From Candidatus Cloacimonadales bacterium (lineage in GTDB: Bacteria > Cloacimonadota > Cloacimonadia > Cloacimonadales > JAIOQZ01), in NCBI GenBank assembly GCA_963674825.1, contig OY771587.1, forward strand, positions 1,568,001 through 1,632,000: a stretch of DNA of 64,000 nt, in the 5' to 3' direction. How positions within the stretch are numbered: the stretch's first letter is position 1; the number at the start of each line of letters is the position of its first letter. Below the pieces are notes generated by a model. It made no database searches and was not told the origin of the DNA. It saw nothing but the letters and a program-made list of their open reading frames with translations. A program made the position numbers and the translations under genes. Of this stretch, positions 1 to 64,000 are shown piece by piece.

Positions 1-3000
1 ACGGCATCGTAATAGTGGAACCGAACACGAAGCTCGTCGTTGGCATACGCGGTGATATCGATACTCTGGTGGTCGGGGGATGTCCAGCTACCAACATCGG
101 CAGAACCAGAAGCCCAAATATTGTTCCAGGTTGAACCATCCCAGATATCCACATCAGCCTGTTCATCGCCGTAACCGGTAATATAATGGAAATAATGATC
201 GAAATCGAGGATCAGATTCGTGTAGCCGGTACAATCGATAGCCGGAGAAATGAGTTCTTCGTCCATTGTCACGCCTTCACCTGCACCATCGCTATCTACA
301 AACGCGAATGGCGTTCCGTCCAGGGTGCTGGATGTTCCGTAGGCTGTTGTATAAACCCAGGTATCGGTTGTGCTTCCGCCATCGACAACTGTCCAGGTAG
401 TTGGAATACTGGAATCGAAGGTTTCATTGAGCAGATCATTGCGATTACGTCCACCCGTCGCGAATGAAACGTTGTAGTTAAGCGTCACCCCACCATCGTT
501 ACCAATGGTGAGTGCGTGATCTTCTGCTTCACCGATGAGAATCGACTGTGTGAATGAGGACGGTGTATAGGTAATATCGGCCGGATTGACACCAGAACCA
601 GTTAATGCAAGATAACATGTCGGATTATCCGGATCGTTGCTGGTAATGGTGATATTATCGTTATAGCTCGTCGCCGATGTAGGTGCGAAAGTAAGGTTGT
701 AGTTAACCGAGCCACCTCCGGGAATGGCAAATCCAGCAACATTGCGCTCGTCGGGATTGCGTACTGCTGTTGCTACCGTGTATCCTATTGGTGTGCTCAT
801 TGAACCGCTGAGGTATTCGCCACCGGTGTTGGTTATCTGGAAAGACAGAACAGAGGTTTCACCAACTTCAACATTGCCAAACGCAAGCGATGTAGGCGAG
901 TAGCTGATCTGAGCAGGAACTGTTTCGGTCGGTGGGAAATTGATGAAGTCCACCCACGCACAATCAGAGCCATTGTCTTCAGAGGCGTCTTTGTTGTACG
1001 CCCACTTGAAGGTGTGGTTTCCGGATGAATTCACGTAATAACTTTCGTACGACCAATCGACTTCGCCGCACCACTGACCCTGCTGAACATCGTCGATGTA
1101 AAAACGAAGGTAATCGTAACTCGCTTCCGATGAGACTTTCTTGTAGAACGAAACGCTTCCGCTCTCGGAACAGAAAACAGTCAAAGACATGGTTGATATC
1201 TGACTGTGGGTAATCGGTCCGGACTTCGCACTGTAGGATCCAGCGTATGAATTATCACTGTCAATAGTCCATTGCGCATTTCCAGTTAATGACCAGTCCC
1301 AGGATGAGAAATCACCTGTCTCAAAATCTTCATCCGCCGGAGAGCCGGTTGTGAAGCTCCAGATGGTTCCTCCGGCATCGCCATTGCTGTTATGTGAATC
1401 GACTTTCCAGTAGTAGGTCGTATCATAGCTCAATCCGGGATTCGAAATGTATGGAGATGTCGTAGCCTGACCATCCACTATATTCCACGGAGAGCCATTG
1501 TTGGTTCCAATATATACCGTGTACGACGACGCGCCACCACCATTCGACCAGCTCAATACATTCGGGATACCGATTGTGGTAGAGCTGTTTGATGGATTTG
1601 GGTTCGTTGCTGCATTGGGTGGATCGGTTCCAAACGGAACTGCATTGATCGCTGCAAGAGCATTTACGCGACCAGCGCCGAAATCGTTATTCTTGGATGA
1701 TGCGAGAATGACTGCATTCTCTTCGAGGATTTGATCGATCTCAGCCGCCGTGAGGTTCGGGTTCTTGGAAAGCATGAGGGCGATCACACCCGCGTTACAT
1801 GGGGTCGCCATCGAGGTACCGTTCCAGCCGTCTGCGTAGCCCGAAGTATTCGCGTAGTCGAGTGATTTGATATTGTAACCGGGAGCGGAAATATCCGGGC
1901 GAATCAGGCCCAGACTGCTACCGCTGTTGTATGCGTAGTCACCATAAGCAGATTCATCTTCCCAAGTACAGGGCCCATGACTGGAGAAGTAAGCCAAATC
2001 GTCACTGCTATCGGTCGCACCGACGCAGATTACGGAAGAGAGTCCACCGGTCAGAGTCTGATCGGGGTTTAGCCATGGCGGAGGGCAATCTCCCGGTGTA
2101 CGAACGTTGTCCGGGATTGGATAGCTGCTCTGCTCGTCACCTTCGTTACCTGCCGCGACGGATGCAACCATTCCGGCTGCAAGAACGTTGTTGAAACTAT
2201 CGCGCCAGCTTTCACGATCGACACCCCAGGAGTGCTGCCAGCCAAGCGACATGCTGATGAGATCAGCGCTATGATCGACAGCGAACTGGATCGCGTTCCA
2301 TACTCCAGATTCGGTTCCGCTACCGCTGCTGTCGAGCACCTTGAGCGCCATGATCGTCGCTTCGGGAGCCACACCGGTCTGTGATCCGGCGGTTCCGTCA
2401 CCTGCGACGGTTCCGGCGCAGTGGGTTCCGTGTCCATCATCATCCATGGGATTGTTATCTACATTGATGAAATCGTATCCGTGATAGGGGTAGGAAGCGT
2501 TTGTCCACATGTGATCCTGAAGATCCTGATGGTTGTAATTTACGCCTGTATCGATAACAGCTACCGTTACGCCGCTTCCGTTGTAGCCCAGCGCCCATAC
2601 ATCGGTTGCCCCGACGTGAGAGACATTCCAGGTGATCTCGCGGGTAGCTGGTTGACCCGGAACGCGAACGCTGTTCTCGCGTTCACGATCGTCGATCATC
2701 TTGCGCATTTCATCCAGGTCTATCGATTTGACATCTGGTCGTAAAGCGATCTGGTGGATCAGTTCGGATGTCGCACGGCAGTTGATCACATTGGTGATCC
2801 AGAGGGCGTTGATATCGCTGACTCTGCTGGTTGTGGATTTCAGCTGGCTCATCAGACCCGACTGGTGATAGCTCGCGAATGCCTTGAGCTCAGAAACCAC
2901 ATAATCTCGTTTCTGGGCCTTTGTCATTCCGCGGGTCGCCTGATACAGCTCCTGCACGTCGTATTGGTCCGTCATTCGGATGTTGATTTGAAGCAGATCG

Positions 3001-3110
3001 GTTTTGTCGGCAGATTTCATCGCTTCCAAAAGCTGATCGGTAATCGTTGCCGCCGAGAGCGACATCGAGATGAGGATCATGATTAAAACAAACAAGCGCT
3101 TGCAATTCAT
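1..3110 (-). CDS. Secreted multidomain S8 (subtilisin-like) serine protease, partial (C-terminus runs off the window start)
   Basis: Not in the ORF track because it has no stop codon in the window. My translation from ATG at 3110 (GGAG SD upstream) gives a signal peptide MNCKRLFVLIMILISMSLSA, a propeptide, and the triad motifs VAVIDTG, GHGTHCAG and NGTSMATP plus AAGN. These are followed by Fn3-like (YYWKVD), adhesin-like (EDFETGDF; NETFDSSIP) and Ig-like (SLAFGNVEVG...ITSNDP) segments. Confidence 0.9.
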   Translation of the reverse strand, partial: MNCKRLFVLIMILISMSLSAATITDQLLEAMKSADKTDLLQINIRMTDQYDVQELYQATRGMTKAQKRDYVVSELKAFASYHQSGLMSQLKSTTSRVSDINALWITNVINCRATSELIHQIALRPDVKSIDLDEMRKMIDDRERENSVRVPGQPATREITWNVSHVGATDVWALGYNGSGVTVAVIDTGVNYNHQDLQDHMWTNASYPYHGYDFINVDNNPMDDDGHGTHCAGTVAGDGTAGSQTGVAPEATIMALKVLDSSGSGTESGVWNAIQFAVDHSADLISMSLGWQHSWGVDRESWRDSFNNVLAAGMVASVAAGNEGDEQSSYPIPDNVRTPGDCPPPWLNPDQTLTGGLSSVICVGATDSSDDLAYFSSHGPCTWEDESAYGDYAYNSGSSLGLIRPDISAPGYNIKSLDYANTSGYADGWNGTSMATPCNAGVIALMLSKNPNLTAAEIDQILEENAVILASSKNNDFGAGRVNALAAINAVPFGTDPPNAATNPNPSNSSTTIGIPNVLSWSNGGGASSYTVYIGTNNGSPWNIVDGQATTSPYISNPGLSYDTTYYWKVDSHNSNGDAGGTIWSFTTGSPADEDFETGDFSSWDWSLTGNAQWTIDSDNSYAGSYSAKSGPITHSQISTMSLTVFCSESGSVSFYKKVSSEASYDYLRFYIDDVQQGQWCGEVDWSYESYYVNSSGNHTFKWAYNKDASEDNGSDCAWVDFINFPPTETVPAQISYSPTSLAFGNVEVGETSVLSFQITNTGGEYLSGSMSTPIGYTVATAVRNPDERNVAGFAIPGGGSVNYNLTFAPTSATSYNDNITITSNDPDNPTCYLALTGSGVNPADITYTPSSFTQSILIGEAEDHALTIGNDGGVTLNYNVSFATGGRNRNDLLNETFDSSIPTTWTVVDGGSTTDTWVYTTAYGTSSTLDGTPFAFVDSDGAGEGVTMDEELISPAIDCTGYTNLILDFDHYFHYITGYGDEQADVDIWDGSTWNNIWASGSADVGSWTSPDHQSIDITAYANDELRVRFHYYDA

Positions 3111-3140
3111 TCCCTGCTCCTTTGTAGTGTATTGATTTTC

Positions 3141-3401
3141 TTATGATTGTTTACTTGTATTGAAGAATCTCGAGAGTTGCTTGCGAACCTCTTCCGGGAG
3201 TGTATGCCAGCGAACCCTGCGGACAGCGCCTTCGAGGGCGTAGAGGCGCGTGAGACACGAGTCAGGTTCATTTGCCTGTAAACGCTGAAAAGCCTGGCGA
3301 CTTCCGAGGCGGTCAAGGTCTTCGATCGATTCGATTCCGGCTTCATTCAGGGCTTGCTCAAGCTTTCGGCCGATATTGGGTAAACGCTGAAGATCTCCCA
3401 T
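3141..3401 (-). CDS. TfoX/Sxy C-terminal domain protein
   Basis: LPNIGRKLEQALNEAGI...LYALEGAV...W..L pattern typical of TfoX_C; ATG at 3401 preceded by GGGAG. Confidence 0.85.
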   Translation of the reverse strand: MGDLQRLPNIGRKLEQALNEAGIESIEDLDRLGSRQAFQRLQANEPDSCLTRLYALEGAVRRVRWHTLPEEVRKQLSRFFNTSKQS

Positions 3402-3432
3402 AACTCTCCCCATTAACACAATTTAGTTCTCT

Positions 3433-3461
3433 ATTATGGTTTATACGTGCGCTTTTGTCAA
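3433..3461 (-). promoter_or_regulatory. sigma70-type promoter for the tfoX-like/S8 genes
   Basis: Minus strand TTGACA-17 nt-CATAAT just upstream of the tfoX-like start. Confidence 0.6.
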
Positions 3462-3561
3462 TAAAAAGATTTTGATTCCCAATAGACCCACCTATGGCCA
3501 ATAATACAAATCGTTAATAGAATAATCTGAACACAATCCCACATTTAACGAATTAAAATAT

Positions 3562-3590
3562 TTGACAGCAAATGCTTTCCTGTGTATAAA
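3562..3590 (+). promoter_or_regulatory. sigma70-type promoter for the patatin gene
   Basis: TTGACA-17 nt-TATAAA, about 75 nt upstream of ATG 3667. Confidence 0.65.
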
Positions 3591-3666
3591 CAGCTATACA
3601 AGGTCGCTATACGACACAAACAATAACAAACGGAACATTACGAGTGTACAGCACATTGGAGGAACC

Positions 3667-4698
3667 ATGGCCGTTCAATTTAGGTCTGTCGTTTTCGAAG
3701 GCGGTGGCGTCAAGGGGATCGCTTACGTGGGTGCTTTCCAGGTTTTTTCGCAACGCGGATACCTGGATCATATTGATCGTGTCGGAGGGACGAGTGCCGG
3801 CGCGATAAACGCACTGCTATACAGCCTGGGGTACACGATCCCGGAACAATTCGAAATCCTCGCTTCTACCGACTTCAAGAATTTCATGGATGACTCCTTT
3901 GGGTTTATACGGGATTTCAAACGCCTCTGGAGTGAATTCGGATGGAACAAAGGAGACTTCTTCACCGAGTGGATTGGCAAGCTGATCCAGAAGAAACTCG
4001 GGTCACCTAAGGCAACGTTTCAAGACCTGAAAAACGCAGGGTATCCCGATCTCTATGTAATCGGAACCAATCTTTCTACCGGCTATTCAGAAGTATTCTC
4101 GGTAGAGCGTCTCCCCGATATGCCCATCGCAAAAGCAATCAGGATCAGCATGTCTATACCCTTATTCTTCCGAGCCGTACGATATGGAGAAAGAAATGAC
4201 GTGTACGTCGATGGCGGTGTCCAGCGCAACTATCCGGTCAAGCTGTTCGACAGACTTAAATACATCGATTCGGCGGAAAAAGATGAAGCTGCGCGCTACG
4301 TTGACTACTACAACAAAGAAAACGCATCCTTTTTACTGAACAAGCCCGACCAAAGTCCATACATATACAACAAGCAAACCCTGGGGATGAGGCTCGATAC
4401 CAAGGAGGACATCGCACTCTTCCGATACAACGAACCGTTGAAGGGAAAGGAAATCAAAACGTTTCCCCAATATGCTCAAAGGCTGATATCCGCCCTAATG
4501 AAAACCCAGGAAAATCAACACCTGCATAGCGACGACTGGCATCGGACCGTATATATCAATACCCTCGATGTGGGAACGACCGACTTCGATCTCTCCGATG
4601 AAACTAAGCAACAACTGGTCAAGCAGGGTATCGAGGGAGCAGAGACCTACCTCAAGTGGTTCGAAGACCCAAGCGAAAATCCACTCAACCGCATATAG
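3667..4698 (+). CDS. Patatin-like phospholipase
   Basis: EGGGVKG oxyanion loop, GTSAG nucleophile and DGG catalytic Asp; ATG 3667 preceded by GGAGG. Confidence 0.92.
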   Translation: MAVQFRSVVFEGGGVKGIAYVGAFQVFSQRGYLDHIDRVGGTSAGAINALLYSLGYTIPEQFEILASTDFKNFMDDSFGFIRDFKRLWSEFGWNKGDFFTEWIGKLIQKKLGSPKATFQDLKNAGYPDLYVIGTNLSTGYSEVFSVERLPDMPIAKAIRISMSIPLFFRAVRYGERNDVYVDGGVQRNYPVKLFDRLKYIDSAEKDEAARYVDYYNKENASFLLNKPDQSPYIYNKQTLGMRLDTKEDIALFRYNEPLKGKEIKTFPQYAQRLISALMKTQENQHLHSDDWHRTVYINTLDVGTTDFDLSDETKQQLVKQGIEGAETYLKWFEDPSENPLNRI

Positions 4699-4712
4699 TG
4701 AGGACGGGTACC

Positions 4713-5546
4713 ATGAAGCAACTGCTAATAATCATTGTCGCTCTTGTTCTTTTACTTTGCGCATGCGCCAAGAGCGAGCGTCCTGCCAATGAAGGCCCAA
4801 CACGAAGCCCTGCGGGTAAGCCTGAAGAAGGTGTGATTGATCCAGAAGGAGAAACATCTGTCCAAGCCTCTCAAGCAACAATGGGAGAATCCGCAGGAGC
4901 ATCCGCTAGACCATCCAGTACGCCGCCCGTCTGTGGTGCTATGCCTATCGAGTCTGACGAGTACACCGTCTACATGGCAGCAGACACGCTCCTGACAATC
5001 CCCGGATCACCCGGAAGACTACTTTTCTCCATCGGCTACCCGGAGCACCATCCGTCCTTTCTCGACATGGAAGGCCTTGGTCACGATAGCGCAACATTTG
5101 CAGCAAGAGGTATCTATGCCCGAATCGTTATCACGGCCCCTGCTTTCGAACTTTTTTTCGGCACGAAGAAGCTCGAGGACAACACCATAATCGTCCCGGT
5201 TGATTCAACCGGTTCGGAAGTGCTTCTAACGATCGTCCCCACCCAAAAGGGAGACTCCGAAATTCACGCCACGATATACATGCACAACCTGCCGGATTGC
5301 AGCGATCCCGGCGTTCCGAAAGTACCTCCCGTACTGAGAATCAAGGTTGAGGTCGATCACATGCAACGGCTGTGTGATCACGTTCAGGAGATGTTGGATA
5401 TCGCCTGGGAAAAGTTCCTCAAATTCTGGGGAGCGTTTGTCGCGTTCATCCTTGGACTCGCGTTCTACATCATTCGAAAGAAAGTAAAAGCAAAGACCGG
5501 TTATTCAGATGAAAATAGTCAGGGAGGTGACGAGAACCAGCAATAA
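4713..5546 (+). CDS. Hypothetical lipoprotein with C-terminal transmembrane helix
   Basis: MKQLLIIIVALVLLLCAC lipobox-like signal; low-complexity linker; C-terminal FWGAFVAFILGLAFYII followed by RKKVK. Confidence 0.7.
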   Translation: MKQLLIIIVALVLLLCACAKSERPANEGPTRSPAGKPEEGVIDPEGETSVQASQATMGESAGASARPSSTPPVCGAMPIESDEYTVYMAADTLLTIPGSPGRLLFSIGYPEHHPSFLDMEGLGHDSATFAARGIYARIVITAPAFELFFGTKKLEDNTIIVPVDSTGSEVLLTIVPTQKGDSEIHATIYMHNLPDCSDPGVPKVPPVLRIKVEVDHMQRLCDHVQEMLDIAWEKFLKFWGAFVAFILGLAFYIIRKKVKAKTGYSDENSQGGDENQQ

Positions 5547-5618
5547 GCATGACCAGGAAACAAGACAAATTAATGTTAACAGGAATATATCATCCGTCAG
5601 GAGGACTTACCATTAAGC

Positions 5619-6188
5619 ATGCAAATGGACTACATCATCACCACCGAAAGATTACTGATACGGCTCGCACAACCGGACGACCGGGACATTGTTCTGCTGC
5701 ACCGGCTGTGGAACGACCCCGCCGTTATGCAATTCGTTGGATTTCCCCAGGGACTGTTCATCGCTCGTGATGAGCTAAGGAAACAGCTCACGATCGATCG
5801 CGATGATCCCTTCAATCGCGTGTTAATAGTTGAACGCAAAACCGACGGCATCGTCATTGGCCAATGCAAGCTGGGTGGCGTTAACGATGACAACATAGCC
5901 CATACGGATGTAAAGTTGCTGCCCGAATTCCAGGGAATGGGCTACGGCACAGAGATCAAGCAGGCGCTACTCGATTACCAGTTTACCCACACCGATTGCC
6001 GCGCCGTGGAAGGATCACCCAACAAGGACAATATCGCGTCGATCCGCATGCAGGAGAAGGTGGGTGGTGTCGTCGTGTACGAAGGAATCTTCAAGGCTCC
6101 TCCCCAAAGCGATATCCCTCGCTGTGATGTCCCATACCTGCTTTACCATGTTTCACGGGAAACCTGGCAGAAGAACCGGATCACTTGA
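5619..6188 (+). CDS. GNAT N-acetyltransferase (RimJ/RimL-like)
   Basis: TERLLIR N-terminus, PEFQGMGYGTE acetyl-CoA motif, NIASIRMQEKVG. Confidence 0.85.
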   Translation: MQMDYIITTERLLIRLAQPDDRDIVLLHRLWNDPAVMQFVGFPQGLFIARDELRKQLTIDRDDPFNRVLIVERKTDGIVIGQCKLGGVNDDNIAHTDVKLLPEFQGMGYGTEIKQALLDYQFTHTDCRAVEGSPNKDNIASIRMQEKVGGVVVYEGIFKAPPQSDIPRCDVPYLLYHVSRETWQKNRIT

Positions 6189-6355
6189 ATGCCAAACGAT
6201 TTCTTGATCTCCTAACTCATTCTGGTTCTTTCATTCAAATACACGAAGGTGAGGTATCCCTTAAATCCACTTCACGAAAATATTAATTGCCACAAAATGG
6301 ACTTTTCTGAAATTTTACCTGAAGATATGCGTTATATACTCGATAAGGAGGATTC

Positions 6356-9300
6356 ATGTCCCTAAAAACGTATTGGGCACTATTGATTTTGCTTGTCGCG
6401 ACAATATTGTCGAGCATGCCGCCACACCCGCTCAAGCAGGATAACTCCGCCTATCCGGGCTATTCATCCCTGCGCAATGGAGTTAACGCCGGCAGGTCGC
6501 GCGTTGATGCGATTCCGCAGACGGTTCTGGCGATTATGGTTGAATTCGACGACGTGAAGTTCGACGACGAGGCCGATTACCCGGATTATCTCGTCCATGA
6601 TTCAACCTATGTCGATGCGGCGATCCGGCACCTCCAGGAGTATTGGCAAGACGCCTCCCATGGAGCGTATATCTTCAATTACGACGTATATGACCGCATT
6701 ACACTTTCAAAAAACATGAGTTACTATGGTGATGACGATCACTCCGAACGCACCGTCGAGATGGTCGAGGAAATGATTGACGCACTCGATCCAAATGTCG
6801 ATTTCAATTCTTACGACGCTTACATCATTTTTCACGCCGGAGCCGGGCAGGAATCGGATATCTATGACGCTAACGCCGGCACCATCTGGAGTACTTTCGT
6901 AAACTACTGGGATTTGAAAGAATATTATGATCCCGACGATGAGAATCCCGATTTTCAGGGTAACCCTACCGACGACGGGTGCTATATGGTTGAATTCTCG
7001 ATAGTGCCGGAAAGCCAGTGGCAAGTTGGTTTCGATGAAGACGATCCTATTCTGGGAATCCTTGGTGTGTTGGCACATGAATTCGGTCATCAACTCGGCC
7101 TCCCGACTCTTTACGACAATTACTCGGGAAACGGCAGATCTTCCGGTATTGGTAACTTCGGCGTAATGGGAACCGGTGCCTGGAACGCGCTTGGTTACGT
7201 TCCCCCCATGCCCTGCGCATGGAGTCGTTGCTATCTCGGTTGGGAAACGCCGATCGAGATCACCGAAAATTTCGCTGACGCACAGGTCGATTATATTCTG
7301 TCACAAGAGACCGGCACAACCCGCGTTTATAAGATTCCAATCACCGACAAAGAATACTTCCTGATCGAGAATCGGCAGCAAAACCCAGACAACAGCGTAT
7401 CGCAGGCGACCGGCGAACCGAGCTTCACCTTCCCGTTGCTCGCAGAAGGGCAGGATTATTACCCCGAAGGTCACCCAAACGCCGGCGACCCGAAATTCAA
7501 TATGATCAAGAATTCCTACCTCGGTTGCGAATGGGACTTCTATCTTCCCGGATATGGCGGACCCGAAGTTCCGGTAACCGATCCCAATTCCGGACAGACC
7601 TCGAACGAGATTATCGACGGCTCGGGAATTCTTATCTGGCACATCGACGAATATGTGATCGAAGCCAACTTCACGCCCGATTTCGAATACAACACCGTCA
7701 ACGCCACCGCGAAGCACAAGGGCGTCGATCTCGAAGAGGCCGACGGTGTTCAGCACATGGACTCCTACTATCCCGACCCGTGCCGTACCGGCTCACCCCG
7801 TGACGCCTTTCGCGAAGATAACAACACCTATTTCGGCCTGTCCGTTAATCCCGAGACCGGCCTTAACTCGCTTCCAACAGCTGAAAGCTACTACGGTGGC
7901 TCATCAGTGGAAGTGCTCGATATCGGCCCATCCGATCTGGTCATGCAGTTCTCGGTGCGATTCGAATGGAATCTCGATACCGGTTACGCCGGTGGCAATC
8001 CATTTGGAGCGCAGGTTGGCGACTTCGATGAAGACGGCAATCTCGAGATTTTCTATCCCATGCCGGACGGTGAGCTCTATTTCTGGCGTAACGACGAACG
8101 CCTTGTTGGTGGCGGATTCCCGGACGACGCGGAATTCCAGGGATCAATAGACCAGATTTACGCCTACGACGAACTGACCGATACTTTTATCATTCCGGGG
8201 ACAATCAACAACGGTCCCGCTTACACATACATCTTCACCCCGCGCGATTCGACGGATATCAACATCGAGGTATTCAGTGGGAAGAGCTGGGCAAGCCATC
8301 CGGTAGTCCTTCCCGAAGCGATAAACGGCTGCAAAGCGCTTCTGCCATTACACAGTGCGGACGGGCTGGAAATCCAGATCATGAATAACAGCTGGAACAT
8401 CGTGGATACGTGGAATGAAGCTGACTCGCTGAAATCAAACCTGATCTACGACGATGATGTGCAGAAGATCGTCAGCTTCCATCACCCGGTAGATGGCAAC
8501 TGGTTCATGCGTACCCGCATGCTTGCCGATCCATTTAATCCCAGTGATATAGCAATCGATGAACTGTCCGACGTGGAAACACTGCTCTACGCCCTCAGCG
8601 CTGACATCGATCCATCGGTCAACGGAAACGAAATCATACTGCTCAGTTCGGATTACCGTCTCTTTCTTCTTGACGAAAACGGAAACGTGTTGCCAAATTT
8701 CCCATTGATGCTTCCGGAATCCGCATATGGCTGTCCGACCATGGCAGACGTTGATATCAACGGCACGCTGGACATGGTTCTCGGCGCGGAAAACTTCATT
8801 CTGGTCGCAGGATATAACGGCGAGATACTCAATGCTCCCATTCAGGAGATCGAGCTGGCCGATACCCTCGGTATCGCAGGTCAGGTAATTGCTGTGAATC
8901 TCGACAACGACGACGAGCTCGAGATTCTGGGCAATCTTTCGCTGAACAGATTCTGCGTGTTCGGCGAATATTACGCGATTGAGGAATCGAAGTCATATAG
9001 CAGCCGTAGCCGTAATTGCCCGGTTCTCGCACCTGACGGAGCAGGAGGAATCACGGCGTATATTCCGTCCGATTACGGCAGAATATTCCGCTATGACTTC
9101 CCGAACGCGGATGCAGACATACTGGAAGATGTGGTTTGGAACAGCGAATACGGTAATACCTACCGAACCGGAAGCTGGATCGGTGATCCTGTCGAAGCTC
9201 CACCTGCGTCCAGCAAGTTGTTCGGAGACGTCTACATTTTCCCGAATCCGGTGAACGATGTCTATCCGAACGATCCGACACTGAACATCGGTGTAACACG

Positions 9301-9496
9301 TGATGTGGAAGTGAAAGTCCGCATGTACGACATCGCTGGCAACCTGGTCTATAACCATTCGGCGCTTTGCAATGCGAATATGCCGAATCGTGATAAATTC
9401 TTCATCAAGGCGTCGAAGCTCTCTTCAGGGCTCTATTTCATTATTGTTGAAGCGGATGGAGACATCAAGAAACTGAAATTCGGAGTTGAGAAATAG
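6356..9496 (+). CDS. Secreted M6 family (immune inhibitor A-like) metalloprotease with FG-GAP-like repeats and a T9SS-A/FlgD-like C-terminal domain
   Basis: Signal peptide; IIFHAGAG; HEFGHQLGLP zinc motif; EYFLIENRQ; GILIWHIDE; DxDxDG-type repeats; tail YIFPNP...YDIAGNLV...SGLYFI. Confidence 0.88.
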   Translation: MSLKTYWALLILLVATILSSMPPHPLKQDNSAYPGYSSLRNGVNAGRSRVDAIPQTVLAIMVEFDDVKFDDEADYPDYLVHDSTYVDAAIRHLQEYWQDASHGAYIFNYDVYDRITLSKNMSYYGDDDHSERTVEMVEEMIDALDPNVDFNSYDAYIIFHAGAGQESDIYDANAGTIWSTFVNYWDLKEYYDPDDENPDFQGNPTDDGCYMVEFSIVPESQWQVGFDEDDPILGILGVLAHEFGHQLGLPTLYDNYSGNGRSSGIGNFGVMGTGAWNALGYVPPMPCAWSRCYLGWETPIEITENFADAQVDYILSQETGTTRVYKIPITDKEYFLIENRQQNPDNSVSQATGEPSFTFPLLAEGQDYYPEGHPNAGDPKFNMIKNSYLGCEWDFYLPGYGGPEVPVTDPNSGQTSNEIIDGSGILIWHIDEYVIEANFTPDFEYNTVNATAKHKGVDLEEADGVQHMDSYYPDPCRTGSPRDAFREDNNTYFGLSVNPETGLNSLPTAESYYGGSSVEVLDIGPSDLVMQFSVRFEWNLDTGYAGGNPFGAQVGDFDEDGNLEIFYPMPDGELYFWRNDERLVGGGFPDDAEFQGSIDQIYAYDELTDTFIIPGTINNGPAYTYIFTPRDSTDINIEVFSGKSWASHPVVLPEAINGCKALLPLHSADGLEIQIMNNSWNIVDTWNEADSLKSNLIYDDDVQKIVSFHHPVDGNWFMRTRMLADPFNPSDIAIDELSDVETLLYALSADIDPSVNGNEIILLSSDYRLFLLDENGNVLPNFPLMLPESAYGCPTMADVDINGTLDMVLGAENFILVAGYNGEILNAPIQEIELADTLGIAGQVIAVNLDNDDELEILGNLSLNRFCVFGEYYAIEESKSYSSRSRNCPVLAPDGAGGITAYIPSDYGRIFRYDFPNADADILEDVVWNSEYGNTYRTGSWIGDPVEAPPASSKLFGDVYIFPNPVNDVYPNDPTLNIGVTRDVEVKVRMYDIAGNLVYNHSALCNANMPNRDKFFIKASKLSSGLYFIIVEADGDIKKLKFGVEK

Positions 9497-9555
9497 TGAC
9501 TTACATACAGAAATACAACGATAGCGATAAAAGGATGAAAACCATGGGAGGTTCC

Positions 9556-10473
9556 ATGAGGAAATATATTGTGTTGGGAATCGCGCTGCTTGCGTTGATC
9601 CCTCTGTTCGCGGACAGCAATGGCAAAGTGGATGGAAAAGCCGGCGAATACGGCTTCCAGATGCTCAAGATACCCACGAGCGTCTCGGTTGCGGGTATGG
9701 GCGGAACCGGCGCGTTTTACGCTGAAGACGCTTTCGCCACCAAAGCACACCCCACTGCCGGCGTAATCAATCGCGCACAGAACATTTCACTGGCATCCAA
9801 CCAGTGGATCTTCGACACTCAGATGACAAACCTGGGCGTTAATAATTCTGACGGCAAGACTTCAATCGGACTGACCCTGCGCTACCTTGATTACGGTGAA
9901 TTCGAAAACCGCGACGACCAGGCCGTTCTTACAGGCAACTACCACCCGATGGACATGGATATCATGGTAAACTACGGCTTTCGCATCCATCCGAATCACT
10001 ACGCCGGCGTTAATGTCAGCCTGCTCTACGAAAAGATTAATACCGCCTCAAGTTATGGCTTTTCGACAGACGTTGGATACACCTGGCTCACCCCTCTGAA
10101 GGGAATGAAGCTCTATACGACAGTAAAAAACCTCGGTATGACCTCCGAAATGGAAAACGAAGACATCAACCTTCCGGTCGGCTACGAACTCGGTGCAGCC
10201 AAGGAATTCGACCTCAATACATTCACGCTTCAGAGCGATGTACGTTTTATTAAATATGAGGATGACGATAACATCAAGGCCAACGTCGGTGTGGCAGCAA
10301 TCCTGATGGATATCCTGCGCCTGCGTGCCGGTTACAAGATCAACTACGACATCGAAGACGTAAGCGCCGGCATCGGTATCCACTGGAAAGGCTTCGGCGT
10401 CGATTACACCTGGATTCCGATCAAGGAAGAGATCGGCGATGTCCATATGATCGGCCTCAGCTACGACTTTTAA
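9556..10473 (+). CDS. PorV/PorQ-family outer-membrane beta-barrel protein
   Basis: Signal peptide; N-terminal FQMLKIPTSVSVAGMGG resembles the PorV/FadL-like plug motif; amphipathic beta strands; C-terminal Phe (SYDF); ATG 9556 with GGAGG. Confidence 0.7.
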   Translation: MRKYIVLGIALLALIPLFADSNGKVDGKAGEYGFQMLKIPTSVSVAGMGGTGAFYAEDAFATKAHPTAGVINRAQNISLASNQWIFDTQMTNLGVNNSDGKTSIGLTLRYLDYGEFENRDDQAVLTGNYHPMDMDIMVNYGFRIHPNHYAGVNVSLLYEKINTASSYGFSTDVGYTWLTPLKGMKLYTTVKNLGMTSEMENEDINLPVGYELGAAKEFDLNTFTLQSDVRFIKYEDDDNIKANVGVAAILMDILRLRAGYKINYDIEDVSAGIGIHWKGFGVDYTWIPIKEEIGDVHMIGLSYDF

Positions 10474-10512
10474 CACCAACGCACCCCGAATCACTCAATA
10501 AAAGGAGATTTC

Positions 10513-13500
10513 GTGATAAAGCGAATTGTAATTGCCCTGATGCTGCTTCAGGCGGTTTTTGCATTTACACTGGATTACACACCCCGACAGATGATCATCC
10601 GAACAACCGAGCCCGTTTCTGCCCGTGCAGAAGGGTTTGGACTCCAGAGCTTCGACGCGTTTCTGCAATCAAAGAACGTGAACGAAGTCAAGCCTGTCCT
10701 GAAGAAATCGGACAACCGGTATTTCGTTGCAACATTCGACGAGGAACTCGACTGGGATGAGATTCGCAACGCGAACCGGCGTTTCGAGGGAATCGACTAC
10801 ATCCAGCCCAACTATATCAATAAGCTTTACGTAACGCCAAACGACCCCTACTTTGTTAATCAGCAGCTGGATCTGGTCTATGTCCCGGAAGCTTGGGAAA
10901 CCGTCACGGGTAATGATCAGATCATCGTCGGCGTAATCGACTCGGGTATGTTTTTCACGCACCCGGATCTCCAGAACAATGTATTCTACAATTCCGGCGA
11001 AATCCCCGATAACGGCATCGACGACGACAATAACGGTTATATCGACGACTGGCGCGGTTGGGACTTTGTGGATGCGCCGGAGCTGGAAAGCATCGCGCTT
11101 GGCGATTACACGGATCAAGACAACGACGCCACCGACGAGAACAAGCACGGCACCCACGTCAGCGGTATTATTTGCGCTGATACCAACAACAACCTCGGCG
11201 TCGCGGGAATCATGAACAGTTGCCGACTCCTGGTTATCCGGGCCGGTTTCCGTACGACAGAAGGCTATGGCTACCTCCAGGACGATGACAGCGCCGCAGC
11301 GATCGTTTACGCTGCCGATATGGGCGCGGATGTCATCAACCTAAGCTGGGGCGATACCAATTATTCCAACATTATCGCGGACGCATGCCAGTATGCCTAC
11401 GACCACGGTACCATCATCGTCGCATCTGCCGGTAACGATCCCACCGCGGGACTCAGCTATCCGGCAAAGCTATCGACAACAATTGGCGTTGGAGCGGTTG
11501 ATAGTTATTACAATATGGCCGGCTTCAGCAGTTACGGCCCAAGTCTCGACCTCATGGCTCCCGGCCAGCAAATCCTCAGCACCTACGATGTGCTTGAAGA
11601 CGGAACTGGAACCTACTACGAGCAGTCTGGAACCTCGATGGCAGCACCCTTTGTAACCGGAGCTGTCGGCCTGCTACTTTCGATCAATCCTGACCTCGAT
11701 TTTCACGCAGTACGTGCCAAGCTGGCTCAGTCTGCCGACGATCTCGGCGACGAGGGATTCGATAACTACTACGGTAATGGTGTGCTCAATGTGGACCGTC
11801 TGGTTGAAAACGAAGAGCTGCCGTTTATCGAAATCACGTATCCCGAAGAAAGCATGGGACTCAATGAAAGCTTCGATATCATCGGAACCGTTACAGCACC
11901 CAATTTCTTCCGCTATTCGGTAATGTACACGGATGCAATACTTCCCGGTGATATGGATTGGATGGATGTCGAGAATCACACAAACACCCCCACGTTCCAT
12001 TATGATCAGGTGGAAGACGATGTTATCGCCACATTCAACGTTCAGGACCTCTTCCCGGACGGAACGTATATGATCAAAGTCGATATCCTGACCACGGATG
12101 GTAAGCGATATAACTACCGCCGCTCGGTACGTATCGATCAATCGGCACCGGTTCTGAACACCGATTACTTCGGCATCTTCCAGCGCTACGAAGATGAAAT
12201 TCCAATCTATTACATCCAGGCTATTTACGACGAGCCTGTGATCATGCAGGCAGACTGCATAACCCAGAGCGGCCAGACTTATACCATTTTCAGCGACTAC
12301 AGCGATTCGCTTCAGATCGTTCCCATTACAGGCAACATCCCCGAGGGCGTGATCGATATACAGCTTTCCGCGACCAACGAAACTGGCCTCACAAGCGTCT
12401 CGGAAATCTTCCAGAACGTGGTGGATATTCGCTTCGACTCGGTCAACATCCACGACTACGAGCAGAACATCTCCGGCGTCGGGCTTGTTCCGATCCCCGT
12501 GAGAGGCTCGGACGACCGCAGGTTCATTGGTATGACCATGTCCTCCAGCTATGGACCGGTTCAATTCTACCAGATCGTGAACAACCAGGTAGTCAGCATA
12601 CCTGGATCGACTTTCAGCGACCAATTCTGGCCACTTTCATGTGGTGATACTGACGGTGAGCGATTGGAAGTACTCGGGCTGAACTTGGACACAGCGACGC
12701 TCTACGAAGTAGCTCCTGCTGCCGATCCGGACAGTTACGCTTTTATCCCGATGTGGAACCAGGCAAATATCTCCGGTGGTAAATTTACCGATTATACTGG
12801 CGACGGTGTGGACGACGTGATTCTGGTAACCAACATCACTTCCGGTAGGGTTCTCAAGCTCTATCGTCGCTCTGGAGCAAACTACGTCGAGCAGTACACG
12901 ATCTACAATGGCACGACGACCCTTTCCAGGAACCTCTTCGTACCAACCGTTTTCTGCGATGACTTCGATGGAGACGGCTACAAGGATATCCTCACCGCTG
13001 ATATCGACGGTGATGTGATCGTATATGAATTCAATGGATCGGAATTCGAACCCGTATGGAACACTCGACTTCCCGTCACCGATACCTACTATCTCACGAT
13101 CGGTGATTTCACCGGAAATCGCCACACCGATTTCTGCGTCGGCGGCTATCAGTCCGACACCTCGGATCCCAACAAGACTTTCTGGTACTTCGGATTCTTC
13201 CAGGCATCGGCAAACAACCAGTACGAGCAAATCGACGAGCTGATGTTCAGTAAGGTCGAATCGCAGAACTCCATTACATCGGTCGATATCGACAACGACG
13301 AAAACGATGAACTGATCTTCTCCCTCTCACCGAACATCTATGTTATCGATTACGTCGATGGGAAGTTCGTACCTGTTTGGCGTGGATCATCGGATAAATC
13401 CTATAACACGGTTGCATTCCCGCCTACCGACACAGAATCGGCTGCATTCCTCTTTAACGATGTCCAGAACGGGATAAATTTTGCATCCGTCGGATATTCT

Positions 13501-14685
13501 TCTGATGAATTCACCGGTCCGCCCACCCCACAGGGATTCCGCGTCGCACCGGTTGACCAGAACACCGTGCAGCTGGATTGGTCGGACGTCGAAGCAGAAG
13601 GTTACCGCGTTTATCGCCGCGAAAACAGCACCATCACCATTATCGGTGAGACAGCCGCAACAACCTACCGTGACACGGGGCTTACACCTGGCTCGACCTA
13701 CGAATATGCCATTACGACTCTCGACGAGCACTACGATCCGAACGAATCGCGCATGACGCTCTGGAAAGAAGCAACCGTAGATATTCCACCACAGCTCGAA
13801 TGGGTCCGCATGGTTTCGCCTACCAGCCTCCGGCTTAAGTTTGACCGCAAACTGAATCTGGATGCGATCAACGTAGGCCACTACTCGGTGAATCATGGCA
13901 TCGGAAATCCTGAATCGGCGATTATGACCGATACGCAGGAAGGCGTGCTGCTGCGCTTCAACTCGATCCTTACCTATTATCCCGATTACCTGCTGACGAT
14001 CGACAATCTTACCGGTGAATCCGGTGTACCGATCGAAAATGACGAGATTTCGTTCCAATTCGTGAACGACGTCGATCCTCCCAACGTTCAGGAGATACGC
14101 ATTGTAGAAAAGAACAGGATTCAGGTGGTGTTTACCGAAACCGTAGCCTCGAGCGCTGGCAATATCGGAAATTACACACTGAACCTTCCGTCGGTGGATC
14201 AGCAGAACAGTATTGTGTCTGTCAGCCATGCCGACAGCATCGTAACAATCGTTTTCAGCAAGAATCTCGTTTATTCGTCGCAGCCGTATCAGTTGGTCAT
14301 GCGTAACATCGAAGATCTCTACGGCAACGACCTTCCGAACGACAGCGATATTCAGGCTTTCAGCTTGACAGACCTGGAACCTCTACGAAATCTTGATCAC
14401 ATGGTCGTCTATCCTAATCCTTTCTACGCAAAGGATTTTCACGAGGTACGGTTTATCAATCTGCCTTCGAACCAAAGCGGCAAGATCTGGATTTACAACC
14501 TGAATGGCGACCTTGTTTACCGGAAAGCCCTGAATTCATCAACCTTGACCATCGTGAACAACGATGTCTATTTTGGATGGCCTGCCACGAATAACCTTGG
14601 CAAAGATGTAGCATCAGGTGTTTATTTTTATGTTATCAAGATGGGTGGCGAACGCCAGAAAGGAACCCTTTCGGTGATTCGGTAG
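10513..14685 (+). CDS. Secreted S8 serine protease with FG-GAP repeats, Fn3, Ig-like domains and a T9SS-A/FlgD-like tail
   Basis: VGVIDSG, HGTHVSG and SGTSMAAP triad; NGIDDDNNGYIDD insert; DFDGDG repeats; tail VYPNPF...IYNLNGDLV...VASGVYFY. Confidence 0.9.
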   Translation: MIKRIVIALMLLQAVFAFTLDYTPRQMIIRTTEPVSARAEGFGLQSFDAFLQSKNVNEVKPVLKKSDNRYFVATFDEELDWDEIRNANRRFEGIDYIQPNYINKLYVTPNDPYFVNQQLDLVYVPEAWETVTGNDQIIVGVIDSGMFFTHPDLQNNVFYNSGEIPDNGIDDDNNGYIDDWRGWDFVDAPELESIALGDYTDQDNDATDENKHGTHVSGIICADTNNNLGVAGIMNSCRLLVIRAGFRTTEGYGYLQDDDSAAAIVYAADMGADVINLSWGDTNYSNIIADACQYAYDHGTIIVASAGNDPTAGLSYPAKLSTTIGVGAVDSYYNMAGFSSYGPSLDLMAPGQQILSTYDVLEDGTGTYYEQSGTSMAAPFVTGAVGLLLSINPDLDFHAVRAKLAQSADDLGDEGFDNYYGNGVLNVDRLVENEELPFIEITYPEESMGLNESFDIIGTVTAPNFFRYSVMYTDAILPGDMDWMDVENHTNTPTFHYDQVEDDVIATFNVQDLFPDGTYMIKVDILTTDGKRYNYRRSVRIDQSAPVLNTDYFGIFQRYEDEIPIYYIQAIYDEPVIMQADCITQSGQTYTIFSDYSDSLQIVPITGNIPEGVIDIQLSATNETGLTSVSEIFQNVVDIRFDSVNIHDYEQNISGVGLVPIPVRGSDDRRFIGMTMSSSYGPVQFYQIVNNQVVSIPGSTFSDQFWPLSCGDTDGERLEVLGLNLDTATLYEVAPAADPDSYAFIPMWNQANISGGKFTDYTGDGVDDVILVTNITSGRVLKLYRRSGANYVEQYTIYNGTTTLSRNLFVPTVFCDDFDGDGYKDILTADIDGDVIVYEFNGSEFEPVWNTRLPVTDTYYLTIGDFTGNRHTDFCVGGYQSDTSDPNKTFWYFGFFQASANNQYEQIDELMFSKVESQNSITSVDIDNDENDELIFSLSPNIYVIDYVDGKFVPVWRGSSDKSYNTVAFPPTDTESAAFLFNDVQNGINFASVGYSSDEFTGPPTPQGFRVAPVDQNTVQLDWSDVEAEGYRVYRRENSTITIIGETAATTYRDTGLTPGSTYEYAITTLDEHYDPNESRMTLWKEATVDIPPQLEWVRMVSPTSLRLKFDRKLNLDAINVGHYSVNHGIGNPESAIMTDTQEGVLLRFNSILTYYPDYLLTIDNLTGESGVPIENDEISFQFVNDVDPPNVQEIRIVEKNRIQVVFTETVASSAGNIGNYTLNLPSVDQQNSIVSVSHADSIVTIVFSKNLVYSSQPYQLVMRNIEDLYGNDLPNDSDIQAFSLTDLEPLRNLDHMVVYPNPFYAKDFHEVRFINLPSNQSGKIWIYNLNGDLVYRKALNSSTLTIVNNDVYFGWPATNNLGKDVASGVYFYVIKMGGERQKGTLSVIR

Positions 14686-14707
14686 TCCGCCCCGGAAAGG
14701 AGCTCGA

Positions 14708-15517
14708 ATGATCTCACTCGACTGGAAATACAGATTGAAAGAAGACACGGAGGATTTCTTCAAACGGAAATTGTCGAACGGCGATTTCGATATTGAAATT
14801 ATATATAACGCCTACCCGGAACGTATCGACGGGAAGATCCCAAAAGAGGTGATCACATTCGTCGCGAAAACACTTGCGGGTAAGATTGCCAGAAAACCAG
14901 AGCAGTATATCGATTTCTTCAACTACCTCTGGAAAGACAAGGGCGAATCTGGCCGTATCGCGCTGTGCTATATTTTGGCACGCGCCGTGAAGAAACAACC
15001 GGACACTTTCCTCGAATTCACCGGCAAGCTTGTGGAAAAGACCCGCAACGAACAGGACGTTAACCTGCTACTGGACAAGACACTCTTTCCGTTGCTGAAA
15101 GAACAGCCGGAGAAGTTTCTGGATCGCGCCATCCGCTGGCTTAAATTCGATAACCCAGTAACACACAAGGCCGTTGTAAAGCTTCTCATCAAGCTTTGCA
15201 AGCAGGATGAAGAGCTGATATCGCTGATTTTCAAGCGCTTGGAAAGCCTTTGGCTGTACGCTGACGCGGAGATGGTCAAGGCAAACAGCCAGTTCCTCAA
15301 AGCGATTTATAAGCTCAATCCCGATTTTTATATCGACGTGTACCGGCATTATACCCATACTCGTAACCCTGTTTTCGTGGAGATACTCTCTGGTGCGATC
15401 GTGGAATACGATCCGGTTATCGAAGAGGCTGTCTCGCTATGGGTCAAGAGCGGAAACGCCCGTCTGAAGAAAGCTGCCGTTGCAGCAGAGAGAATAATCA
15501 AAAGAAAGAAGAACTAA
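14708..15517 (+). CDS. Alpha-helical (HEAT/ARM-like) hypothetical protein, possibly DNA alkylation repair family
   Basis: Long ORF in operon with SD; amphipathic helical repeats; family assignment weak. Confidence 0.5.
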   Translation: MISLDWKYRLKEDTEDFFKRKLSNGDFDIEIIYNAYPERIDGKIPKEVITFVAKTLAGKIARKPEQYIDFFNYLWKDKGESGRIALCYILARAVKKQPDTFLEFTGKLVEKTRNEQDVNLLLDKTLFPLLKEQPEKFLDRAIRWLKFDNPVTHKAVVKLLIKLCKQDEELISLIFKRLESLWLYADAEMVKANSQFLKAIYKLNPDFYIDVYRHYTHTRNPVFVEILSGAIVEYDPVIEEAVSLWVKSGNARLKKAAVAAERIIKRKKN

Positions 15518-15523
15518 GGTACT

Positions 15524-15997
15524 ATGGCAGAGTATATTACAGAAGAAGGAATGAAGAAACTGCGCAGGCGCATGAGCAACCTCATGGAAAACGAGCGCCC
15601 CGAAGTTATCAAACAGGTGCAGACAGCCCGTGAGATGGGCGATCTGAGTGAAAATGCCGAATATCACGCCGCTCGCGAACGGCAGCGTCATATAGACAAC
15701 GAACTGGAACACCTCCGCAGACGTATGTCTGTCTTGCAGGCGATCAACCCTGATAATATTCCCAAAGACGCAGTCCGCTTCGGCGCGTATATCGACGTGG
15801 AAGATAAGGATAGCGGTGACAAGATTCATTACCGCCTGGTGGGCGTAGATGAAGTGGAAGATACCGGCACAGAACTTGTGCTCGTGTCGGTCGCATCCCC
15901 TATCGGTAAGGCGATGATCGGGAAAAAGAAGGGTGAATCATTCGTCGTGAAAGCGCCGGTTGGCGATCGTAAAATGAAGATACTGAATATCAGCTAA
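15524..15997 (+). CDS. greA: Transcription elongation factor GreA
   Basis: AREMGDLSENAEYHAARE and SVASPIGKAMIG motifs. Confidence 0.95.
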   Translation: MAEYITEEGMKKLRRRMSNLMENERPEVIKQVQTAREMGDLSENAEYHAARERQRHIDNELEHLRRRMSVLQAINPDNIPKDAVRFGAYIDVEDKDSGDKIHYRLVGVDEVEDTGTELVLVSVASPIGKAMIGKKKGESFVVKAPVGDRKMKILNIS

Positions 15998-16008
15998 AGG
16001 ATAAAACC

Positions 16009-17424
16009 ATGAATAAAGAAAGAGCTACCAAACTCAAATACTCACGCAAGAATTTCTGGGAAGATGCAGGTGAGCAGGAACGTAAAGGCGCATTCGATTA
16101 CAATCGTGGCTACAAAGAATTCCTGAACTACTGCAAGACAACCCGCGAGACCGTCCTTTTCGCAGAGAACGTGCTTCGAGAAAACGGATTCAAGGATATC
16201 TACAACTCGAAATCAGCCAAGATGATCTATGGTGTATCGAAAGAGAAAAACATCATCGCTGTGAAATTCGGAAAGAAAAAAGTCTCCGAAGGTATCAACA
16301 TCGTGGCGGCCCACGTGGATACACCGCACATCGACCTTAAACAATGCCCGGTCTATGAAGACGGCGCAAGCGGTTTCGGCATGCTTCGTACGCACTACTA
16401 TGGTGGAATCAAGAAATACCAGTGGCTTTCCACTCCACTCGCACTTCATGGCGTGGTCATTACTGCAGACGGCGAGAAAGTCCGTATATCGATCGGTGAA
16501 GACGAAAGCGATCCGGTATTCGTAATGCCCGATCTACTTCCGCACCTGGCAGCCAACGAGCAATACAGCAAGAAGATCGGTGACGCAGTCGATGCATCCC
16601 GCCTCAACGTTGTTTTCAATTCCATTCCGTTCATTGCGGAAGACGATGAAGATTCCGTCAAAGAAGCTGTGAAACTCCAGGCACTGGTTATGCTCAACGA
16701 AAAATACGGAATTACCGAAGAAGATCTCATCTCCGCCGAGCTCGAGTTGGTTCCTGCCGGAAAGGCTCGCGATTGCGGTCTGGATGGAAGCCTCGTCCTC
16801 GCATACGGACAGGACGACCGTGTTTGCTCCTATACTTCACTTACTGCACTGCTCGACGCTCAGGATCCCGATCACACCGCGATGGTTTACCTCGTCGATA
16901 AAGAAGAAATCGGCAATGTGGGTAACACCGGTGCAGATTCGATCTACCTGCTCGATTTCATCTCCGACCTGCTGGTCTATGCCGGCGAGAAGGGCGACAG
17001 CATCACGCTGCGCAAGACCCTCATCAACAGCCGGTTCCTCTCCGCGGACGTCAATGCCGCCATCAACCCTAATTTCCCCAATGTACTCGAACACGATAAC
17101 GCAGTCCACATCGGTAATGGTGTAGGGCTTGCAAAATATACCGGCGCTCGCGGAAAATCGGGCACCAACGATGCCAACGCAGAATTCGTCGCACAGGTCA
17201 CCCGACTGTTAAACCAGGAAAAGGTCTTCTGGCAGACAGGCGAGCTTGGTAAGGTGGATGAAGGCGGTGGCGGAACCATCGCGCGGAAGCTCGCCGACTA
17301 CGGCTCCGAAGTCCTCGACTGCGGCCCCGGCGTGCTGGGTATGCATTCGCTGTACGAACTGACAAGCAAGGCGGATGTCTATTCAACCTACCGCGCATAC
17401 AAGGTATTCTACGAGAAGGCTTGA
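16009..17424 (+). CDS. M18 family aminopeptidase
   Basis: AHVDTP, THYYGGIKKYQW, GQDDR, DKEEIG, GGGTI and GMHS motifs. Confidence 0.92.
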   Translation: MNKERATKLKYSRKNFWEDAGEQERKGAFDYNRGYKEFLNYCKTTRETVLFAENVLRENGFKDIYNSKSAKMIYGVSKEKNIIAVKFGKKKVSEGINIVAAHVDTPHIDLKQCPVYEDGASGFGMLRTHYYGGIKKYQWLSTPLALHGVVITADGEKVRISIGEDESDPVFVMPDLLPHLAANEQYSKKIGDAVDASRLNVVFNSIPFIAEDDEDSVKEAVKLQALVMLNEKYGITEEDLISAELELVPAGKARDCGLDGSLVLAYGQDDRVCSYTSLTALLDAQDPDHTAMVYLVDKEEIGNVGNTGADSIYLLDFISDLLVYAGEKGDSITLRKTLINSRFLSADVNAAINPNFPNVLEHDNAVHIGNGVGLAKYTGARGKSGTNDANAEFVAQVTRLLNQEKVFWQTGELGKVDEGGGGTIARKLADYGSEVLDCGPGVLGMHSLYELTSKADVYSTYRAYKVFYEKA

Positions 17425-17425
17425 T

Positions 17426-18208
17426 GTGAAAAACGCACGCTTTGCGATCCTTTTGCTCCTGGTGATCATTGTCACCGGGTGTTCTCAATCGGCAATCCTC
17501 GAAAAACGGGTGGCCGATACTGAAAAGCGTCTGGAAAACCTTGGGATCGATGTCAGTGATAACACGATGAAAATCGATAAGCTGAATCAACCCAGCGCTC
17601 AGACCGCGTCCAAACCCGAGGCGGAAATCCGCCCAGATGAGGTGGGACGTTTGAAGGATCGCATTGAGCGGTTGGAGCGACAGATCGTCGATCTCCAACG
17701 CGAGATTCGCACCATGAAATCACAGGAAGAGGACGCCTATACAAAGTTCTCGAAAACCGAGCCCGAGCCGAAACAGGAACTTCCCACACCTGCGCAGCAA
17801 ACTCAGACTGTGAAAAGGGAAGAACCCGTAGTACCACAAGTTGAGAAGATGTACCAGGCGGCTCGCGAGCTCTACCTCAAGCGGAAGTATGACGCCGCGA
17901 TACTGAGCTTCCAGCAGCTTATCGGCGAATATCCCTCGCACGATCTCGCTGCCAACGCGCAGTATTGGATTGGCGAGTGTTACTACGACCGCGATTCCTT
18001 TATCAAAGCGATCGATGAATTCCAGAAAGTGATTGATTTCTACCCCACTTCGAAGAAAGCGCCCGACGCCCAGCTCAAGGTGGGTCTCTGCTATCAGCAG
18101 CTTGGTAAGAAGGAACAAGCTCGCCTGGAGATCCAGCGGATCGAGAAGATGTATCCTAATTACGAGCGTAAGCAGTTGATCAAGAAAATACTCGAGGATA
18201 TGGAATGA
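17426..18208 (+). CDS. cpoB: Tol-Pal associated TPR lipoprotein CpoB/YbgF
   Basis: GTG start, lipobox IVTGC, coiled coil, C-terminal TPRs with YPSHDLAANAQYWIGE and KAPDAQLKVG. Confidence 0.8.
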   Translation: MKNARFAILLLLVIIVTGCSQSAILEKRVADTEKRLENLGIDVSDNTMKIDKLNQPSAQTASKPEAEIRPDEVGRLKDRIERLERQIVDLQREIRTMKSQEEDAYTKFSKTEPEPKQELPTPAQQTQTVKREEPVVPQVEKMYQAARELYLKRKYDAAILSFQQLIGEYPSHDLAANAQYWIGECYYDRDSFIKAIDEFQKVIDFYPTSKKAPDAQLKVGLCYQQLGKKEQARLEIQRIEKMYPNYERKQLIKKILEDME

Positions 18209-18708
18209 AGAGATTCGGCGTAATTCTCGCATTGCTTCTGCTCAGCACATTGCTTTCAGCCAAACCTGTCGATGTCGATGACAGCGGTGCAATCGCTGCA
18301 CGCCTGGTGGAGGTTCTTGATATCACCATTCAGGACGGCTATCCGGTCTATCTCGATATCGATGCCGGGCCTTATACCGACTCGATTTACGAACGAATGG
18401 TGAAGCACTTGATGCAATCTGGCGTTACGATATTGAATCGTGCTTCAGACGAATGTCTGGTGCTTATGATTCGCCATACCGGGTTCGATTTCTCGGATGA
18501 TGAAGAGAAAGACACTGACCGGATGAAGTTTCTCGTGGAACTCTCAAGCAACCAGACTGGCGAGATCTTCTCCATTTCCGAAGTCTCGTTCGAGGTGGAA
18601 AACGCCCTGAGTGAGGAAGAAGCTGCCGGTATTCACTGGTACGATCCGATCATTATCACCACCATCGTCGGTGGGCTAATCTATGTATTTTACTATGGAA
18701 ATCAATAG
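18205..18708 (+). CDS. Hypothetical exported protein with C-terminal TM helix
   Basis: Signal peptide; C-terminal WYDPIIITTIVGGLIYVFYY; translationally coupled to the upstream gene. Confidence 0.65.
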   Translation: MKRFGVILALLLLSTLLSAKPVDVDDSGAIAARLVEVLDITIQDGYPVYLDIDAGPYTDSIYERMVKHLMQSGVTILNRASDECLVLMIRHTGFDFSDDEEKDTDRMKFLVELSSNQTGEIFSISEVSFEVENALSEEEAAGIHWYDPIIITTIVGGLIYVFYYGNQ

Positions 18709-18716
18709 GACAAAGA

Positions 18717-19502
18717 ATGCGTATATCTAAATTGGAATCAAACAGATACTCGATACTTACAGGATATCTGCTTCTCATCGTCATCATCGCAGGCTTCATG
18801 GCCGGTTGCAGCAACGCGGACAAAATCGCTCGTCTGCCTGTCGAAGAAAAAATGCGCCTCGGTGACGAAGAATATGCGGACGAAGATTGGGCCGATGCCA
18901 TCGACTATTACAAGTCGGTTGTGTTCGAACGCAATGCCGCCTTCACTCCGGAAGCGCAGCTCAAGCTCGCGAACTGCTATTTCTTCCAGGACAACTACAC
19001 CGACGCACGTTTCGAATACGAAGAACTGATCCGCCTTTTCCCCGACTTTCGGGATCTGGAAACGGCGTTCTTCAATATCGGGGTGTGCTACTATCAGGAA
19101 TCTCTTCCGGCACAATACACGCAGGAAGAGACAGAAAGCGCAATCGAAGCCTTCGAAGTCTTTCTGGAGAAATACCCCTTCAGCAGTCGTCACGACGAAG
19201 CCCAGGAATACATCGATATGTGCACTGACAAGCTGTGGGAAAAGACCTACTATAACGGCTATATCTATTACATGATGTACGACTACAGCGCAGCAATCAT
19301 GTACCTGGACGAAGTAACCGCTGTGGGCAAGCACAACGATTTTGATCGCAAGGCATGGTATTACAAAGCAAAGATGTACCTCAAACGTGAAGATAAGATC
19401 AATTCGCGGAAAGCGGTCGGCAAATTGGTAGAACGCTACCCCGAATCGTCGGAAGCTCGTCGGATGCAGAAGAAGCTCGATCGACTTCTGGCAAAGGATT
19501 AG
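18717..19502 (+). CDS. bamD: Outer membrane protein assembly factor BamD
   Basis: Lipobox FMAGC; TPRs; QEETESAIEAFEVFLEKYPFS pattern typical of BamD/YfiO. Confidence 0.82.
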   Translation: MRISKLESNRYSILTGYLLLIVIIAGFMAGCSNADKIARLPVEEKMRLGDEEYADEDWADAIDYYKSVVFERNAAFTPEAQLKLANCYFFQDNYTDARFEYEELIRLFPDFRDLETAFFNIGVCYYQESLPAQYTQEETESAIEAFEVFLEKYPFSSRHDEAQEYIDMCTDKLWEKTYYNGYIYYMMYDYSAAIMYLDEVTAVGKHNDFDRKAWYYKAKMYLKREDKINSRKAVGKLVERYPESSEARRMQKKLDRLLAKD

Positions 19503-19515
19503 CGACACGAGTAAG

Positions 19516-20124
19516 ATGATGTTTCACTCAGAGAAATCCGGGAATTGCAAGCTTGGCTTTCTTGGCGGAACATTCAATCCTATCCACAACGGCCACATAT
19601 TGGCAGCCCTGAACGCAATCGAGCGATTAAAGCTTGATAAGGTTATCTTCTTACCCAACAGCACACCACCCCACAAGGCAGACGATGAATTGCTCCCCTT
19701 CGCGGTGCGCTACAAGCTTATTCAAGAATCCATCCGTCAATACCCGAACCTCGAAGTCAGCGCCCTGGATAACACCGAGGATGAGAAGAGCTACACATGG
19801 CATCTTGTCCAAAGGCTCCGCGTAAGCTATCCCGAAGCCGATTTTGTTTTTATCATTGGTGCAGACAATATTCGTAAGCTGAAGACGTGGTATGAGTTCG
19901 AGAAGCTTCTCGATGAGATTACCTTCGCGGTGGTCACTCGCAATACGGATGATCCCGTCGACGATAAACCCGACTATTACGACCGCCTGATCCTGCTTCC
20001 TATGCAACCAGTTGATATTTCCTCTACTGATATTAGAAATCGTTTGCGCGATGGAGTGGATATATCCGAATTGGTACCGAAGCCTGTTTGGGAATATTAT
20101 CGTTCCCTCTTATCAAAGAGGTGA
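19516..20124 (+). CDS. nadD: Nicotinate-nucleotide adenylyltransferase
   Basis: GGTFNPIHNGH, PPHK, FIIGADN and ISSTDIR motifs. Confidence 0.95.
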   Translation: MMFHSEKSGNCKLGFLGGTFNPIHNGHILAALNAIERLKLDKVIFLPNSTPPHKADDELLPFAVRYKLIQESIRQYPNLEVSALDNTEDEKSYTWHLVQRLRVSYPEADFVFIIGADNIRKLKTWYEFEKLLDEITFAVVTRNTDDPVDDKPDYYDRLILLPMQPVDISSTDIRNRLRDGVDISELVPKPVWEYYRSLLSKR

Positions 20125-20132
20125 AGATAACC

Positions 20133-21200
20133 ATGAACAAGAAACGCGACAAGAAGAAATTTTCACGGCAGAATATCCGACTCAGGAATATGGCTGCGGA
20201 CGATCTGGAAGCCTTCTACACGGAGGAAATCCACGAAGAGAAGCGTGCCAGCAAGAAATCTCCTGATAAGGGGCAGCATACGCTGAAATCGGATGTAAAG
20301 CTGGAAAAAGCCCGGATTCTCGAAGTGCAGTCAAACCACATCGCGATTGTCGAGCTTGACGGAAAACCGTTGTCGTGTACTGTCAGTGGCAGGCTAAAAA
20401 ATCTGAATTTCGAGACGCGCAGCCTTGTCTTCGCCGGTGACTGGGTTCATATCGACCGCACCAACGACGACCCGCGCATCGAGGAGATTCTCCCGCGCGA
20501 AAACTCGCTGTCGCGCTTCTCCGAAGATGGTTTCCAGAAAGAGATTGTCGTGGCCGCCAATATCGATCAGGTAGTGATTACCTGTTCCTGGACGCAGCCT
20601 GAATTGCGACTTGGCCTCCTGGATCGCTATCTTTGCAGCGCGGAAATCGCGGAGATCGACGCGGTGATCTGCGTAAACAAGGTCGATCTGGCGGAATCGC
20701 TTGACGAAGTAAACGATGCGTTCGATTACTATATCCGTAGTGGTTATCCGGTATGCCTTACATCCGCTGCAACCGGCCTGGGTATCGACGATCTGCGCAG
20801 CATGCTCATCGGCAAGCAGACGGTGTTCTCTGGTCATTCGGGCGTGGGCAAGACTTCCCTGATCAACCTGCTGCATCCCGAGCATGACGCGGAGGTATCG
20901 CATATCAGCGAATCGACCGGCAAAGGACGCCATACGACCACCCGGACCAGCCTGATCCCTTTTACATTCGGCGGCTATCTCGTCGATACACCAGGGATCA
21001 AGACATTCGGTCTGCATCGTGGCGATCAGGCTGCTTTACCGCTCGTGTTTCCCGGATTTGCACGCTATGCCGCGGCCTGCAAGTTCAACGACTGTACACA
21101 CACCCACGAGGTAGATTGCGGCGTCAAAAACGCGTTTGAAAAGGGAGAGATCCCCGAAGAGCGCTATGAATCGTACCTGAGAATCATGGAATCATTATGA
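20133..21200 (+). CDS. rsgA: Ribosome small subunit-dependent GTPase A
   Basis: Circularly permuted GTPase NKVD, GHSGVGKTS, GRHTT, DTPG; C-terminal CKFNDCTHTHEVDC zinc finger. Confidence 0.95.
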   Translation: MNKKRDKKKFSRQNIRLRNMAADDLEAFYTEEIHEEKRASKKSPDKGQHTLKSDVKLEKARILEVQSNHIAIVELDGKPLSCTVSGRLKNLNFETRSLVFAGDWVHIDRTNDDPRIEEILPRENSLSRFSEDGFQKEIVVAANIDQVVITCSWTQPELRLGLLDRYLCSAEIAEIDAVICVNKVDLAESLDEVNDAFDYYIRSGYPVCLTSAATGLGIDDLRSMLIGKQTVFSGHSGVGKTSLINLLHPEHDAEVSHISESTGKGRHTTTRTSLIPFTFGGYLVDTPGIKTFGLHRGDQAALPLVFPGFARYAAACKFNDCTHTHEVDCGVKNAFEKGEIPEERYESYLRIMESL

Positions 21201-22060
21201 AAAAACGTGTTTGTATCTATTTGAATCCTTATTATACAAAACCGACGTGCATCATCGATGTGCTCAGAGAGCTGACTGATACTGCCCCCATCGAACTATA
21301 CGGGCTGAAAGAACAGAAAGATCTGCTCCCCGATTTCGTCACCACCATCACCGAAAAGGACGCGAAAAAGGTGCAGCTCGATTGGATCTTTGTGTTCGGT
21401 GGCGATGGCACCATTCTGCGTTCGGTCAATTTCTCCATCGCGACCGATACGCCGATTCTGGGTATCAACCTCGGCAGACTCGGTTTCCTTTCCGACGTCT
21501 CCCTCAGCGAACTCAAGAAATCGGTCATCCGATTGATGGAAGGTAAGTACACCATCCAGGAGAGGATGCTACTCCGGGCTATGGTACGTCGGGATGGCGC
21601 TTGCATCCATCGTGGTACGGCGCTCAATGATGTGATTGTGCACAAGGGCAAGATTCCCACATTGATCGACGTTCGGCTCAAGGTAAACCGCCGGTTCGTC
21701 CTGGAAGCTCGCTGCGACGGCATGATCGCCGCAAGCCCCACTGGATCGACCGCTTATTCGCTTTCAGCAGGTGGCCCTATTCTTTCACCGGTTATGGAAG
21801 CGATCGTGGTTGCTCCCCTGAATCCGCATGTGCTCTCTGTCAGGCCCATGCTGTTCGAGGCAAATGACAGCGTAACATTCCAGCTGTCCCGCACGCACGG
21901 TGAAAGCATGTTGCAACTCGACGGGCAGAACGTACTTGTTCTTCATAACAACGACGAAATTATGATCAGCAGGGCGGCGAAGAAAGTTCGCTTTGTGAAG
22001 CTATCGAATAAAACGTTCTATCAGATCCTGCGCAAGAAAATGCATATGGGCAGGATATGA
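21197..22060 (+). CDS. nadK: NAD(+) kinase
   Basis: GGDGT, GINLGRLGFL, ALND and SPTGSTAYSLSAGGP motifs. Confidence 0.95.
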   Translation: MKKRVCIYLNPYYTKPTCIIDVLRELTDTAPIELYGLKEQKDLLPDFVTTITEKDAKKVQLDWIFVFGGDGTILRSVNFSIATDTPILGINLGRLGFLSDVSLSELKKSVIRLMEGKYTIQERMLLRAMVRRDGACIHRGTALNDVIVHKGKIPTLIDVRLKVNRRFVLEARCDGMIAASPTGSTAYSLSAGGPILSPVMEAIVVAPLNPHVLSVRPMLFEANDSVTFQLSRTHGESMLQLDGQNVLVLHNNDEIMISRAAKKVRFVKLSNKTFYQILRKKMHMGRI

Positions 22061-22094
22061 TCGAGATATTGGACTCTACGTGTAAGAGGACGGC

Positions 22095-23774
22095 ATGATC
22101 AAATCATTGCGTATCAAAAACTTCGTACTGGTTCGGGACATGGAACTGCGCTTCGATACAGGGCTTCATGTACTCACCGGTGAGACCGGCGCTGGTAAAT
22201 CGGTTATCGCCGGTGCGATAGCCGTCATCATGGGCTCCCCCGTTCGCGCCGATATGCTCTACGACCCAGAGCAACCTGCATGGCTGGAAGCGACGTTCGA
22301 GCCCGATCCAAACGATACGGAACTCAGCGAGCTGATCAAGAAGCACGATCTCGAGCTCTCCGATGGCGAGATATTCTTCGGCAAAGAGATTTCCACCAAG
22401 CGTTCCGGCAAAAGCTTCATCAATGGCAGGCGCGTCACTGCATCAATAATCCGCGAGTTCCACGACTGCCTCATCGACTACAGCCGCCAAAGCGATCAAT
22501 CATTGCTGTTCGATACCCGTCACCAGCTCGATGTTCTCGATCGATTCGGCGAACTTATTCCCATGCGAAATTCGTATCAGGAGATCTATCGTTCAAACCA
22601 GCGCATCGAGAAAGAGCTCGATCGCATGCTGAACGAGGAGAAGCTTCAACGCGAGCGCATCGCACTCTACCGCTATCAGATCGAAGAACTGGAACAACTC
22701 GGACTTACAGAAGGTGAAGACGAGAAGCTCGAAGCAGAGCTCAACATGCTGCTACACACTGAAGAGATCGAGCGTATCTCCAATGAGATCGAGCAGGAGG
22801 TTTTCGAGACAGAAAACTCGGTGTTCGACCGCATACAATTTTATATAAAAGACCTAACCGATTTCGAGAACGATAACACCGGGATTCGCAACGCCAATAT
22901 CGCGCTTCGTGATGCGCTGGCAAACCTCGATGCCGCTGTGCAAGAGATGCGACAAGTCCGGGATTCGCTGGAAACAGATCCTGGAAGGCTCTCCGATGTG
23001 GAAGATCGCATAAACCAGATTAACCGCATCAAGCAGAAATATCATTGCGATTTGCTGGGAATTTTCGATTATCATGAGAAAATTCGACGTGAAATAAACA
23101 GCTACACGACCCACACCGACGGGATTGAGAAGCTGAAGAAAGAACTCGAGGCTAGCCTTAAAGAACGGAACAAGCAGGCCCTGGCCCTTTCAAAAGCGAG
23201 AAAGGCATGTGCGGAAGATTTCAGTCGCCAGCTCGAGAAGGATCTGAAACGCCTGGCTATTCCGGAAGCGACTTTCCGCGTCGATTTCCTGGAGCAGGAC
23301 GGACATTTCACCGATACCGGCATCGACCAGGTGGAATACCTGTTTTCAGCAAACCGCGGTGTAAAGCCGAACCCATTGCGACAGGTTGCATCCGGAGGCG
23401 AACTTTCACGCGTACATCTCACCATCATGAAGATTCTTGCAGAAAAGGATGTGGGTAAAACCATCATCTTTGACGAAGTCGATACGGGCATTGGTGGAAA
23501 AACAGGTGATGTGCTGGGAGAGTACATTAGAAACATCAGCGATTACCATCAGATAATCTGTATAACACACCTTCCTCAGGTGGCTTCATACGCAAAAAAC
23601 CATCTGGCAATCGAAAAAGTTGTTGACTCTGAACATACAGAGATCCAAATAAGAGATTTAGATGAAGTGGGCAGTATAAGGGAAATAGCGCGCATGCTGT
23701 CCGGCGATCAAAGTACCCTGGCGCTTGAACATGCGAAAGAATTACGAAGAAAAAATAAAGAGAGGAAAGGATGA
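22095..23774 (+). CDS. recN: DNA repair protein RecN
   Basis: LTGETGAGKS Walker A, coiled coil, ASGGELSR, IFDEVDTGIGG, ITHLPQVA; follows nadK. Confidence 0.95.
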   Translation: MIKSLRIKNFVLVRDMELRFDTGLHVLTGETGAGKSVIAGAIAVIMGSPVRADMLYDPEQPAWLEATFEPDPNDTELSELIKKHDLELSDGEIFFGKEISTKRSGKSFINGRRVTASIIREFHDCLIDYSRQSDQSLLFDTRHQLDVLDRFGELIPMRNSYQEIYRSNQRIEKELDRMLNEEKLQRERIALYRYQIEELEQLGLTEGEDEKLEAELNMLLHTEEIERISNEIEQEVFETENSVFDRIQFYIKDLTDFENDNTGIRNANIALRDALANLDAAVQEMRQVRDSLETDPGRLSDVEDRINQINRIKQKYHCDLLGIFDYHEKIRREINSYTTHTDGIEKLKKELEASLKERNKQALALSKARKACAEDFSRQLEKDLKRLAIPEATFRVDFLEQDGHFTDTGIDQVEYLFSANRGVKPNPLRQVASGGELSRVHLTIMKILAEKDVGKTIIFDEVDTGIGGKTGDVLGEYIRNISDYHQIICITHLPQVASYAKNHLAIEKVVDSEHTEIQIRDLDEVGSIREIARMLSGDQSTLALEHAKELRRKNKERKG

Positions 23775-24682
23775 TCAGTTTACGACGTAAATACAAAATG
23801 TATATCGTGATCGGTATCGTTTTACTATCTATTTTTATTGCTTTAAGATTTTCTAATGTTATGGATGTGTTCGGTAAAAAGGAAATCACTAATTTCAGCA
23901 AACTGGATGCCACAAAAGACTTCGAAATGAAGGAAAACTTCAAGAAGGTTCAGATTTCCTACACTGTAAAGAACTACGAAGAGTTCAGCAAACTGATGAA
24001 CGAACTCAAAAGCGAATTCGACATCGAAGAAGAGTACTACGACGACGAAAGAGGGAAATACAGCGTTTCTATCCTGAATTTCCCGGATTCAGTATCAACG
24101 GATGTTATTGCACGTTTACGTGCGATGCCGGGTAGCCGGGATTACCAGATTGAAACCCGTAAAACTCCTCCGCCACTCAACATCGAAGATCATAAGATGA
24201 ACTACGAATTTCTCAAAGAACGTCTTCAACGTAGCATGGAAATGACTACTACCGCGGACAACCTATCCCGCCTCGAAGGCAGAATGGCTAAGGTTCAGGC
24301 ATCAATTGACAGCTTGAACATGGTGGAAGAACGCTACCAGACCAACAAGGGAACCGCAACGGTTCTGATCAAAGCTCTGATCACGGAATCATCCGGTTCC
24401 AGCGTCATTCAGAAAGTTCTTTCCTTTGTAAAGAACTTCATCCTTTCGTTCATCTTCCTCACCGTGCTGTTCTTCTTGATCTACTTCGGTCTGTCTGTCA
24501 TCCTGCGCCTGATGTCCTACTTCGGAATCCGGACAACACGTTCCGGCGGATCCGGTGGCTACAACTACTACAGCAAGAAGGGCTACGGAAGCTATGGCGG
24601 ATACGGCGGTTATGGCAGCTACGGTAGAAAGCGCAAAGTCAAACGTATCTACAAGAACAAAGACGAAGATTCGAAAGAATAG
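23771..24682 (+). CDS. Membrane-anchored hypothetical protein (DUF4349-like architecture) with Gly/Tyr-rich basic tail
   Basis: N-terminal TM, central coiled coil, C-terminal TM, then GGYNYYSKKGYGSYGGYGGYGSYGRKRK. Confidence 0.6.
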   Translation: MISLRRKYKMYIVIGIVLLSIFIALRFSNVMDVFGKKEITNFSKLDATKDFEMKENFKKVQISYTVKNYEEFSKLMNELKSEFDIEEEYYDDERGKYSVSILNFPDSVSTDVIARLRAMPGSRDYQIETRKTPPPLNIEDHKMNYEFLKERLQRSMEMTTTADNLSRLEGRMAKVQASIDSLNMVEERYQTNKGTATVLIKALITESSGSSVIQKVLSFVKNFILSFIFLTVLFFLIYFGLSVILRLMSYFGIRTTRSGGSGGYNYYSKKGYGSYGGYGGYGSYGRKRKVKRIYKNKDEDSKE

Positions 24683-24690
24683 GTGAGCAA

Positions 24691-26233
<1,543 letters not shown>

Positions 26234-26261
26234 TCATCTCGATTCGAGATAGATATAATTC

Positions 26262-26308
26262 AGCTCTCATTCCCGATACTGATGGTTTCGGGGTGAGAGC
26301 TTTTTTTT
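26262..26308 (+). terminator. Rho-independent terminator after eno
   Basis: AGCTCTCATTCCCGA...TCGGGGTGAGAGCT hairpin followed by a T tract. Confidence 0.8.
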
Positions 26309-26422
26309 GATTGGAATTTGCCTTTGTCACGGTAGCTGATAATACATATATTATCTTTACACCAATGTACTCTACCGGGAAACTGGTTTTGTGCATGCCA
26401 TAATATTTTGGAGCGGTAAAAC

Positions 26423-27907
26423 ATGATTCTACTTGGAGATAAACGAACAAAAGCATTAAAGGTATTGCGACGTATCATCGTAAAGCCGCATCGAATCGAG
26501 CTGAGAATCGTTGATTATAGAGTCTCCTCTTACCTCATGTCGCTCGATAACGACTCGATTTTAGTCTCAGAGTTCGAACCGAAGATGTATAATAATTTGC
26601 TGGAGCACTTTTCAGAATTCACCATGTACCTTTCCGAGCTTATCGGCTTCGAACGTCTTGATCATACCTTTAAGACCGAGCTGATTGAAGAAACGACCTT
26701 CAAGGGCACCAAAGCTTATCGGCTCTCCGTACCGGAACTCATTGAAACGAAATCGTCCCCGTATGTCGTGAAGCCACAGCTTTCCGATAATGTCGCCATC
26801 CGCTTCCGACTCAAAGAAATGCCGCAGTTCAGAAGGGTGGAAGAGATCACCGAGGATAAACTGATTATCACCGGCAGCTACAGTCATTTCAAAGCGGAAT
26901 TTGGCAAAGAAATCACCGGCATGGAGCTCAAGCTGCCCTTCGAGCGTGTCCTTTTTACAGCAGTGTTCAATCCTCTTGGCAACGATAAATACTGTTTTCA
27001 AGAGCACATGAACGATACCGAAGTCCGAAGCCTGTTGTTCCGATATGCCGAGATGGATTTCGCGGATCGAAACAACCTGTCTCATTTCGACGTCCACAAA
27101 AAGAGCGAAGGAGACCAGGACGGCAAAGGCCAGGGACGCGATCGTAAACTTGTCCTTCTGGTTGACGACAAGCCTGTTGTAACCGAGATTGTGCGTCAGA
27201 TGCTGGAAACGAAGACCAGCTACGACGTGATCGTTACCAATGATAGCACCAAGACCATGGAGCTGGTTATCGAGCATGAACCGGACGCAATCCTTCTTGA
27301 CCAGAAGATGCCCGAAATGAGTGGCCTCGAAGTAGCGCAACTGCTCAAAGAACGCCGAATAACATCGCAAATTCCCATCATCTTCATGACCGCGTTCAAC
27401 GACATGAAAATGTTCAACGAAGCTGCGGAGATAGGTATTGCTGGATACCTGCTCAAGCCGATCGATTCCAAGAAACTCATCGCGATGCTGGACAAGGTGA
27501 TGAAATCAGCACCCAAGAAAAGCATAAACCTAGCAAATTCGGCGATCTATGTATGTTCCGACGACGAGGGCTTCAGCCGCGAACTGCAAACCTCACTTCA
27601 TGATCGAGAGATCGAAGCCCGTTGCTTCCGTAATATGGAAGATATGATCCGTGATCGCATCGATACCCCCGTCAGCACGATCATTATCCGGATGATGGGG
27701 CACGGAGGTATGTCACTATCGATCGTCAATACGACGAGAAGACGGGAGTCGCTTAAAAATGCCCATATCGTCGTGTACCCGCAGACCGAATCAGAGCAGA
27801 AACTACTCGCTGCCCTCAAAGACGACCGGTTAATTACGCTCAATCATTCGATTTCTGCCGGGAAACTCGGCGCAAATCTGGAAAAATACCTGGGAGTTAC
27901 ATCATGA
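26423..27907 (+). CDS. Response regulator: unknown N-terminal region, central REC domain, degenerate C-terminal REC-like domain
   Basis: VLLVDD...PDAILLDQKMPEMSGLE...IPIIFMTA...YLLKP canonical receiver. Confidence 0.8.
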   Translation: MILLGDKRTKALKVLRRIIVKPHRIELRIVDYRVSSYLMSLDNDSILVSEFEPKMYNNLLEHFSEFTMYLSELIGFERLDHTFKTELIEETTFKGTKAYRLSVPELIETKSSPYVVKPQLSDNVAIRFRLKEMPQFRRVEEITEDKLIITGSYSHFKAEFGKEITGMELKLPFERVLFTAVFNPLGNDKYCFQEHMNDTEVRSLLFRYAEMDFADRNNLSHFDVHKKSEGDQDGKGQGRDRKLVLLVDDKPVVTEIVRQMLETKTSYDVIVTNDSTKTMELVIEHEPDAILLDQKMPEMSGLEVAQLLKERRITSQIPIIFMTAFNDMKMFNEAAEIGIAGYLLKPIDSKKLIAMLDKVMKSAPKKSINLANSAIYVCSDDEGFSRELQTSLHDREIEARCFRNMEDMIRDRIDTPVSTIIIRMMGHGGMSLSIVNTTRRRESLKNAHIVVYPQTESEQKLLAALKDDRLITLNHSISAGKLGANLEKYLGVTS

Positions 27908-28506
27908 AATGGATCCTGCCAATTATTGTCTTCGCACTCATCCTGAGCGGCTGTGAAAGCTCTGGCGAGTTGCGCGTCAGAAACAGAACCAATAACATTG
28001 TATATTTCACGATCGATGGATCGAGCTACGAAGTGCCCGGCCAGGAATCCAAGACGGTCGATCTCTATGTCGATCGCGATTGGGAGATCTTCGAGACCAA
28101 TTCCAAGGAATACCTGCTTGAAATCGAAGGCGAAACCTTCTTGATCTGGGATGAATACAACGATATCTATATCAAAGATACTGAGGTAGTGATCGAAGAT
28201 GGTAAAACACTCGATGTCTATGCTATTGCTACACACGCATGCGTAAAAGTGGTCAACAATACAGACCAGCCTGTTATCAGCGTCACCTGTGACCGCTATG
28301 ATAACGGCCTCGCCACATCTCACGATGTCGAGCTACTTGATGCGAATATTCCGGCTGGTGAAGACTGGTTTTACAGGCTGCAACCATCCTATGAGAACCA
28401 CGATCTGTCTTACGGTTTCACCATCACAATGGATGACGGTTCATTCGATAATGCGGAAGCAACAATCCTGGAAGTGGATGACTGCTACCTGATAGAATTG
28501 GAATGA
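27904..28506 (+). CDS. Hypothetical lipoprotein with two short beta-rich domains
   Basis: Lipobox ILSGC; LRVRNRT and VKVVNNT suggest an internal duplication. Confidence 0.7.
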   Translation: MKWILPIIVFALILSGCESSGELRVRNRTNNIVYFTIDGSSYEVPGQESKTVDLYVDRDWEIFETNSKEYLLEIEGETFLIWDEYNDIYIKDTEVVIEDGKTLDVYAIATHACVKVVNNTDQPVISVTCDRYDNGLATSHDVELLDANIPAGEDWFYRLQPSYENHDLSYGFTITMDDGSFDNAEATILEVDDCYLIELE

Positions 28507-28516
28507 GAAAAGATTG

Positions 28517-28560
28517 AAAAAGAACGGGAGAGTCGCAATGACCCTCCCGTTCTTTTTTTT
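28517..28560. terminator. Bidirectional rho-independent terminator
   Basis: AAAAAGAACGGGAG...CTCCCGTTCTTTTT inverted repeat between convergent genes. Confidence 0.85.
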
Positions 28561-28570
28561 GCAGAATACT

Positions 28571-30049
28571 CTATTTGAAATGATCGAACCACGATCCGAT
28601 CATCTGCTCTTCGAATTTCACTTCATGGTTGTGCTTGAATTCGTTGATGTGGGCATCGTAGGTATAGTCTTTCGACCACTCATCGATATTATCCCCAATC
28701 TGTTTCAAGGCATCCGCGATGTAATATATCTCATCGTCGGTCATGGTGGGATGAATGGAGAAACGAATCCAACCCGGCTTCATGGAAAGGTCGCCCTGGT
28801 CGATCAGATCAGTAACCTCTTTCGAGAGCGATTTCTTGATGTAGAACAAGTAATGTCCGTAAGTTCCCGCACATGCGCAACCACCGCGAGTCTGGATACC
28901 GAAGCGATCGTTGAGCAGCTTCACCACCAAATTGTAGTGGATGTTGTCGAAGTAGAACGAGATAACGCCCACACGTTTCTTATACTGCTCCTCGAGAATG
29001 TGTAAATGCTCAATTTTCGAGAATTCCTCGAACACGATTTCAAGCAGTTCTTCTTCGCGTTTGATGATGTTTTCGATACCCATTTCCTCTTTCAGACGAA
29101 TACACATGGCAATGCGCATTGCCTGCAGGAAAGGTGGCGTACCGCCATCTTCGCGGACTTCAATATCCTCATAGTAATGTTTCTGGTTCCAGGCATTAGT
29201 CCAGGTTACGGTTCCGCCACCGGGACGGTCGGGCGCTTTGAGCGTGTAGAGCTTGGAATCAAACACCAGCACGCCTGATGAACCGGGTCCACCCAGGAAT
29301 TTGTGCGGCGAGAAGAAAATGGCGTCGAGTTTTTCTTCGGGATTTTCGGGGTGCATATCAATCTTAACGTAAGGTGCTGAGCAGGCGAAATCTGCGAAGC
29401 ACAGCCCACCGGCACGATGCATGATACCCGCTATGGCATGCACGGGCGGCTGAATACCGGTAACGTTGGAGCAGGCTGTAATCGAAGCAATTTTGTGCTT
29501 GCGATCTTTGAATTCTTCAAGCATCTCTTCCAGATGATCCAAATCGCTCAATCCGTCTTTACGGGCACGGATGATCCTCACATCGCAGATGGTTTCAAGC
29601 CACGAAGTATGGTTCGAGTGGTGCTCCATGTGTGTGATGAAGACAACCGGACGCTCTTTATTGGCAATTTTGAAGCAATCGCAGTGCTGCTCCGGGATTT
29701 TAAGTCCCAGAATTCGCTGGAACTTGACAATTGCCCCGGTCATGCCAGAGCCTTCCAGGATAATCACATCGTCCGGACCTGCATTGACGTGCTTCTTAAT
29801 GATCTTCTGGGCTAAGTGATAAGCCTTGGTCATGGAGGTTCCGGTTACGGTCGTTTCGGTGTGGGTATTGCCGATGAAAGGTCCAATTTCGTTCATCAGC
29901 CGATCTTCTATTGGCTTGTAATACCGCGCGCTGGCTGTCCAGTCGGCGTAGATAACTTCCCGGGTGCCAAATGGACTTTCGAACTTCTGGTTTCGCCCGA
30001 TCACATTACATCGATAGGGCTCGAAATACTTCTCAAGATCTCTGCTCAT
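28571..30049 (-). CDS. Class V PLP-dependent enzyme (cysteine desulfurase/selenocysteine lyase-like)
   Basis: YADWTAS, EHHSN, FSPHKFLG (PLP Lys), EDGGTP, TRGGCACAG (catalytic Cys). Confidence 0.85.
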   Translation of the reverse strand: MSRDLEKYFEPYRCNVIGRNQKFESPFGTREVIYADWTASARYYKPIEDRLMNEIGPFIGNTHTETTVTGTSMTKAYHLAQKIIKKHVNAGPDDVIILEGSGMTGAIVKFQRILGLKIPEQHCDCFKIANKERPVVFITHMEHHSNHTSWLETICDVRIIRARKDGLSDLDHLEEMLEEFKDRKHKIASITACSNVTGIQPPVHAIAGIMHRAGGLCFADFACSAPYVKIDMHPENPEEKLDAIFFSPHKFLGGPGSSGVLVFDSKLYTLKAPDRPGGGTVTWTNAWNQKHYYEDIEVREDGGTPPFLQAMRIAMCIRLKEEMGIENIIKREEELLEIVFEEFSKIEHLHILEEQYKKRVGVISFYFDNIHYNLVVKLLNDRFGIQTRGGCACAGTYGHYLFYIKKSLSKEVTDLIDQGDLSMKPGWIRFSIHPTMTDDEIYYIADALKQIGDNIDEWSKDYTYDAHINEFKHNHEVKFEEQMIGSWFDHFK

Positions 30050-30064
30050 AATTTCCTCTATTTT

Positions 30065-31432
30065 TTATGATATATAGACTGTTTTGATGTTCACAAACTC
30101 ACGGATGCCATAAAGTGCCAGCTCACGTCCATAACCGCTTTCGCCGATCCCACCGAAGGGAAGCCTCGGATCGGAACGCACGAAGCTGTTCACGAAGCAA
30201 CATCCCGCCTGAAGGCCTTTCCATGCGATCTCGCTGGCATGGTGCGTATCCTGCGAGAATACCGCCGCTCCCAGACCAAACACTGTGTCGTTGGCGATGC
30301 GTATGGCGTCGTCCTCGTTGGCGGCTGCGATAATGGCCGCGACCGGACCGAACAATTCTTCGTCGTATGCAGGCATACCTTTCGTTACGTTCGTCAGGAT
30401 TGTCGGTGGATACCATGCGCCCTCACGGTCGGGAACCTCGCCGCCTAGAATACAGGTCGCGCCTGCTTCGATACTTCGAACCACCTGATCATGCAGCTCG
30501 TCGCGAAGATTGCAGCGAGCCATAGGACCAAGGGTTGTCGTCTCGTCCATCGGATCACCCGGTTTGATCGCGCTCATCTTCTCCAGCACAAGCCGGGTGA
30601 AATCTTCCCGCACGGCCTCTACCACGATGAATCGCTTAGCCGCGATACAGCTCTGGCCAGTGTTGATCAGGCGACTGGTGACACATTGCTGCGCTGCCAG
30701 ATCCAGGTCGGCATCTTCGAGGATTACATACGGATCACTTCCCCCGAGTTCCAGAACCGTCTTTTTTATCTCGCTGCCTGCGATGGTGGCTACGGCTTTC
30801 CCAGCTTCGGTGCTACCTGTCAATGTGACGGCTCGTACCAGCGGATTAAGGATGATCTCCTCCACGCCATAGCTTCCCACCGGGATCGTGCGGAAGAGGT
30901 TTTTGGGAAATCCCGCTTCCTTAATCACCTGCTCGATGGCAAGTGCGCAACCAGTTACATTGGAAGCGTGCTTCAGAACCGCTCCATTACCGGCCATCAA
31001 CGCCGGCGCAGCAAAACGAAAAACCTGCCAGAAAGGAAAATTCCACGGCATGACTGCCAGAATCACGCCCAGCGGCTCGAAAGCCACAAAACTCTTGGTC
31101 GCCTCGGTGCGAATCTCTTCCGCAGCGAGGTAGGAGGTTGCGTTCTCTGCATAATAATCGCAGACCCAAGCGCATTTTTCTATCTCGGCGATGCTCTCTT
31201 TCACCGGCTTTCCCATCTCGCGGGACATCAACTCGCCCAGCTCGAAGCAGCGACGTCTGAGAATCGCGGAGGCTTTGATCATGTGATAGGCACGGATACC
31301 TGTCGAAGTCTCGCGCCACGCCAGAAATGCATGGTGCGCGCTTTCGATCGTCTCTTCTATCTGCTTCCCGGTAAATTCGTCGTACCGGGCAAGTTCTTCG
31401 TTGGTCGCGGGATTGATTGATATTAGAGCCAT
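30065..31432 (-). CDS. NAD(P)-dependent succinate-semialdehyde dehydrogenase-like aldehyde dehydrogenase
   Basis: MPWNFP, LTGST, LELGGSD, GQSCIA, EELFGP and PFGG..SGYGRE motifs. Confidence 0.9.
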   Translation of the reverse strand: MALISINPATNEELARYDEFTGKQIEETIESAHHAFLAWRETSTGIRAYHMIKASAILRRRCFELGELMSREMGKPVKESIAEIEKCAWVCDYYAENATSYLAAEEIRTEATKSFVAFEPLGVILAVMPWNFPFWQVFRFAAPALMAGNGAVLKHASNVTGCALAIEQVIKEAGFPKNLFRTIPVGSYGVEEIILNPLVRAVTLTGSTEAGKAVATIAGSEIKKTVLELGGSDPYVILEDADLDLAAQQCVTSRLINTGQSCIAAKRFIVVEAVREDFTRLVLEKMSAIKPGDPMDETTTLGPMARCNLRDELHDQVVRSIEAGATCILGGEVPDREGAWYPPTILTNVTKGMPAYDEELFGPVAAIIAAANEDDAIRIANDTVFGLGAAVFSQDTHHASEIAWKGLQAGCCFVNSFVRSDPRLPFGGIGESGYGRELALYGIREFVNIKTVYIS

Positions 31433-31445
31433 GGTTCCTCCGTCG

Positions 31446-32270
31446 TTACATCATTCTCATGGTGCCTTTGATAAAACCCACATCGAGCAGCATCACCATC
31501 GCGCCCTGCTTTTTATCCAGATCGCCGGTGATCTCCTCGATGCCGCTGATAATCTCGTTCGCGCGGCTTTCAGGCACCAGAGTGAGGATGGTCTTGCTGT
31601 GGTTCTTGTTTTCGCGCATAAATCCGATGAAGTCGGCAAAGATTGGGATGTTGGAAATATATTCGCCCATACCGAACGATTCGATTACGGTTGCGCCTTC
31701 GATCCCCTCCTCGATGAAAAACTCCAGGATATCGTAGAGCAGATCGTCGAAATAGAGGATGATCACGAGGGCCTTCATCTTCTCGCCTGTGGAGCTCTTG
31801 CGTTCGATCACGCGCGTATTACGGATGAAGGTCTCGACCAGCACGGTCACCGACATGCTATGCAGCAATTCCTGTTTTGCGCCGGTCTTACTCATCGTGC
31901 GGGAAATTAGCGCAAGAATCTTCAGATGCTCGTCCACCTTCTCCTGCGGTCCGAGAAGCAGGATCAGCACCTTGACTTTCTTCTTGTCCATAGCGTCGAA
32001 ATCGATTCCCTTCGGCGCGACAGCGATACAGACGAGGAACTCTTCCAGCCCTTCGATGCGCGCGTGCGGAATGGCGATTTCGTGGCCGAAACCGGTGGTT
32101 CCTTGCTTTTCGCGGTCGAGAATCTTCTGATAGATATTATGCCAGTCCGCCGATTTCAGCGCTTTGCTCTTGCAAGCAAGCTGGGCCAGTTTCTTGAGCG
32201 CTTCGTCTTTGTTTTTCGCGCTGAAATTCGTGCTGCACGCACGTTCATCGAACATCGGTAGTAGATTCAT
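31446..32270 (-). CDS. PTS EIIA (fructose/mannitol/Ntr type) fused to a PII-like domain
   Basis: REKQGTTGFGHEIAIPHA EIIA phospho-His motif; C-terminal GIEGATVIESFGMG...G.MV..LDV PII-like pattern. Confidence 0.78.
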   Translation of the reverse strand: MNLLPMFDERACSTNFSAKNKDEALKKLAQLACKSKALKSADWHNIYQKILDREKQGTTGFGHEIAIPHARIEGLEEFLVCIAVAPKGIDFDAMDKKKVKVLILLLGPQEKVDEHLKILALISRTMSKTGAKQELLHSMSVTVLVETFIRNTRVIERKSSTGEKMKALVIILYFDDLLYDILEFFIEEGIEGATVIESFGMGEYISNIPIFADFIGFMRENKNHSKTILTLVPESRANEIISGIEEITGDLDKKQGAMVMLLDVGFIKGTMRMM

Positions 32271-33526
32271 CTTCGCGCCCCCATTTCATTGCCGCGAATG
32301 ATAGCGAATTTGGAAAGCAGCGGTCCGGTCAGTTCGTTGAAAAACACAGAGAACAGAACGATGTTCACCATGTTATCGATGATCTTCACATACTGCGGCT
32401 GGAGATTTTCCAGAAGCGGCGAAGCTTGTACCAGCAGCACAAGCCCTATTGCGACGCCTGCCTGCGGCAGCATGCAAAAGCCAAGATATTTACGGATCGG
32501 CGCTGAGGTCTTTCCTATCGCGCAGCCAACATAGACTCCACCGTACTTTCCGATCGCACGGGTTAGAATATAGACGCCGCCCAGGAGCAGAATGTTACCC
32601 TGCAAGATGATCTGCGGTTGCAGCTCCGTTCCGGCGATCACGAAGAAAAGCGCGTAGATCGGCGGTGTGAGCGGCTCCAGGATACGAAAGATGCGATGAT
32701 TTCGCGCCGACATATTGATGATGATAGCACCGGCAGCCATGTTGGTGATCAGCGGTGAAAGATGAAACACAATCGCGGTGGCGGTCGAGAGGAAGAACAT
32801 GCCCAGCGTGATAATCATGATCTCGTGGGTGTTATTCTTGCGAAAGGTGAGACGGTGAATCAGATAGCCGCTGATAATACCTATCAGGACAGACAACAGC
32901 ACCTCAAGAATGGCGAACGACAGCACGCTCAGGTGACCTGCCGATTCCGACGGCGCACCCAGCATACCCGACACAACGGCAAAGATAATCCCGAAGAGGA
33001 TCACGCAGCCGGCATCATCCAGCGCGACCACGCCATAAAGATAATCGACGAAAATTCCATGTGCACGCAGCGACTGCACAATCGCGACCGTTGCCGCAGG
33101 AGCCGTTGCCGATGCGATAGCGCCCAGAAGCAGCGCGAACGGCGCTTGCATCCCTACCAGGATCAGTCCCGCCGAGACCAGCCCGAAGGTTGCCAATATC
33201 TGTACAATGGTGATGATTACAACCGCACGTCCCATTCGTTTGAGCTTCGCCCAGTAGAATTCTCCGCCAATCGTGAGCGCGATGAGGCCTAACGCAATTT
33301 CGGTGACGATTTTTAGCGATTGATTCATGTGATGCGGAATTAAGCCCAAGACAGAGTCGCCAAGGACCAGACCACCAATGATGAAGCCGGTGATTTCGGG
33401 CAGTTTGAGCTTCGCCGCGGCCCTTCCGAAGAAGTACCCGAGCAATAGAAGAATCCCCACAGAAAACAGCGCATGCTGCGTGAGAATCTCCCTTATCGAA
33501 TGATAGCCCGAAAGAAAATATTCCAT
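32267..33526 (-). CDS. CPA2-family cation:proton antiporter
   Basis: Many TM helices; LPEITGFIIGG, SATAPAAT, VALDDA, RAIGKY and PQAGVAIGL motifs. Confidence 0.88.
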   Translation of the reverse strand: MEYFLSGYHSIREILTQHALFSVGILLLLGYFFGRAAAKLKLPEITGFIIGGLVLGDSVLGLIPHHMNQSLKIVTEIALGLIALTIGGEFYWAKLKRMGRAVVIITIVQILATFGLVSAGLILVGMQAPFALLLGAIASATAPAATVAIVQSLRAHGIFVDYLYGVVALDDAGCVILFGIIFAVVSGMLGAPSESAGHLSVLSFAILEVLLSVLIGIISGYLIHRLTFRKNNTHEIMIITLGMFFLSTATAIVFHLSPLITNMAAGAIIINMSARNHRIFRILEPLTPPIYALFFVIAGTELQPQIILQGNILLLGGVYILTRAIGKYGGVYVGCAIGKTSAPIRKYLGFCMLPQAGVAIGLVLLVQASPLLENLQPQYVKIIDNMVNIVLFSVFFNELTGPLLSKFAIIRGNEMGARR

Positions 33527-33760
33527 ACTCCGACACCTTGTAAATGTGCATGTGGCGTGATTTTACAGCAATGTCGAATCACACAGGATATATTTGATAC
33601 TGTCAATAGAATTCTGTGAATTGTAAACTCCTGCCCACCAATTCGTGAGAGGAGTATTTAGGCGACTCGCTCGGAGATCAAGTACTACAATCGAAAGACA
33701 GCCAAGTTCAGGCTTGATATTACTTTCTCGCTGGATACGCAGACATCCTCGTCTGCATCG

Positions 33761-35068
33761 CTACTTCTCCTGTTTCTCCCTCAGTTTCTTCCACCATTCC
33801 AGACGCTTGCGAATATCCTTCTCAAAACCGAACGGCGATGGTTCATAGTAGGTCTTCTCACCCATCTTCCCGGGGAAGTAGTTCTGGTAATGGTAATGAT
33901 TCTCGAAGTTGTGGGAGTAAGCGTAATCTTTACCGTAATCGAGGTTTTTCATGAGTTGCGTTGGAGCATTACGAATATGCATGGGAACACCGAGGTGACT
34001 GGTTTTCCGAGCATCTTCGCGAGCCTGCGAGTAGGCGTGGTAGATGGCGTTGCTCTTGGGTGCGGTCGCAAGATAGACCACGAGCTGCGCGATGGCGTTA
34101 TCGGCCTCGGGCATACCCAGGAAATGAACCGCGTCTTTCACCGCAATAGCCTGCTGCAAGGCGTTCGGATCGGCAAGCCCCACATCCTCCGAAGCCATCC
34201 GTACCAACCTGCGTACCAGATAGAGCGGATCTTCGCCTGCTTCGAGCATGCGCGCCAGCCAATAGAGCGCCGCCTGCGGATCGCTACCGCGAATTGACTT
34301 GTGCAGCGCCGAGATCAGGTTGTAGTGTTCCTCACCGCTCTTATCGTAGAACATCGCCTTCTTGGCCAGTCGATTGGACGCCGATTCCACGTCGAGCAGC
34401 TCGCCTTCCATGAATTGATTGAGCAGAATTTCGAGGTAGTTGAGCGCTTTGCGTGCATCACCACCGCTGAGGTCAGCGATGTAGTCCAGAACCTCGTCAG
34501 GAACGGTACGATCGACCTTGGTTAATGCACGATCCATGATCGATTTCAGGTGCGGTTCACCCAGCGATTCCAGCACGAATACGTGGCAGCGTGAAAGGAG
34601 AGCCGGGATAATCTCGAAGCTTGGATTCTCGGTGGTCGCACCGATGAGTATAATCGCTCCCGACTCGATGTAGGGCAGAAACGCGTCCTGTTGAGCCTTG
34701 TTGAAACGGTGGATCTCATCGACGAACAGGATCGTCCCCTTATTCTCGGTATGGAGCGTATATTCGGCTTCCTTCATGACCTCTTTGACATCCTTGATGC
34801 TGGCCAGAACCGCGCTGAAGGCAAGGAAGCGATTTTCGGCCTTCTGTTGGATCAGCCGGGCAATGGTTGTCTTGCCGCAACCGGGCGGTCCCCAAAGGAT
34901 AAACGAGGAATATTTCCCGGTCTGGATCATGGTGCGCAGGGCCGAGTTTTCGGAAAGGAGCTTTTCCTGCCCGAGGATATCGTCGAGGCTGTCCGGACGT
35001 GCTTTTTCCGCGAGCGGTATGTTGGTCGGTTTTATCTGGTCGCTGAATAAATCGAGCTGATCTTTCAT
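33761..35068 (-). CDS. rarA: Replication-associated recombination protein A (MgsA/RarA)
   Basis: GPPGCGKTT, DEIHRFNKAQQD, GATTENP, ISALHKSIRGSD, ASEDVGLADP. Confidence 0.95.
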   Translation of the reverse strand: MKDQLDLFSDQIKPTNIPLAEKARPDSLDDILGQEKLLSENSALRTMIQTGKYSSFILWGPPGCGKTTIARLIQQKAENRFLAFSAVLASIKDVKEVMKEAEYTLHTENKGTILFVDEIHRFNKAQQDAFLPYIESGAIILIGATTENPSFEIIPALLSRCHVFVLESLGEPHLKSIMDRALTKVDRTVPDEVLDYIADLSGGDARKALNYLEILLNQFMEGELLDVESASNRLAKKAMFYDKSGEEHYNLISALHKSIRGSDPQAALYWLARMLEAGEDPLYLVRRLVRMASEDVGLADPNALQQAIAVKDAVHFLGMPEADNAIAQLVVYLATAPKSNAIYHAYSQAREDARKTSHLGVPMHIRNAPTQLMKNLDYGKDYAYSHNFENHYHYQNYFPGKMGEKTYYEPSPFGFEKDIRKRLEWWKKLREKQEK

Positions 35069-35961
35069 TTCTTATCTCCTGTGATAACACGGAGCTTCTC
35101 ACCGGTGATCTCGATCATGAGGTCATTCCAGCGCTTGGGCTCGGGTAGCTCGCCATCGAGGTAAACAGGGATTCCGCAAGGTGCCAAAAGATGTAATTGT
35201 CTGCATCGAAATTCGCGCACCACCGGGTGTTCGATATGCTTGCCCGTAAAGACCTTCGGCAGAAGCAGTAGTGCCTTGAAGATCGAGATATGTCGCACCA
35301 GGCAGACATCAAGTAAACCGTCGTTGAGATCGGCGTTGGGCGTAACTGGAATACCGCCGCCGGTCGTGCTGCCATTTCCGACCGCAGCCAGAAGGTATTT
35401 CTCGCTGAAGCGCTCACCATCCGCTACCACATCCATCGAATAGCCCTCATAGCTGATAAACGCCATGAGGATACCTGCCAAATAGCGCACCATACCCTGC
35501 ATCGGACGCACTTTTTCGGCCATCCAGGAGGCTTTGGCGTCGAAACCTGCACCAAGGTTGTTGATGAAAAAGCGGTCATTGAGCTTGCAGACATCGACTT
35601 CCGAAGTACGGTCACTCAGGATAGCATCGAAGGCAATCGCCGGCTCGCGAGGGATACCGATCATCCTGCCGAAATCGTTGCCACCGCCTGCCGGCATCGT
35701 GCCGAGTATTGGTCTCTTTGTCCGATCGATCCGCATAAGACCGTTCACCACTTCGTTCAAGGTTCCGTCTCCACCTACGGAAACAACATGCGTGAATCCT
35801 TCTTCCACAGCTATCGAAGCCTTTTTCTGAGCATCTCCCGCACATTGGGTGGTATAGAGCGTGATGTCGAGCCCAGAATGTTTGTGTACGTGCTCAATGT
35901 AGCGTCGGGTCTTATTTCCTCCACGCGTGATAGGATTCACGATGAACAGGTAACGTTTCAT
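35065..35961 (-). CDS. Diacylglycerol/lipid kinase family protein (YegS/BmrU-like)
   Basis: IVNP, GGDGTLNEV, PAGGGNDF, DGLLDV and DGE motifs. Confidence 0.9.
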   Translation of the reverse strand: MKRYLFIVNPITRGGNKTRRYIEHVHKHSGLDITLYTTQCAGDAQKKASIAVEEGFTHVVSVGGDGTLNEVVNGLMRIDRTKRPILGTMPAGGGNDFGRMIGIPREPAIAFDAILSDRTSEVDVCKLNDRFFINNLGAGFDAKASWMAEKVRPMQGMVRYLAGILMAFISYEGYSMDVVADGERFSEKYLLAAVGNGSTTGGGIPVTPNADLNDGLLDVCLVRHISIFKALLLLPKVFTGKHIEHPVVREFRCRQLHLLAPCGIPVYLDGELPEPKRWNDLMIEITGEKLRVITGDKK

Positions 35962-36115
35962 GTTTTATTCTCCTTGAAATCTGGATCGATCGTCAGGTAT
36001 TTTGTTGCCGCACCCGCAAATCAGTGCAAGGAAAAAATCTGTTAACATCTTCTTCTTGACGCAAGTCGGTTTGTCGTAAAGCATGCCCGAAAACGATCCA
36101 GTAGGGGATACGAGC

Positions 36116-37303
36116 ATGAATATACTGTTTCTGTCGCCCATTTATTCGACCTTCATTCATACGCAGGTTGCGAAGCTGCTGCAAATGGACGATATCTCGG
36201 GAAAGGCCGAATTCCTGGTTCGGCGCTACGCATGGATGCGCAGTAGTAACTACCGGAGCAACTTCCAGCCAGAACGACTCACGGTACGCATTCCCGACGA
36301 ACATTCACATCTGCTGTTTCATCCCAATCTCCCGCGCGACTTGCTATTGCACATGAACGCACGCTGGATCGCGAGCATACTCAAAAAACAATACCGTAAA
36401 GGTGACTTCGACCTCATCCATGCGCATACTCTCTTTCCCGCCGGCGCAACCGCGATGTATCTCGCAAAGAAGTGGGATATCCCTTTTGTGGTCACCACCC
36501 ATGGCTCCGATTTCTACCGCATCCGGCCAGAACTCAATCAAACGCGCGGTGGACGTGCGTACGACAAAGCCACGGCAAGAATCGTGGAGAAGGTGTTGCA
36601 GTACTCCGATCGCATCATCGCTGTCTCACCCGGATACGCGGAAGATATCCACAAGATTGTACCGGAAGCAAAGGTCGAGGTGATCCCAAACAGCTACGAT
36701 CACACCATTTTCTATCCCGGAGACCGCGAAGAAGCCCGACGCGAACTCGGCTTCCCGGATGGCCGCACCATCCTGCTAAGTGTGGGACACTATACCCGGA
36801 CAAAGGGCTTCGAATACCTTATCGAAGCAATGCCAACATTGGTCGAGAAATACGGCGACATCAAGCTCTATCTGATCGGGCACGGAGAACTGGAAGGCAA
36901 CCTCCAGGCGATGATCGACGAAAGGAAGCTCCAGAAGCACGTCGAGCTTCACTCACCCGTCCGTCATGATGAGCTTGCAACATGGTACCGCGCAGCCGAT
37001 CTCTATCTGCAACCGTCGCTCAACGAGACCTTCGGTCTGGCTCTGGCCGAGGCACAGGCCTGCGGACTTCCAGCCGTAACATCCACCGCAACCGGACCAT
37101 CGTACATCTTGAATCTCTCCAAAGGCGGATTGATGGTTCCCGCTGAGGACCCCAAAGCATTGGAGCAGGCAATAACGAGGATTCTCGATGACAAGGAGCT
37201 CTATGCCCAGATACGAACTGCCGCGCCGGGCAATGTCAAGAAATCGCTGACCAACCTTGAAGAACGTATCAGATTACTCTACCATAAGCTTTTACTACGA
37301 TAG
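36116..37303 (+). CDS. Glycosyltransferase family 4
   Basis: DLIHAH, TTHGSD, TKGF and PSLNETFGLALAEAQACG motifs. Confidence 0.9.
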   Translation: MNILFLSPIYSTFIHTQVAKLLQMDDISGKAEFLVRRYAWMRSSNYRSNFQPERLTVRIPDEHSHLLFHPNLPRDLLLHMNARWIASILKKQYRKGDFDLIHAHTLFPAGATAMYLAKKWDIPFVVTTHGSDFYRIRPELNQTRGGRAYDKATARIVEKVLQYSDRIIAVSPGYAEDIHKIVPEAKVEVIPNSYDHTIFYPGDREEARRELGFPDGRTILLSVGHYTRTKGFEYLIEAMPTLVEKYGDIKLYLIGHGELEGNLQAMIDERKLQKHVELHSPVRHDELATWYRAADLYLQPSLNETFGLALAEAQACGLPAVTSTATGPSYILNLSKGGLMVPAEDPKALEQAITRILDDKELYAQIRTAAPGNVKKSLTNLEERIRLLYHKLLLR

Positions 37304-37472
37304 CTGTTATTCACCTATACATTCACTTCTGTCATGAAACCGAATTCACTATTTGCGTTCCTATTTCATTGCACAAAAACACGTTGACAGAAAAAACGAG
37401 TACAAACTAAATGATCTGTTCATTATTCGGCCGGTTATCATACCGGAAATGGAAACAGAGACTGGGGTCTAA

Positions 37473-38204
37473 ATGGATAAACAACAGCCAATAGCACTCA
37501 TTACCGGCGCTGCCCGTGGTATCGGAGCAGCCATCGCCAAACAACTCAGCGCAGACGGTTATATTATCTGGGCAAACTACCGCAGCAACCACGAAGCAGC
37601 CAGCCTACTCAAGCAGGAAATCGAGGAACAAGGCGGACAGTGCGTGCTTGTTCCGTTCGATGTCGCCGACGAAGAGCAGGTCAATCAGGCGCTCTCTCCA
37701 CTTCTGGAGAACGCAACACCGGATGTCCTGGTCAATAACGCCGGCTTCAGCCGCGACAGCTTGATGGTTTGGATGTCGTCGGAAGACTGGCAGGCCGTCA
37801 CCGACGTTACCCTGCGCGGTTTCTTCCTGGTCACCAAGCAAGTCCTGCTGGGCATGATGAAGCAGCGCAAAGGTGTCATCGTCAACGTCGCCTCCACCGC
37901 GGGACAGAGCGGACTCGCCGGACAGGCAAACTATTCCGCCGCCAAAGCCGGGCTCATCGGCGCAACCAAGTCGCTTGCCAAAGAGGTTATCAAGCGTAAG
38001 GTGCGCGTCAACTGCGTCGCGCCGGGATTTGTCGAGACCGATATGACAAACGATCTCCCGGTTGACGAGATCAAGAAAACCATCCCCGCCGGAAGGTTCG
38101 GCAAAGTGGAAGAAATCGCCGGCGTGGTGAGCTTCCTATGCTCGGACGCAGCCGCCTATATCGTAGGCGAAACCATCTCCGTCAACGGCGGAATTTACAC
38201 CTGA
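37473..38204 (+). CDS. fabG: 3-oxoacyl-ACP reductase (cluster-specific FabG)
   Basis: TGAARGIG, LVNNAG, GQANYSAAK and VAPGFVETDM motifs. Confidence 0.92.
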   Translation: MDKQQPIALITGAARGIGAAIAKQLSADGYIIWANYRSNHEAASLLKQEIEEQGGQCVLVPFDVADEEQVNQALSPLLENATPDVLVNNAGFSRDSLMVWMSSEDWQAVTDVTLRGFFLVTKQVLLGMMKQRKGVIVNVASTAGQSGLAGQANYSAAKAGLIGATKSLAKEVIKRKVRVNCVAPGFVETDMTNDLPVDEIKKTIPAGRFGKVEEIAGVVSFLCSDAAAYIVGETISVNGGIYT

Positions 38205-38250
38205 TCAACGATTTTCGCATCAGCGGAATCCACATAGAAAGAGGTTGAAC

Positions 38251-39465
38251 ATGTACGATGTCGCGATCACCGGTATCGGTGTCGTATCTACCCTGGGAAC
38301 GGGAGTCGAAAAGGTAGCCCGTTCGCTGGAGCAGGGTAAAACTGGAGTAGGAATTGATCCGGAGCGCAAGGAACTCGGCTTCCGCAGCACGCTGACCGGA
38401 ATCATCGATGATTTCGAGCCACCGCAGATGCCGCGTAAACAGCGCAAGACGCTCAGCGATTTCGGCCTGCAAGGCTACGCAGCGGCGCTTGAAGCAGTCG
38501 AGATGGCGGGATGGAGTCAGGAAGATATCCAGACCAGCAGAACCGGCCTGATCATCGGAAACGATTCCTCCGCAATCGCAAATATAACACCTTACGAAGT
38601 TGTTATGCGGGAGAAATCAACGTTCCCGATCGGCGCGACGGTAATCTTCCAGGCGCTGACCTCCACCGTGACGATGAATCTCAATACACTTTTTGGAAAT
38701 CGCGGCGCGTCCTGGACCATATCGGGAGCATGCGCCAGTGGTGGACACGCTGTTGGGCAAGCAGCAGACCTGATCGCGCTTGGCAGGCAGGATCGAGTCA
38801 TATGCGGTGGCGTGCAGGAGATAAGCTGGCAATCGGTTTGCAGCTTCGATGCAACCAACGCCTTTTCCCTCCGTATGGACGAACCCGAGAAGGCGTGTCG
38901 TCCATTCGACAAAGACCGCGACGGCCTGATTCCCAGCGGTGGTGCAGCAATTGTCGCACTCGAGCGGGGCGATATCGCTCGAAAACGTGGTGCAAATATT
39001 CTCGGATGGGTACGTGGCTACGGATTCTCATCCGATGGGCAGAACCTCTCGGTTCCTTCCGGCGACGGCCTGCGGGACTGCATTAAACTCTGTCTCGAAA
39101 ACGCGAAGCTCAATCCTGATCAGATCGACTATATCAATGCGCACGCCACATCGACACCAGTCGGTGACGCCATGGAAGCACGCGCAATCGGCGAAGTTTT
39201 CGCCAACAGCAATCCGTGGGTATCATCAACCAAATCGATGACCGGCCACGAGATGTGGATGTCTGGTGCGGCACAGGTCGTTTACACGCTGCTTATGGCT
39301 CAAAATGGCTTCATTGCGCCCAATCTGAACTACACCACTCCAGATCCCGAAATGCCCACACTCAGGATCGCAAAGGAAACCATTGCGCTAAAACCGAGAC
39401 TGGCACTGCTCAACTCTGCCGGCTTCGGCGGAACGAATTCCTGTCTGATCATTGAGAGCGAATGA
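38251..39465 (+). CDS. Beta-ketoacyl-ACP synthase (FabB/F-like KS 1)
   Basis: GACASG (Cys), INAHATST (His), TKSMTGH (His), GFGG. Confidence 0.92.
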   Translation: MYDVAITGIGVVSTLGTGVEKVARSLEQGKTGVGIDPERKELGFRSTLTGIIDDFEPPQMPRKQRKTLSDFGLQGYAAALEAVEMAGWSQEDIQTSRTGLIIGNDSSAIANITPYEVVMREKSTFPIGATVIFQALTSTVTMNLNTLFGNRGASWTISGACASGGHAVGQAADLIALGRQDRVICGGVQEISWQSVCSFDATNAFSLRMDEPEKACRPFDKDRDGLIPSGGAAIVALERGDIARKRGANILGWVRGYGFSSDGQNLSVPSGDGLRDCIKLCLENAKLNPDQIDYINAHATSTPVGDAMEARAIGEVFANSNPWVSSTKSMTGHEMWMSGAAQVVYTLLMAQNGFIAPNLNYTTPDPEMPTLRIAKETIALKPRLALLNSAGFGGTNSCLIIESE

Positions 39466-40913
39466 GCAAATACGACAGTATCGTAATCGGCGCGGGTGCG
39501 AGCGGATGCGCCTCGGCGTTGCTTCTTGCCATGAACGGGCAGAAAGTCGCACTTGTGGAGTCCCACCGAACCCTGATGCCGCTGATCAAACGATTCAAGC
39601 GCCAAGGCTACTGGTGCGATCCCGGATTCCACTATACTGGCGGTTTGCATCACGATGGCAAGATGTCCGTTTACATGCGCTATATGGGGCTCGACAGCAT
39701 GATCCGGCCTGTCATGATGGATCAGGAATGCTTCGATATCATCCGCGTGAAGGATCGCGAATTTCGCATCCCGTGGGGTATGAAGCGATTACGAGACTAC
39801 CTTTGCTCAGAATTCCCAAAGTCAAGCGCTGCCATCAACACCTATCTCGACTATTTTCACGCGTTGAACGAAAACACCGCTTTCACAAACTACGATCTCC
39901 CCTATGGCACCTATCCTGATGAGATCATCGATTCGCGGAGCCTCTATCGATACCTGCGCGATCTTGGCGCTGAAAAGCAATTGATACAGCTCATCGGTGT
40001 CCACGGCAGCATCGTGTACGGTGCTGACTTGCTGGAAACTCCGGCGTTCATGAACGCTTATATCATGTGGTCGTTCTACAACGGCACCGGGACATTCATC
40101 AACGGCGGCGACGCGCTGGTTGATGCCTTTTCGAAGCGACTCAGCGAGGCCGGGGTAGATGTGTTTCTCGGTTCACCGGTGACGAAGGTCGATATCGATT
40201 CGCAACGTATATTCCGGGGTGTCGAGATCGCCGGAGAAACAATGCTTGAAGCCGATCATTGCGTCGCGAGTCTACATCCACAACGCCTGATGAACCTGAT
40301 CCCAGACCACGGCGTAAGGCCAGCATTCCGTAAAAGAGTGAACGGATTGCAAAACACCGCCTCATTTGCCACGATTTTTTATGGAACTACGATAATCCCC
40401 GAGCCGATCAAGCATGCGAACGAATACACATTTTCACCTGATCGCAAGGACGCTATGGACGGAACTTTCGCCATCATGAAAACCGATCCGGAGCAGAAAA
40501 ACGCGCTTACAGTAATACTTCCGATCAATTCAAATGAATTGGACGATTTATTCAATATTGACAGAAAAGAAGAACCTGAGAAATATCAATCCTTGAAAAA
40601 GGAGATCGGTAAACGGGCGGATCGTGCGCTTTTCCAACGGTTTCCGGAGCTGAAAGGCCATGCGGAAATACTGGATATTGCCACACCGGCAACCTACCAG
40701 CGCTACACTGGCACGCCTCGAGGAACCGCCTACGGTCTGAAGCAATCGAATCAGACCTTCTCGCTGACCACACGCACACCGGTACAGGGTTTGTTCCTTG
40801 CGGGACAAAGCTTGAGTCCGGGAGTACTTGGCGCGTTCGTGACAGGCTTCATGGCTACCGCATCGATCATAGATCCCGATCCGATCTGGAAGGAACTCAG
40901 AAAATGCAGATAA
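39462..40913 (+). CDS. FAD-dependent oxidoreductase, phytoene desaturase/retinol saturase-like
   Basis: IGAGASG Rossmann motif, DPGFHYTG, ATPATYQRYT..PRGTAYG, GLFLAGQS. Confidence 0.85.
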   Translation: MSKYDSIVIGAGASGCASALLLAMNGQKVALVESHRTLMPLIKRFKRQGYWCDPGFHYTGGLHHDGKMSVYMRYMGLDSMIRPVMMDQECFDIIRVKDREFRIPWGMKRLRDYLCSEFPKSSAAINTYLDYFHALNENTAFTNYDLPYGTYPDEIIDSRSLYRYLRDLGAEKQLIQLIGVHGSIVYGADLLETPAFMNAYIMWSFYNGTGTFINGGDALVDAFSKRLSEAGVDVFLGSPVTKVDIDSQRIFRGVEIAGETMLEADHCVASLHPQRLMNLIPDHGVRPAFRKRVNGLQNTASFATIFYGTTIIPEPIKHANEYTFSPDRKDAMDGTFAIMKTDPEQKNALTVILPINSNELDDLFNIDRKEEPEKYQSLKKEIGKRADRALFQRFPELKGHAEILDIATPATYQRYTGTPRGTAYGLKQSNQTFSLTTRTPVQGLFLAGQSLSPGVLGAFVTGFMATASIIDPDPIWKELRKCR

Positions 40914-42148
40914 ATCGAGTTGTAATAACCGGCATGGGGGCCGTATCTCCCTTTGGAGCAGGCGCAGATAAGATGTATGACAGTCTTTGCGCAGGCAAAA
41001 CCGGTGTTGTGAACCTGAAGAAGGAATGGCAAGAAATCGTATCCGACCTGGAATGCTGGGTCGGTGCACCGGTCATCGAAGAGCTCAATGAGAAAAAGAT
41101 CCCTCGTCGCTACCGTAAGCTGATGGGACGCACCGCGATCCTCTCGTACTTCGCAGCGCTGGAAGCGATCGAAAGCGCTGGAATCACCGATGAAATGCTT
41201 CGTTCGGGCGAAGTCGGCGTATGCTTCGGATCTTCGCTGGGCAGCATCCAGAGTACAGCGGAATTTTTCTCCGAAATCATCCGCACAAGCGAAAGCCATC
41301 AGCTCTCATCGGGGATGTTCTTTCAGGTGATGAGCCATACAGCGGCTGCAAACCTGGCGCATGTATTTGGAATTACCGGCAGGGTTCTGGCTGCAAACGC
41401 AGCCTGCGCATCTTCATTGCAATCGATTGGCGTAGCCTACGAGCAAGTTCGCTACGGGATGGCGGATATCATGATTTGCGGTGGTGCTGAAGAGCTTCAC
41501 GCCTACACCAGCACATCGTTTGACATCGTACAGGGAACCTCTACCCACTACAACGATAGCCCCTCCGATACACCTCGGCCATTCGACCGAGATCGTGACG
41601 GAACCGTTTGTGGAGAAGGCGCTGGTTGCCTGATCATTGAATCTGAGGAATCGGCGAAGAAGCGTGGCGCGACGATCCTGGCAGAGATAATAGGATTCCA
41701 AACATCTGCAAGCGGCGAACATATGTCCCATTCGAATGCGGAATCCATTGTATCCTGCATGCGTAAAACGCTCCAAAGCGCAGGAATCAATCCCGAAGAT
41801 GTAGATTATATCAACGCCCACGCGACCGCAACCGAACTTGGCGACCTTCACGAAGCTCAGGCGATCGAAGAGGTATTCAACGGGCATAAAATACCGGTCA
41901 GCAGCCTCAAGGGTTACATGGGTCACACACTTGGAGCCAGCGGAGCACTGGAGCTGATCGCATCGGTATTCATGATGCGAGATCAACAGATTCTCCCCAC
42001 ACGAAACCTGAGCAACCCGGACGATGCCGCCAAAAACTTGCGGCACGTGACCAGTATCGAGCCTGCGAAACTTGATATTATTCTAAAAAACAGCTTCGCC
42101 TTTGGGGGAATCAACACGGCACTATTGATAAGGAGTTATAAATCATGA
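40904..42148 (+). CDS. Beta-ketoacyl-ACP synthase (KS 2)
   Basis: AACASS, INAHATAT, LKGYMGHTLGA and FAFGGIN motifs. Confidence 0.92.
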   Translation: MQINRVVITGMGAVSPFGAGADKMYDSLCAGKTGVVNLKKEWQEIVSDLECWVGAPVIEELNEKKIPRRYRKLMGRTAILSYFAALEAIESAGITDEMLRSGEVGVCFGSSLGSIQSTAEFFSEIIRTSESHQLSSGMFFQVMSHTAAANLAHVFGITGRVLAANAACASSLQSIGVAYEQVRYGMADIMICGGAEELHAYTSTSFDIVQGTSTHYNDSPSDTPRPFDRDRDGTVCGEGAGCLIIESEESAKKRGATILAEIIGFQTSASGEHMSHSNAESIVSCMRKTLQSAGINPEDVDYINAHATATELGDLHEAQAIEEVFNGHKIPVSSLKGYMGHTLGASGALELIASVFMMRDQQILPTRNLSNPDDAAKNLRHVTSIEPAKLDIILKNSFAFGGINTALLIRSYKS

Positions 42149-42399
42149 ACGATGAAATGATTATGGAAAAAATTTCACGTATTCTGGTCGATGAATTTGA
42201 AATTGAAGAAGATAAGATCACGACGGAAGCGACGCTTTACGATGAACTGGGCCTGGATAGCCTGGACGGTGTGGATCTGATCGTTATGCTTGAAAACGAA
42301 TTTGGCTTCAAGGTCGATCGCAAGCAGGATGAAAGCGTCATTCGCGCAATGAGGAACGTACAGCACATCGTCGATTTCATCAAGCAAAAAGCTGCCTGA
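42145..42399 (+). CDS. Acyl carrier protein
   Basis: Acidic 84 aa protein; LGLDSLD phosphopantetheine Ser motif. Confidence 0.92.
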   Translation: MNDEMIMEKISRILVDEFEIEEDKITTEATLYDELGLDSLDGVDLIVMLENEFGFKVDRKQDESVIRAMRNVQHIVDFIKQKAA

Positions 42400-42420
42400 T
42401 TCTTCATCATAGAGCGGAAA

Positions 42421-43152
42421 ATGCCTCTTCTGCTGAATTTTTATTTTATTGTTGTACTCGCTCTCGTAAGCGCCGTGTTCGAGGTTTTATATCACCTGGC
42501 GGCGCCCATCATGATGCTTGTGAAAGGCTATCGGCGAGATGACATTTATCGCATCAAGAACGCCGTTTACGGAAAAATGATGGTACGGGCAAGCTGGCCC
42601 ATTCTGCGTGTCAAGATGAAAGGCGCACACCGGGTTCCGAAGAACCGTTCCTGCGTTTTTGTCTATAACCACCCCAGCATGATCGATGTTTTCTTCGCAG
42701 CGTTGGTCCCGCACAACAACCTGTTGGTGTTCGTGCGATCCTGGCCATTCAAGCTGAAGCTCTTCGGCTGGTCTATGAAGCTTGCGGACTACATCAACAG
42801 TGAAGCCACCACACACGATGAGCTTGTTGAGCGCGGCGTTAAACTGGCGGAGCGCAATGTTTCGTTCGTGGTATTTCCCGAAGGTCACCGTTCACGCGAT
42901 GGCAAGCTGCACCGATTCTATTCCGGCGCGTTCTATCTCTCCATCAATACCGGCTCACCGGTAATACCGGTTGTGATGTCCGGAGTCGAAAACTTTTTCA
43001 GCACGAAGTTCCCCTTCGTGCGACCGACGAATGTAACTATCGAGATGCTCGACCCTGTTTATCCCGAGAATTTTCAGGAGGGTCAACGTCACCTGGCCAT
43101 GCGTAAACACGTCGAAGGCATCTATCGAGAATATTTGGGAGAACCACTTTGA
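42421..43152 (+). CDS. PlsC-like lysophospholipid acyltransferase
   Basis: NHPSMID (HX4D) and FPEGHRS motifs; N-terminal TM. Confidence 0.88.
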   Translation: MPLLLNFYFIVVLALVSAVFEVLYHLAAPIMMLVKGYRRDDIYRIKNAVYGKMMVRASWPILRVKMKGAHRVPKNRSCVFVYNHPSMIDVFFAALVPHNNLLVFVRSWPFKLKLFGWSMKLADYINSEATTHDELVERGVKLAERNVSFVVFPEGHRSRDGKLHRFYSGAFYLSINTGSPVIPVVMSGVENFFSTKFPFVRPTNVTIEMLDPVYPENFQEGQRHLAMRKHVEGIYREYLGEPL

Positions 43153-44465
43153 ACCTGATCGCCGATTTCCCCGCTGGCAAGTACCGCGACATTCAATATT
43201 TGAGCCGCGATCAGCAAGACGCCATTACGCTGGAACTGCTTCGAGAGCACATCGCATATGCGGCAAAGAACAGTCCTTTTTACCAGCGGCTTGGCATCGA
43301 CAGCAATAATATCAGGGATTTCAGCGATATGCAGCTGATTCCCACCACTGAAAAACGCCACCTGACCGAGCAGAATCTCGATTTTCTGGCTGTTCCACGT
43401 GAAACCGTGACCGATGTCTGCATGACATCCGCCACCGTCGGCTCGCAACCGACCATGATCCTGCAAACCCCTTCCGATCTCGCGCGCCTCGCGCACAACG
43501 AGGAGATCGCGTTCGGCATCTCCGGCCTCGGAAGTAATGACATCCTGGCTATCGGCGCAGCCATCGACCGCTGTTTCATGGCAGGCCTGGCATACTATCT
43601 GGGCGCACAGCGTATGGGCGCGACCGCTGTCCGCATCGGAGCTGGAAGCGCGGCGCAGCATTGGGAGCTGATCAAGACAACGGATGCAACAGCCATCGTA
43701 GGCGTACCATCCATGATGCTCAAGATCGCTCAGTACGCGCAGGAAGCAGGAGATGACCCAGCTTCGAGCACCGTCAGGAAGCTGCTCGCCATCGGCGAAC
43801 CGACGCGCGACGCCGGGCTGGAATTACTGCCTCTCGGCAAGCTGCTGGAAGAGACATGGCAAGCACCGCTCTATTCCACCTACGCTTCCACCGAAATGGC
43901 TACCTCATTCAACGAATGCGACGCCCGATGCGGAGGCCACCTTCGTCCCGAACTGGCCTACATGGAGATCCTCGACGATGATGGGAAACCAGTTCCACAA
44001 GGCGAGACAGGCGAAGTGACCCTTACACCGCTTGGTGTAAAAGGAATGCCGCTGATCAGGTTCCGCACCGGCGATATAGCCTACATGATCGACGAACCAT
44101 GCTCTTGCGGCAGAACTTCTCGGCGCATATCCCCGGTAGTGGGACGCAAGAACCAGATGCTGAAATACAAGGGAACGCTGATGTTCCCCAACGCCGTGAT
44201 GTCCGCTGTGGAAGGCCTGGATGGATTTCTGGAAGGCTATGTTACGGCGAAGTGCGATTCGCATGGAAACGACCTGGTGACGCTTTGCGCGGCGATTGAT
44301 CCCGCAAGGCTCTCGCTCGAAACCATGCGCCAGAGGCTACAGTCAAAGATCCGTGTGGTACCGCAGATCGAGCTGATGACCGAAGATGCTATTAGAGAAA
44401 AAGTATATCTGCCCGGAAAACGTAAACGGGTAATCTTTCACGATTACAGGAGTAACAATGAATGA
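43149..44465 (+). CDS. Phenylacetate-CoA ligase (PaaK)-family aryl-CoA/ACP ligase
   Basis: SPFY, MTSATVG, IGEP, TYASTE, PLIRFRTGD, CSCGR. Confidence 0.88.
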   Translation: MNLIADFPAGKYRDIQYLSRDQQDAITLELLREHIAYAAKNSPFYQRLGIDSNNIRDFSDMQLIPTTEKRHLTEQNLDFLAVPRETVTDVCMTSATVGSQPTMILQTPSDLARLAHNEEIAFGISGLGSNDILAIGAAIDRCFMAGLAYYLGAQRMGATAVRIGAGSAAQHWELIKTTDATAIVGVPSMMLKIAQYAQEAGDDPASSTVRKLLAIGEPTRDAGLELLPLGKLLEETWQAPLYSTYASTEMATSFNECDARCGGHLRPELAYMEILDDDGKPVPQGETGEVTLTPLGVKGMPLIRFRTGDIAYMIDEPCSCGRTSRRISPVVGRKNQMLKYKGTLMFPNAVMSAVEGLDGFLEGYVTAKCDSHGNDLVTLCAAIDPARLSLETMRQRLQSKIRVVPQIELMTEDAIREKVYLPGKRKRVIFHDYRSNNE

Positions 44466-46041
44466 CACGATCGTATTAACTGGCTACGATTTATCTATAG
44501 ACGAGATCGTCGCGATCGGACGCGGCGAAAAGAAAGTGAGCATGGAACCGCGCGCCTTGCAGCGTTGCGAAGCCTCGAGGAAGTTCCTGGAAGAAGAGAT
44601 TTCCAAGCAACGCGTCATCTACGGCGTAAACACCTCGTTCGGCCCCATGTGCAACAAAATCATCGACCACAACCACATCGAAACCCTGCAAGCCAACCTT
44701 ATCCGCAGCCATGCGGCCGGACTGGGCGAACCGCTCAATCCGGATGTCGCACGGGCCGTCTTCGCAGTGCGTTTGAACACATTGGTCAAAGGCTACGCAG
44801 GTGTCCGCATCGAACTGCTGGAACTGCTGGAAGGCATGATCAACGCCGGCATCGCACCATGGATTCCCGAGTGTGGAAGCGTAGGAGCATCGGGCGATCT
44901 GGTCCATCTGGCGCACATGGCGCTTTCGATCATCGGTGAAGGAAACGTGTGGTTTGATGACAGGGTAATCCCAGCGGAGTTGGCGCTGAAACAGTGCGAT
45001 CTGGAACCGCTGAACCTCAGCTATAAGGAAGGCCTTGCGCTGATCAACGGAACCGCCGCCATGACCGCCATCGCCGCTTTCGCTATCCACGACGCCAGAA
45101 AATCGATCGATATCGCCTGCCTGAACGCGGCATTCGCAATCGAGATTTTCGGCGGGATCGACGACGCATTCGACCGGCATCTGCATGCGGTCAAGCCGCA
45201 TCCGGGGCAAGTCTGGATCGCGGATCGTATTCGCGGACTCTACAAGGGCTCGGAAAACATCACCCTGCGCGAAAACATGCACGAGATTATCCGCAGCAAG
45301 CAGAAGGGCGACGAGCAAGTATTCGAGACCGATATCAACGTGCAGGATGTCTATTCAATTCGCTGCACGCCGCAGATACTGGCACCGGTGCAGGAAGCGA
45401 TCGAATTCACATCCGAAACCGTGATGCGTGAGGCAAACTCGTCCAACGACAACCCGATTATTATCCCCGAGAAACGAAAGATCATCCACGGCGGTAACTT
45501 CCATGGACAGAGCATCAGCTTCGCCATGGATATGCTCGCAATTGCTGTCTCAACCATGTGCAACCTCTCCGAACGCCGGCTGAACAAGCTGCTCGATCGC
45601 AACCTCAACGAAGGTCTGCCAGAGCATCTCATTCCGGGTACGGTGGGCCTTACGATGGGGTTCATGGGTGCACAGTACCTCTCCACTTCCACAACGGCGG
45701 AGAACCGCCAGATGGCAGCACCGGTCAGCACCAATACAATCTCCTGTAATGCCTCCAACCAGGACGTCGTCAGCATGGGGACCGTCTCGGCACGCAGAAC
45801 CTACCGCATGCTCAAGAATGCCTCCTATGTCTTGACGATGGAAACGCTGGCAGATATGCAAGCGCTTTCGTTCCGCAACGCCGATAAGCTCGGCGGGAAA
45901 ACCGGCAGGATTTACGGTGAACTTCAGAAACACTTCCGGGTTTACGATAACACACGCATTTTCCATGAAGATCTGGCAGCCTTCAAGCACCTGATATTCA
46001 AAGAAATCGACTTGAGTGGCATGCTGGAAGCAAAAGAATGA
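44458..46041 (+). CDS. MIO-dependent aromatic amino acid ammonia-lyase (HAL/TAL family)
   Basis: IYGVNTSFG, GSVGASGD (Ala-Ser-Gly MIO), EGLALING, YSIRC.PQ, GGNFHG, NQDVVSMG. Confidence 0.93.
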   Translation: MNDTIVLTGYDLSIDEIVAIGRGEKKVSMEPRALQRCEASRKFLEEEISKQRVIYGVNTSFGPMCNKIIDHNHIETLQANLIRSHAAGLGEPLNPDVARAVFAVRLNTLVKGYAGVRIELLELLEGMINAGIAPWIPECGSVGASGDLVHLAHMALSIIGEGNVWFDDRVIPAELALKQCDLEPLNLSYKEGLALINGTAAMTAIAAFAIHDARKSIDIACLNAAFAIEIFGGIDDAFDRHLHAVKPHPGQVWIADRIRGLYKGSENITLRENMHEIIRSKQKGDEQVFETDINVQDVYSIRCTPQILAPVQEAIEFTSETVMREANSSNDNPIIIPEKRKIIHGGNFHGQSISFAMDMLAIAVSTMCNLSERRLNKLLDRNLNEGLPEHLIPGTVGLTMGFMGAQYLSTSTTAENRQMAAPVSTNTISCNASNQDVVSMGTVSARRTYRMLKNASYVLTMETLADMQALSFRNADKLGGKTGRIYGELQKHFRVYDNTRIFHEDLAAFKHLIFKEIDLSGMLEAKE

Positions 46042-46048
46042 GGAGACA

Positions 46049-46912
46049 ATGATACCGATTGAGTTTCCAGTTGATGCACTGAAATTGATACCACAGCGCG
46101 GAAAGATGAAATTGATCGATGAACTACTGCGCGTTTCGGAAGAAGAAGCCTGCACGTGCTCTGACATGACCGATAAAACGATGTTTCTGACCCCCTCCGG
46201 GCATATTCTCCCGGCAGCGCTCGTTGAGCTGTCAGCACAATCAACCGCGTGCTATTCGGGATATATATCGATCCTGGAGGATGCCTCCGGTCAGCACTCT
46301 GGCTTGCTGGTGGGTATTCAGAATTTCGTCATCGAGGAAATCCCCGTGGCAAGTGAAGAGTTGTCAGTAGAGATCCATCAGGAAAGTGCTATCGGGCCAT
46401 TCAGTGTCCATGGGATATCCGTATTTTCGAATCAGACACAGATAGCCAGCGGTGCACTCAAGACTTGGGAAGTCACCGAATCGATGGAGAAAATCGATAT
46501 CGAGATGCAAGCAGTCGGCAATCCGGTTCTGGAAGCTCATTCCAGCGATCTTGCGCCTATCGAGCACGACATTCTGAGAAGTGTTGTATCCATCGGCAAG
46601 CAGGATGACCACATCCGCGCACGCCTTTGCTATCGGCTTGATTTCATGGGATTCGACGGACATTTTCCCGAGTTTCCAGTACTACCCGGCATTCTCATTC
46701 TGCAAACCGCTGAGACAATTTGCTCGCAACAATTGAACTACCTCTACCGCATCAAGTCGATTGGAAACGCCAAGTTCGCTAAATTGATATTGCCAGGTGA
46801 GGAGATCGATTACGACATCGTATTGAAGCGCGGAGAAGAGGATATCACTGCCCTCGTGCGTGTTTACGGCGGCAACGAATTGAAGGCCAGATTTTCCCTG
46901 ACGCTGGCGTAA
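46049..46912 (+). CDS. Double hot-dog 3-hydroxyacyl-ACP dehydratase (ApeP-like + ApeI/FabZ-like fusion)
   Basis: N-half LIPQRGKMKLID...VELSAQ; C-half FDGHFPEFPVLPG; ATG 46049 with AGGAG. Confidence 0.8.
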   Translation: MIPIEFPVDALKLIPQRGKMKLIDELLRVSEEEACTCSDMTDKTMFLTPSGHILPAALVELSAQSTACYSGYISILEDASGQHSGLLVGIQNFVIEEIPVASEELSVEIHQESAIGPFSVHGISVFSNQTQIASGALKTWEVTESMEKIDIEMQAVGNPVLEAHSSDLAPIEHDILRSVVSIGKQDDHIRARLCYRLDFMGFDGHFPEFPVLPGILILQTAETICSQQLNYLYRIKSIGNAKFAKLILPGEEIDYDIVLKRGEEDITALVRVYGGNELKARFSLTLA

Positions 46913-46925
46913 GAGAGTTATTTAT

Positions 46926-47399
46926 ATGAGTCGCAGAAGTAAAAAACAATATTTCCCGCAGGAACCCGGCGCCCCCGAACCCCTGATCGCCGAATGCACG
47001 CGCATCGTGCGTTTTGAGGAGGTCGATCCGTTGACAATCGTCTGGCATGGTCGCTACCCCAGCTTTCTGGAGGATGGACGAGCCGCGTTCGGCATCAAAT
47101 ACAATATGGGTTATATGGACATGTACAAGGCCGGATTCCTGGCCCCGATCGTCCAGATGCACATCGACAACCACAATCCGCTGCAGTTTGGCGAGGAATT
47201 CCTCATTCGCGCCCGGCTCCACTGGACGCAGGCAGTTCGGATGAACTTCAGCTACGAACTGCTCAAGGACGGCAATATCCCGGTCGCTACCGGGTATACG
47301 GTGCAGCTTTTCACTGATCTCAACCGAAATGTGATGCTGGTCAGGCCCGATTATATCGAGGATTTCATGCGTGACTGGCAGGAAGGACTGTTAGCGTGA
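46926..47399 (+). CDS. Acyl-CoA/ACP thioesterase (4HBT/YbgC hot-dog family)
   Basis: VRFEEVDPLTIVWHGRYPSFLEDGR motif. Confidence 0.88.
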   Translation: MSRRSKKQYFPQEPGAPEPLIAECTRIVRFEEVDPLTIVWHGRYPSFLEDGRAAFGIKYNMGYMDMYKAGFLAPIVQMHIDNHNPLQFGEEFLIRARLHWTQAVRMNFSYELLKDGNIPVATGYTVQLFTDLNRNVMLVRPDYIEDFMRDWQEGLLA

Positions 47400-49234
47400 A
47401 ATCTGTTTTTATCAGCGCAGCCAATATCGTGACCGGGCTTGGAACCGGCGTCGAAACCAATCTCGATAAGCTGCTCTTGGGTTCGATCGCGATTGAGACC
47501 ATCGAGCATTTCAACACCGACAGACTACTGTTTCACAAGGCCTCGACGGCGAAGCATATCCGCAAACGCAACCCTCGAAGTGTGATGATGGAGCTGACCA
47601 AAGAAGTAGTTTCCGGTTTACCAAAACTGCCTGAAAACACCTACCTGATCTGGGCCGGCGTAAAGAATAATATTGAGTATATCGAAGCCGGGAAAGACGA
47701 TTCGCTGCCCTACCTGCCCGAGCATTTCATCGAATTCGTGCAAAAGGAACTGGCAATCGACGGCGGAAGTCTTTGCTGTAACGCTGCCTGTGCCGCATCG
47801 ACGGTCGCGATCGCGCTTGCCGCACAGAAGGTTGCATCCGGTCAGAAGAAGAGCGTACTGGTTGTCGCAGCCGATATCGCCAGTCGATTCACCCACACCG
47901 GATTTTCAGCTCTCCGTGCGCTTTCCGGCACTGACTGCCGTCCGTTTGACGGCAACCGTGACGGGCTCTGCCTCGGCGACGGCGCTGCCGCGATCTGGAT
48001 TACCGACGGAGATGGTTTCTCCACGGAAGCAAAGCTCTCAGGTTGGGGTATCGCCAACGACGCCAATCATATCACCGGGCCGGCGCGTGACGGATGTGGA
48101 TTGATCATGTCCATCGAGCAGGCGATGAAAATCGCAGGTCTGAAATCGAATCAGATTGAAGCCTTCTGCGCTCACGGAACCGGTACCGTATATAACGACG
48201 CAATGGAACTGACCGCATTCGAAACCATCTTCGGCGAGAAGCGATTCCCGGTTTTCGGCGTCAAGGGCTCTATCGGCCACACGCTGGGAGCAGCCGGTGC
48301 GATCGAAGTCGCGCTGTGCAGCAAACTCCTCGATAAAAAGATCATCCCACCAACCAACGGCGTCACCGAACCGGAAGAACGCGCTGTGGGAAGAGTTTCC
48401 AGTCAATCGCAAGCTTTTGCCGGTAACAGCATCCTGACCACCAATTCCGGGTTTGGTGGCGTAAACGCCGCAGTTATTTTGGAGCCGGTTTTGGATCGCC
48501 AAGCTCCAGCTTGGCATCTCCCTGAAATGGATGCTCGTTCGGAGACCGAGCGCAACAAAAATCATGATCAGGTGAACCTGAAGATTCTCGGCGGAAGCTG
48601 GATCAACGCATCGGGATTCGCGCAGTTGAACCAAGCCACATCCTTCGAGTACCAACCGGGTGAACCCGTTCTACCGCCGGCACGAGGACTCTTCAATCCT
48701 CCGCTTACACGCTACGGCAGATTCGATCGTTATACCAAGACCGGTATCGCGGCCATGGCGCTTGCTTTGAAAGACGCCGGACTGGAAACGTACGAAGACA
48801 AGCGCAACATCGGCGTGGTTCTTTCTACTAAATGGGAGAGCTTCGAAACCGATCTGACATATTATGAAACGACGCTCGCGGACGGCGGCATCGCATCAAG
48901 TCCGAACCTCTTTTCCTACACACTTCCCAACGTGGTTATCGGCGAATGTGCCGCCTACTACAAGCTAATGGGCCCCACTTTCACTGTGGGAAGCTGCTTT
49001 TTGCCTGCGCTAGACGCGATGATAGCCGGGCTGACCGACACGATGGTCATCGGATGGCTGGACAGCGACCCAATGGGTGACCATAACGGCGCGCTGTTTG
49101 TTTTGGTGAAGCGTGCAAACGAACACGAGAAATACGATTATCAATACATTGACGGGACGCTGACCGATCCAAACGGCAAGCCAATCAACAGCTTGCAGGA
49201 TCTGGTTCGCAACCACATCAACCAAAAGGGCTAA
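47396..49234 (+). CDS. Beta-ketoacyl synthase fused to a KS-like (chain-length-factor-like) domain
   Basis: N-half AACAAS, CAHGTGT, KGSIGHTLGA, GFGG; C-half RYGRFDRYTK...SPNLFSYTLPN without the His motifs. Confidence 0.82.
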   Translation: MKSVFISAANIVTGLGTGVETNLDKLLLGSIAIETIEHFNTDRLLFHKASTAKHIRKRNPRSVMMELTKEVVSGLPKLPENTYLIWAGVKNNIEYIEAGKDDSLPYLPEHFIEFVQKELAIDGGSLCCNAACAASTVAIALAAQKVASGQKKSVLVVAADIASRFTHTGFSALRALSGTDCRPFDGNRDGLCLGDGAAAIWITDGDGFSTEAKLSGWGIANDANHITGPARDGCGLIMSIEQAMKIAGLKSNQIEAFCAHGTGTVYNDAMELTAFETIFGEKRFPVFGVKGSIGHTLGAAGAIEVALCSKLLDKKIIPPTNGVTEPEERAVGRVSSQSQAFAGNSILTTNSGFGGVNAAVILEPVLDRQAPAWHLPEMDARSETERNKNHDQVNLKILGGSWINASGFAQLNQATSFEYQPGEPVLPPARGLFNPPLTRYGRFDRYTKTGIAAMALALKDAGLETYEDKRNIGVVLSTKWESFETDLTYYETTLADGGIASSPNLFSYTLPNVVIGECAAYYKLMGPTFTVGSCFLPALDAMIAGLTDTMVIGWLDSDPMGDHNGALFVLVKRANEHEKYDYQYIDGTLTDPNGKPINSLQDLVRNHINQKG

Positions 49235-49238
49235 TACT

Positions 49239-50501
49239 ATGAAATTCAAACTTATATATCCGAAATGGCGTAAACTCGAGATGCAGACACCATTCTTTCT
49301 TCCGCCGCACGGCCCGGTCGTAATGGCTGCCGAAGTGCCGGAAGATGTCGAAATCGAATTCACTGACGACAACGTGCAGGACTTGGTTCTGGATGACTCA
49401 CCCGATCTGGTGGGACTTTCTGTCATGCTCACAGCGCAGCTTCCCAGAGCGTTCGAGATCGCAAAACACTACCGCGACCGCGGTATCCCCGTCATGGCGG
49501 GTGGTATCTCGGCGAATCTCCATTCGGAAGAGCTCAGAAAGCATGTCGATTCCATCTTCCTGGGGGAAGTAGAAGGCAGACTTGGCAAGGTCTTCGACGA
49601 TCTCAAGAACGGGCAATTGAAACCAGTGTACGACTACCATCTCGATTTTCCGCCCATCGAGTCCATTGGAACCGCTCGGCGCGAGATCCTGGACCACAGC
49701 AAGTACGTCTATCGCGGCACCAAAATGCTCGATCTGATTCACGCCTCGCGCGGCTGCCGGTTCAATTGCTTCCCGTGCTGCACGCCGTATCTGGGTGGTC
49801 GGCAATTCCGCCCGAGACCGATTGAAAACGTCATCGAGGAGATGAAAGCGATCGACAATAACCGCCTATTCATCGTGGATAACTCACTGGCGCAGGACTC
49901 TAACTGGGAAAAAGAGCTCTTCAAAGCGATGATTCCCATCAAGAAGAAATTCGTAAGCCATCCCATCGAACGCAACGACGAGATCCTCGAGCTCGCATAT
50001 CAGGCTGGTGCATGGTACGTCTATCAGGCGGTGTTCGATACTTCCGATTTCATCCGCGAAACCATCCGCATGTACAAGGATCATGGCATCGGCATCGAGG
50101 GAACCATCATTCTCGGTACCGACGATCAGGATGTGGACACCATCAAGCGGCTCGTCGATTTCCTGCTCGAAGTGGAGATGGACACTGCTGAATTCACAAT
50201 ACTCACACCGTTCATGCACACTCCGATCCGTACGCAGCTCGAAAAAGAAGGCCGACTGCTCTCCAATGGATGGGAAGATTATACTTGCGATCGCGTCGTT
50301 TTCAAACCCAAGAAAATGACGACAACCCAGCTTCAGGATATGTATTATTACGCGTGGGAAACCTTCTATCAGGATGAATCGCAGGAATTGAAGATGGGCA
50401 AGCTCTTCCACAAGCTGGTGCAACGTGAAATTGCAGACGGCACCTATGCGCGTCCAAGCCTTTCCGGCAGTCGCAGACGTGGAGCAAACCAAACGACATG
50501 A
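49239..50501 (+). CDS. Cobalamin-binding radical SAM protein 1
   Basis: N-terminal Rossmann-like domain (PDLVGLS...GG...GEVE); SRGCRFNCFPC; ILTPF..TP. Confidence 0.85.
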   Translation: MKFKLIYPKWRKLEMQTPFFLPPHGPVVMAAEVPEDVEIEFTDDNVQDLVLDDSPDLVGLSVMLTAQLPRAFEIAKHYRDRGIPVMAGGISANLHSEELRKHVDSIFLGEVEGRLGKVFDDLKNGQLKPVYDYHLDFPPIESIGTARREILDHSKYVYRGTKMLDLIHASRGCRFNCFPCCTPYLGGRQFRPRPIENVIEEMKAIDNNRLFIVDNSLAQDSNWEKELFKAMIPIKKKFVSHPIERNDEILELAYQAGAWYVYQAVFDTSDFIRETIRMYKDHGIGIEGTIILGTDDQDVDTIKRLVDFLLEVEMDTAEFTILTPFMHTPIRTQLEKEGRLLSNGWEDYTCDRVVFKPKKMTTTQLQDMYYYAWETFYQDESQELKMGKLFHKLVQREIADGTYARPSLSGSRRRGANQTT

Positions 50502-51844
50502 TACTGCTGATTTCCTGCAACACAACCACCGAACCCTATCCGGTCTATCCGCTGGGTATGGCGATGATCGCACATGCCGCTGAGGATGCCGGATTTGACG
50601 TAATCCAGCGCGATATCCTGGTCGCAGAAGACTGGCAAGCGGAAATCCGCGAGCTGATCGAACAGAACGATCTGCTCCTGATCGGGCTTTCCATACGCAA
50701 TGTTGACGACGTCAACTACTGCAAGGGCGATGTATATTTCGACCACTATCGCCAGATCGTGCAATTCATCCGGCAGTACACCGACAAACCCATCGTACTC
50801 GGTGGTTCGGGCTACTCGATCTTCCCAAATGAGATGCTCGAAATGAGCGGTGCCGACTACGGTATCGTGGGTGAAGGCGAAAAGGTATTCGTCGAGCTGG
50901 CAAAGGCGATCAGCAGCGGCAATCCGCCATCTGAGACCATCCTGCGCGGTTCGAGCTACATCCAGCCAGACGAACTGATCCCCACCCGTCGAGATCCGAA
51001 GCTTGCCGAGTTTTATCTCATGCGTGGTGGTATGCTGAATGTGCAGAGCAAGCGCGGGTGTCCACATCGCTGCATCTATTGCTCCTATCCCGTGCTGGAA
51101 GGCGTTCAATATCGGTTTCGCTCGGCAAAGGACGTCGTGGACGAGATCGAGCAACTGAAAACCGATTACAATGCCGACTATCTTTCTTTCACCGACTCGG
51201 TATTCAATGACGCGCGCGGTAACTATCTCTCCATCGCGGAGGAACTTGTGCGTCGCCAGAATAAGACGCCGTGGATGGCTTTTTTCCGTCCTGCCGATTT
51301 CACGCCAGACGAAGTCGATCTGCTGAAACGATCTGGTTTGCATGCTGTGGAATGGGGAACAGACGCTTCCTCCGACGCAACACTGGACGGACTGAAGAAG
51401 GACTTTACCTGGGCTCAGGTACAGCATTCCAACCGGTTGTTCGCGGAATCCGGCATTCAGAACGCACATTTCGTGATGTTCGCCGGACCGAACGAGACAC
51501 CGGAGACAGTCGAAGAGGGAATCCGCAATATCGAAGCGCTAACCGATTGCGTGGTCTTCGCCGGTATCGGGTTGCGCGTGTTCCCGGATACGCCTATCTG
51601 GAAGACACTGACAGAGCAAGGCATAATCTCAGCGCAACAGAACATCCTCGATCCCTACTGGTACTTTTCGCCGCACATCGATCGCGAATGGCTCCACCAA
51701 AGACTGCTGGAAGCGTTCAAAGACCGAAAGGATCGCATCTATCCCGACGGCGAACAGCTCGATATGATCAAGGCATTCCACAACATGGGCTATCGCGGCC
51801 CCATCTGGAACTTGATCCTCTCGCACAACAGAACCAGGCGGTAA
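50498..51844 (+). CDS. Cobalamin-binding radical SAM protein 2 (resembles the lipid biosynthesis B12/rSAM family)
   Basis: PYPVYPLG, IGLSIRNVD, LGGSGYS, GEGE, KRGCPHRCIYC, TDSVFN. Confidence 0.88.
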   Translation: MILLISCNTTTEPYPVYPLGMAMIAHAAEDAGFDVIQRDILVAEDWQAEIRELIEQNDLLLIGLSIRNVDDVNYCKGDVYFDHYRQIVQFIRQYTDKPIVLGGSGYSIFPNEMLEMSGADYGIVGEGEKVFVELAKAISSGNPPSETILRGSSYIQPDELIPTRRDPKLAEFYLMRGGMLNVQSKRGCPHRCIYCSYPVLEGVQYRFRSAKDVVDEIEQLKTDYNADYLSFTDSVFNDARGNYLSIAEELVRRQNKTPWMAFFRPADFTPDEVDLLKRSGLHAVEWGTDASSDATLDGLKKDFTWAQVQHSNRLFAESGIQNAHFVMFAGPNETPETVEEGIRNIEALTDCVVFAGIGLRVFPDTPIWKTLTEQGIISAQQNILDPYWYFSPHIDREWLHQRLLEAFKDRKDRIYPDGEQLDMIKAFHNMGYRGPIWNLILSHNRTRR

Positions 51845-51845
51845 C

Positions 51846-53291
51846 ATGAACGAGCGCGCATTATACTTAATTCACCCGCTGGGCGAAAACTGGATGCCTG
51901 GCGAAATCGATATGTCACGGGTGGCGAACATCATGCCACCGCTGGGCCTGTGCAGCATTTCCGCATGGATGGAGCAGCACGGCTGGCAAACCGAAATCTA
52001 TGATTGCTACGCCTTCCCGGGCGACGATAAACGACTTTTCCAGCAACTCGAACGCGATAAACCCATGTGGATCGGCTTCAGCACCACCACATCCAGTTTC
52101 CCGGACGCGATCCGTCTGGCGAACCACTGTCGCGAGATCCTGCCTGAAGCGAAGATCGTCTTCGGTGGTGTGCATGTTTCCGCACTACGAGAACAACTGA
52201 TGAACGAATTCTACGTCATCGATTACTGCGTGGTGGGCGAAGGCGAACAGACGCTGCTCGAACTGGTCGAATGCAACGACGAGGATCTTTCGCACATTCA
52301 AGGACTCATCTGGCGCGACGGCCACGAGGTGATCTTCAATGGTCATCGCGAAAAGCTGCTCGACCTCGATACCCTTCCGATCCCGTCATACAACAAGCTT
52401 CATGGCTTCCCCGAGGCTTACAAGCTACCGATTTTCAACTATCCCAAGGCCCCCGGAACGACCATCATCACCAGTCGCGGGTGCCCCTTCCGATGCTCCT
52501 ATTGCGATCGCTCGGTGTTCCAGAGCTCGTATCGCTACAACTCCGCAGACTACATCCTCAAGATGATGCAATACTTGCACGACACCTACGGGATGCGGCA
52601 CGTGAACATCTACGACGATACTTTCACGCTCCAACGCAAGCGGATCGAGGAATTTTGCCACAAGAAGATCGCCTCCGGACTCAAGATGACCTTCAATTGC
52701 GCCGCACGCGCGGAGCAGGTCGATCCCGAACTGCTCAAGCTGTTGAAGAAAGCCGGGTGCTGGATGATCAGCCTCGGCATCGAGACTGGCGATCCAGACC
52801 TACTCAGAAAGCATCGCTACTACGGTGGGAAAATACCCGAGGACGCTCTGCAGATGAATCGCGACGCCGTAAAAATGATCCGCAAGGCCGGTATCCGCGC
52901 CAAGGGTCTCTTCATGCTGGGACTTCCCGGCGAGACGGATGAGAGCATCGAACGCAGCATCCGCTACGTGCTGAGCCTGCCGCTGGATGACTTCAATCTG
53001 GCCAAGTTCACTCCATTCCCGGGATCACCCGCCTACCAGACGATCCACGAATTTGGCGAGTTCGACGAAGACTGGTCGCTCATGAACGCGCTCAATTTCG
53101 TTTTCGTGGCGCATGGCTTCACCAAAGAACGCCTGGAAGCGCGCCACCGGGAGTTTTATCGCCGCTACTATCAGCGCCATAAAGTGATGTGGAACTACGT
53201 CACCATGCTGTGGAAATCACCCGATAGCTGGCGAAGATTCCTGAAAGACCTCTCCGTCTTCCTCAGCTTCCGCAAGCAGTACGAGAAGTAG
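51846..53291 (+). CDS. Cobalamin-binding radical SAM protein 3 (class B methyltransferase-like)
   Basis: PPLGL, FGGVH, GEGE, TSRGCPFRCSYC, DDTF, GIETG, FMLGLPGET, TPFPGS. Confidence 0.9.
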   Translation: MNERALYLIHPLGENWMPGEIDMSRVANIMPPLGLCSISAWMEQHGWQTEIYDCYAFPGDDKRLFQQLERDKPMWIGFSTTTSSFPDAIRLANHCREILPEAKIVFGGVHVSALREQLMNEFYVIDYCVVGEGEQTLLELVECNDEDLSHIQGLIWRDGHEVIFNGHREKLLDLDTLPIPSYNKLHGFPEAYKLPIFNYPKAPGTTIITSRGCPFRCSYCDRSVFQSSYRYNSADYILKMMQYLHDTYGMRHVNIYDDTFTLQRKRIEEFCHKKIASGLKMTFNCAARAEQVDPELLKLLKKAGCWMISLGIETGDPDLLRKHRYYGGKIPEDALQMNRDAVKMIRKAGIRAKGLFMLGLPGETDESIERSIRYVLSLPLDDFNLAKFTPFPGSPAYQTIHEFGEFDEDWSLMNALNFVFVAHGFTKERLEARHREFYRRYYQRHKVMWNYVTMLWKSPDSWRRFLKDLSVFLSFRKQYEK

Positions 53292-53295
53292 TAAA

Positions 53296-54570
53296 ATGAG
53301 TGCATCTGACATCCGAATCCTGATCGTGATCCCGGTTTACAACAACGCCGCTACGATCGCGGACGTGGCCCGACGCGCCATGCAAACCGGCTATCCGGTA
53401 CTGGTCGTCGATGATGGCTGTACGGATGGGGGGATAGAGAAGTTACGAGTTACAAGTAACGAGTTACAGAGTGATAACCCCCCTTTATCCCCCCTTGTCA
53501 GGGGGGTGAGAGAGGATTCTCCGTGCCCTCGCCCGTTTACGGAAGAGGGATGGGGTGAGGGTCTCATTATCACTGGATTCGAGCAGAATCGCGGTAAAGG
53601 CGCTGCCATCATGGAAGGCAATCGTTGGGCGATGGAGCATGGTTTCACGCACATCCTGACCATCGACGCCGACGGACAGCACCATCCCGAAGAGATCCCG
53701 CAATTCGTCGAAGCAGCTACTCGTTCTCCCCTATCTATCGTGATCGGAACCCGGGATTTCAACAGCGATGACGTCCCCGGATCGAGCAAATTCGGGCGTA
53801 AATTCTCCAACTTCTGGATCCGCGTCTGCACCGGGCAATCTGTCTCCGATAGCCAGAGTGGCTACCGTGTCTATCCCTGCGAAGCGCTTGAGCTATTGAA
53901 AATTAAAGGCCGACGATACAACTTCGAGGTGGAAGTTATCGTGCGCGCCATCTGGGCGGGACTGGAGATCAGCGAAGTACCGATCAAGGTCGAATACGCA
54001 GACCGCGTCACCCATTTCCATCCTTTCAAGGACAACGCCCGAATCTCTTGGACATACACCCGCCTGGTACTGCGAAACTTCCTGCCGTTACCGCACAAGC
54101 TGCTCTTCGGCAAGAAGCGCGAGAACCAGTTCAAGCTTTACCTGACCAATCCCTGGAAGACGCTCAAGATGCTCTTCACCGAACGCCTGGCTCCATCCGA
54201 ACTGGCGCTGGCAGTGGGTACCGGCGTCTTTCTGGCGACGTTTCCGCTGATCGGTTTCCACGGCGTAGCCATCGTATTCGTCGCCACACGTATCAAGGTA
54301 AACCGGCTTGTAGCACTCAGTATGAACCATTTTTGCGGCCCACCATTCGTTCCGGCACTCTCCATACTGATCGGATACTATGTGCGCAACGGACGCTTCC
54401 TAACCGAATTTACCTGGGAGACGCTTGGCCATCAGATCTTACAGCGATTAGGTGATTACATTGTCGGCTCGGCGGTTCTAGCGCCATTTCTGGCCATAGC
54501 ATCCGGTTTGAGCATCATGGGCGCGACATGGCTCTACCAGAAGATCACGCGACGAGGCAGCAATGTCTGA
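53296..54570 (+). CDS. GT2 glycosyltransferase fused to a DUF2062-like membrane domain
   Basis: VIPVYN, VDDG, NRGKG, DADGQH, DSQSGYR; hydrophobic C-terminal domain starting ELALAVGTGVF. Confidence 0.85.
   Translation: MSASDIRILIVIPVYNNAATIADVARRAMQTGYPVLVVDDGCTDGGIEKLRVTSNELQSDNPPLSPLVRGVREDSPCPRPFTEEGWGEGLIITGFEQNRGKGAAIMEGNRWAMEHGFTHILTIDADGQHHPEEIPQFVEAATRSPLSIVIGTRDFNSDDVPGSSKFGRKFSNFWIRVCTGQSVSDSQSGYRVYPCEALELLKIKGRRYNFEVEVIVRAIWAGLEISEVPIKVEYADRVTHFHPFKDNARISWTYTRLVLRNFLPLPHKLLFGKKRENQFKLYLTNPWKTLKMLFTERLAPSELALAVGTGVFLATFPLIGFHGVAIVFVATRIKVNRLVALSMNHFCGPPFVPALSILIGYYVRNGRFLTEFTWETLGHQILQRLGDYIVGSAVLAPFLAIASGLSIMGATWLYQKITRRGSNV
53441..53561. repeat. Composite repeat insert within the GT2 gene: 4 x heptamer (AGTWACR) plus two purine/pyrimidine palindromes
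   Basis: AGTTACG AGTTACA AGTAACG AGTTACA (53441-53468); CCCCCCTTTATCCCCCCT-TGTC-AGGGGGG (53478-53506); CCCTCGCCCGTTTACGGAAGAGGGATGGGGTGAGGG (53526-53561). Confidence 0.75.
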
Positions 54571-55462
54571 ACGAAAGAAATCACCAAATTACGGCGGAAA
54601 ACTGGGCTACGGATTCTTCCATATTCTTATACGGCTGCTGGGACCTTATCCGGCATACTTTTTCGCAGCATTTATAATACCGTATTACCTTGTAAAAGTG
54701 TGGCTTACTCAGTCATCTCCTCGATTTTACCTTGAGCACAGGTTCCCAAAAAAGTCAAAACTCGCGCGGTTTTTTCTGGGTAGTAAACACATCTACGAGT
54801 TCTCAAAAATACTGATCGATCAGGCCTGCATGGGCATCCTCGGTCCGGGAAAATTCAAGATCGAATTTACCCACTGGAACGCCCTCTACGAGCTTTCGAA
54901 GGAAGAAAAAGGCATGGTGCTTCTGACAAGTCATTGCGGAACCTGGCTCGCCGCCATGGCATCCATGGATCACCTGGAGAAGCCGGTCAATTTTCTCCTG
55001 CGCTTGCAAGAGCACGACCGCGGCAAATATTTCTTTGATCTCGCGCGGGAAAAGGGGATCAAGATCATTTCACCCGACGGTATGTTCGGTGGATTGGTGG
55101 AATCGATCAACATGCTTCAGAAAGGTGAATGCGTGTCCATCATGGGTGACCGTGCCTGGGGAGCCCGTACAAAAGACACGAAGTTTCTGGGCGAGGACGC
55201 CGCATTTCCCATCACACCCTACTATCTTTCGGTGACCGGCGAAGCAAGGCTGGTGATGTTTCTGACCGTGCGTACAGGGCCGCTCTCGTTCCGTATCGAC
55301 CACTACGTACTCACAGACGAGATTGACCAGAATCTGCAAAAGGACGCCAAGCTCGACGCCCTCATGAGGCGATACGTTGATCATCTGGAAGAATACGTAA
55401 CCAGTTATCCGTTCATGTGGCTCAATTTCTTCGATTTCTGGAGCGAGGATAAGACGTCTTAA
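54563..55462 (+). CDS. LpxL/HtrB-like (lipid A-type) acyltransferase
   Basis: N-terminal membrane segment, LLTSHCGTW, IMGDR, FLGEDAAFP, YPFMWLNFFDFW. Confidence 0.8.
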   Translation: MSERKKSPNYGGKLGYGFFHILIRLLGPYPAYFFAAFIIPYYLVKVWLTQSSPRFYLEHRFPKKSKLARFFLGSKHIYEFSKILIDQACMGILGPGKFKIEFTHWNALYELSKEEKGMVLLTSHCGTWLAAMASMDHLEKPVNFLLRLQEHDRGKYFFDLAREKGIKIISPDGMFGGLVESINMLQKGECVSIMGDRAWGARTKDTKFLGEDAAFPITPYYLSVTGEARLVMFLTVRTGPLSFRIDHYVLTDEIDQNLQKDAKLDALMRRYVDHLEEYVTSYPFMWLNFFDFWSEDKTS

Positions 55463-55482
55463 ATTGTTCATCGTACGAAAAC

Positions 55483-55508
55483 AAAAAAGGCGATCCCTAA
55501 GGACCGCC
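55483..55508 (-). terminator. Rho-independent terminator, strongest on the minus strand
   Basis: Minus strand GGCGGTCC-TTAG-GGATCGCC-TTTTTT. Confidence 0.7.
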
Positions 55509-55536
55509 CTTCGAATATCAGAATCAAATCGAAAAT

Positions 55537-55656
55537 CTAACTATCGGATTTCTTTTCCTTTGATGTTTTCTTCGGCTTTTCCTTTGTACTCTCTTTGGGG
55601 AGGTTCGGTTTTGCATTCGGCTTAGGAGCTATTGAGTAATCTGACAAAACGATCAT
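55537..55656 (-). CDS. Small Lys-rich protein (39 aa), below the ORF-track cut-off
   Basis: MIVLSDYSIAPKPNAKPNLPKESTKEKPKKTSKEKKSDS*; strong SD AAGGAGGTG just upstream; terminator downstream. Confidence 0.55.
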   Translation of the reverse strand: MIVLSDYSIAPKPNAKPNLPKESTKEKPKKTSKEKKSDS

Positions 55657-55811
55657 AACACCTCCTTATAGTGTGATGTGCTACCAATAATATAACACCG
55701 AATATTGGAAATGCGTTACGGAATTTTGCTCAATTTTCTTGCTACCGAACGCAACTCTTTTGCTTTGATACCCTTATATCGGCAAATTAATTTATCGCTT
55801 GAATTGAATCC

Positions 55812-57059
55812 TTAGAATGGGAAATTGTCCTGCCCGTTTGATGAAATTTTCGCCAGATCTTTTCGAATTTCCTCCATCTGACTTCTGAAGCGTTTAAGCT
55901 TATCACCTTCAAGTTTCTGAGCGCCGACCATGCGAAGGTTTTTCGGGTTGATCCACTTTCCATTTTTCTGAAGACCGAAGTGAAGATGAGGTGCTTGAGA
56001 ATAGCCAGTATTGCCTGCCAGACCTATTTTCGTACCCTTCTTGACCACCTGTCCCTTGCGTACAAATACTTTGCTCAGGTGCGCGTAATGCGTCAGCATA
56101 TCGTTATGCTTGATGCGGACTTCCTTGCCATTGCCACCATTTGGTCCTGCACTGACGATTCTTCCCGCAGCAACTGCGTAAACTGGCGTTCCAGTACGGG
56201 CACGGAGATCCATACCGAGGTGCATCTTCCACTTGCGTGAGATGGGATGGATACGCTTGCCGAACGGTGAAGTGACATGCATGTAGTCCAGTGGCGTACG
56301 TACCGCGTTGTGAACCAGCGCTTTTCCTTCGGTGCTATACATGCCGTTGAGCGCGGATGAAACATCGTCGTCCGTGTAGCGGAAGGCTTCCTTGAACTTG
56401 GCAACCTTTCCTTCGTAAGAGGCATAAATCAGCTTGGCTCGCGGGAGTTTTTCGCCATGGAAGAAGCGTTCCTTCACCAGCACATGAAACACGTCGCCCT
56501 TACGTGTATCGGTCTGGAAGCTGATGGATGCTTCCAGCGCGTTGTTGACCTCCTGCTTGACGGACGCCTCCAGGCCAGCACCAAGCAGCGCAGCATCGAG
56601 CGTGTTTTCCACTTCGCCGGTGACCAGACGAAATTCTTCATCCACCGGCTCTTCGATGTATCCATAGGCAAGCGAATCACCCACATTATACATGATGTGT
56701 GATGTAGTGAGATCGGGTTTATAGATGATTTCTTCAACTGTCGCGCCGTCCGTGGCAAACTTCACCTTCAGCGAATCGCCCGGCTGGATGGTGCTGATAT
56801 CTACATACTCACCCATGAAGATGGTGAAATCGGCAACCGCCTCGATGGTGACGCCCATTTCGGTAAGCACCTGATAGATGCTTTCGCCCTTCTCGATTTC
56901 TTTCATAATGTAAGTCGGTTCCGGGACGTAGGTATTTTCCATCTGGATAACTTCTGGTTCGGATGTGTTATTAGCGCTGCATTTTATGAGCATAACCATG
57001 AACATTACGGCGATAACCGCGACGATGGCGTATAATCCTAATTTCTTATATTTCATCAT
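55812..57059 (-). CDS. M23 family peptidoglycan endopeptidase (MepM-like)
   Basis: N-terminal TM; TSPFGKRIHP, HLGMD (HxxxD), YAHLS, PHLHF (HxH). Confidence 0.92.
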   Translation of the reverse strand: MMKYKKLGLYAIVAVIAVMFMVMLIKCSANNTSEPEVIQMENTYVPEPTYIMKEIEKGESIYQVLTEMGVTIEAVADFTIFMGEYVDISTIQPGDSLKVKFATDGATVEEIIYKPDLTTSHIMYNVGDSLAYGYIEEPVDEEFRLVTGEVENTLDAALLGAGLEASVKQEVNNALEASISFQTDTRKGDVFHVLVKERFFHGEKLPRAKLIYASYEGKVAKFKEAFRYTDDDVSSALNGMYSTEGKALVHNAVRTPLDYMHVTSPFGKRIHPISRKWKMHLGMDLRARTGTPVYAVAAGRIVSAGPNGGNGKEVRIKHNDMLTHYAHLSKVFVRKGQVVKKGTKIGLAGNTGYSQAPHLHFGLQKNGKWINPKNLRMVGAQKLEGDKLKRFRSQMEEIRKDLAKISSNGQDNFPF

Positions 57060-57348
57060 GATAAAGCCTTTCAAACATATTTTCACAGGATAAGGTTCTT
57101 CAATTTAATTCCATTTTTTGCAGTAAGAAACAGACTGTCAAATAAAGAATGGAGAAAGAACAGGCAGGAGTGCTTGCGTTCCAAAAGAAAAGAGGCTGCC
57201 GCGGCGAAGGTTGGGGGGTATGGTGGATAGGGGATTTCATGTCGGCGTCTTGAGAAAATATGTCGAGGAGGATCTTCCAAAACATGAGACCGACGATGAG
57301 CTTCGCGTTAGCAACCTCAGACTATGTAAAGGATCTGATGTTTCATTA

Positions 57349-57364
57349 TGCAAGCTTCATGCCA
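57349..57364 (-). promoter_or_regulatory. sigma54 (-24/-12) promoter motif
   Basis: Minus strand TGGCATGAAGCTTGCA: GG-N10-GC, close match to TGGCAC-N5-TTGCW, in an intergenic AT-rich context. Confidence 0.6.
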
Positions 57365-57505
57365 TATATATATAATCAATAATAGCAGAATGATACGTAC
57401 TTTGTCGTTATATTAAAATCGTCGGATGACGAACGGGATGTGTTCGATGGTGAACACCAGAGAGAATAATACTTATGCTGAAGTAGAATAGCCTGTAATA
57501 TTCGC

Positions 57506-57538
57506 AAAAAAGGGAAGAGGTATGCTTCTTCCCTTTTT
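57506..57538. terminator. Rho-independent terminator closing the TetR operon
   Basis: AAAAAAGGGAAGA...TCTTCCCTTTTT inverted repeat. Confidence 0.8.
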
Positions 57539-57586
57539 ATTATGAGCATGCAATCAGGACCCGAGGATTATCCTGCCTGCAAACCA

Positions 57587-58546
57587 CTACTCGTTTCTCA
57601 CAAGCCTGAACCCAATATATCCACCCGATTGATGCGGCCAACTGCTGTACCGAACAGCAACCCGAACATAGTGCTGTCCGTCTGTCCAGTCACCTCCACG
57701 CAATACGTGCCAGGAACCTTCCTCCGGCCCCATCGGGTTGTCTTGGGGGCTCTCCGCATAGTAGTCGGATGAAAACCAGTCCCAGCAATATTCATACACA
57801 CTGCCGCTCATATTATAGAGTTCAAGCTGATTTGGAAGCTTGCCTCCCACGGGTTGCAGCGCTCCGCCAGCGTTGAAATACCAGGCGTAATCGGGTAAAT
57901 CGGTAACATCATGGCAACCACTGTAGCGGTAGTTATCCATCCAGTTGATCCCGCCTCGCGCCGCGTATTCCCATTCAGCTTCGGTGGGCAGGCGATAACC
58001 GCTTGCATCGAAATCGCACGCAACATCACCTTCCGAAACCGTATAGCACGGCGTCAGATCAAAGGCTTCGCTCAGCCAGTTGGCAAATTCGCACGCACCA
58101 AACCATGTCATGGTGATCACCGGGCATGTTTCCATATTGACGGTATCGTTGATCTGAAACACGAATTTTTCATCCCAGGTGACTGCGCAGCGCGGATCGT
58201 TCAAATCGATCATAAGATTGCCATTCAGCATGCCATCGGACGTGACATTCTTCGCATTGAGGAATGAGACAAAGAAGAGGTGGTATTCCTCGAATTTACG
58301 CATGTAGAAGTTATCGACCGATACAGAATGCACCGGCAGTTCGTCGTCCCAACCTTCGTCGAGGTGATCGCCCATGGAATAGGTGCCGCCTTCGACGAAT
58401 ATTTCGTCCGGCTGCAAAAATGTCATGGTTTCGATTTCATCCGTATCGAAGCTCTGAGAGCCGCCGCCGGCATGAAAGACGATGGATGCAGCCGTAAGCG
58501 AAGCCCCAAGAAACAAAACAATCGAGATCAGTAGAAGTCGCATCAC
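57587..58546 (-). CDS. Secreted FGE/SUMF1-domain protein (probably non-catalytic)
   Basis: Signal peptide; VEGGTYSMG, PVHSV, GYRLPTEAEWEYAARGG, YNMSGSVYEYCWD, RGGDW...IGFRL; no catalytic Cys pair. Confidence 0.88.
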   Translation of the reverse strand: MMRLLLISIVLFLGASLTAASIVFHAGGGSQSFDTDEIETMTFLQPDEIFVEGGTYSMGDHLDEGWDDELPVHSVSVDNFYMRKFEEYHLFFVSFLNAKNVTSDGMLNGNLMIDLNDPRCAVTWDEKFVFQINDTVNMETCPVITMTWFGACEFANWLSEAFDLTPCYTVSEGDVACDFDASGYRLPTEAEWEYAARGGINWMDNYRYSGCHDVTDLPDYAWYFNAGGALQPVGGKLPNQLELYNMSGSVYEYCWDWFSSDYYAESPQDNPMGPEEGSWHVLRGGDWTDGQHYVRVAVRYSSWPHQSGGYIGFRLVRNE

Positions 58547-58554
58547 ATTGCCTC

Positions 58555-59187
58555 CTATTTTAACAGCAGCATCTTGCCGGTTGTGGACATTCCATCGGCC
58601 GTGATTCTGTAGAAATAGACACCGCTAGGCATTTGCCTGCTTTGGTCATTGCAGCCATTCCAGTGGATACGCTGCTCACCGGCCGGCAGTGTTCCGTCCA
58701 TCAGGTGCCGAACATGCGCTCCGCGAACATCGTAGATATCCGCTTTGACAGTAACCTGACTGACCAGCGACAGCAGGATATCGGTATCGGGATTGAAAGG
58801 ATTGGGATGATTCCCCAATACGGTCAGGGCTCCAGAAGGCTGCATTGTGCCATCGTCAATAGGGCTGGGATCGAAGAACGAGAGATCCATGATCGTCTTG
58901 AAGATATATTCGTCGGTCGAGCCGGACAGCAGATGCAAACGAAGTGTTGCCGTGGGATCATCAACAAAGTCAAGAAACTCGATATCAGCAAGCGCGTAAT
59001 AGTTCTCGCCGCCATCACGGAGCGTTATGCACAGATAGGCGATTCCCGGTTCGGTGAAGGTGATTTCTTCAAGCAACGCGGTATCGACCCTGCCGACATT
59101 GCCGTTTTCGAAGTTAAGGATCAACCTGTCGGCGGACAGGCTCGCCACGGACAGGGTTATAAGCAGGAAAATCAATAGGTTCTTCAT
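58555..59187 (-). CDS. Secreted protein with three ~28-aa repeats and a FlgD-Ig/T9SS-A-like C-terminal domain
   Basis: Signal peptide; tail GNHPNPFNPDT...IYDVRG..VR...WNG...SGVYFYRI...KMLLLK. Confidence 0.85.
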   Translation of the reverse strand: MKNLLIFLLITLSVASLSADRLILNFENGNVGRVDTALLEEITFTEPGIAYLCITLRDGGENYYALADIEFLDFVDDPTATLRLHLLSGSTDEYIFKTIMDLSFFDPSPIDDGTMQPSGALTVLGNHPNPFNPDTDILLSLVSQVTVKADIYDVRGAHVRHLMDGTLPAGEQRIHWNGCNDQSRQMPSGVYFYRITADGMSTTGKMLLLK

Positions 59188-59197
59188 GATTCCTCCT

Positions 59198-59809
59198 TCA
59201 TTTGTCAGCTTGAAATCCCTTCAACATATATCCGATCATCGTCGTGTATTCATTGACCGTGTAGCATTTGCTTTCCAGGCATAAAATCACCAGAGACTGT
59301 GCCGAAACGATGAAATAGTTCATCGAAAGCTTCAAATCCAGATCCTTGTTCAGGGTGCCGTCTTCCATGCCCTGCTGAAAGATCTCCCGGAAGAGGTCGC
59401 CCGATTTCCGCTGCGTATCGTAAAGCTCCTTTTTCGCTTCATCCGAGAGCTTCTCCTGATTGCGTATGATGTGTGTCATGGCATCGTGCAGTTTGATGAA
59501 CTCGGGCTGAGTCTCGTAGCAGCGATAGAGTTGCATGGCGAACGCGGTCATCTTCTCGAAAGCGGTTCCAGCTTCTTCTATAGCGCGCACATAGTCGAAA
59601 TGGCTGTTTTTCGTCGCCTTGATCAGAATCTTGATGAGCAGCTCTTCTTTGCTCGGAAAGTAGGTATAGAGCGTGGATTTGCTGATATTCACGTTTTTCG
59701 CGACCTCGTTCATGGTCGTGTTTTCGTATCCCTTTTCCACAAATAGTTGCTTGGTCGATTCGAGAATGAGATCGATCTTGATTTCGTGCAGTTTCTCTTT
59801 GACATCCAT
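59198..59809 (-). CDS. TetR/AcrR family transcriptional regulator
   Basis: LFVEKGYENTTMNEVAKNVNISKSTLYTYFPSKEEL helix-turn-helix. Confidence 0.93.
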   Translation of the reverse strand: MDVKEKLHEIKIDLILESTKQLFVEKGYENTTMNEVAKNVNISKSTLYTYFPSKEELLIKILIKATKNSHFDYVRAIEEAGTAFEKMTAFAMQLYRCYETQPEFIKLHDAMTHIIRNQEKLSDEAKKELYDTQRKSGDLFREIFQQGMEDGTLNKDLDLKLSMNYFIVSAQSLVILCLESKCYTVNEYTTMIGYMLKGFQADK

Positions 59810-59841
59810 CGTATATCCTCCATTTATAAACCATCGGTATT

Positions 59842-59868
59842 TTGACCGAACCCACGGTTCGATGTCAA
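59842..59868 (-). promoter_or_regulatory. Palindromic operator overlapping the tetR promoter
   Basis: CGAACC-CAC-GGTTCG palindrome (59847-59861) immediately downstream of a minus-strand TTGACA (59863-59868). Confidence 0.55.
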
Positions 59869-60018
59869 TCTTTATTTCTCCCTCCGGGTAGTTTTTTGTG
59901 ATTCTGCGCGTTGATCCTGAATTTATTCTTTGACATAAGTTGGTTCATTCCAGCTAATCAGCAGCAGAGACAAAAGAAAAGTAACTCGTACATTTGCCGC
60001 ACCCTACAGGAGACCCCG

Positions 60019-61257
60019 ATGAAAAAGCATCTTTTCCTGCTGATAGCCGTCTGCGTGTCCATGATGTTCGCGTTGGAGTTTAGTAGCATTAAAAACATCT
60101 ACAAGGGCCCAACCGAACGCCCAGCCAACTGGAAGACGCCATCGCATAACTTCGAGATCATCGACGAATGGGAAGTTGACCTCAAACCCGGGCAATACGT
60201 GCTTTTCTCACCTGCCTCCGAGACCGACAGCGGCGAGCCAAAGATCATTATGGAAGAGGGCAAGAACCGTGCATATCATATCCATGATGGAGAGATGGAA
60301 CTGGTTCCGTTTGCAGTTAGTAATCGCCTGATTAGTGAAAATTGCCAATACATTGCAGGATATCGTTTCGAAAAGGAAAATGAAAATGAAGAAAATGAAA
60401 TTGTTCGCGAAATAATAAGTATAGCAGAGCTTAATGATCATGATATGCAAATCACCTCTTGCATAAAGCAAGGAAAAGACATGCTTGACGTCATTAGCAT
60501 CACATCAAGTGGTTTGTTGCTCTGCGTAGATGAACGCAATGATGGGTATATCCTGGTTGATCAGAACTGGAATGAGATATATCGAAACAACACATTTGGC
60601 AAATACGCTGAATTTTACTGTACTGTTCGATCAAGCCCAAGTAAAAACCGATCGTATATAAAAGTAGGCTACAATAGCCAGGAATTTGTTGATGAGCCTA
60701 TCGGTAACTATGATGGCTTCATGCTGTATATTCATAATGAAAAAGGGGGATTAATAAACACCATGCAGATCCCAGGCGATTTCGAGATGAAGCCCAGCAC
60801 GACAGGAGCTTATTGCTGGCTATCAATGCGAGAGCTTCAAGAGTCATGGCTTATCGATGGACAGGGGAACATTATACAGAAATTCGAGTATCTGACATGT
60901 TTTGGTTGGTCACCTCAAGATGATTTCTGCTATCTAAATGTCGATGATCCGAATATTCTCGCAACGACGTTGAATATTGATGATTTGAAATTTTATGAAG
61001 GAAGTGGATTTATGAGGTCTTCTGGGGTGAATCCACCCTATCAAGTTCGCGCTGGTGTTGAAAGCGTGTATGTTCAGAATTATATCAATGAACAAATGAT
61101 CATCAGGGACACTCCTCCCAAGCCTTCTCATGCCGAAACCATTCGAGGTAAAAAGACAAACAACGAATCTGCGGTAAGCATTTCTGGGGATGGTAAAACA
61201 GTCTGTGTGTTTATAGGTGGCCTTGTCCGTAAATACAGAATCGGGAGTGAAAAATGA
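60019..61257 (+). CDS. Secreted hypothetical protein, paralogue A (possible beta-propeller)
   Basis: ATG 60019 with AGGAG; signal peptide; beta-rich with WSP.DD and ISGDG turns. Confidence 0.75.
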   Translation: MKKHLFLLIAVCVSMMFALEFSSIKNIYKGPTERPANWKTPSHNFEIIDEWEVDLKPGQYVLFSPASETDSGEPKIIMEEGKNRAYHIHDGEMELVPFAVSNRLISENCQYIAGYRFEKENENEENEIVREIISIAELNDHDMQITSCIKQGKDMLDVISITSSGLLLCVDERNDGYILVDQNWNEIYRNNTFGKYAEFYCTVRSSPSKNRSYIKVGYNSQEFVDEPIGNYDGFMLYIHNEKGGLINTMQIPGDFEMKPSTTGAYCWLSMRELQESWLIDGQGNIIQKFEYLTCFGWSPQDDFCYLNVDDPNILATTLNIDDLKFYEGSGFMRSSGVNPPYQVRAGVESVYVQNYINEQMIIRDTPPKPSHAETIRGKKTNNESAVSISGDGKTVCVFIGGLVRKYRIGSEK

Positions 61258-61558
61258 AAAAGCATCTTTTCCTGCTGATAACCGTCTGCGTGTCCATGAT
61301 GTTCGCGTTGGAGTTTAGTAGCATTAAAAACATCTACAGGGGCCCAACCGAACGCCCAGCCACCTGGAAGACGCCATCGCATAACTTCGAGATCATCGAC
61401 GAATGGGAGGTTGACCTCAAACCCGGGCAGTACGTGCTTTTCTCACCCGCATCCGAAACCGACAGCGGTGAACCGAAGATCATTATGGAAGAGGGCAAGA
61501 ATCGTGCATATTTTATCCATGATGGAGAGATGGAGCTGATACCGTTTCCTGTTAGTAA
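60019..61558 (+). repeat. Direct repeat block 1: 60019-60323 vs 61254-61558 (near-identical, ungapped)
   Basis: Direct base-by-base comparison; scattered substitutions, many of them synonymous. Confidence 0.9.
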
Positions 61559-62135
61559 CTTGAACGTCTCGAAAAATGCTGGATATATTACACACGAGGA
61601 GTTTCACTTTGTTCCTGATCAAAGAGCTGATGGAAACGAAAACTACACTCTCCACATCGCCAAGTTGAATGACCATAGCATGGAGATATATACTCATGAT
61701 GGACTGCGTGAAAAGGGGTTAGCTTACCCTCAAATAACGAATTCGGGGCTTATCCTTTTTTATGATGAAAAACATCATGGCTATGTTTTCACCGATCTTG
61801 AAATGAATATCATTTTCCAGAGTACCTTCTTCGCTGAATATCCCAATGCAGGTTTTGGGGTAAAATCATCTTTAAATGGCAATCGTAATTTTGTAAGTAC
61901 CTCCTATATTGATACTCATGAAGAGCTTGATCCTCAGATGCCACACGACAAATATCGCCTTTTTGTTCACGATCGTGAAGGCAACTTGATCAACTCGCTG
62001 GAAATCCCAGGCGATTTTGAGATGAGACCCAGCATGACAGGAGCTTATTGCTGGCTATCAATGCGAGAGCTTCAAGAGTCATGGCTTATCGATGGACAGG
62101 GGAACATTATACAGAAATTCGAGTATCTGACATGT
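60801..62135 (+). repeat. Direct repeat block 2: 100-nt identical copies at 60801-60900 and 62036-62135
   Basis: GACAGGAGCTTATTGC...GAGTATCTGACATGT is identical in both copies by eye; same 1235-nt offset as block 1. Confidence 0.9.
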
Positions 62136-62510
62136 GTTGGTTGGTCGCCACAGGATGATTTCTGCCATTTAATTTCGCAAGATAAAAGCATTGGATACGT
62201 TTCATTGTACACGAAGGATTTGAGATTTTATAAAAAAGGAAACGTTGGATATGTATCTGGTTTTTATCCGCCCTATCAAGTAATCTCCGGAGCTAACGAC
62301 AAAGACGGAACTGGAAGCATTTCTGTGCAGAATTATATAACAAGGCAGGTTATCATCAGCGACAATCTGCCCGCTAAAGATCATTTTTTCAACAGAAAAG
62401 GGAATATTGATAACCGCGAATCAATGATCAGTATATCGGGTAACGGACAAATAGTCTGCGTTTTCCACAACGGCCTTGTCCGCAAATACCGAATCATCGA
62501 GAAGAAGTAG
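61254..62510 (+). CDS. Secreted hypothetical protein, paralogue B
   Basis: ATGA-coupled to paralogue A; near-identical N-terminal ~100 aa and internal block. Confidence 0.78.
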   Translation: MKKHLFLLITVCVSMMFALEFSSIKNIYRGPTERPATWKTPSHNFEIIDEWEVDLKPGQYVLFSPASETDSGEPKIIMEEGKNRAYFIHDGEMELIPFPVSNLNVSKNAGYITHEEFHFVPDQRADGNENYTLHIAKLNDHSMEIYTHDGLREKGLAYPQITNSGLILFYDEKHHGYVFTDLEMNIIFQSTFFAEYPNAGFGVKSSLNGNRNFVSTSYIDTHEELDPQMPHDKYRLFVHDREGNLINSLEIPGDFEMRPSMTGAYCWLSMRELQESWLIDGQGNIIQKFEYLTCVGWSPQDDFCHLISQDKSIGYVSLYTKDLRFYKKGNVGYVSGFYPPYQVISGANDKDGTGSISVQNYITRQVIISDNLPAKDHFFNRKGNIDNRESMISISGNGQIVCVFHNGLVRKYRIIEKK

Positions 62511-62698
62511 TAGCTCAAGCGGATACTTTTTTTGCGGCGAGCCTGGAACGGTGACGGTAGCGATAAGGAACCATCGTATCGTGGATTGGAACCCTTAAAC
62601 GAACGAAATTCTTTAAAAGCATAAAAAGAACAGAGAAAAAACTTTACACTGTTAAATAATCCATTCCGAATTGGCGCATCCAATTCAAGGAGGCACCT

Positions 62699-63766
62699 AT
62701 GAAAAATTTCTTTGCATCCAGGTGGGGCATCATCGTTGCCGGTCTGGCAATCGGAGTGATCGCGTCAGTGCTTCAAAAGCTGGGCAATCCAAGCAACATG
62801 GGATTGTGCATGGCGTGCTTTGAGAGAGATATTGCCGGCGCGCTCGGTTTTCACCAGGCAGGCGTTGTGCAGTATGTACGACCTGAAATTATCGGTATCA
62901 TCATCGGCTCATTCGTAACATCCATTTTCTTCAAGGAATTCAAACCCCGCAGCGGTTCGTCGCCCATCATACGCTTTTTCCTCGGCGTTTTCGCGATGAT
63001 CGGCGCACTGGTCTTCCTCGGCTGCCCGTGGCGCGCGTTTCTGCGCTTGGCAGGCGGTGACTGGAACGCGATTATCGGAATCGTGGGACTTGCCTTTGGC
63101 GTCGGGATCGGCGTGATTTTCCTGCGTTCGGGATTCAATCTCGGCCGGTCTTATTCCTCACGAAGCCGCTTCTCGGGATGGGTTTTCCCGATCGTAACGG
63201 TTATCATTTTCATCTTTTTCCTTCTCAAGCTTCCCTTTATTCACTTCAGCGAAAAGGGACCTGGCTCGCAATACGCGCCCATCGCCATTAGTCTCATTGC
63301 AGGCCTGGTCATCGGTTTCCTCGCAAACCGCAGCCGCTTCTGTACCATGGGCTCGATCCGCGACGTGATCCTGATTCGCGATTTCCATCTTCTCAGCGGC
63401 GTACTCGCATTCACCGTCGCCGCATTGATCATGAACTTCATCTTTGGGCAATTCCACCCAGGATTCGCAAATCCGCCCATCGGCCACACCGACGGCCTCT
63501 GGAACTTCCTCGGCATGACGCTGGCTGGCCTTGCCTTCGCGCTGGCGGGTGGATGTCCCGGACGTCAATTGATCCTGGCTGGTGAAGGTAACGGCGATTC
63601 GACCGTTTTCGTGCTGGGTATGCTTGCAGGAGCAGGATTCGCGCATAACTTCAGCCTGGCCTCAAGCCCGAAAGGAATCGGAACTTACGGCGCACAGGCT
63701 ACCATTCTCGGCCTGATCTTCTGCGTGGTTATCGGCCTTTTCATGATCGAACGAAGAAAAGCGTAA
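62699..63766 (+). CDS. yedE: YedE family putative selenium/sulfur transporter
   Basis: GNPSNMGLCMACFERDIAG, YVRPEIIG, LGCPWR, RFCTMG and GGCPGRQ motifs; multi-TM. Confidence 0.88.
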   Translation: MKNFFASRWGIIVAGLAIGVIASVLQKLGNPSNMGLCMACFERDIAGALGFHQAGVVQYVRPEIIGIIIGSFVTSIFFKEFKPRSGSSPIIRFFLGVFAMIGALVFLGCPWRAFLRLAGGDWNAIIGIVGLAFGVGIGVIFLRSGFNLGRSYSSRSRFSGWVFPIVTVIIFIFFLLKLPFIHFSEKGPGSQYAPIAISLIAGLVIGFLANRSRFCTMGSIRDVILIRDFHLLSGVLAFTVAALIMNFIFGQFHPGFANPPIGHTDGLWNFLGMTLAGLAFALAGGCPGRQLILAGEGNGDSTVFVLGMLAGAGFAHNFSLASSPKGIGTYGAQATILGLIFCVVIGLFMIERRKA

Positions 63767-63779
63767 AGGGAGGAAAAAA

Positions 63780-63989
63780 ATGAATGTGATCGACACACGC
63801 GGACTCTCCTGTCCGCAACCCGTAGTCATGACCAAAAAAGAGATCAATCGCGGTAAGGGTGATTTCTCCATTCTTCTCGACAGCGTCGTCGCGAAAGAAA
63901 ACGTGCTCAGAGTCCTGGAACGTTTCCAGCTCCAATACAAGGAAATTGAAGAGAACGGCGAGTTCAAAATCAACGTAAAGCGAAGCTGA
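63780..63989 (+). CDS. TusA/SirA/YedF-family sulfur(selenium) carrier
   Basis: IDTRGLSCPQPVV motif; directly downstream of yedE. Confidence 0.88.
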   Translation: MNVIDTRGLSCPQPVVMTKKEINRGKGDFSILLDSVVAKENVLRVLERFQLQYKEIEENGEFKINVKRS

Positions 63990-64000
63990 TTCATGGAGCG

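Follow-up and report, generated by a model that had tools for sequence, protein, structure and literature searches.

A 16-gene Cloacimonadota operon as the probable largest part of a four-locus, flexirubin-like lipid pathway with B12 radical SAM enzymes

The operon at positions 37473-55462 of the window (the 64,000-nucleotide stretch of Candidatus Cloacimonadales bacterium DNA analysed here) is probably the largest of four loci whose joint product would be an outer-membrane lipid of flexirubin-like type, in which a hydroxyphenyl-polyene derived from tyrosine would be ring-methylated by the B12 radical SAM enzyme rSAM2 and joined to a six-membered ring made by DarB and finished by rSAM4. Judged from sequence, the gene set is flexirubin/aryl-polyene-like and not ladderane-like, and the likely product is a ring-methylated hydroxyphenyl-polyene joined to the DarB-made ring and/or a glycolipid.

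ORF calls place 16 co-directional ORFs across this span, with intergenic distances of -26 to +40 nt and overlap at 9 of the 15 junctions. The coordinates bear out the gene order and the many start/stop overlaps of the initial annotation, and each of its gene labels is backed by Pfam and NCBIfam. The operon is kept gene-for-gene in all three other genomes of the genus (3/3; 56-93% identity). The features are as follows.

36083..37303, + strand: GT4 glycosyltransferase, membership uncertain (same strand, 169 nt gap upstream of the operon)
37473..38204, + strand: ketoreductase, FlxB/FabG-like SDR (best NCBIfam FlxB, 308 bits, cut-off 340; FabG PRK05653.1-5, 275 > 273)
38245..39465, + strand: KS1, FabB-like ketosynthase (Cys-His-His intact)
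39462..40913, + strand: FAD oxidoreductase, phytoene-dehydrogenase-like (PF01593; CrtD 106 bits, far below cut-off)
40904..42148, + strand: KS2, predicted active ketosynthase (triad intact; closest solved relative 7F27)
42145..42399, + strand: ACP1 (PF00550; PRK05350, 69.8 > 65)
42421..43152, + strand: PlsC-type acyltransferase (PF01553; putative ApeD-like role)
43149..44465, + strand: aryl-CoA ligase, FlxY/PaaK-like (best family FlxY, 441 bits, cut-off 520; PaaK 132-151)
44458..46041, + strand: MIO aromatic amino-acid lyase/mutase, likely tyrosine-directed (PF00221)
46016..46912, + strand: double hot-dog dehydratase (FabA/FabZ match in the C half)
46926..47399, + strand: hot-dog thioesterase (PF13279; putative ApeK-like role)
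47396..49234, + strand: KS fused to a chain-length factor (separate genes in most relatives)
49239..50501, + strand: rSAM1, B12 radical SAM enzyme (PF02310 and CxxxCxxC)
50498..51844, + strand: rSAM2, TIGR04072 family, TsrM-like (553 bits > 360)
51846..53291, + strand: rSAM3, B12 radical SAM, BchE/HpnJ-like by score (BchE 199 and HpnJ 185 bits, both below cut-off)
53296..54570, + strand: GT2 glycosyltransferase fused to DUF2062 (PF00535 and PF09835)
54563..55462, + strand: LpxL-family acyltransferase (PF03279)

The upstream GT4 gene is kept in the genus (57-64% identity); among all loci compared, it matched only those of the three other genus genomes and a single unrelated one. KS2 matches 7F27 with 331 bits, ahead of 4EWG (293) and 4XOX (239); 7F27 is ApeR of an aryl-polyene pathway. 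The 612-aa KS-CLF joins a KS half with Cys-His-His to a CLF-like half that lacks both His residues, and both halves of the double dehydratase match separate ORFs in loci L111 and L147. The CxxxCxxC motif is present in all three B12 enzymes of the operon, and a PDB search with the FAD oxidoreductase gave no match.

Three further loci lie elsewhere in the host genome (G000): ACP2-KS3-CLF2-LolA-DUF3261-MMPL at C1:1757896-1763930, darG-darH-ABC-permease-ACP3 at C1:360540-364228, and rSAM4-darB-class I methyltransferase at C1:3716515-3719765. The four combined hold four KSs with Cys-His-His, two CLFs and three ACPs. DarH (470 > 300), DarG (DarG_fam, 138.5 > 70) and DarB (NF005293, StlD/DarB, 540 > 450) pass their general models, and DarB aligns over its full length with StlD (5GK0, 409 bits); the narrower DarB model NF053539 is not reached (455 < 550). 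Claims that exporter genes (LolA/MMPL), a second ACP and a conventional SAM methyltransferase are lacking hold for the window only, as all three occur at these loci, including ACP2 and ACP3 and the class I methyltransferase downstream of darB. The claimed lack of DarAB stands for DarA after a genome-wide search and falls for DarB. The pathway is thus spread over four places, which is why reading such clusters from one locus misleads. Nor is the system undescribed or stand-alone, since resorcinol and export modules are in the genome and the family is widespread and was noted in 2009 (PMC2649909).

That the loci form one pathway is supported by their presence, though separate, in 4/4 genus genomes. 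In the Desulfobacterota cluster G430:C64 the KR-to-LpxL, ACP2-KS3-CLF2, darG-darH-ABC-ACP3 and rSAM4-darB modules form one co-directional cluster, and G322:C99 has the same modules in one co-directional cluster, but with darA-darB. In a sample of 251 Desulfobacterota genomes, rSAM1 homologues (48-72% identity) occur in 32 overall and in 15 of the 17 with darB. Conversely, darB went undetected in 17 of the 32 rSAM1 genomes, many of them drafts, which counts against a joint pathway. A search of both sister-genus genomes (2/2) found neither KS3 orthologues nor DarH, and DarB was detected in 0/17 relatives outside the genus.

The rSAM4 gene occupies the position before darB where DarA normally stands. 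Searches for DarA with one DarA sequence gave no match in the four genus genomes (G000-G003), and an 11-sequence profile reached a best E of 0.18 in G000, a one-contig genome that is 99.6% complete. The 17 darB genomes of the Desulfobacterota sample carry DarA (11) or rSAM4 (6) and never both, while darB loci from a class sample have rSAM4 in 29/30 and DarA in 0/30. In a quick DarB tree the DarA/rSAM4 split is one branch and therefore one event rather than many independent ones; the tree fits a single exchange. Since 11 genomes of the largely anaerobic Desulfobacterota have DarA, lack of oxygen does not force the replacement. The exchange points to the DarB product as the substrate of rSAM4, which likely takes over the DarA step. 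The family model that rSAM4 matches best is that of the methylase HpnR (181 bits against a cut-off of 650). Oxidation of the DarB product to a resorcinol is slightly preferred here over its methylation. No report of DarA loss with rSAM4 in its place was found in the literature searched. The class I methyltransferase follows darB in 4/4 genus genomes and has no match within 1.5 kb in other darB loci; rSAM3 directly precedes darA-darB in G285, G322 and G356.

Within the operon, rSAM2 passes the cut-off of 360 for TIGR04072 (rSAM_ladder_B12), which rSAM1 (44) and rSAM3 (91) fail. Its closest solved relative is the aromatic C-methylase TsrM, a tryptophan 2-C-methyltransferase (6WTE, E 1.3e-50), with which it shares the G-x-S/T-x-R motif; Arg67, the lower-axial cobalamin arginine, is kept in 49/49 aligned homologs and aligns with the Arg69 motif of TsrM. 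This likeness, of which no report was found in the literature searched, suggests a substrate class for rSAM2, a predicted aromatic C-methylase. However, D-S-E-F-N of TsrM is D-S-V-F-N in rSAM2, and the position of the cluster-binding Glu is Val in 46/49 and Thr in 3/49 homologs, which counts against a TsrM-like reading; in TsrM this Glu is a ligand of the unique iron and prevents radical chemistry (PMC9204698). The C-terminus of rSAM2 is also shorter, and its context is a lipid cluster. The host genome has a cobalamin riboswitch, a search of it for CobS found none, and B12 is likely imported.

The evidence on the starter is mixed. The lyase carries ASG144-146, S84-H85, Y407 and N434-Q435, a FlxA-type mix that favours a flexirubin-like start, while substrate is not predictable from sequence in these enzymes (PMC3992019). 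Against an ammonia-lyase start, its best PDB match is a tyrosine aminomutase (330 bits), and it scores under every NCBIfam cut-off (FlxA 469 < 700). Close orthologues of the lyase are confined to 2 of 34 Desulfobacterota genomes picked for rSAM1 or darB, and the family therefore does not always have the aryl starter; rSAM2 (30/34) and rSAM3 (26/34) are far steadier. In 5 loci the slot after the ligase is instead taken by a SPASM radical SAM gene, and in 4 (2 of them on the same contig) by the dehydratase. The KS phylogeny (FastTree), set beforehand as a refuting check, places the cluster KSs with cluster orthologues in supported groups apart from G000 FabF; the housekeeping plsX-fabH-fabD-fabG-fabF set is a separate locus (C1:3228557-3233904). 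For the fused KS and for KS3, the tree neighbours are KSs from a Bacteroidota cluster that has FlxY, DarA and DarB. The initial proposal of a type II polyene pathway, primed by an aryl unit and tailored by B12 radical enzymes, appears supported.

The nearest model is the flexirubin pathway, flxA-Y and darAB of Chitinophaga pinensis and Fjoh_1078-1110 of Flavobacterium johnsoniae; in C. pinensis polyene and dar genes also lie at separate loci (PMC3992019). Shared are a probable start by ammonia-lyase and CoA-ligase, several KSs, KR, DH, thioesterase, acyltransferase, GT, LolA, exporter, DarB, DarG and DarH. By contrast, the host set lacks DarA, has four B12 radical SAM enzymes and a fused KS-CLF, and belongs to an anaerobic lineage. 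Most of its genes fall below flexirubin-specific cut-offs (FlxA, FlxB, FlxY, LolA2 as best family of the export-locus LolA, flexirubin DarG and resorcinol DarB), which counts against the assignment. With the ape clusters of E. coli CFT073 and Xenorhabdus doucetiae the four loci share KS, CLF, at least two ACPs, DH, KR, MMPL-type transporter, LolA, DUF3261, PlsC-type acyltransferase, GT2 and thioesterase. The ape core set of KS, ACP, CLF, DH, KR and transporter (10.1101/2020.12.19.423268) is complete only once the ACP2-MMPL locus is added, the window alone having no transporter. Ape clusters start from 4-hydroxybenzoate, whereas the host starter apparently comes from an ammonia-lyase, and they contain the class I methyltransferase ApeB, a type that Pfam did not find in the 16-gene operon, where B12 enzymes stand instead; the host also has the extra dar module. 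DarAB/StlCD dialkylresorcinol systems (PMC6836626, PMC13748660) share DarB and differ in the flavodoxin-like aromatase DarA, in the host replaced positionally by a B12 radical SAM enzyme. A review of these systems describes cyanobacterial DarBs that lack DarA and have no known products, and the term 'radical SAM' is absent from it.

In the proposed pathway, lyase and FlxY-like ligase would supply a 4-coumaroyl thioester, which KS1, KS2, KS-CLF and KS3-CLF2 would elongate with KR and DH on ACP1 and ACP2. The 16 operon genes include no enoyl reductase, so double bonds would remain. An electron-rich ring carbon would be methylated by rSAM2, with further unspecified changes by rSAM1, rSAM3 and the flavoenzyme. 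DarB, by family function, would join two acyl-ACPs into a carboxy-cyclohexanedione, which rSAM4, placed beside it, would turn into a resorcinol or methylate. DarH would move the polyene onto the DarB ring, PlsC, GT2-DUF2062 and LpxL enzymes may also build an APEL-type glycolipid anchor, and MMPL, LolA, DUF3261 and the ABC pair would export the product.

Two separate products are an unlikely alternative. The operon and export locus would then yield an APEL-type polyene glycophospholipid and the darB-rSAM4 and darG/H genes a free cyclohexanedione or resorcinol, with modules that co-travel without being joined. PlsC, GT2, thioesterase, LolA, MMPL and DUF3261 do match the APEL attachment/export set (PMC8253772; 10.1101/2020.12.19.423268), the G000 loci are far apart, darB is missing from the rSAM1 genomes counted above, and the operon is nearest to DarA-type genomes (G285, G322, G356) while its DarB is rSAM4-type. 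The single clusters of G430 and G322 and the fact that all four loci share one distribution, restricted to the genus, speak against it, as does darH, encoding a BtrH-type acyltransferase, within 1.5 kb of darB in 8/11 DarA-type Desulfobacterota loci. Somewhat less probable still is an acyl chain that is reduced, carries methyl branches or is cyclised, and that the flavoenzyme and rSAM1/rSAM3 remodel; the MIO enzyme would then supply a beta-amino-acid starter or be an optional add-on. Such a chain would suit the aminomutase matches, the rarity and replaceability of the lyase beside steadier rSAM2 and rSAM3, and the non-methylases BchE and HpnJ as top scores of rSAM3. It fits poorly with a lyase adjoining a ligase of best family FlxY, with KS-CLF pairs, KR and DH without enoyl reductase (a polyene signature), and with the Bacteroidota grouping of the fused KS and KS3.

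That the cluster makes ladderanes, or cyclobutane lipids of another kind, in a non-anammox bacterium is very improbable. The suggested link to the Kuenenia/Desulfotalea island is upheld through TIGR04072: the orphan FASII/radical SAM clusters of Desulfotalea psychrophila, Geobacter and Kuenenia (kuste3335-3352) share this enzyme, a PaaK-like ligase, a phytoene-dehydrogenase-like flavoprotein, divergent KS/CLF, MMPL and GT, and the family has had no product assigned since 2009 (PMC2649909), in keeping with the statement that no characterised product matches. The anammox-type locus L178, whose gene order mirrors kuste3335-3352, has an rSAM2 homologue (36%) and a methyltransferase matching anammox AmxMT1 (8HD2). 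However, L178 represents that locus type and not Cluster I (kuste3603-3608), the favoured ladderane candidate (10.64898/2026.05.19.726425). It is only 20-41% identical to the host operon, compared with 40-70% for the Desulfobacterota clusters G285, G322 and G432, its KSs fall away from those of the window, it has a SPASM enzyme in place of the lyase, and the dar module is on the host side. Moreover, the host is a Cloacimonadota, with named RarA relatives in Cloacimonadota/Cloacimonetes, and not an anammox planctomycete, ladderanes are undetected in D. psychrophila despite the shared island (PMC2649909), and the 'ladderane' enzyme rSAM2 is TsrM-like; the gene set gives no sign of a cyclisation of ladderane type.

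Clusters of this family are common in anaerobes and often labelled 'ladderane'. A broader reading is tentative, and rather doubtful as a whole: rSAM4 would be a non-homologous DarA replacement that uses radical chemistry to oxidise the cyclohexanedione from DarB to a resorcinol. Together with two more B12 enzymes and a ring methylase of TsrM type, it would give an undescribed class of flexirubin-type outer-membrane lipids that carry methyl groups and are shared by Desulfuromonadia, syntrophs and this Cloacimonadota genus. If true, many non-anammox clusters labelled 'ladderane' would gain a product class. The DarB product can be obtained in vitro from SNAC thioesters (PMC13748660), and the DarA/rSAM4 exchange offers a first direct test for this widespread family: an aromatase with a radical mechanism would be new to B12 chemistry, and a methylase would mean a new ring-methylated lipid.

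The 16 ORFs between 37473 and 55462 are co-directional, with overlaps at 9 of the 15 junctions and a largest gap of at most 40 nt. The initial annotation had described a single-strand 16-gene operon with overlapping genes, and this is borne out in the order KR, KS1, flavoenzyme, KS2, ACP1, PlsC-like, FlxY/PaaK-like ligase, lyase, double DH, thioesterase, KS-CLF, rSAM1, rSAM2, rSAM3, GT2-DUF2062 and LpxL-like, every label being backed by Pfam and NCBIfam. The Cys-His-His triad is found in KS1, KS2 and the N-terminal half of the 612-aa gene, whose C-terminal half lacks the two His and forms a chain-length-factor-like domain. All three radical SAM proteins (rSAM1-3) contain a B12 domain and CxxxCxxC; rSAM2 exceeds the threshold of TIGR04072 “rSAM_ladder_B12” (553 bits, cut-off 360), and rSAM1 and rSAM3 pass no model cut-off. 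A PDB search with the phytoene-dehydrogenase-like flavoenzyme gave no hit. The operon is intact gene for gene in the three other genomes of the genus (3/3, identity 56-93%). The names attached to RarA relatives place the host in Cloacimonadota. Across the phylum, rSAM2 matches occur in 5 of 232 genomes, four being the genus and one a distant copy at 33%; a contig scan with rSAM2 alone returned chiefly distant B12 enzymes, with more than 50% identity in only one of 80 loci.

A scan for promoter-like sites (8 observed, 15.3 expected) and terminator-like sites (24 against 19.2) was uninformative. A 12-pair hairpin, whose T-run is on the minus strand, lies directly 3' of the operon (55485-55512) and may stop transcription from both sides. 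Positions 1-29000 hold what we take, from first residues, to be ordinary genes (GreA, RecN, enolase, NAD kinase, NadD-like), together with two large predicted surface proteins:
6356-9496, large predicted surface protein
10513-14685, large predicted surface protein

In related metagenome loci the LpxL-like gene is followed by ACP-KS-CLF, and LolA and MMPL are also carried. Genes of these loci, used as queries on the genome carrying the window, revealed the missing modules on its contig C1:
C1:1757896-1763930 (locus 2), ACP2-KS3-CLF2-LolA-DUF3261-MMPL
C1:360540-364228 (locus 3), darG-darH-ABC ATPase-permease-ACP3
C1:3716515-3719765 (locus 4), rSAM4, StlD/DarB ketosynthase and class I methyltransferase
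The cluster had initially been regarded as devoid of DarAB, LolA/MMPL and a conventional methyltransferase, with one ACP; this was mostly an effect of the window, as DarB, LolA, MMPL, ACP2, ACP3 and the methyltransferase are encoded at these loci. The absence of DarA stands: a single query, the gene upstream of darB in a Bacteroidota cluster (L228:5390-6307), found none in the four genomes of the genus, and an 11-sequence profile gave a best E of 0.18 in the genome carrying the window. In that Bacteroidota cluster FlxY, DarB and DarG exceed their cut-offs; Atlas labels neighbours of the query DarA at 0.97, and NCBIfam gives only weak flavodoxin hits.

Locus 2 repeats the gene order of the closest relative, L106. 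At locus 3, DarG_fam scores 138.5 (cut-off 70) and DarH 470 (cut-off 300), and at locus 4 DarB reaches 540 bits on the StlD/DarB model (cut-off 450) and matches StlD (5GK0) over its full length. Loci 2-4 are likewise intact and apart from each other in the other three genomes of the genus. Searches of two sister-genus genomes found no KS3 orthologue and no DarH in either, and 17 relatives from outside the genus gave no DarB. The methyltransferase gene (C1:3719016-3719765) lies 3' of darB in 4/4 genomes of the genus and has no match near the other darB genes examined. The genome encodes exactly three members of a predicted secreted protein family that gives no hit in Pfam. Two, of lower GC, are arranged in tandem 4.4 kb past the operon (window 59911-61257 and 61254-62510); the third, 76% identical, lies 2.6 kb ahead of locus 2 (C1:1754005-1755267). 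These copies may mark a rearrangement that split the cluster.

Whether the four pieces belong together was assessed in 251 genomes from the phylum that includes genome G233, presumably Desulfobacterota. An rSAM1 orthologue is present in 32 and darB in 17, 15 of which are among the 32; in 17 of the 32, darB was not found. Fisher tests (p 1e-13 and 8e-5) are not relied on, because the genomes are kin and the p values overstate. In genome G430 (contig C64), KR to LpxL, ACP2-KS3-CLF2, darG-darH-ABC-permease-ACP3 and rSAM4-darB form one cluster on one strand, from which ligase and lyase are missing. In G322 (contig C99), KS1 through MMPL is followed by rSAM3-darA-darB-darG-darH. In a third genome, G432, only the methyltransferase and DarA are lacking from the set of components, and the DUF3261 gene is unconfirmed; here rSAM4-darB occupies a separate contig. 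A search of the “family” of genome G232 returned no close rSAM1. The layouts in G430, G322 and G432 point to one connected pathway. On the other side stand the 17 rSAM1 genomes in which darB was not found. The operon in the window, moreover, is nearest to DarA-type genomes, whereas its genome's DarB is of the rSAM4 type, so that the pathway is a mosaic.

These two types differ in the gene ahead of darB, which in the 17 darB genomes is DarA in 10 and rSAM4, a further B12 radical SAM enzyme, in six; the remaining locus lies at a contig edge, and in its genome a fragment of DarA lies on a different contig. No DarA hit occurs anywhere in the six rSAM4 genomes, and they alone among the 251 give rSAM4 hits above 430 bits; 18 others, without darB, have weaker ones (<=256 bits). 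In the class of genome G233, DarB-family matches occur in 38 of 201 genomes. At the 30 best DarB loci (9 matches left out; one locus repeats G432), rSAM4 lies upstream of darB in 29, two of these being truncated where the contig begins, and one locus ends too early; DarA occurs at 0/30. In a quick unrooted IQ-TREE of 51 DarBs, one branch (SH-aLRT 96) divides the DarA-linked from the rSAM4-linked sequences. As the two groups fall on opposite sides of one branch, the swap was, judged from sequence, probably a single event. Since DarA is in use in 11 genomes of the phylum, anaerobiosis is rejected as the force behind rSAM4. By title, none of the papers retrieved on DarB together with radical SAM, cobalamin or resorcinol concerns this exchange, most subscription papers being outside the coverage.

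DarA is described as aromatizing the carboxy-cyclohexanedione made by DarB (PMC6836626 and PMC13748660). In the simplest reading, rSAM4 would act on the same compound, the DarB product, and either oxidize or methylate it. A homologue of rSAM4 at 53% carries the name of the isolate Geoalkalibacter halelectricus. The family that rSAM4 matches best is the methylase HpnR, with a score far below cut-off, and its lower-axial position is Val instead of Arg or Trp. Two residues further, residue 79 is an invariant Cys (60/60, alignment A2) that matches the position of the cobalt-proximal Trp76 of TokK. A fold search with the AlphaFold model (pLDDT 90.7) gave similar scores for OxsB, MgmA, TsrM and AprD4, suggesting likeness to methylases and non-methylases both. 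B12 radical enzymes that oxidize without methylation exist, BchE being one example (PMC9204698).

For rSAM2, a profile of 49 homologues places TsrM at the top of the PDB (E 1.3e-50; runner-up 2e-20). The G-x-S-x-R motif, which in TsrM puts Arg69 beneath the cobalt (PMC9204698, in part), is preserved, with Arg in 49/49. The position of the cluster-binding Glu of TsrM is Val or Thr in the rSAM2 homologues. rSAM2 is predicted to methylate an electron-rich carbon in a ring, by a mechanism that may differ from that of TsrM. Such a reaction would resemble the origin of the flexirubin ring methyl, which derives from methionine (PMC3992019, in part). The rSAM3 gene lies immediately upstream of darA-darB in G285, G322 and G356.

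At the starter step, the lyase contains ASG, a HAL-like Ser-His, and a Gln at the site that is Glu in both other lyases of the genome. FlxA, whose activity as a tyrosine ammonia-lyase is proven, is reported to combine these motifs as well (PMC3992019); which residue forms the second motif position in this comparison is assumed here. The lyase reaches no family cut-off, and among solved structures a tyrosine aminomutase is its best match; the best family of the ligase is FlxY (441, cut-off 520). Among 34 genomes chosen for rSAM1 or darB, rSAM2 occurs in 30, rSAM3 in 26 and a close lyase in only two. The lyase is no constant of the cluster family. A SPASM radical SAM gene lies 3' of the PaaK-like ligase in loci L107 (3167-4249), L138, L166, L176 and L178, in the place of the lyase (window 44458-46041), and none of nine loci with this gene has a close lyase. 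This may be another exchange, affecting the starter step and including the anammox-type locus.

Grouping of the KSs with housekeeping FAS II would have spoken against a separate pathway. In a 76-row FastTree, every cluster KS joins orthologues of other clusters, away from the genome's FabF, which favours a dedicated pathway; KSs from the Bacteroidota cluster with FlxY and DarAB fall together with KS3 and the fused KS. The best solved relative of KS2 is 7F27, which we take to be ApeR. An ACP synthase gene is present in the genome, and CobS was not found there. A cobalamin riboswitch (C1:3481201-3481388, minus strand) lies ahead of a gene whose product (more than 400 aa, predicted to be secreted) is a candidate for B12 capture. 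The genome also has a tRNA-Sec gene (C1:1971717-1971811).

The ladderane link goes back to clusters common to Kuenenia and Desulfotalea, with similar ones in Geobacter and Pelobacter; no ladderanes were found in D. psychrophila (Rattray 2009, PMC2649909, in part). Locus L178 repeats the gene order of kuste3335-3352 as tabulated in PMC4790861, and AmxMT1 of anammox bacteria (8HD2) matches the methyltransferase encoded there at 461 bits. The window proteins are only 20-41% identical to this anammox-type locus. Cluster I, another locus, is the ladderane candidate that is conserved and highly expressed (10.64898/2026.05.19.726425). Non-anammox “ladderane” clusters are already reported, with function given as unknown (PMC9902471). 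Heterologous expression of Kuenenia genes reportedly yielded no lipid that was new, and their phytoene-desaturase-like proteins did not take the place of CrtI. The literature searched describes no product of the cluster family, and PMC3543383 is silent on this cluster in the sections available. Celluxanthenes are anaerobe aryl polyenes, yet made by a type I PKS (PMC12144888, in part), and are no match.

A second, compact cluster type with a single B12 enzyme (lyase-KR-KS-ACP-LpxL-rSAM2-TE-KS-CLF-ACP-KS-CLF-LolA-GT2-MMPL) occurs in G199:C111 (L215), L164, L170 and L181, one copy being in another Cloacimonadota family. In many relatives, a PagL-like outer-membrane deacylase gene adjoins the second KS-CLF pair (L111:17203-18003, L147:17574-18161, L158:13368-13970); the L147 copy has no match in the genome carrying the window.

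The cluster family is already known. The pathway probably works like a flexirubin/aryl-polyene-lipid pathway, but the missing DarA and the putative nature of the product keep it from being classed as flexirubin. This analysis adds its four-locus anatomy, the probable DarA/rSAM4 exchange and the proposed TsrM assignment.
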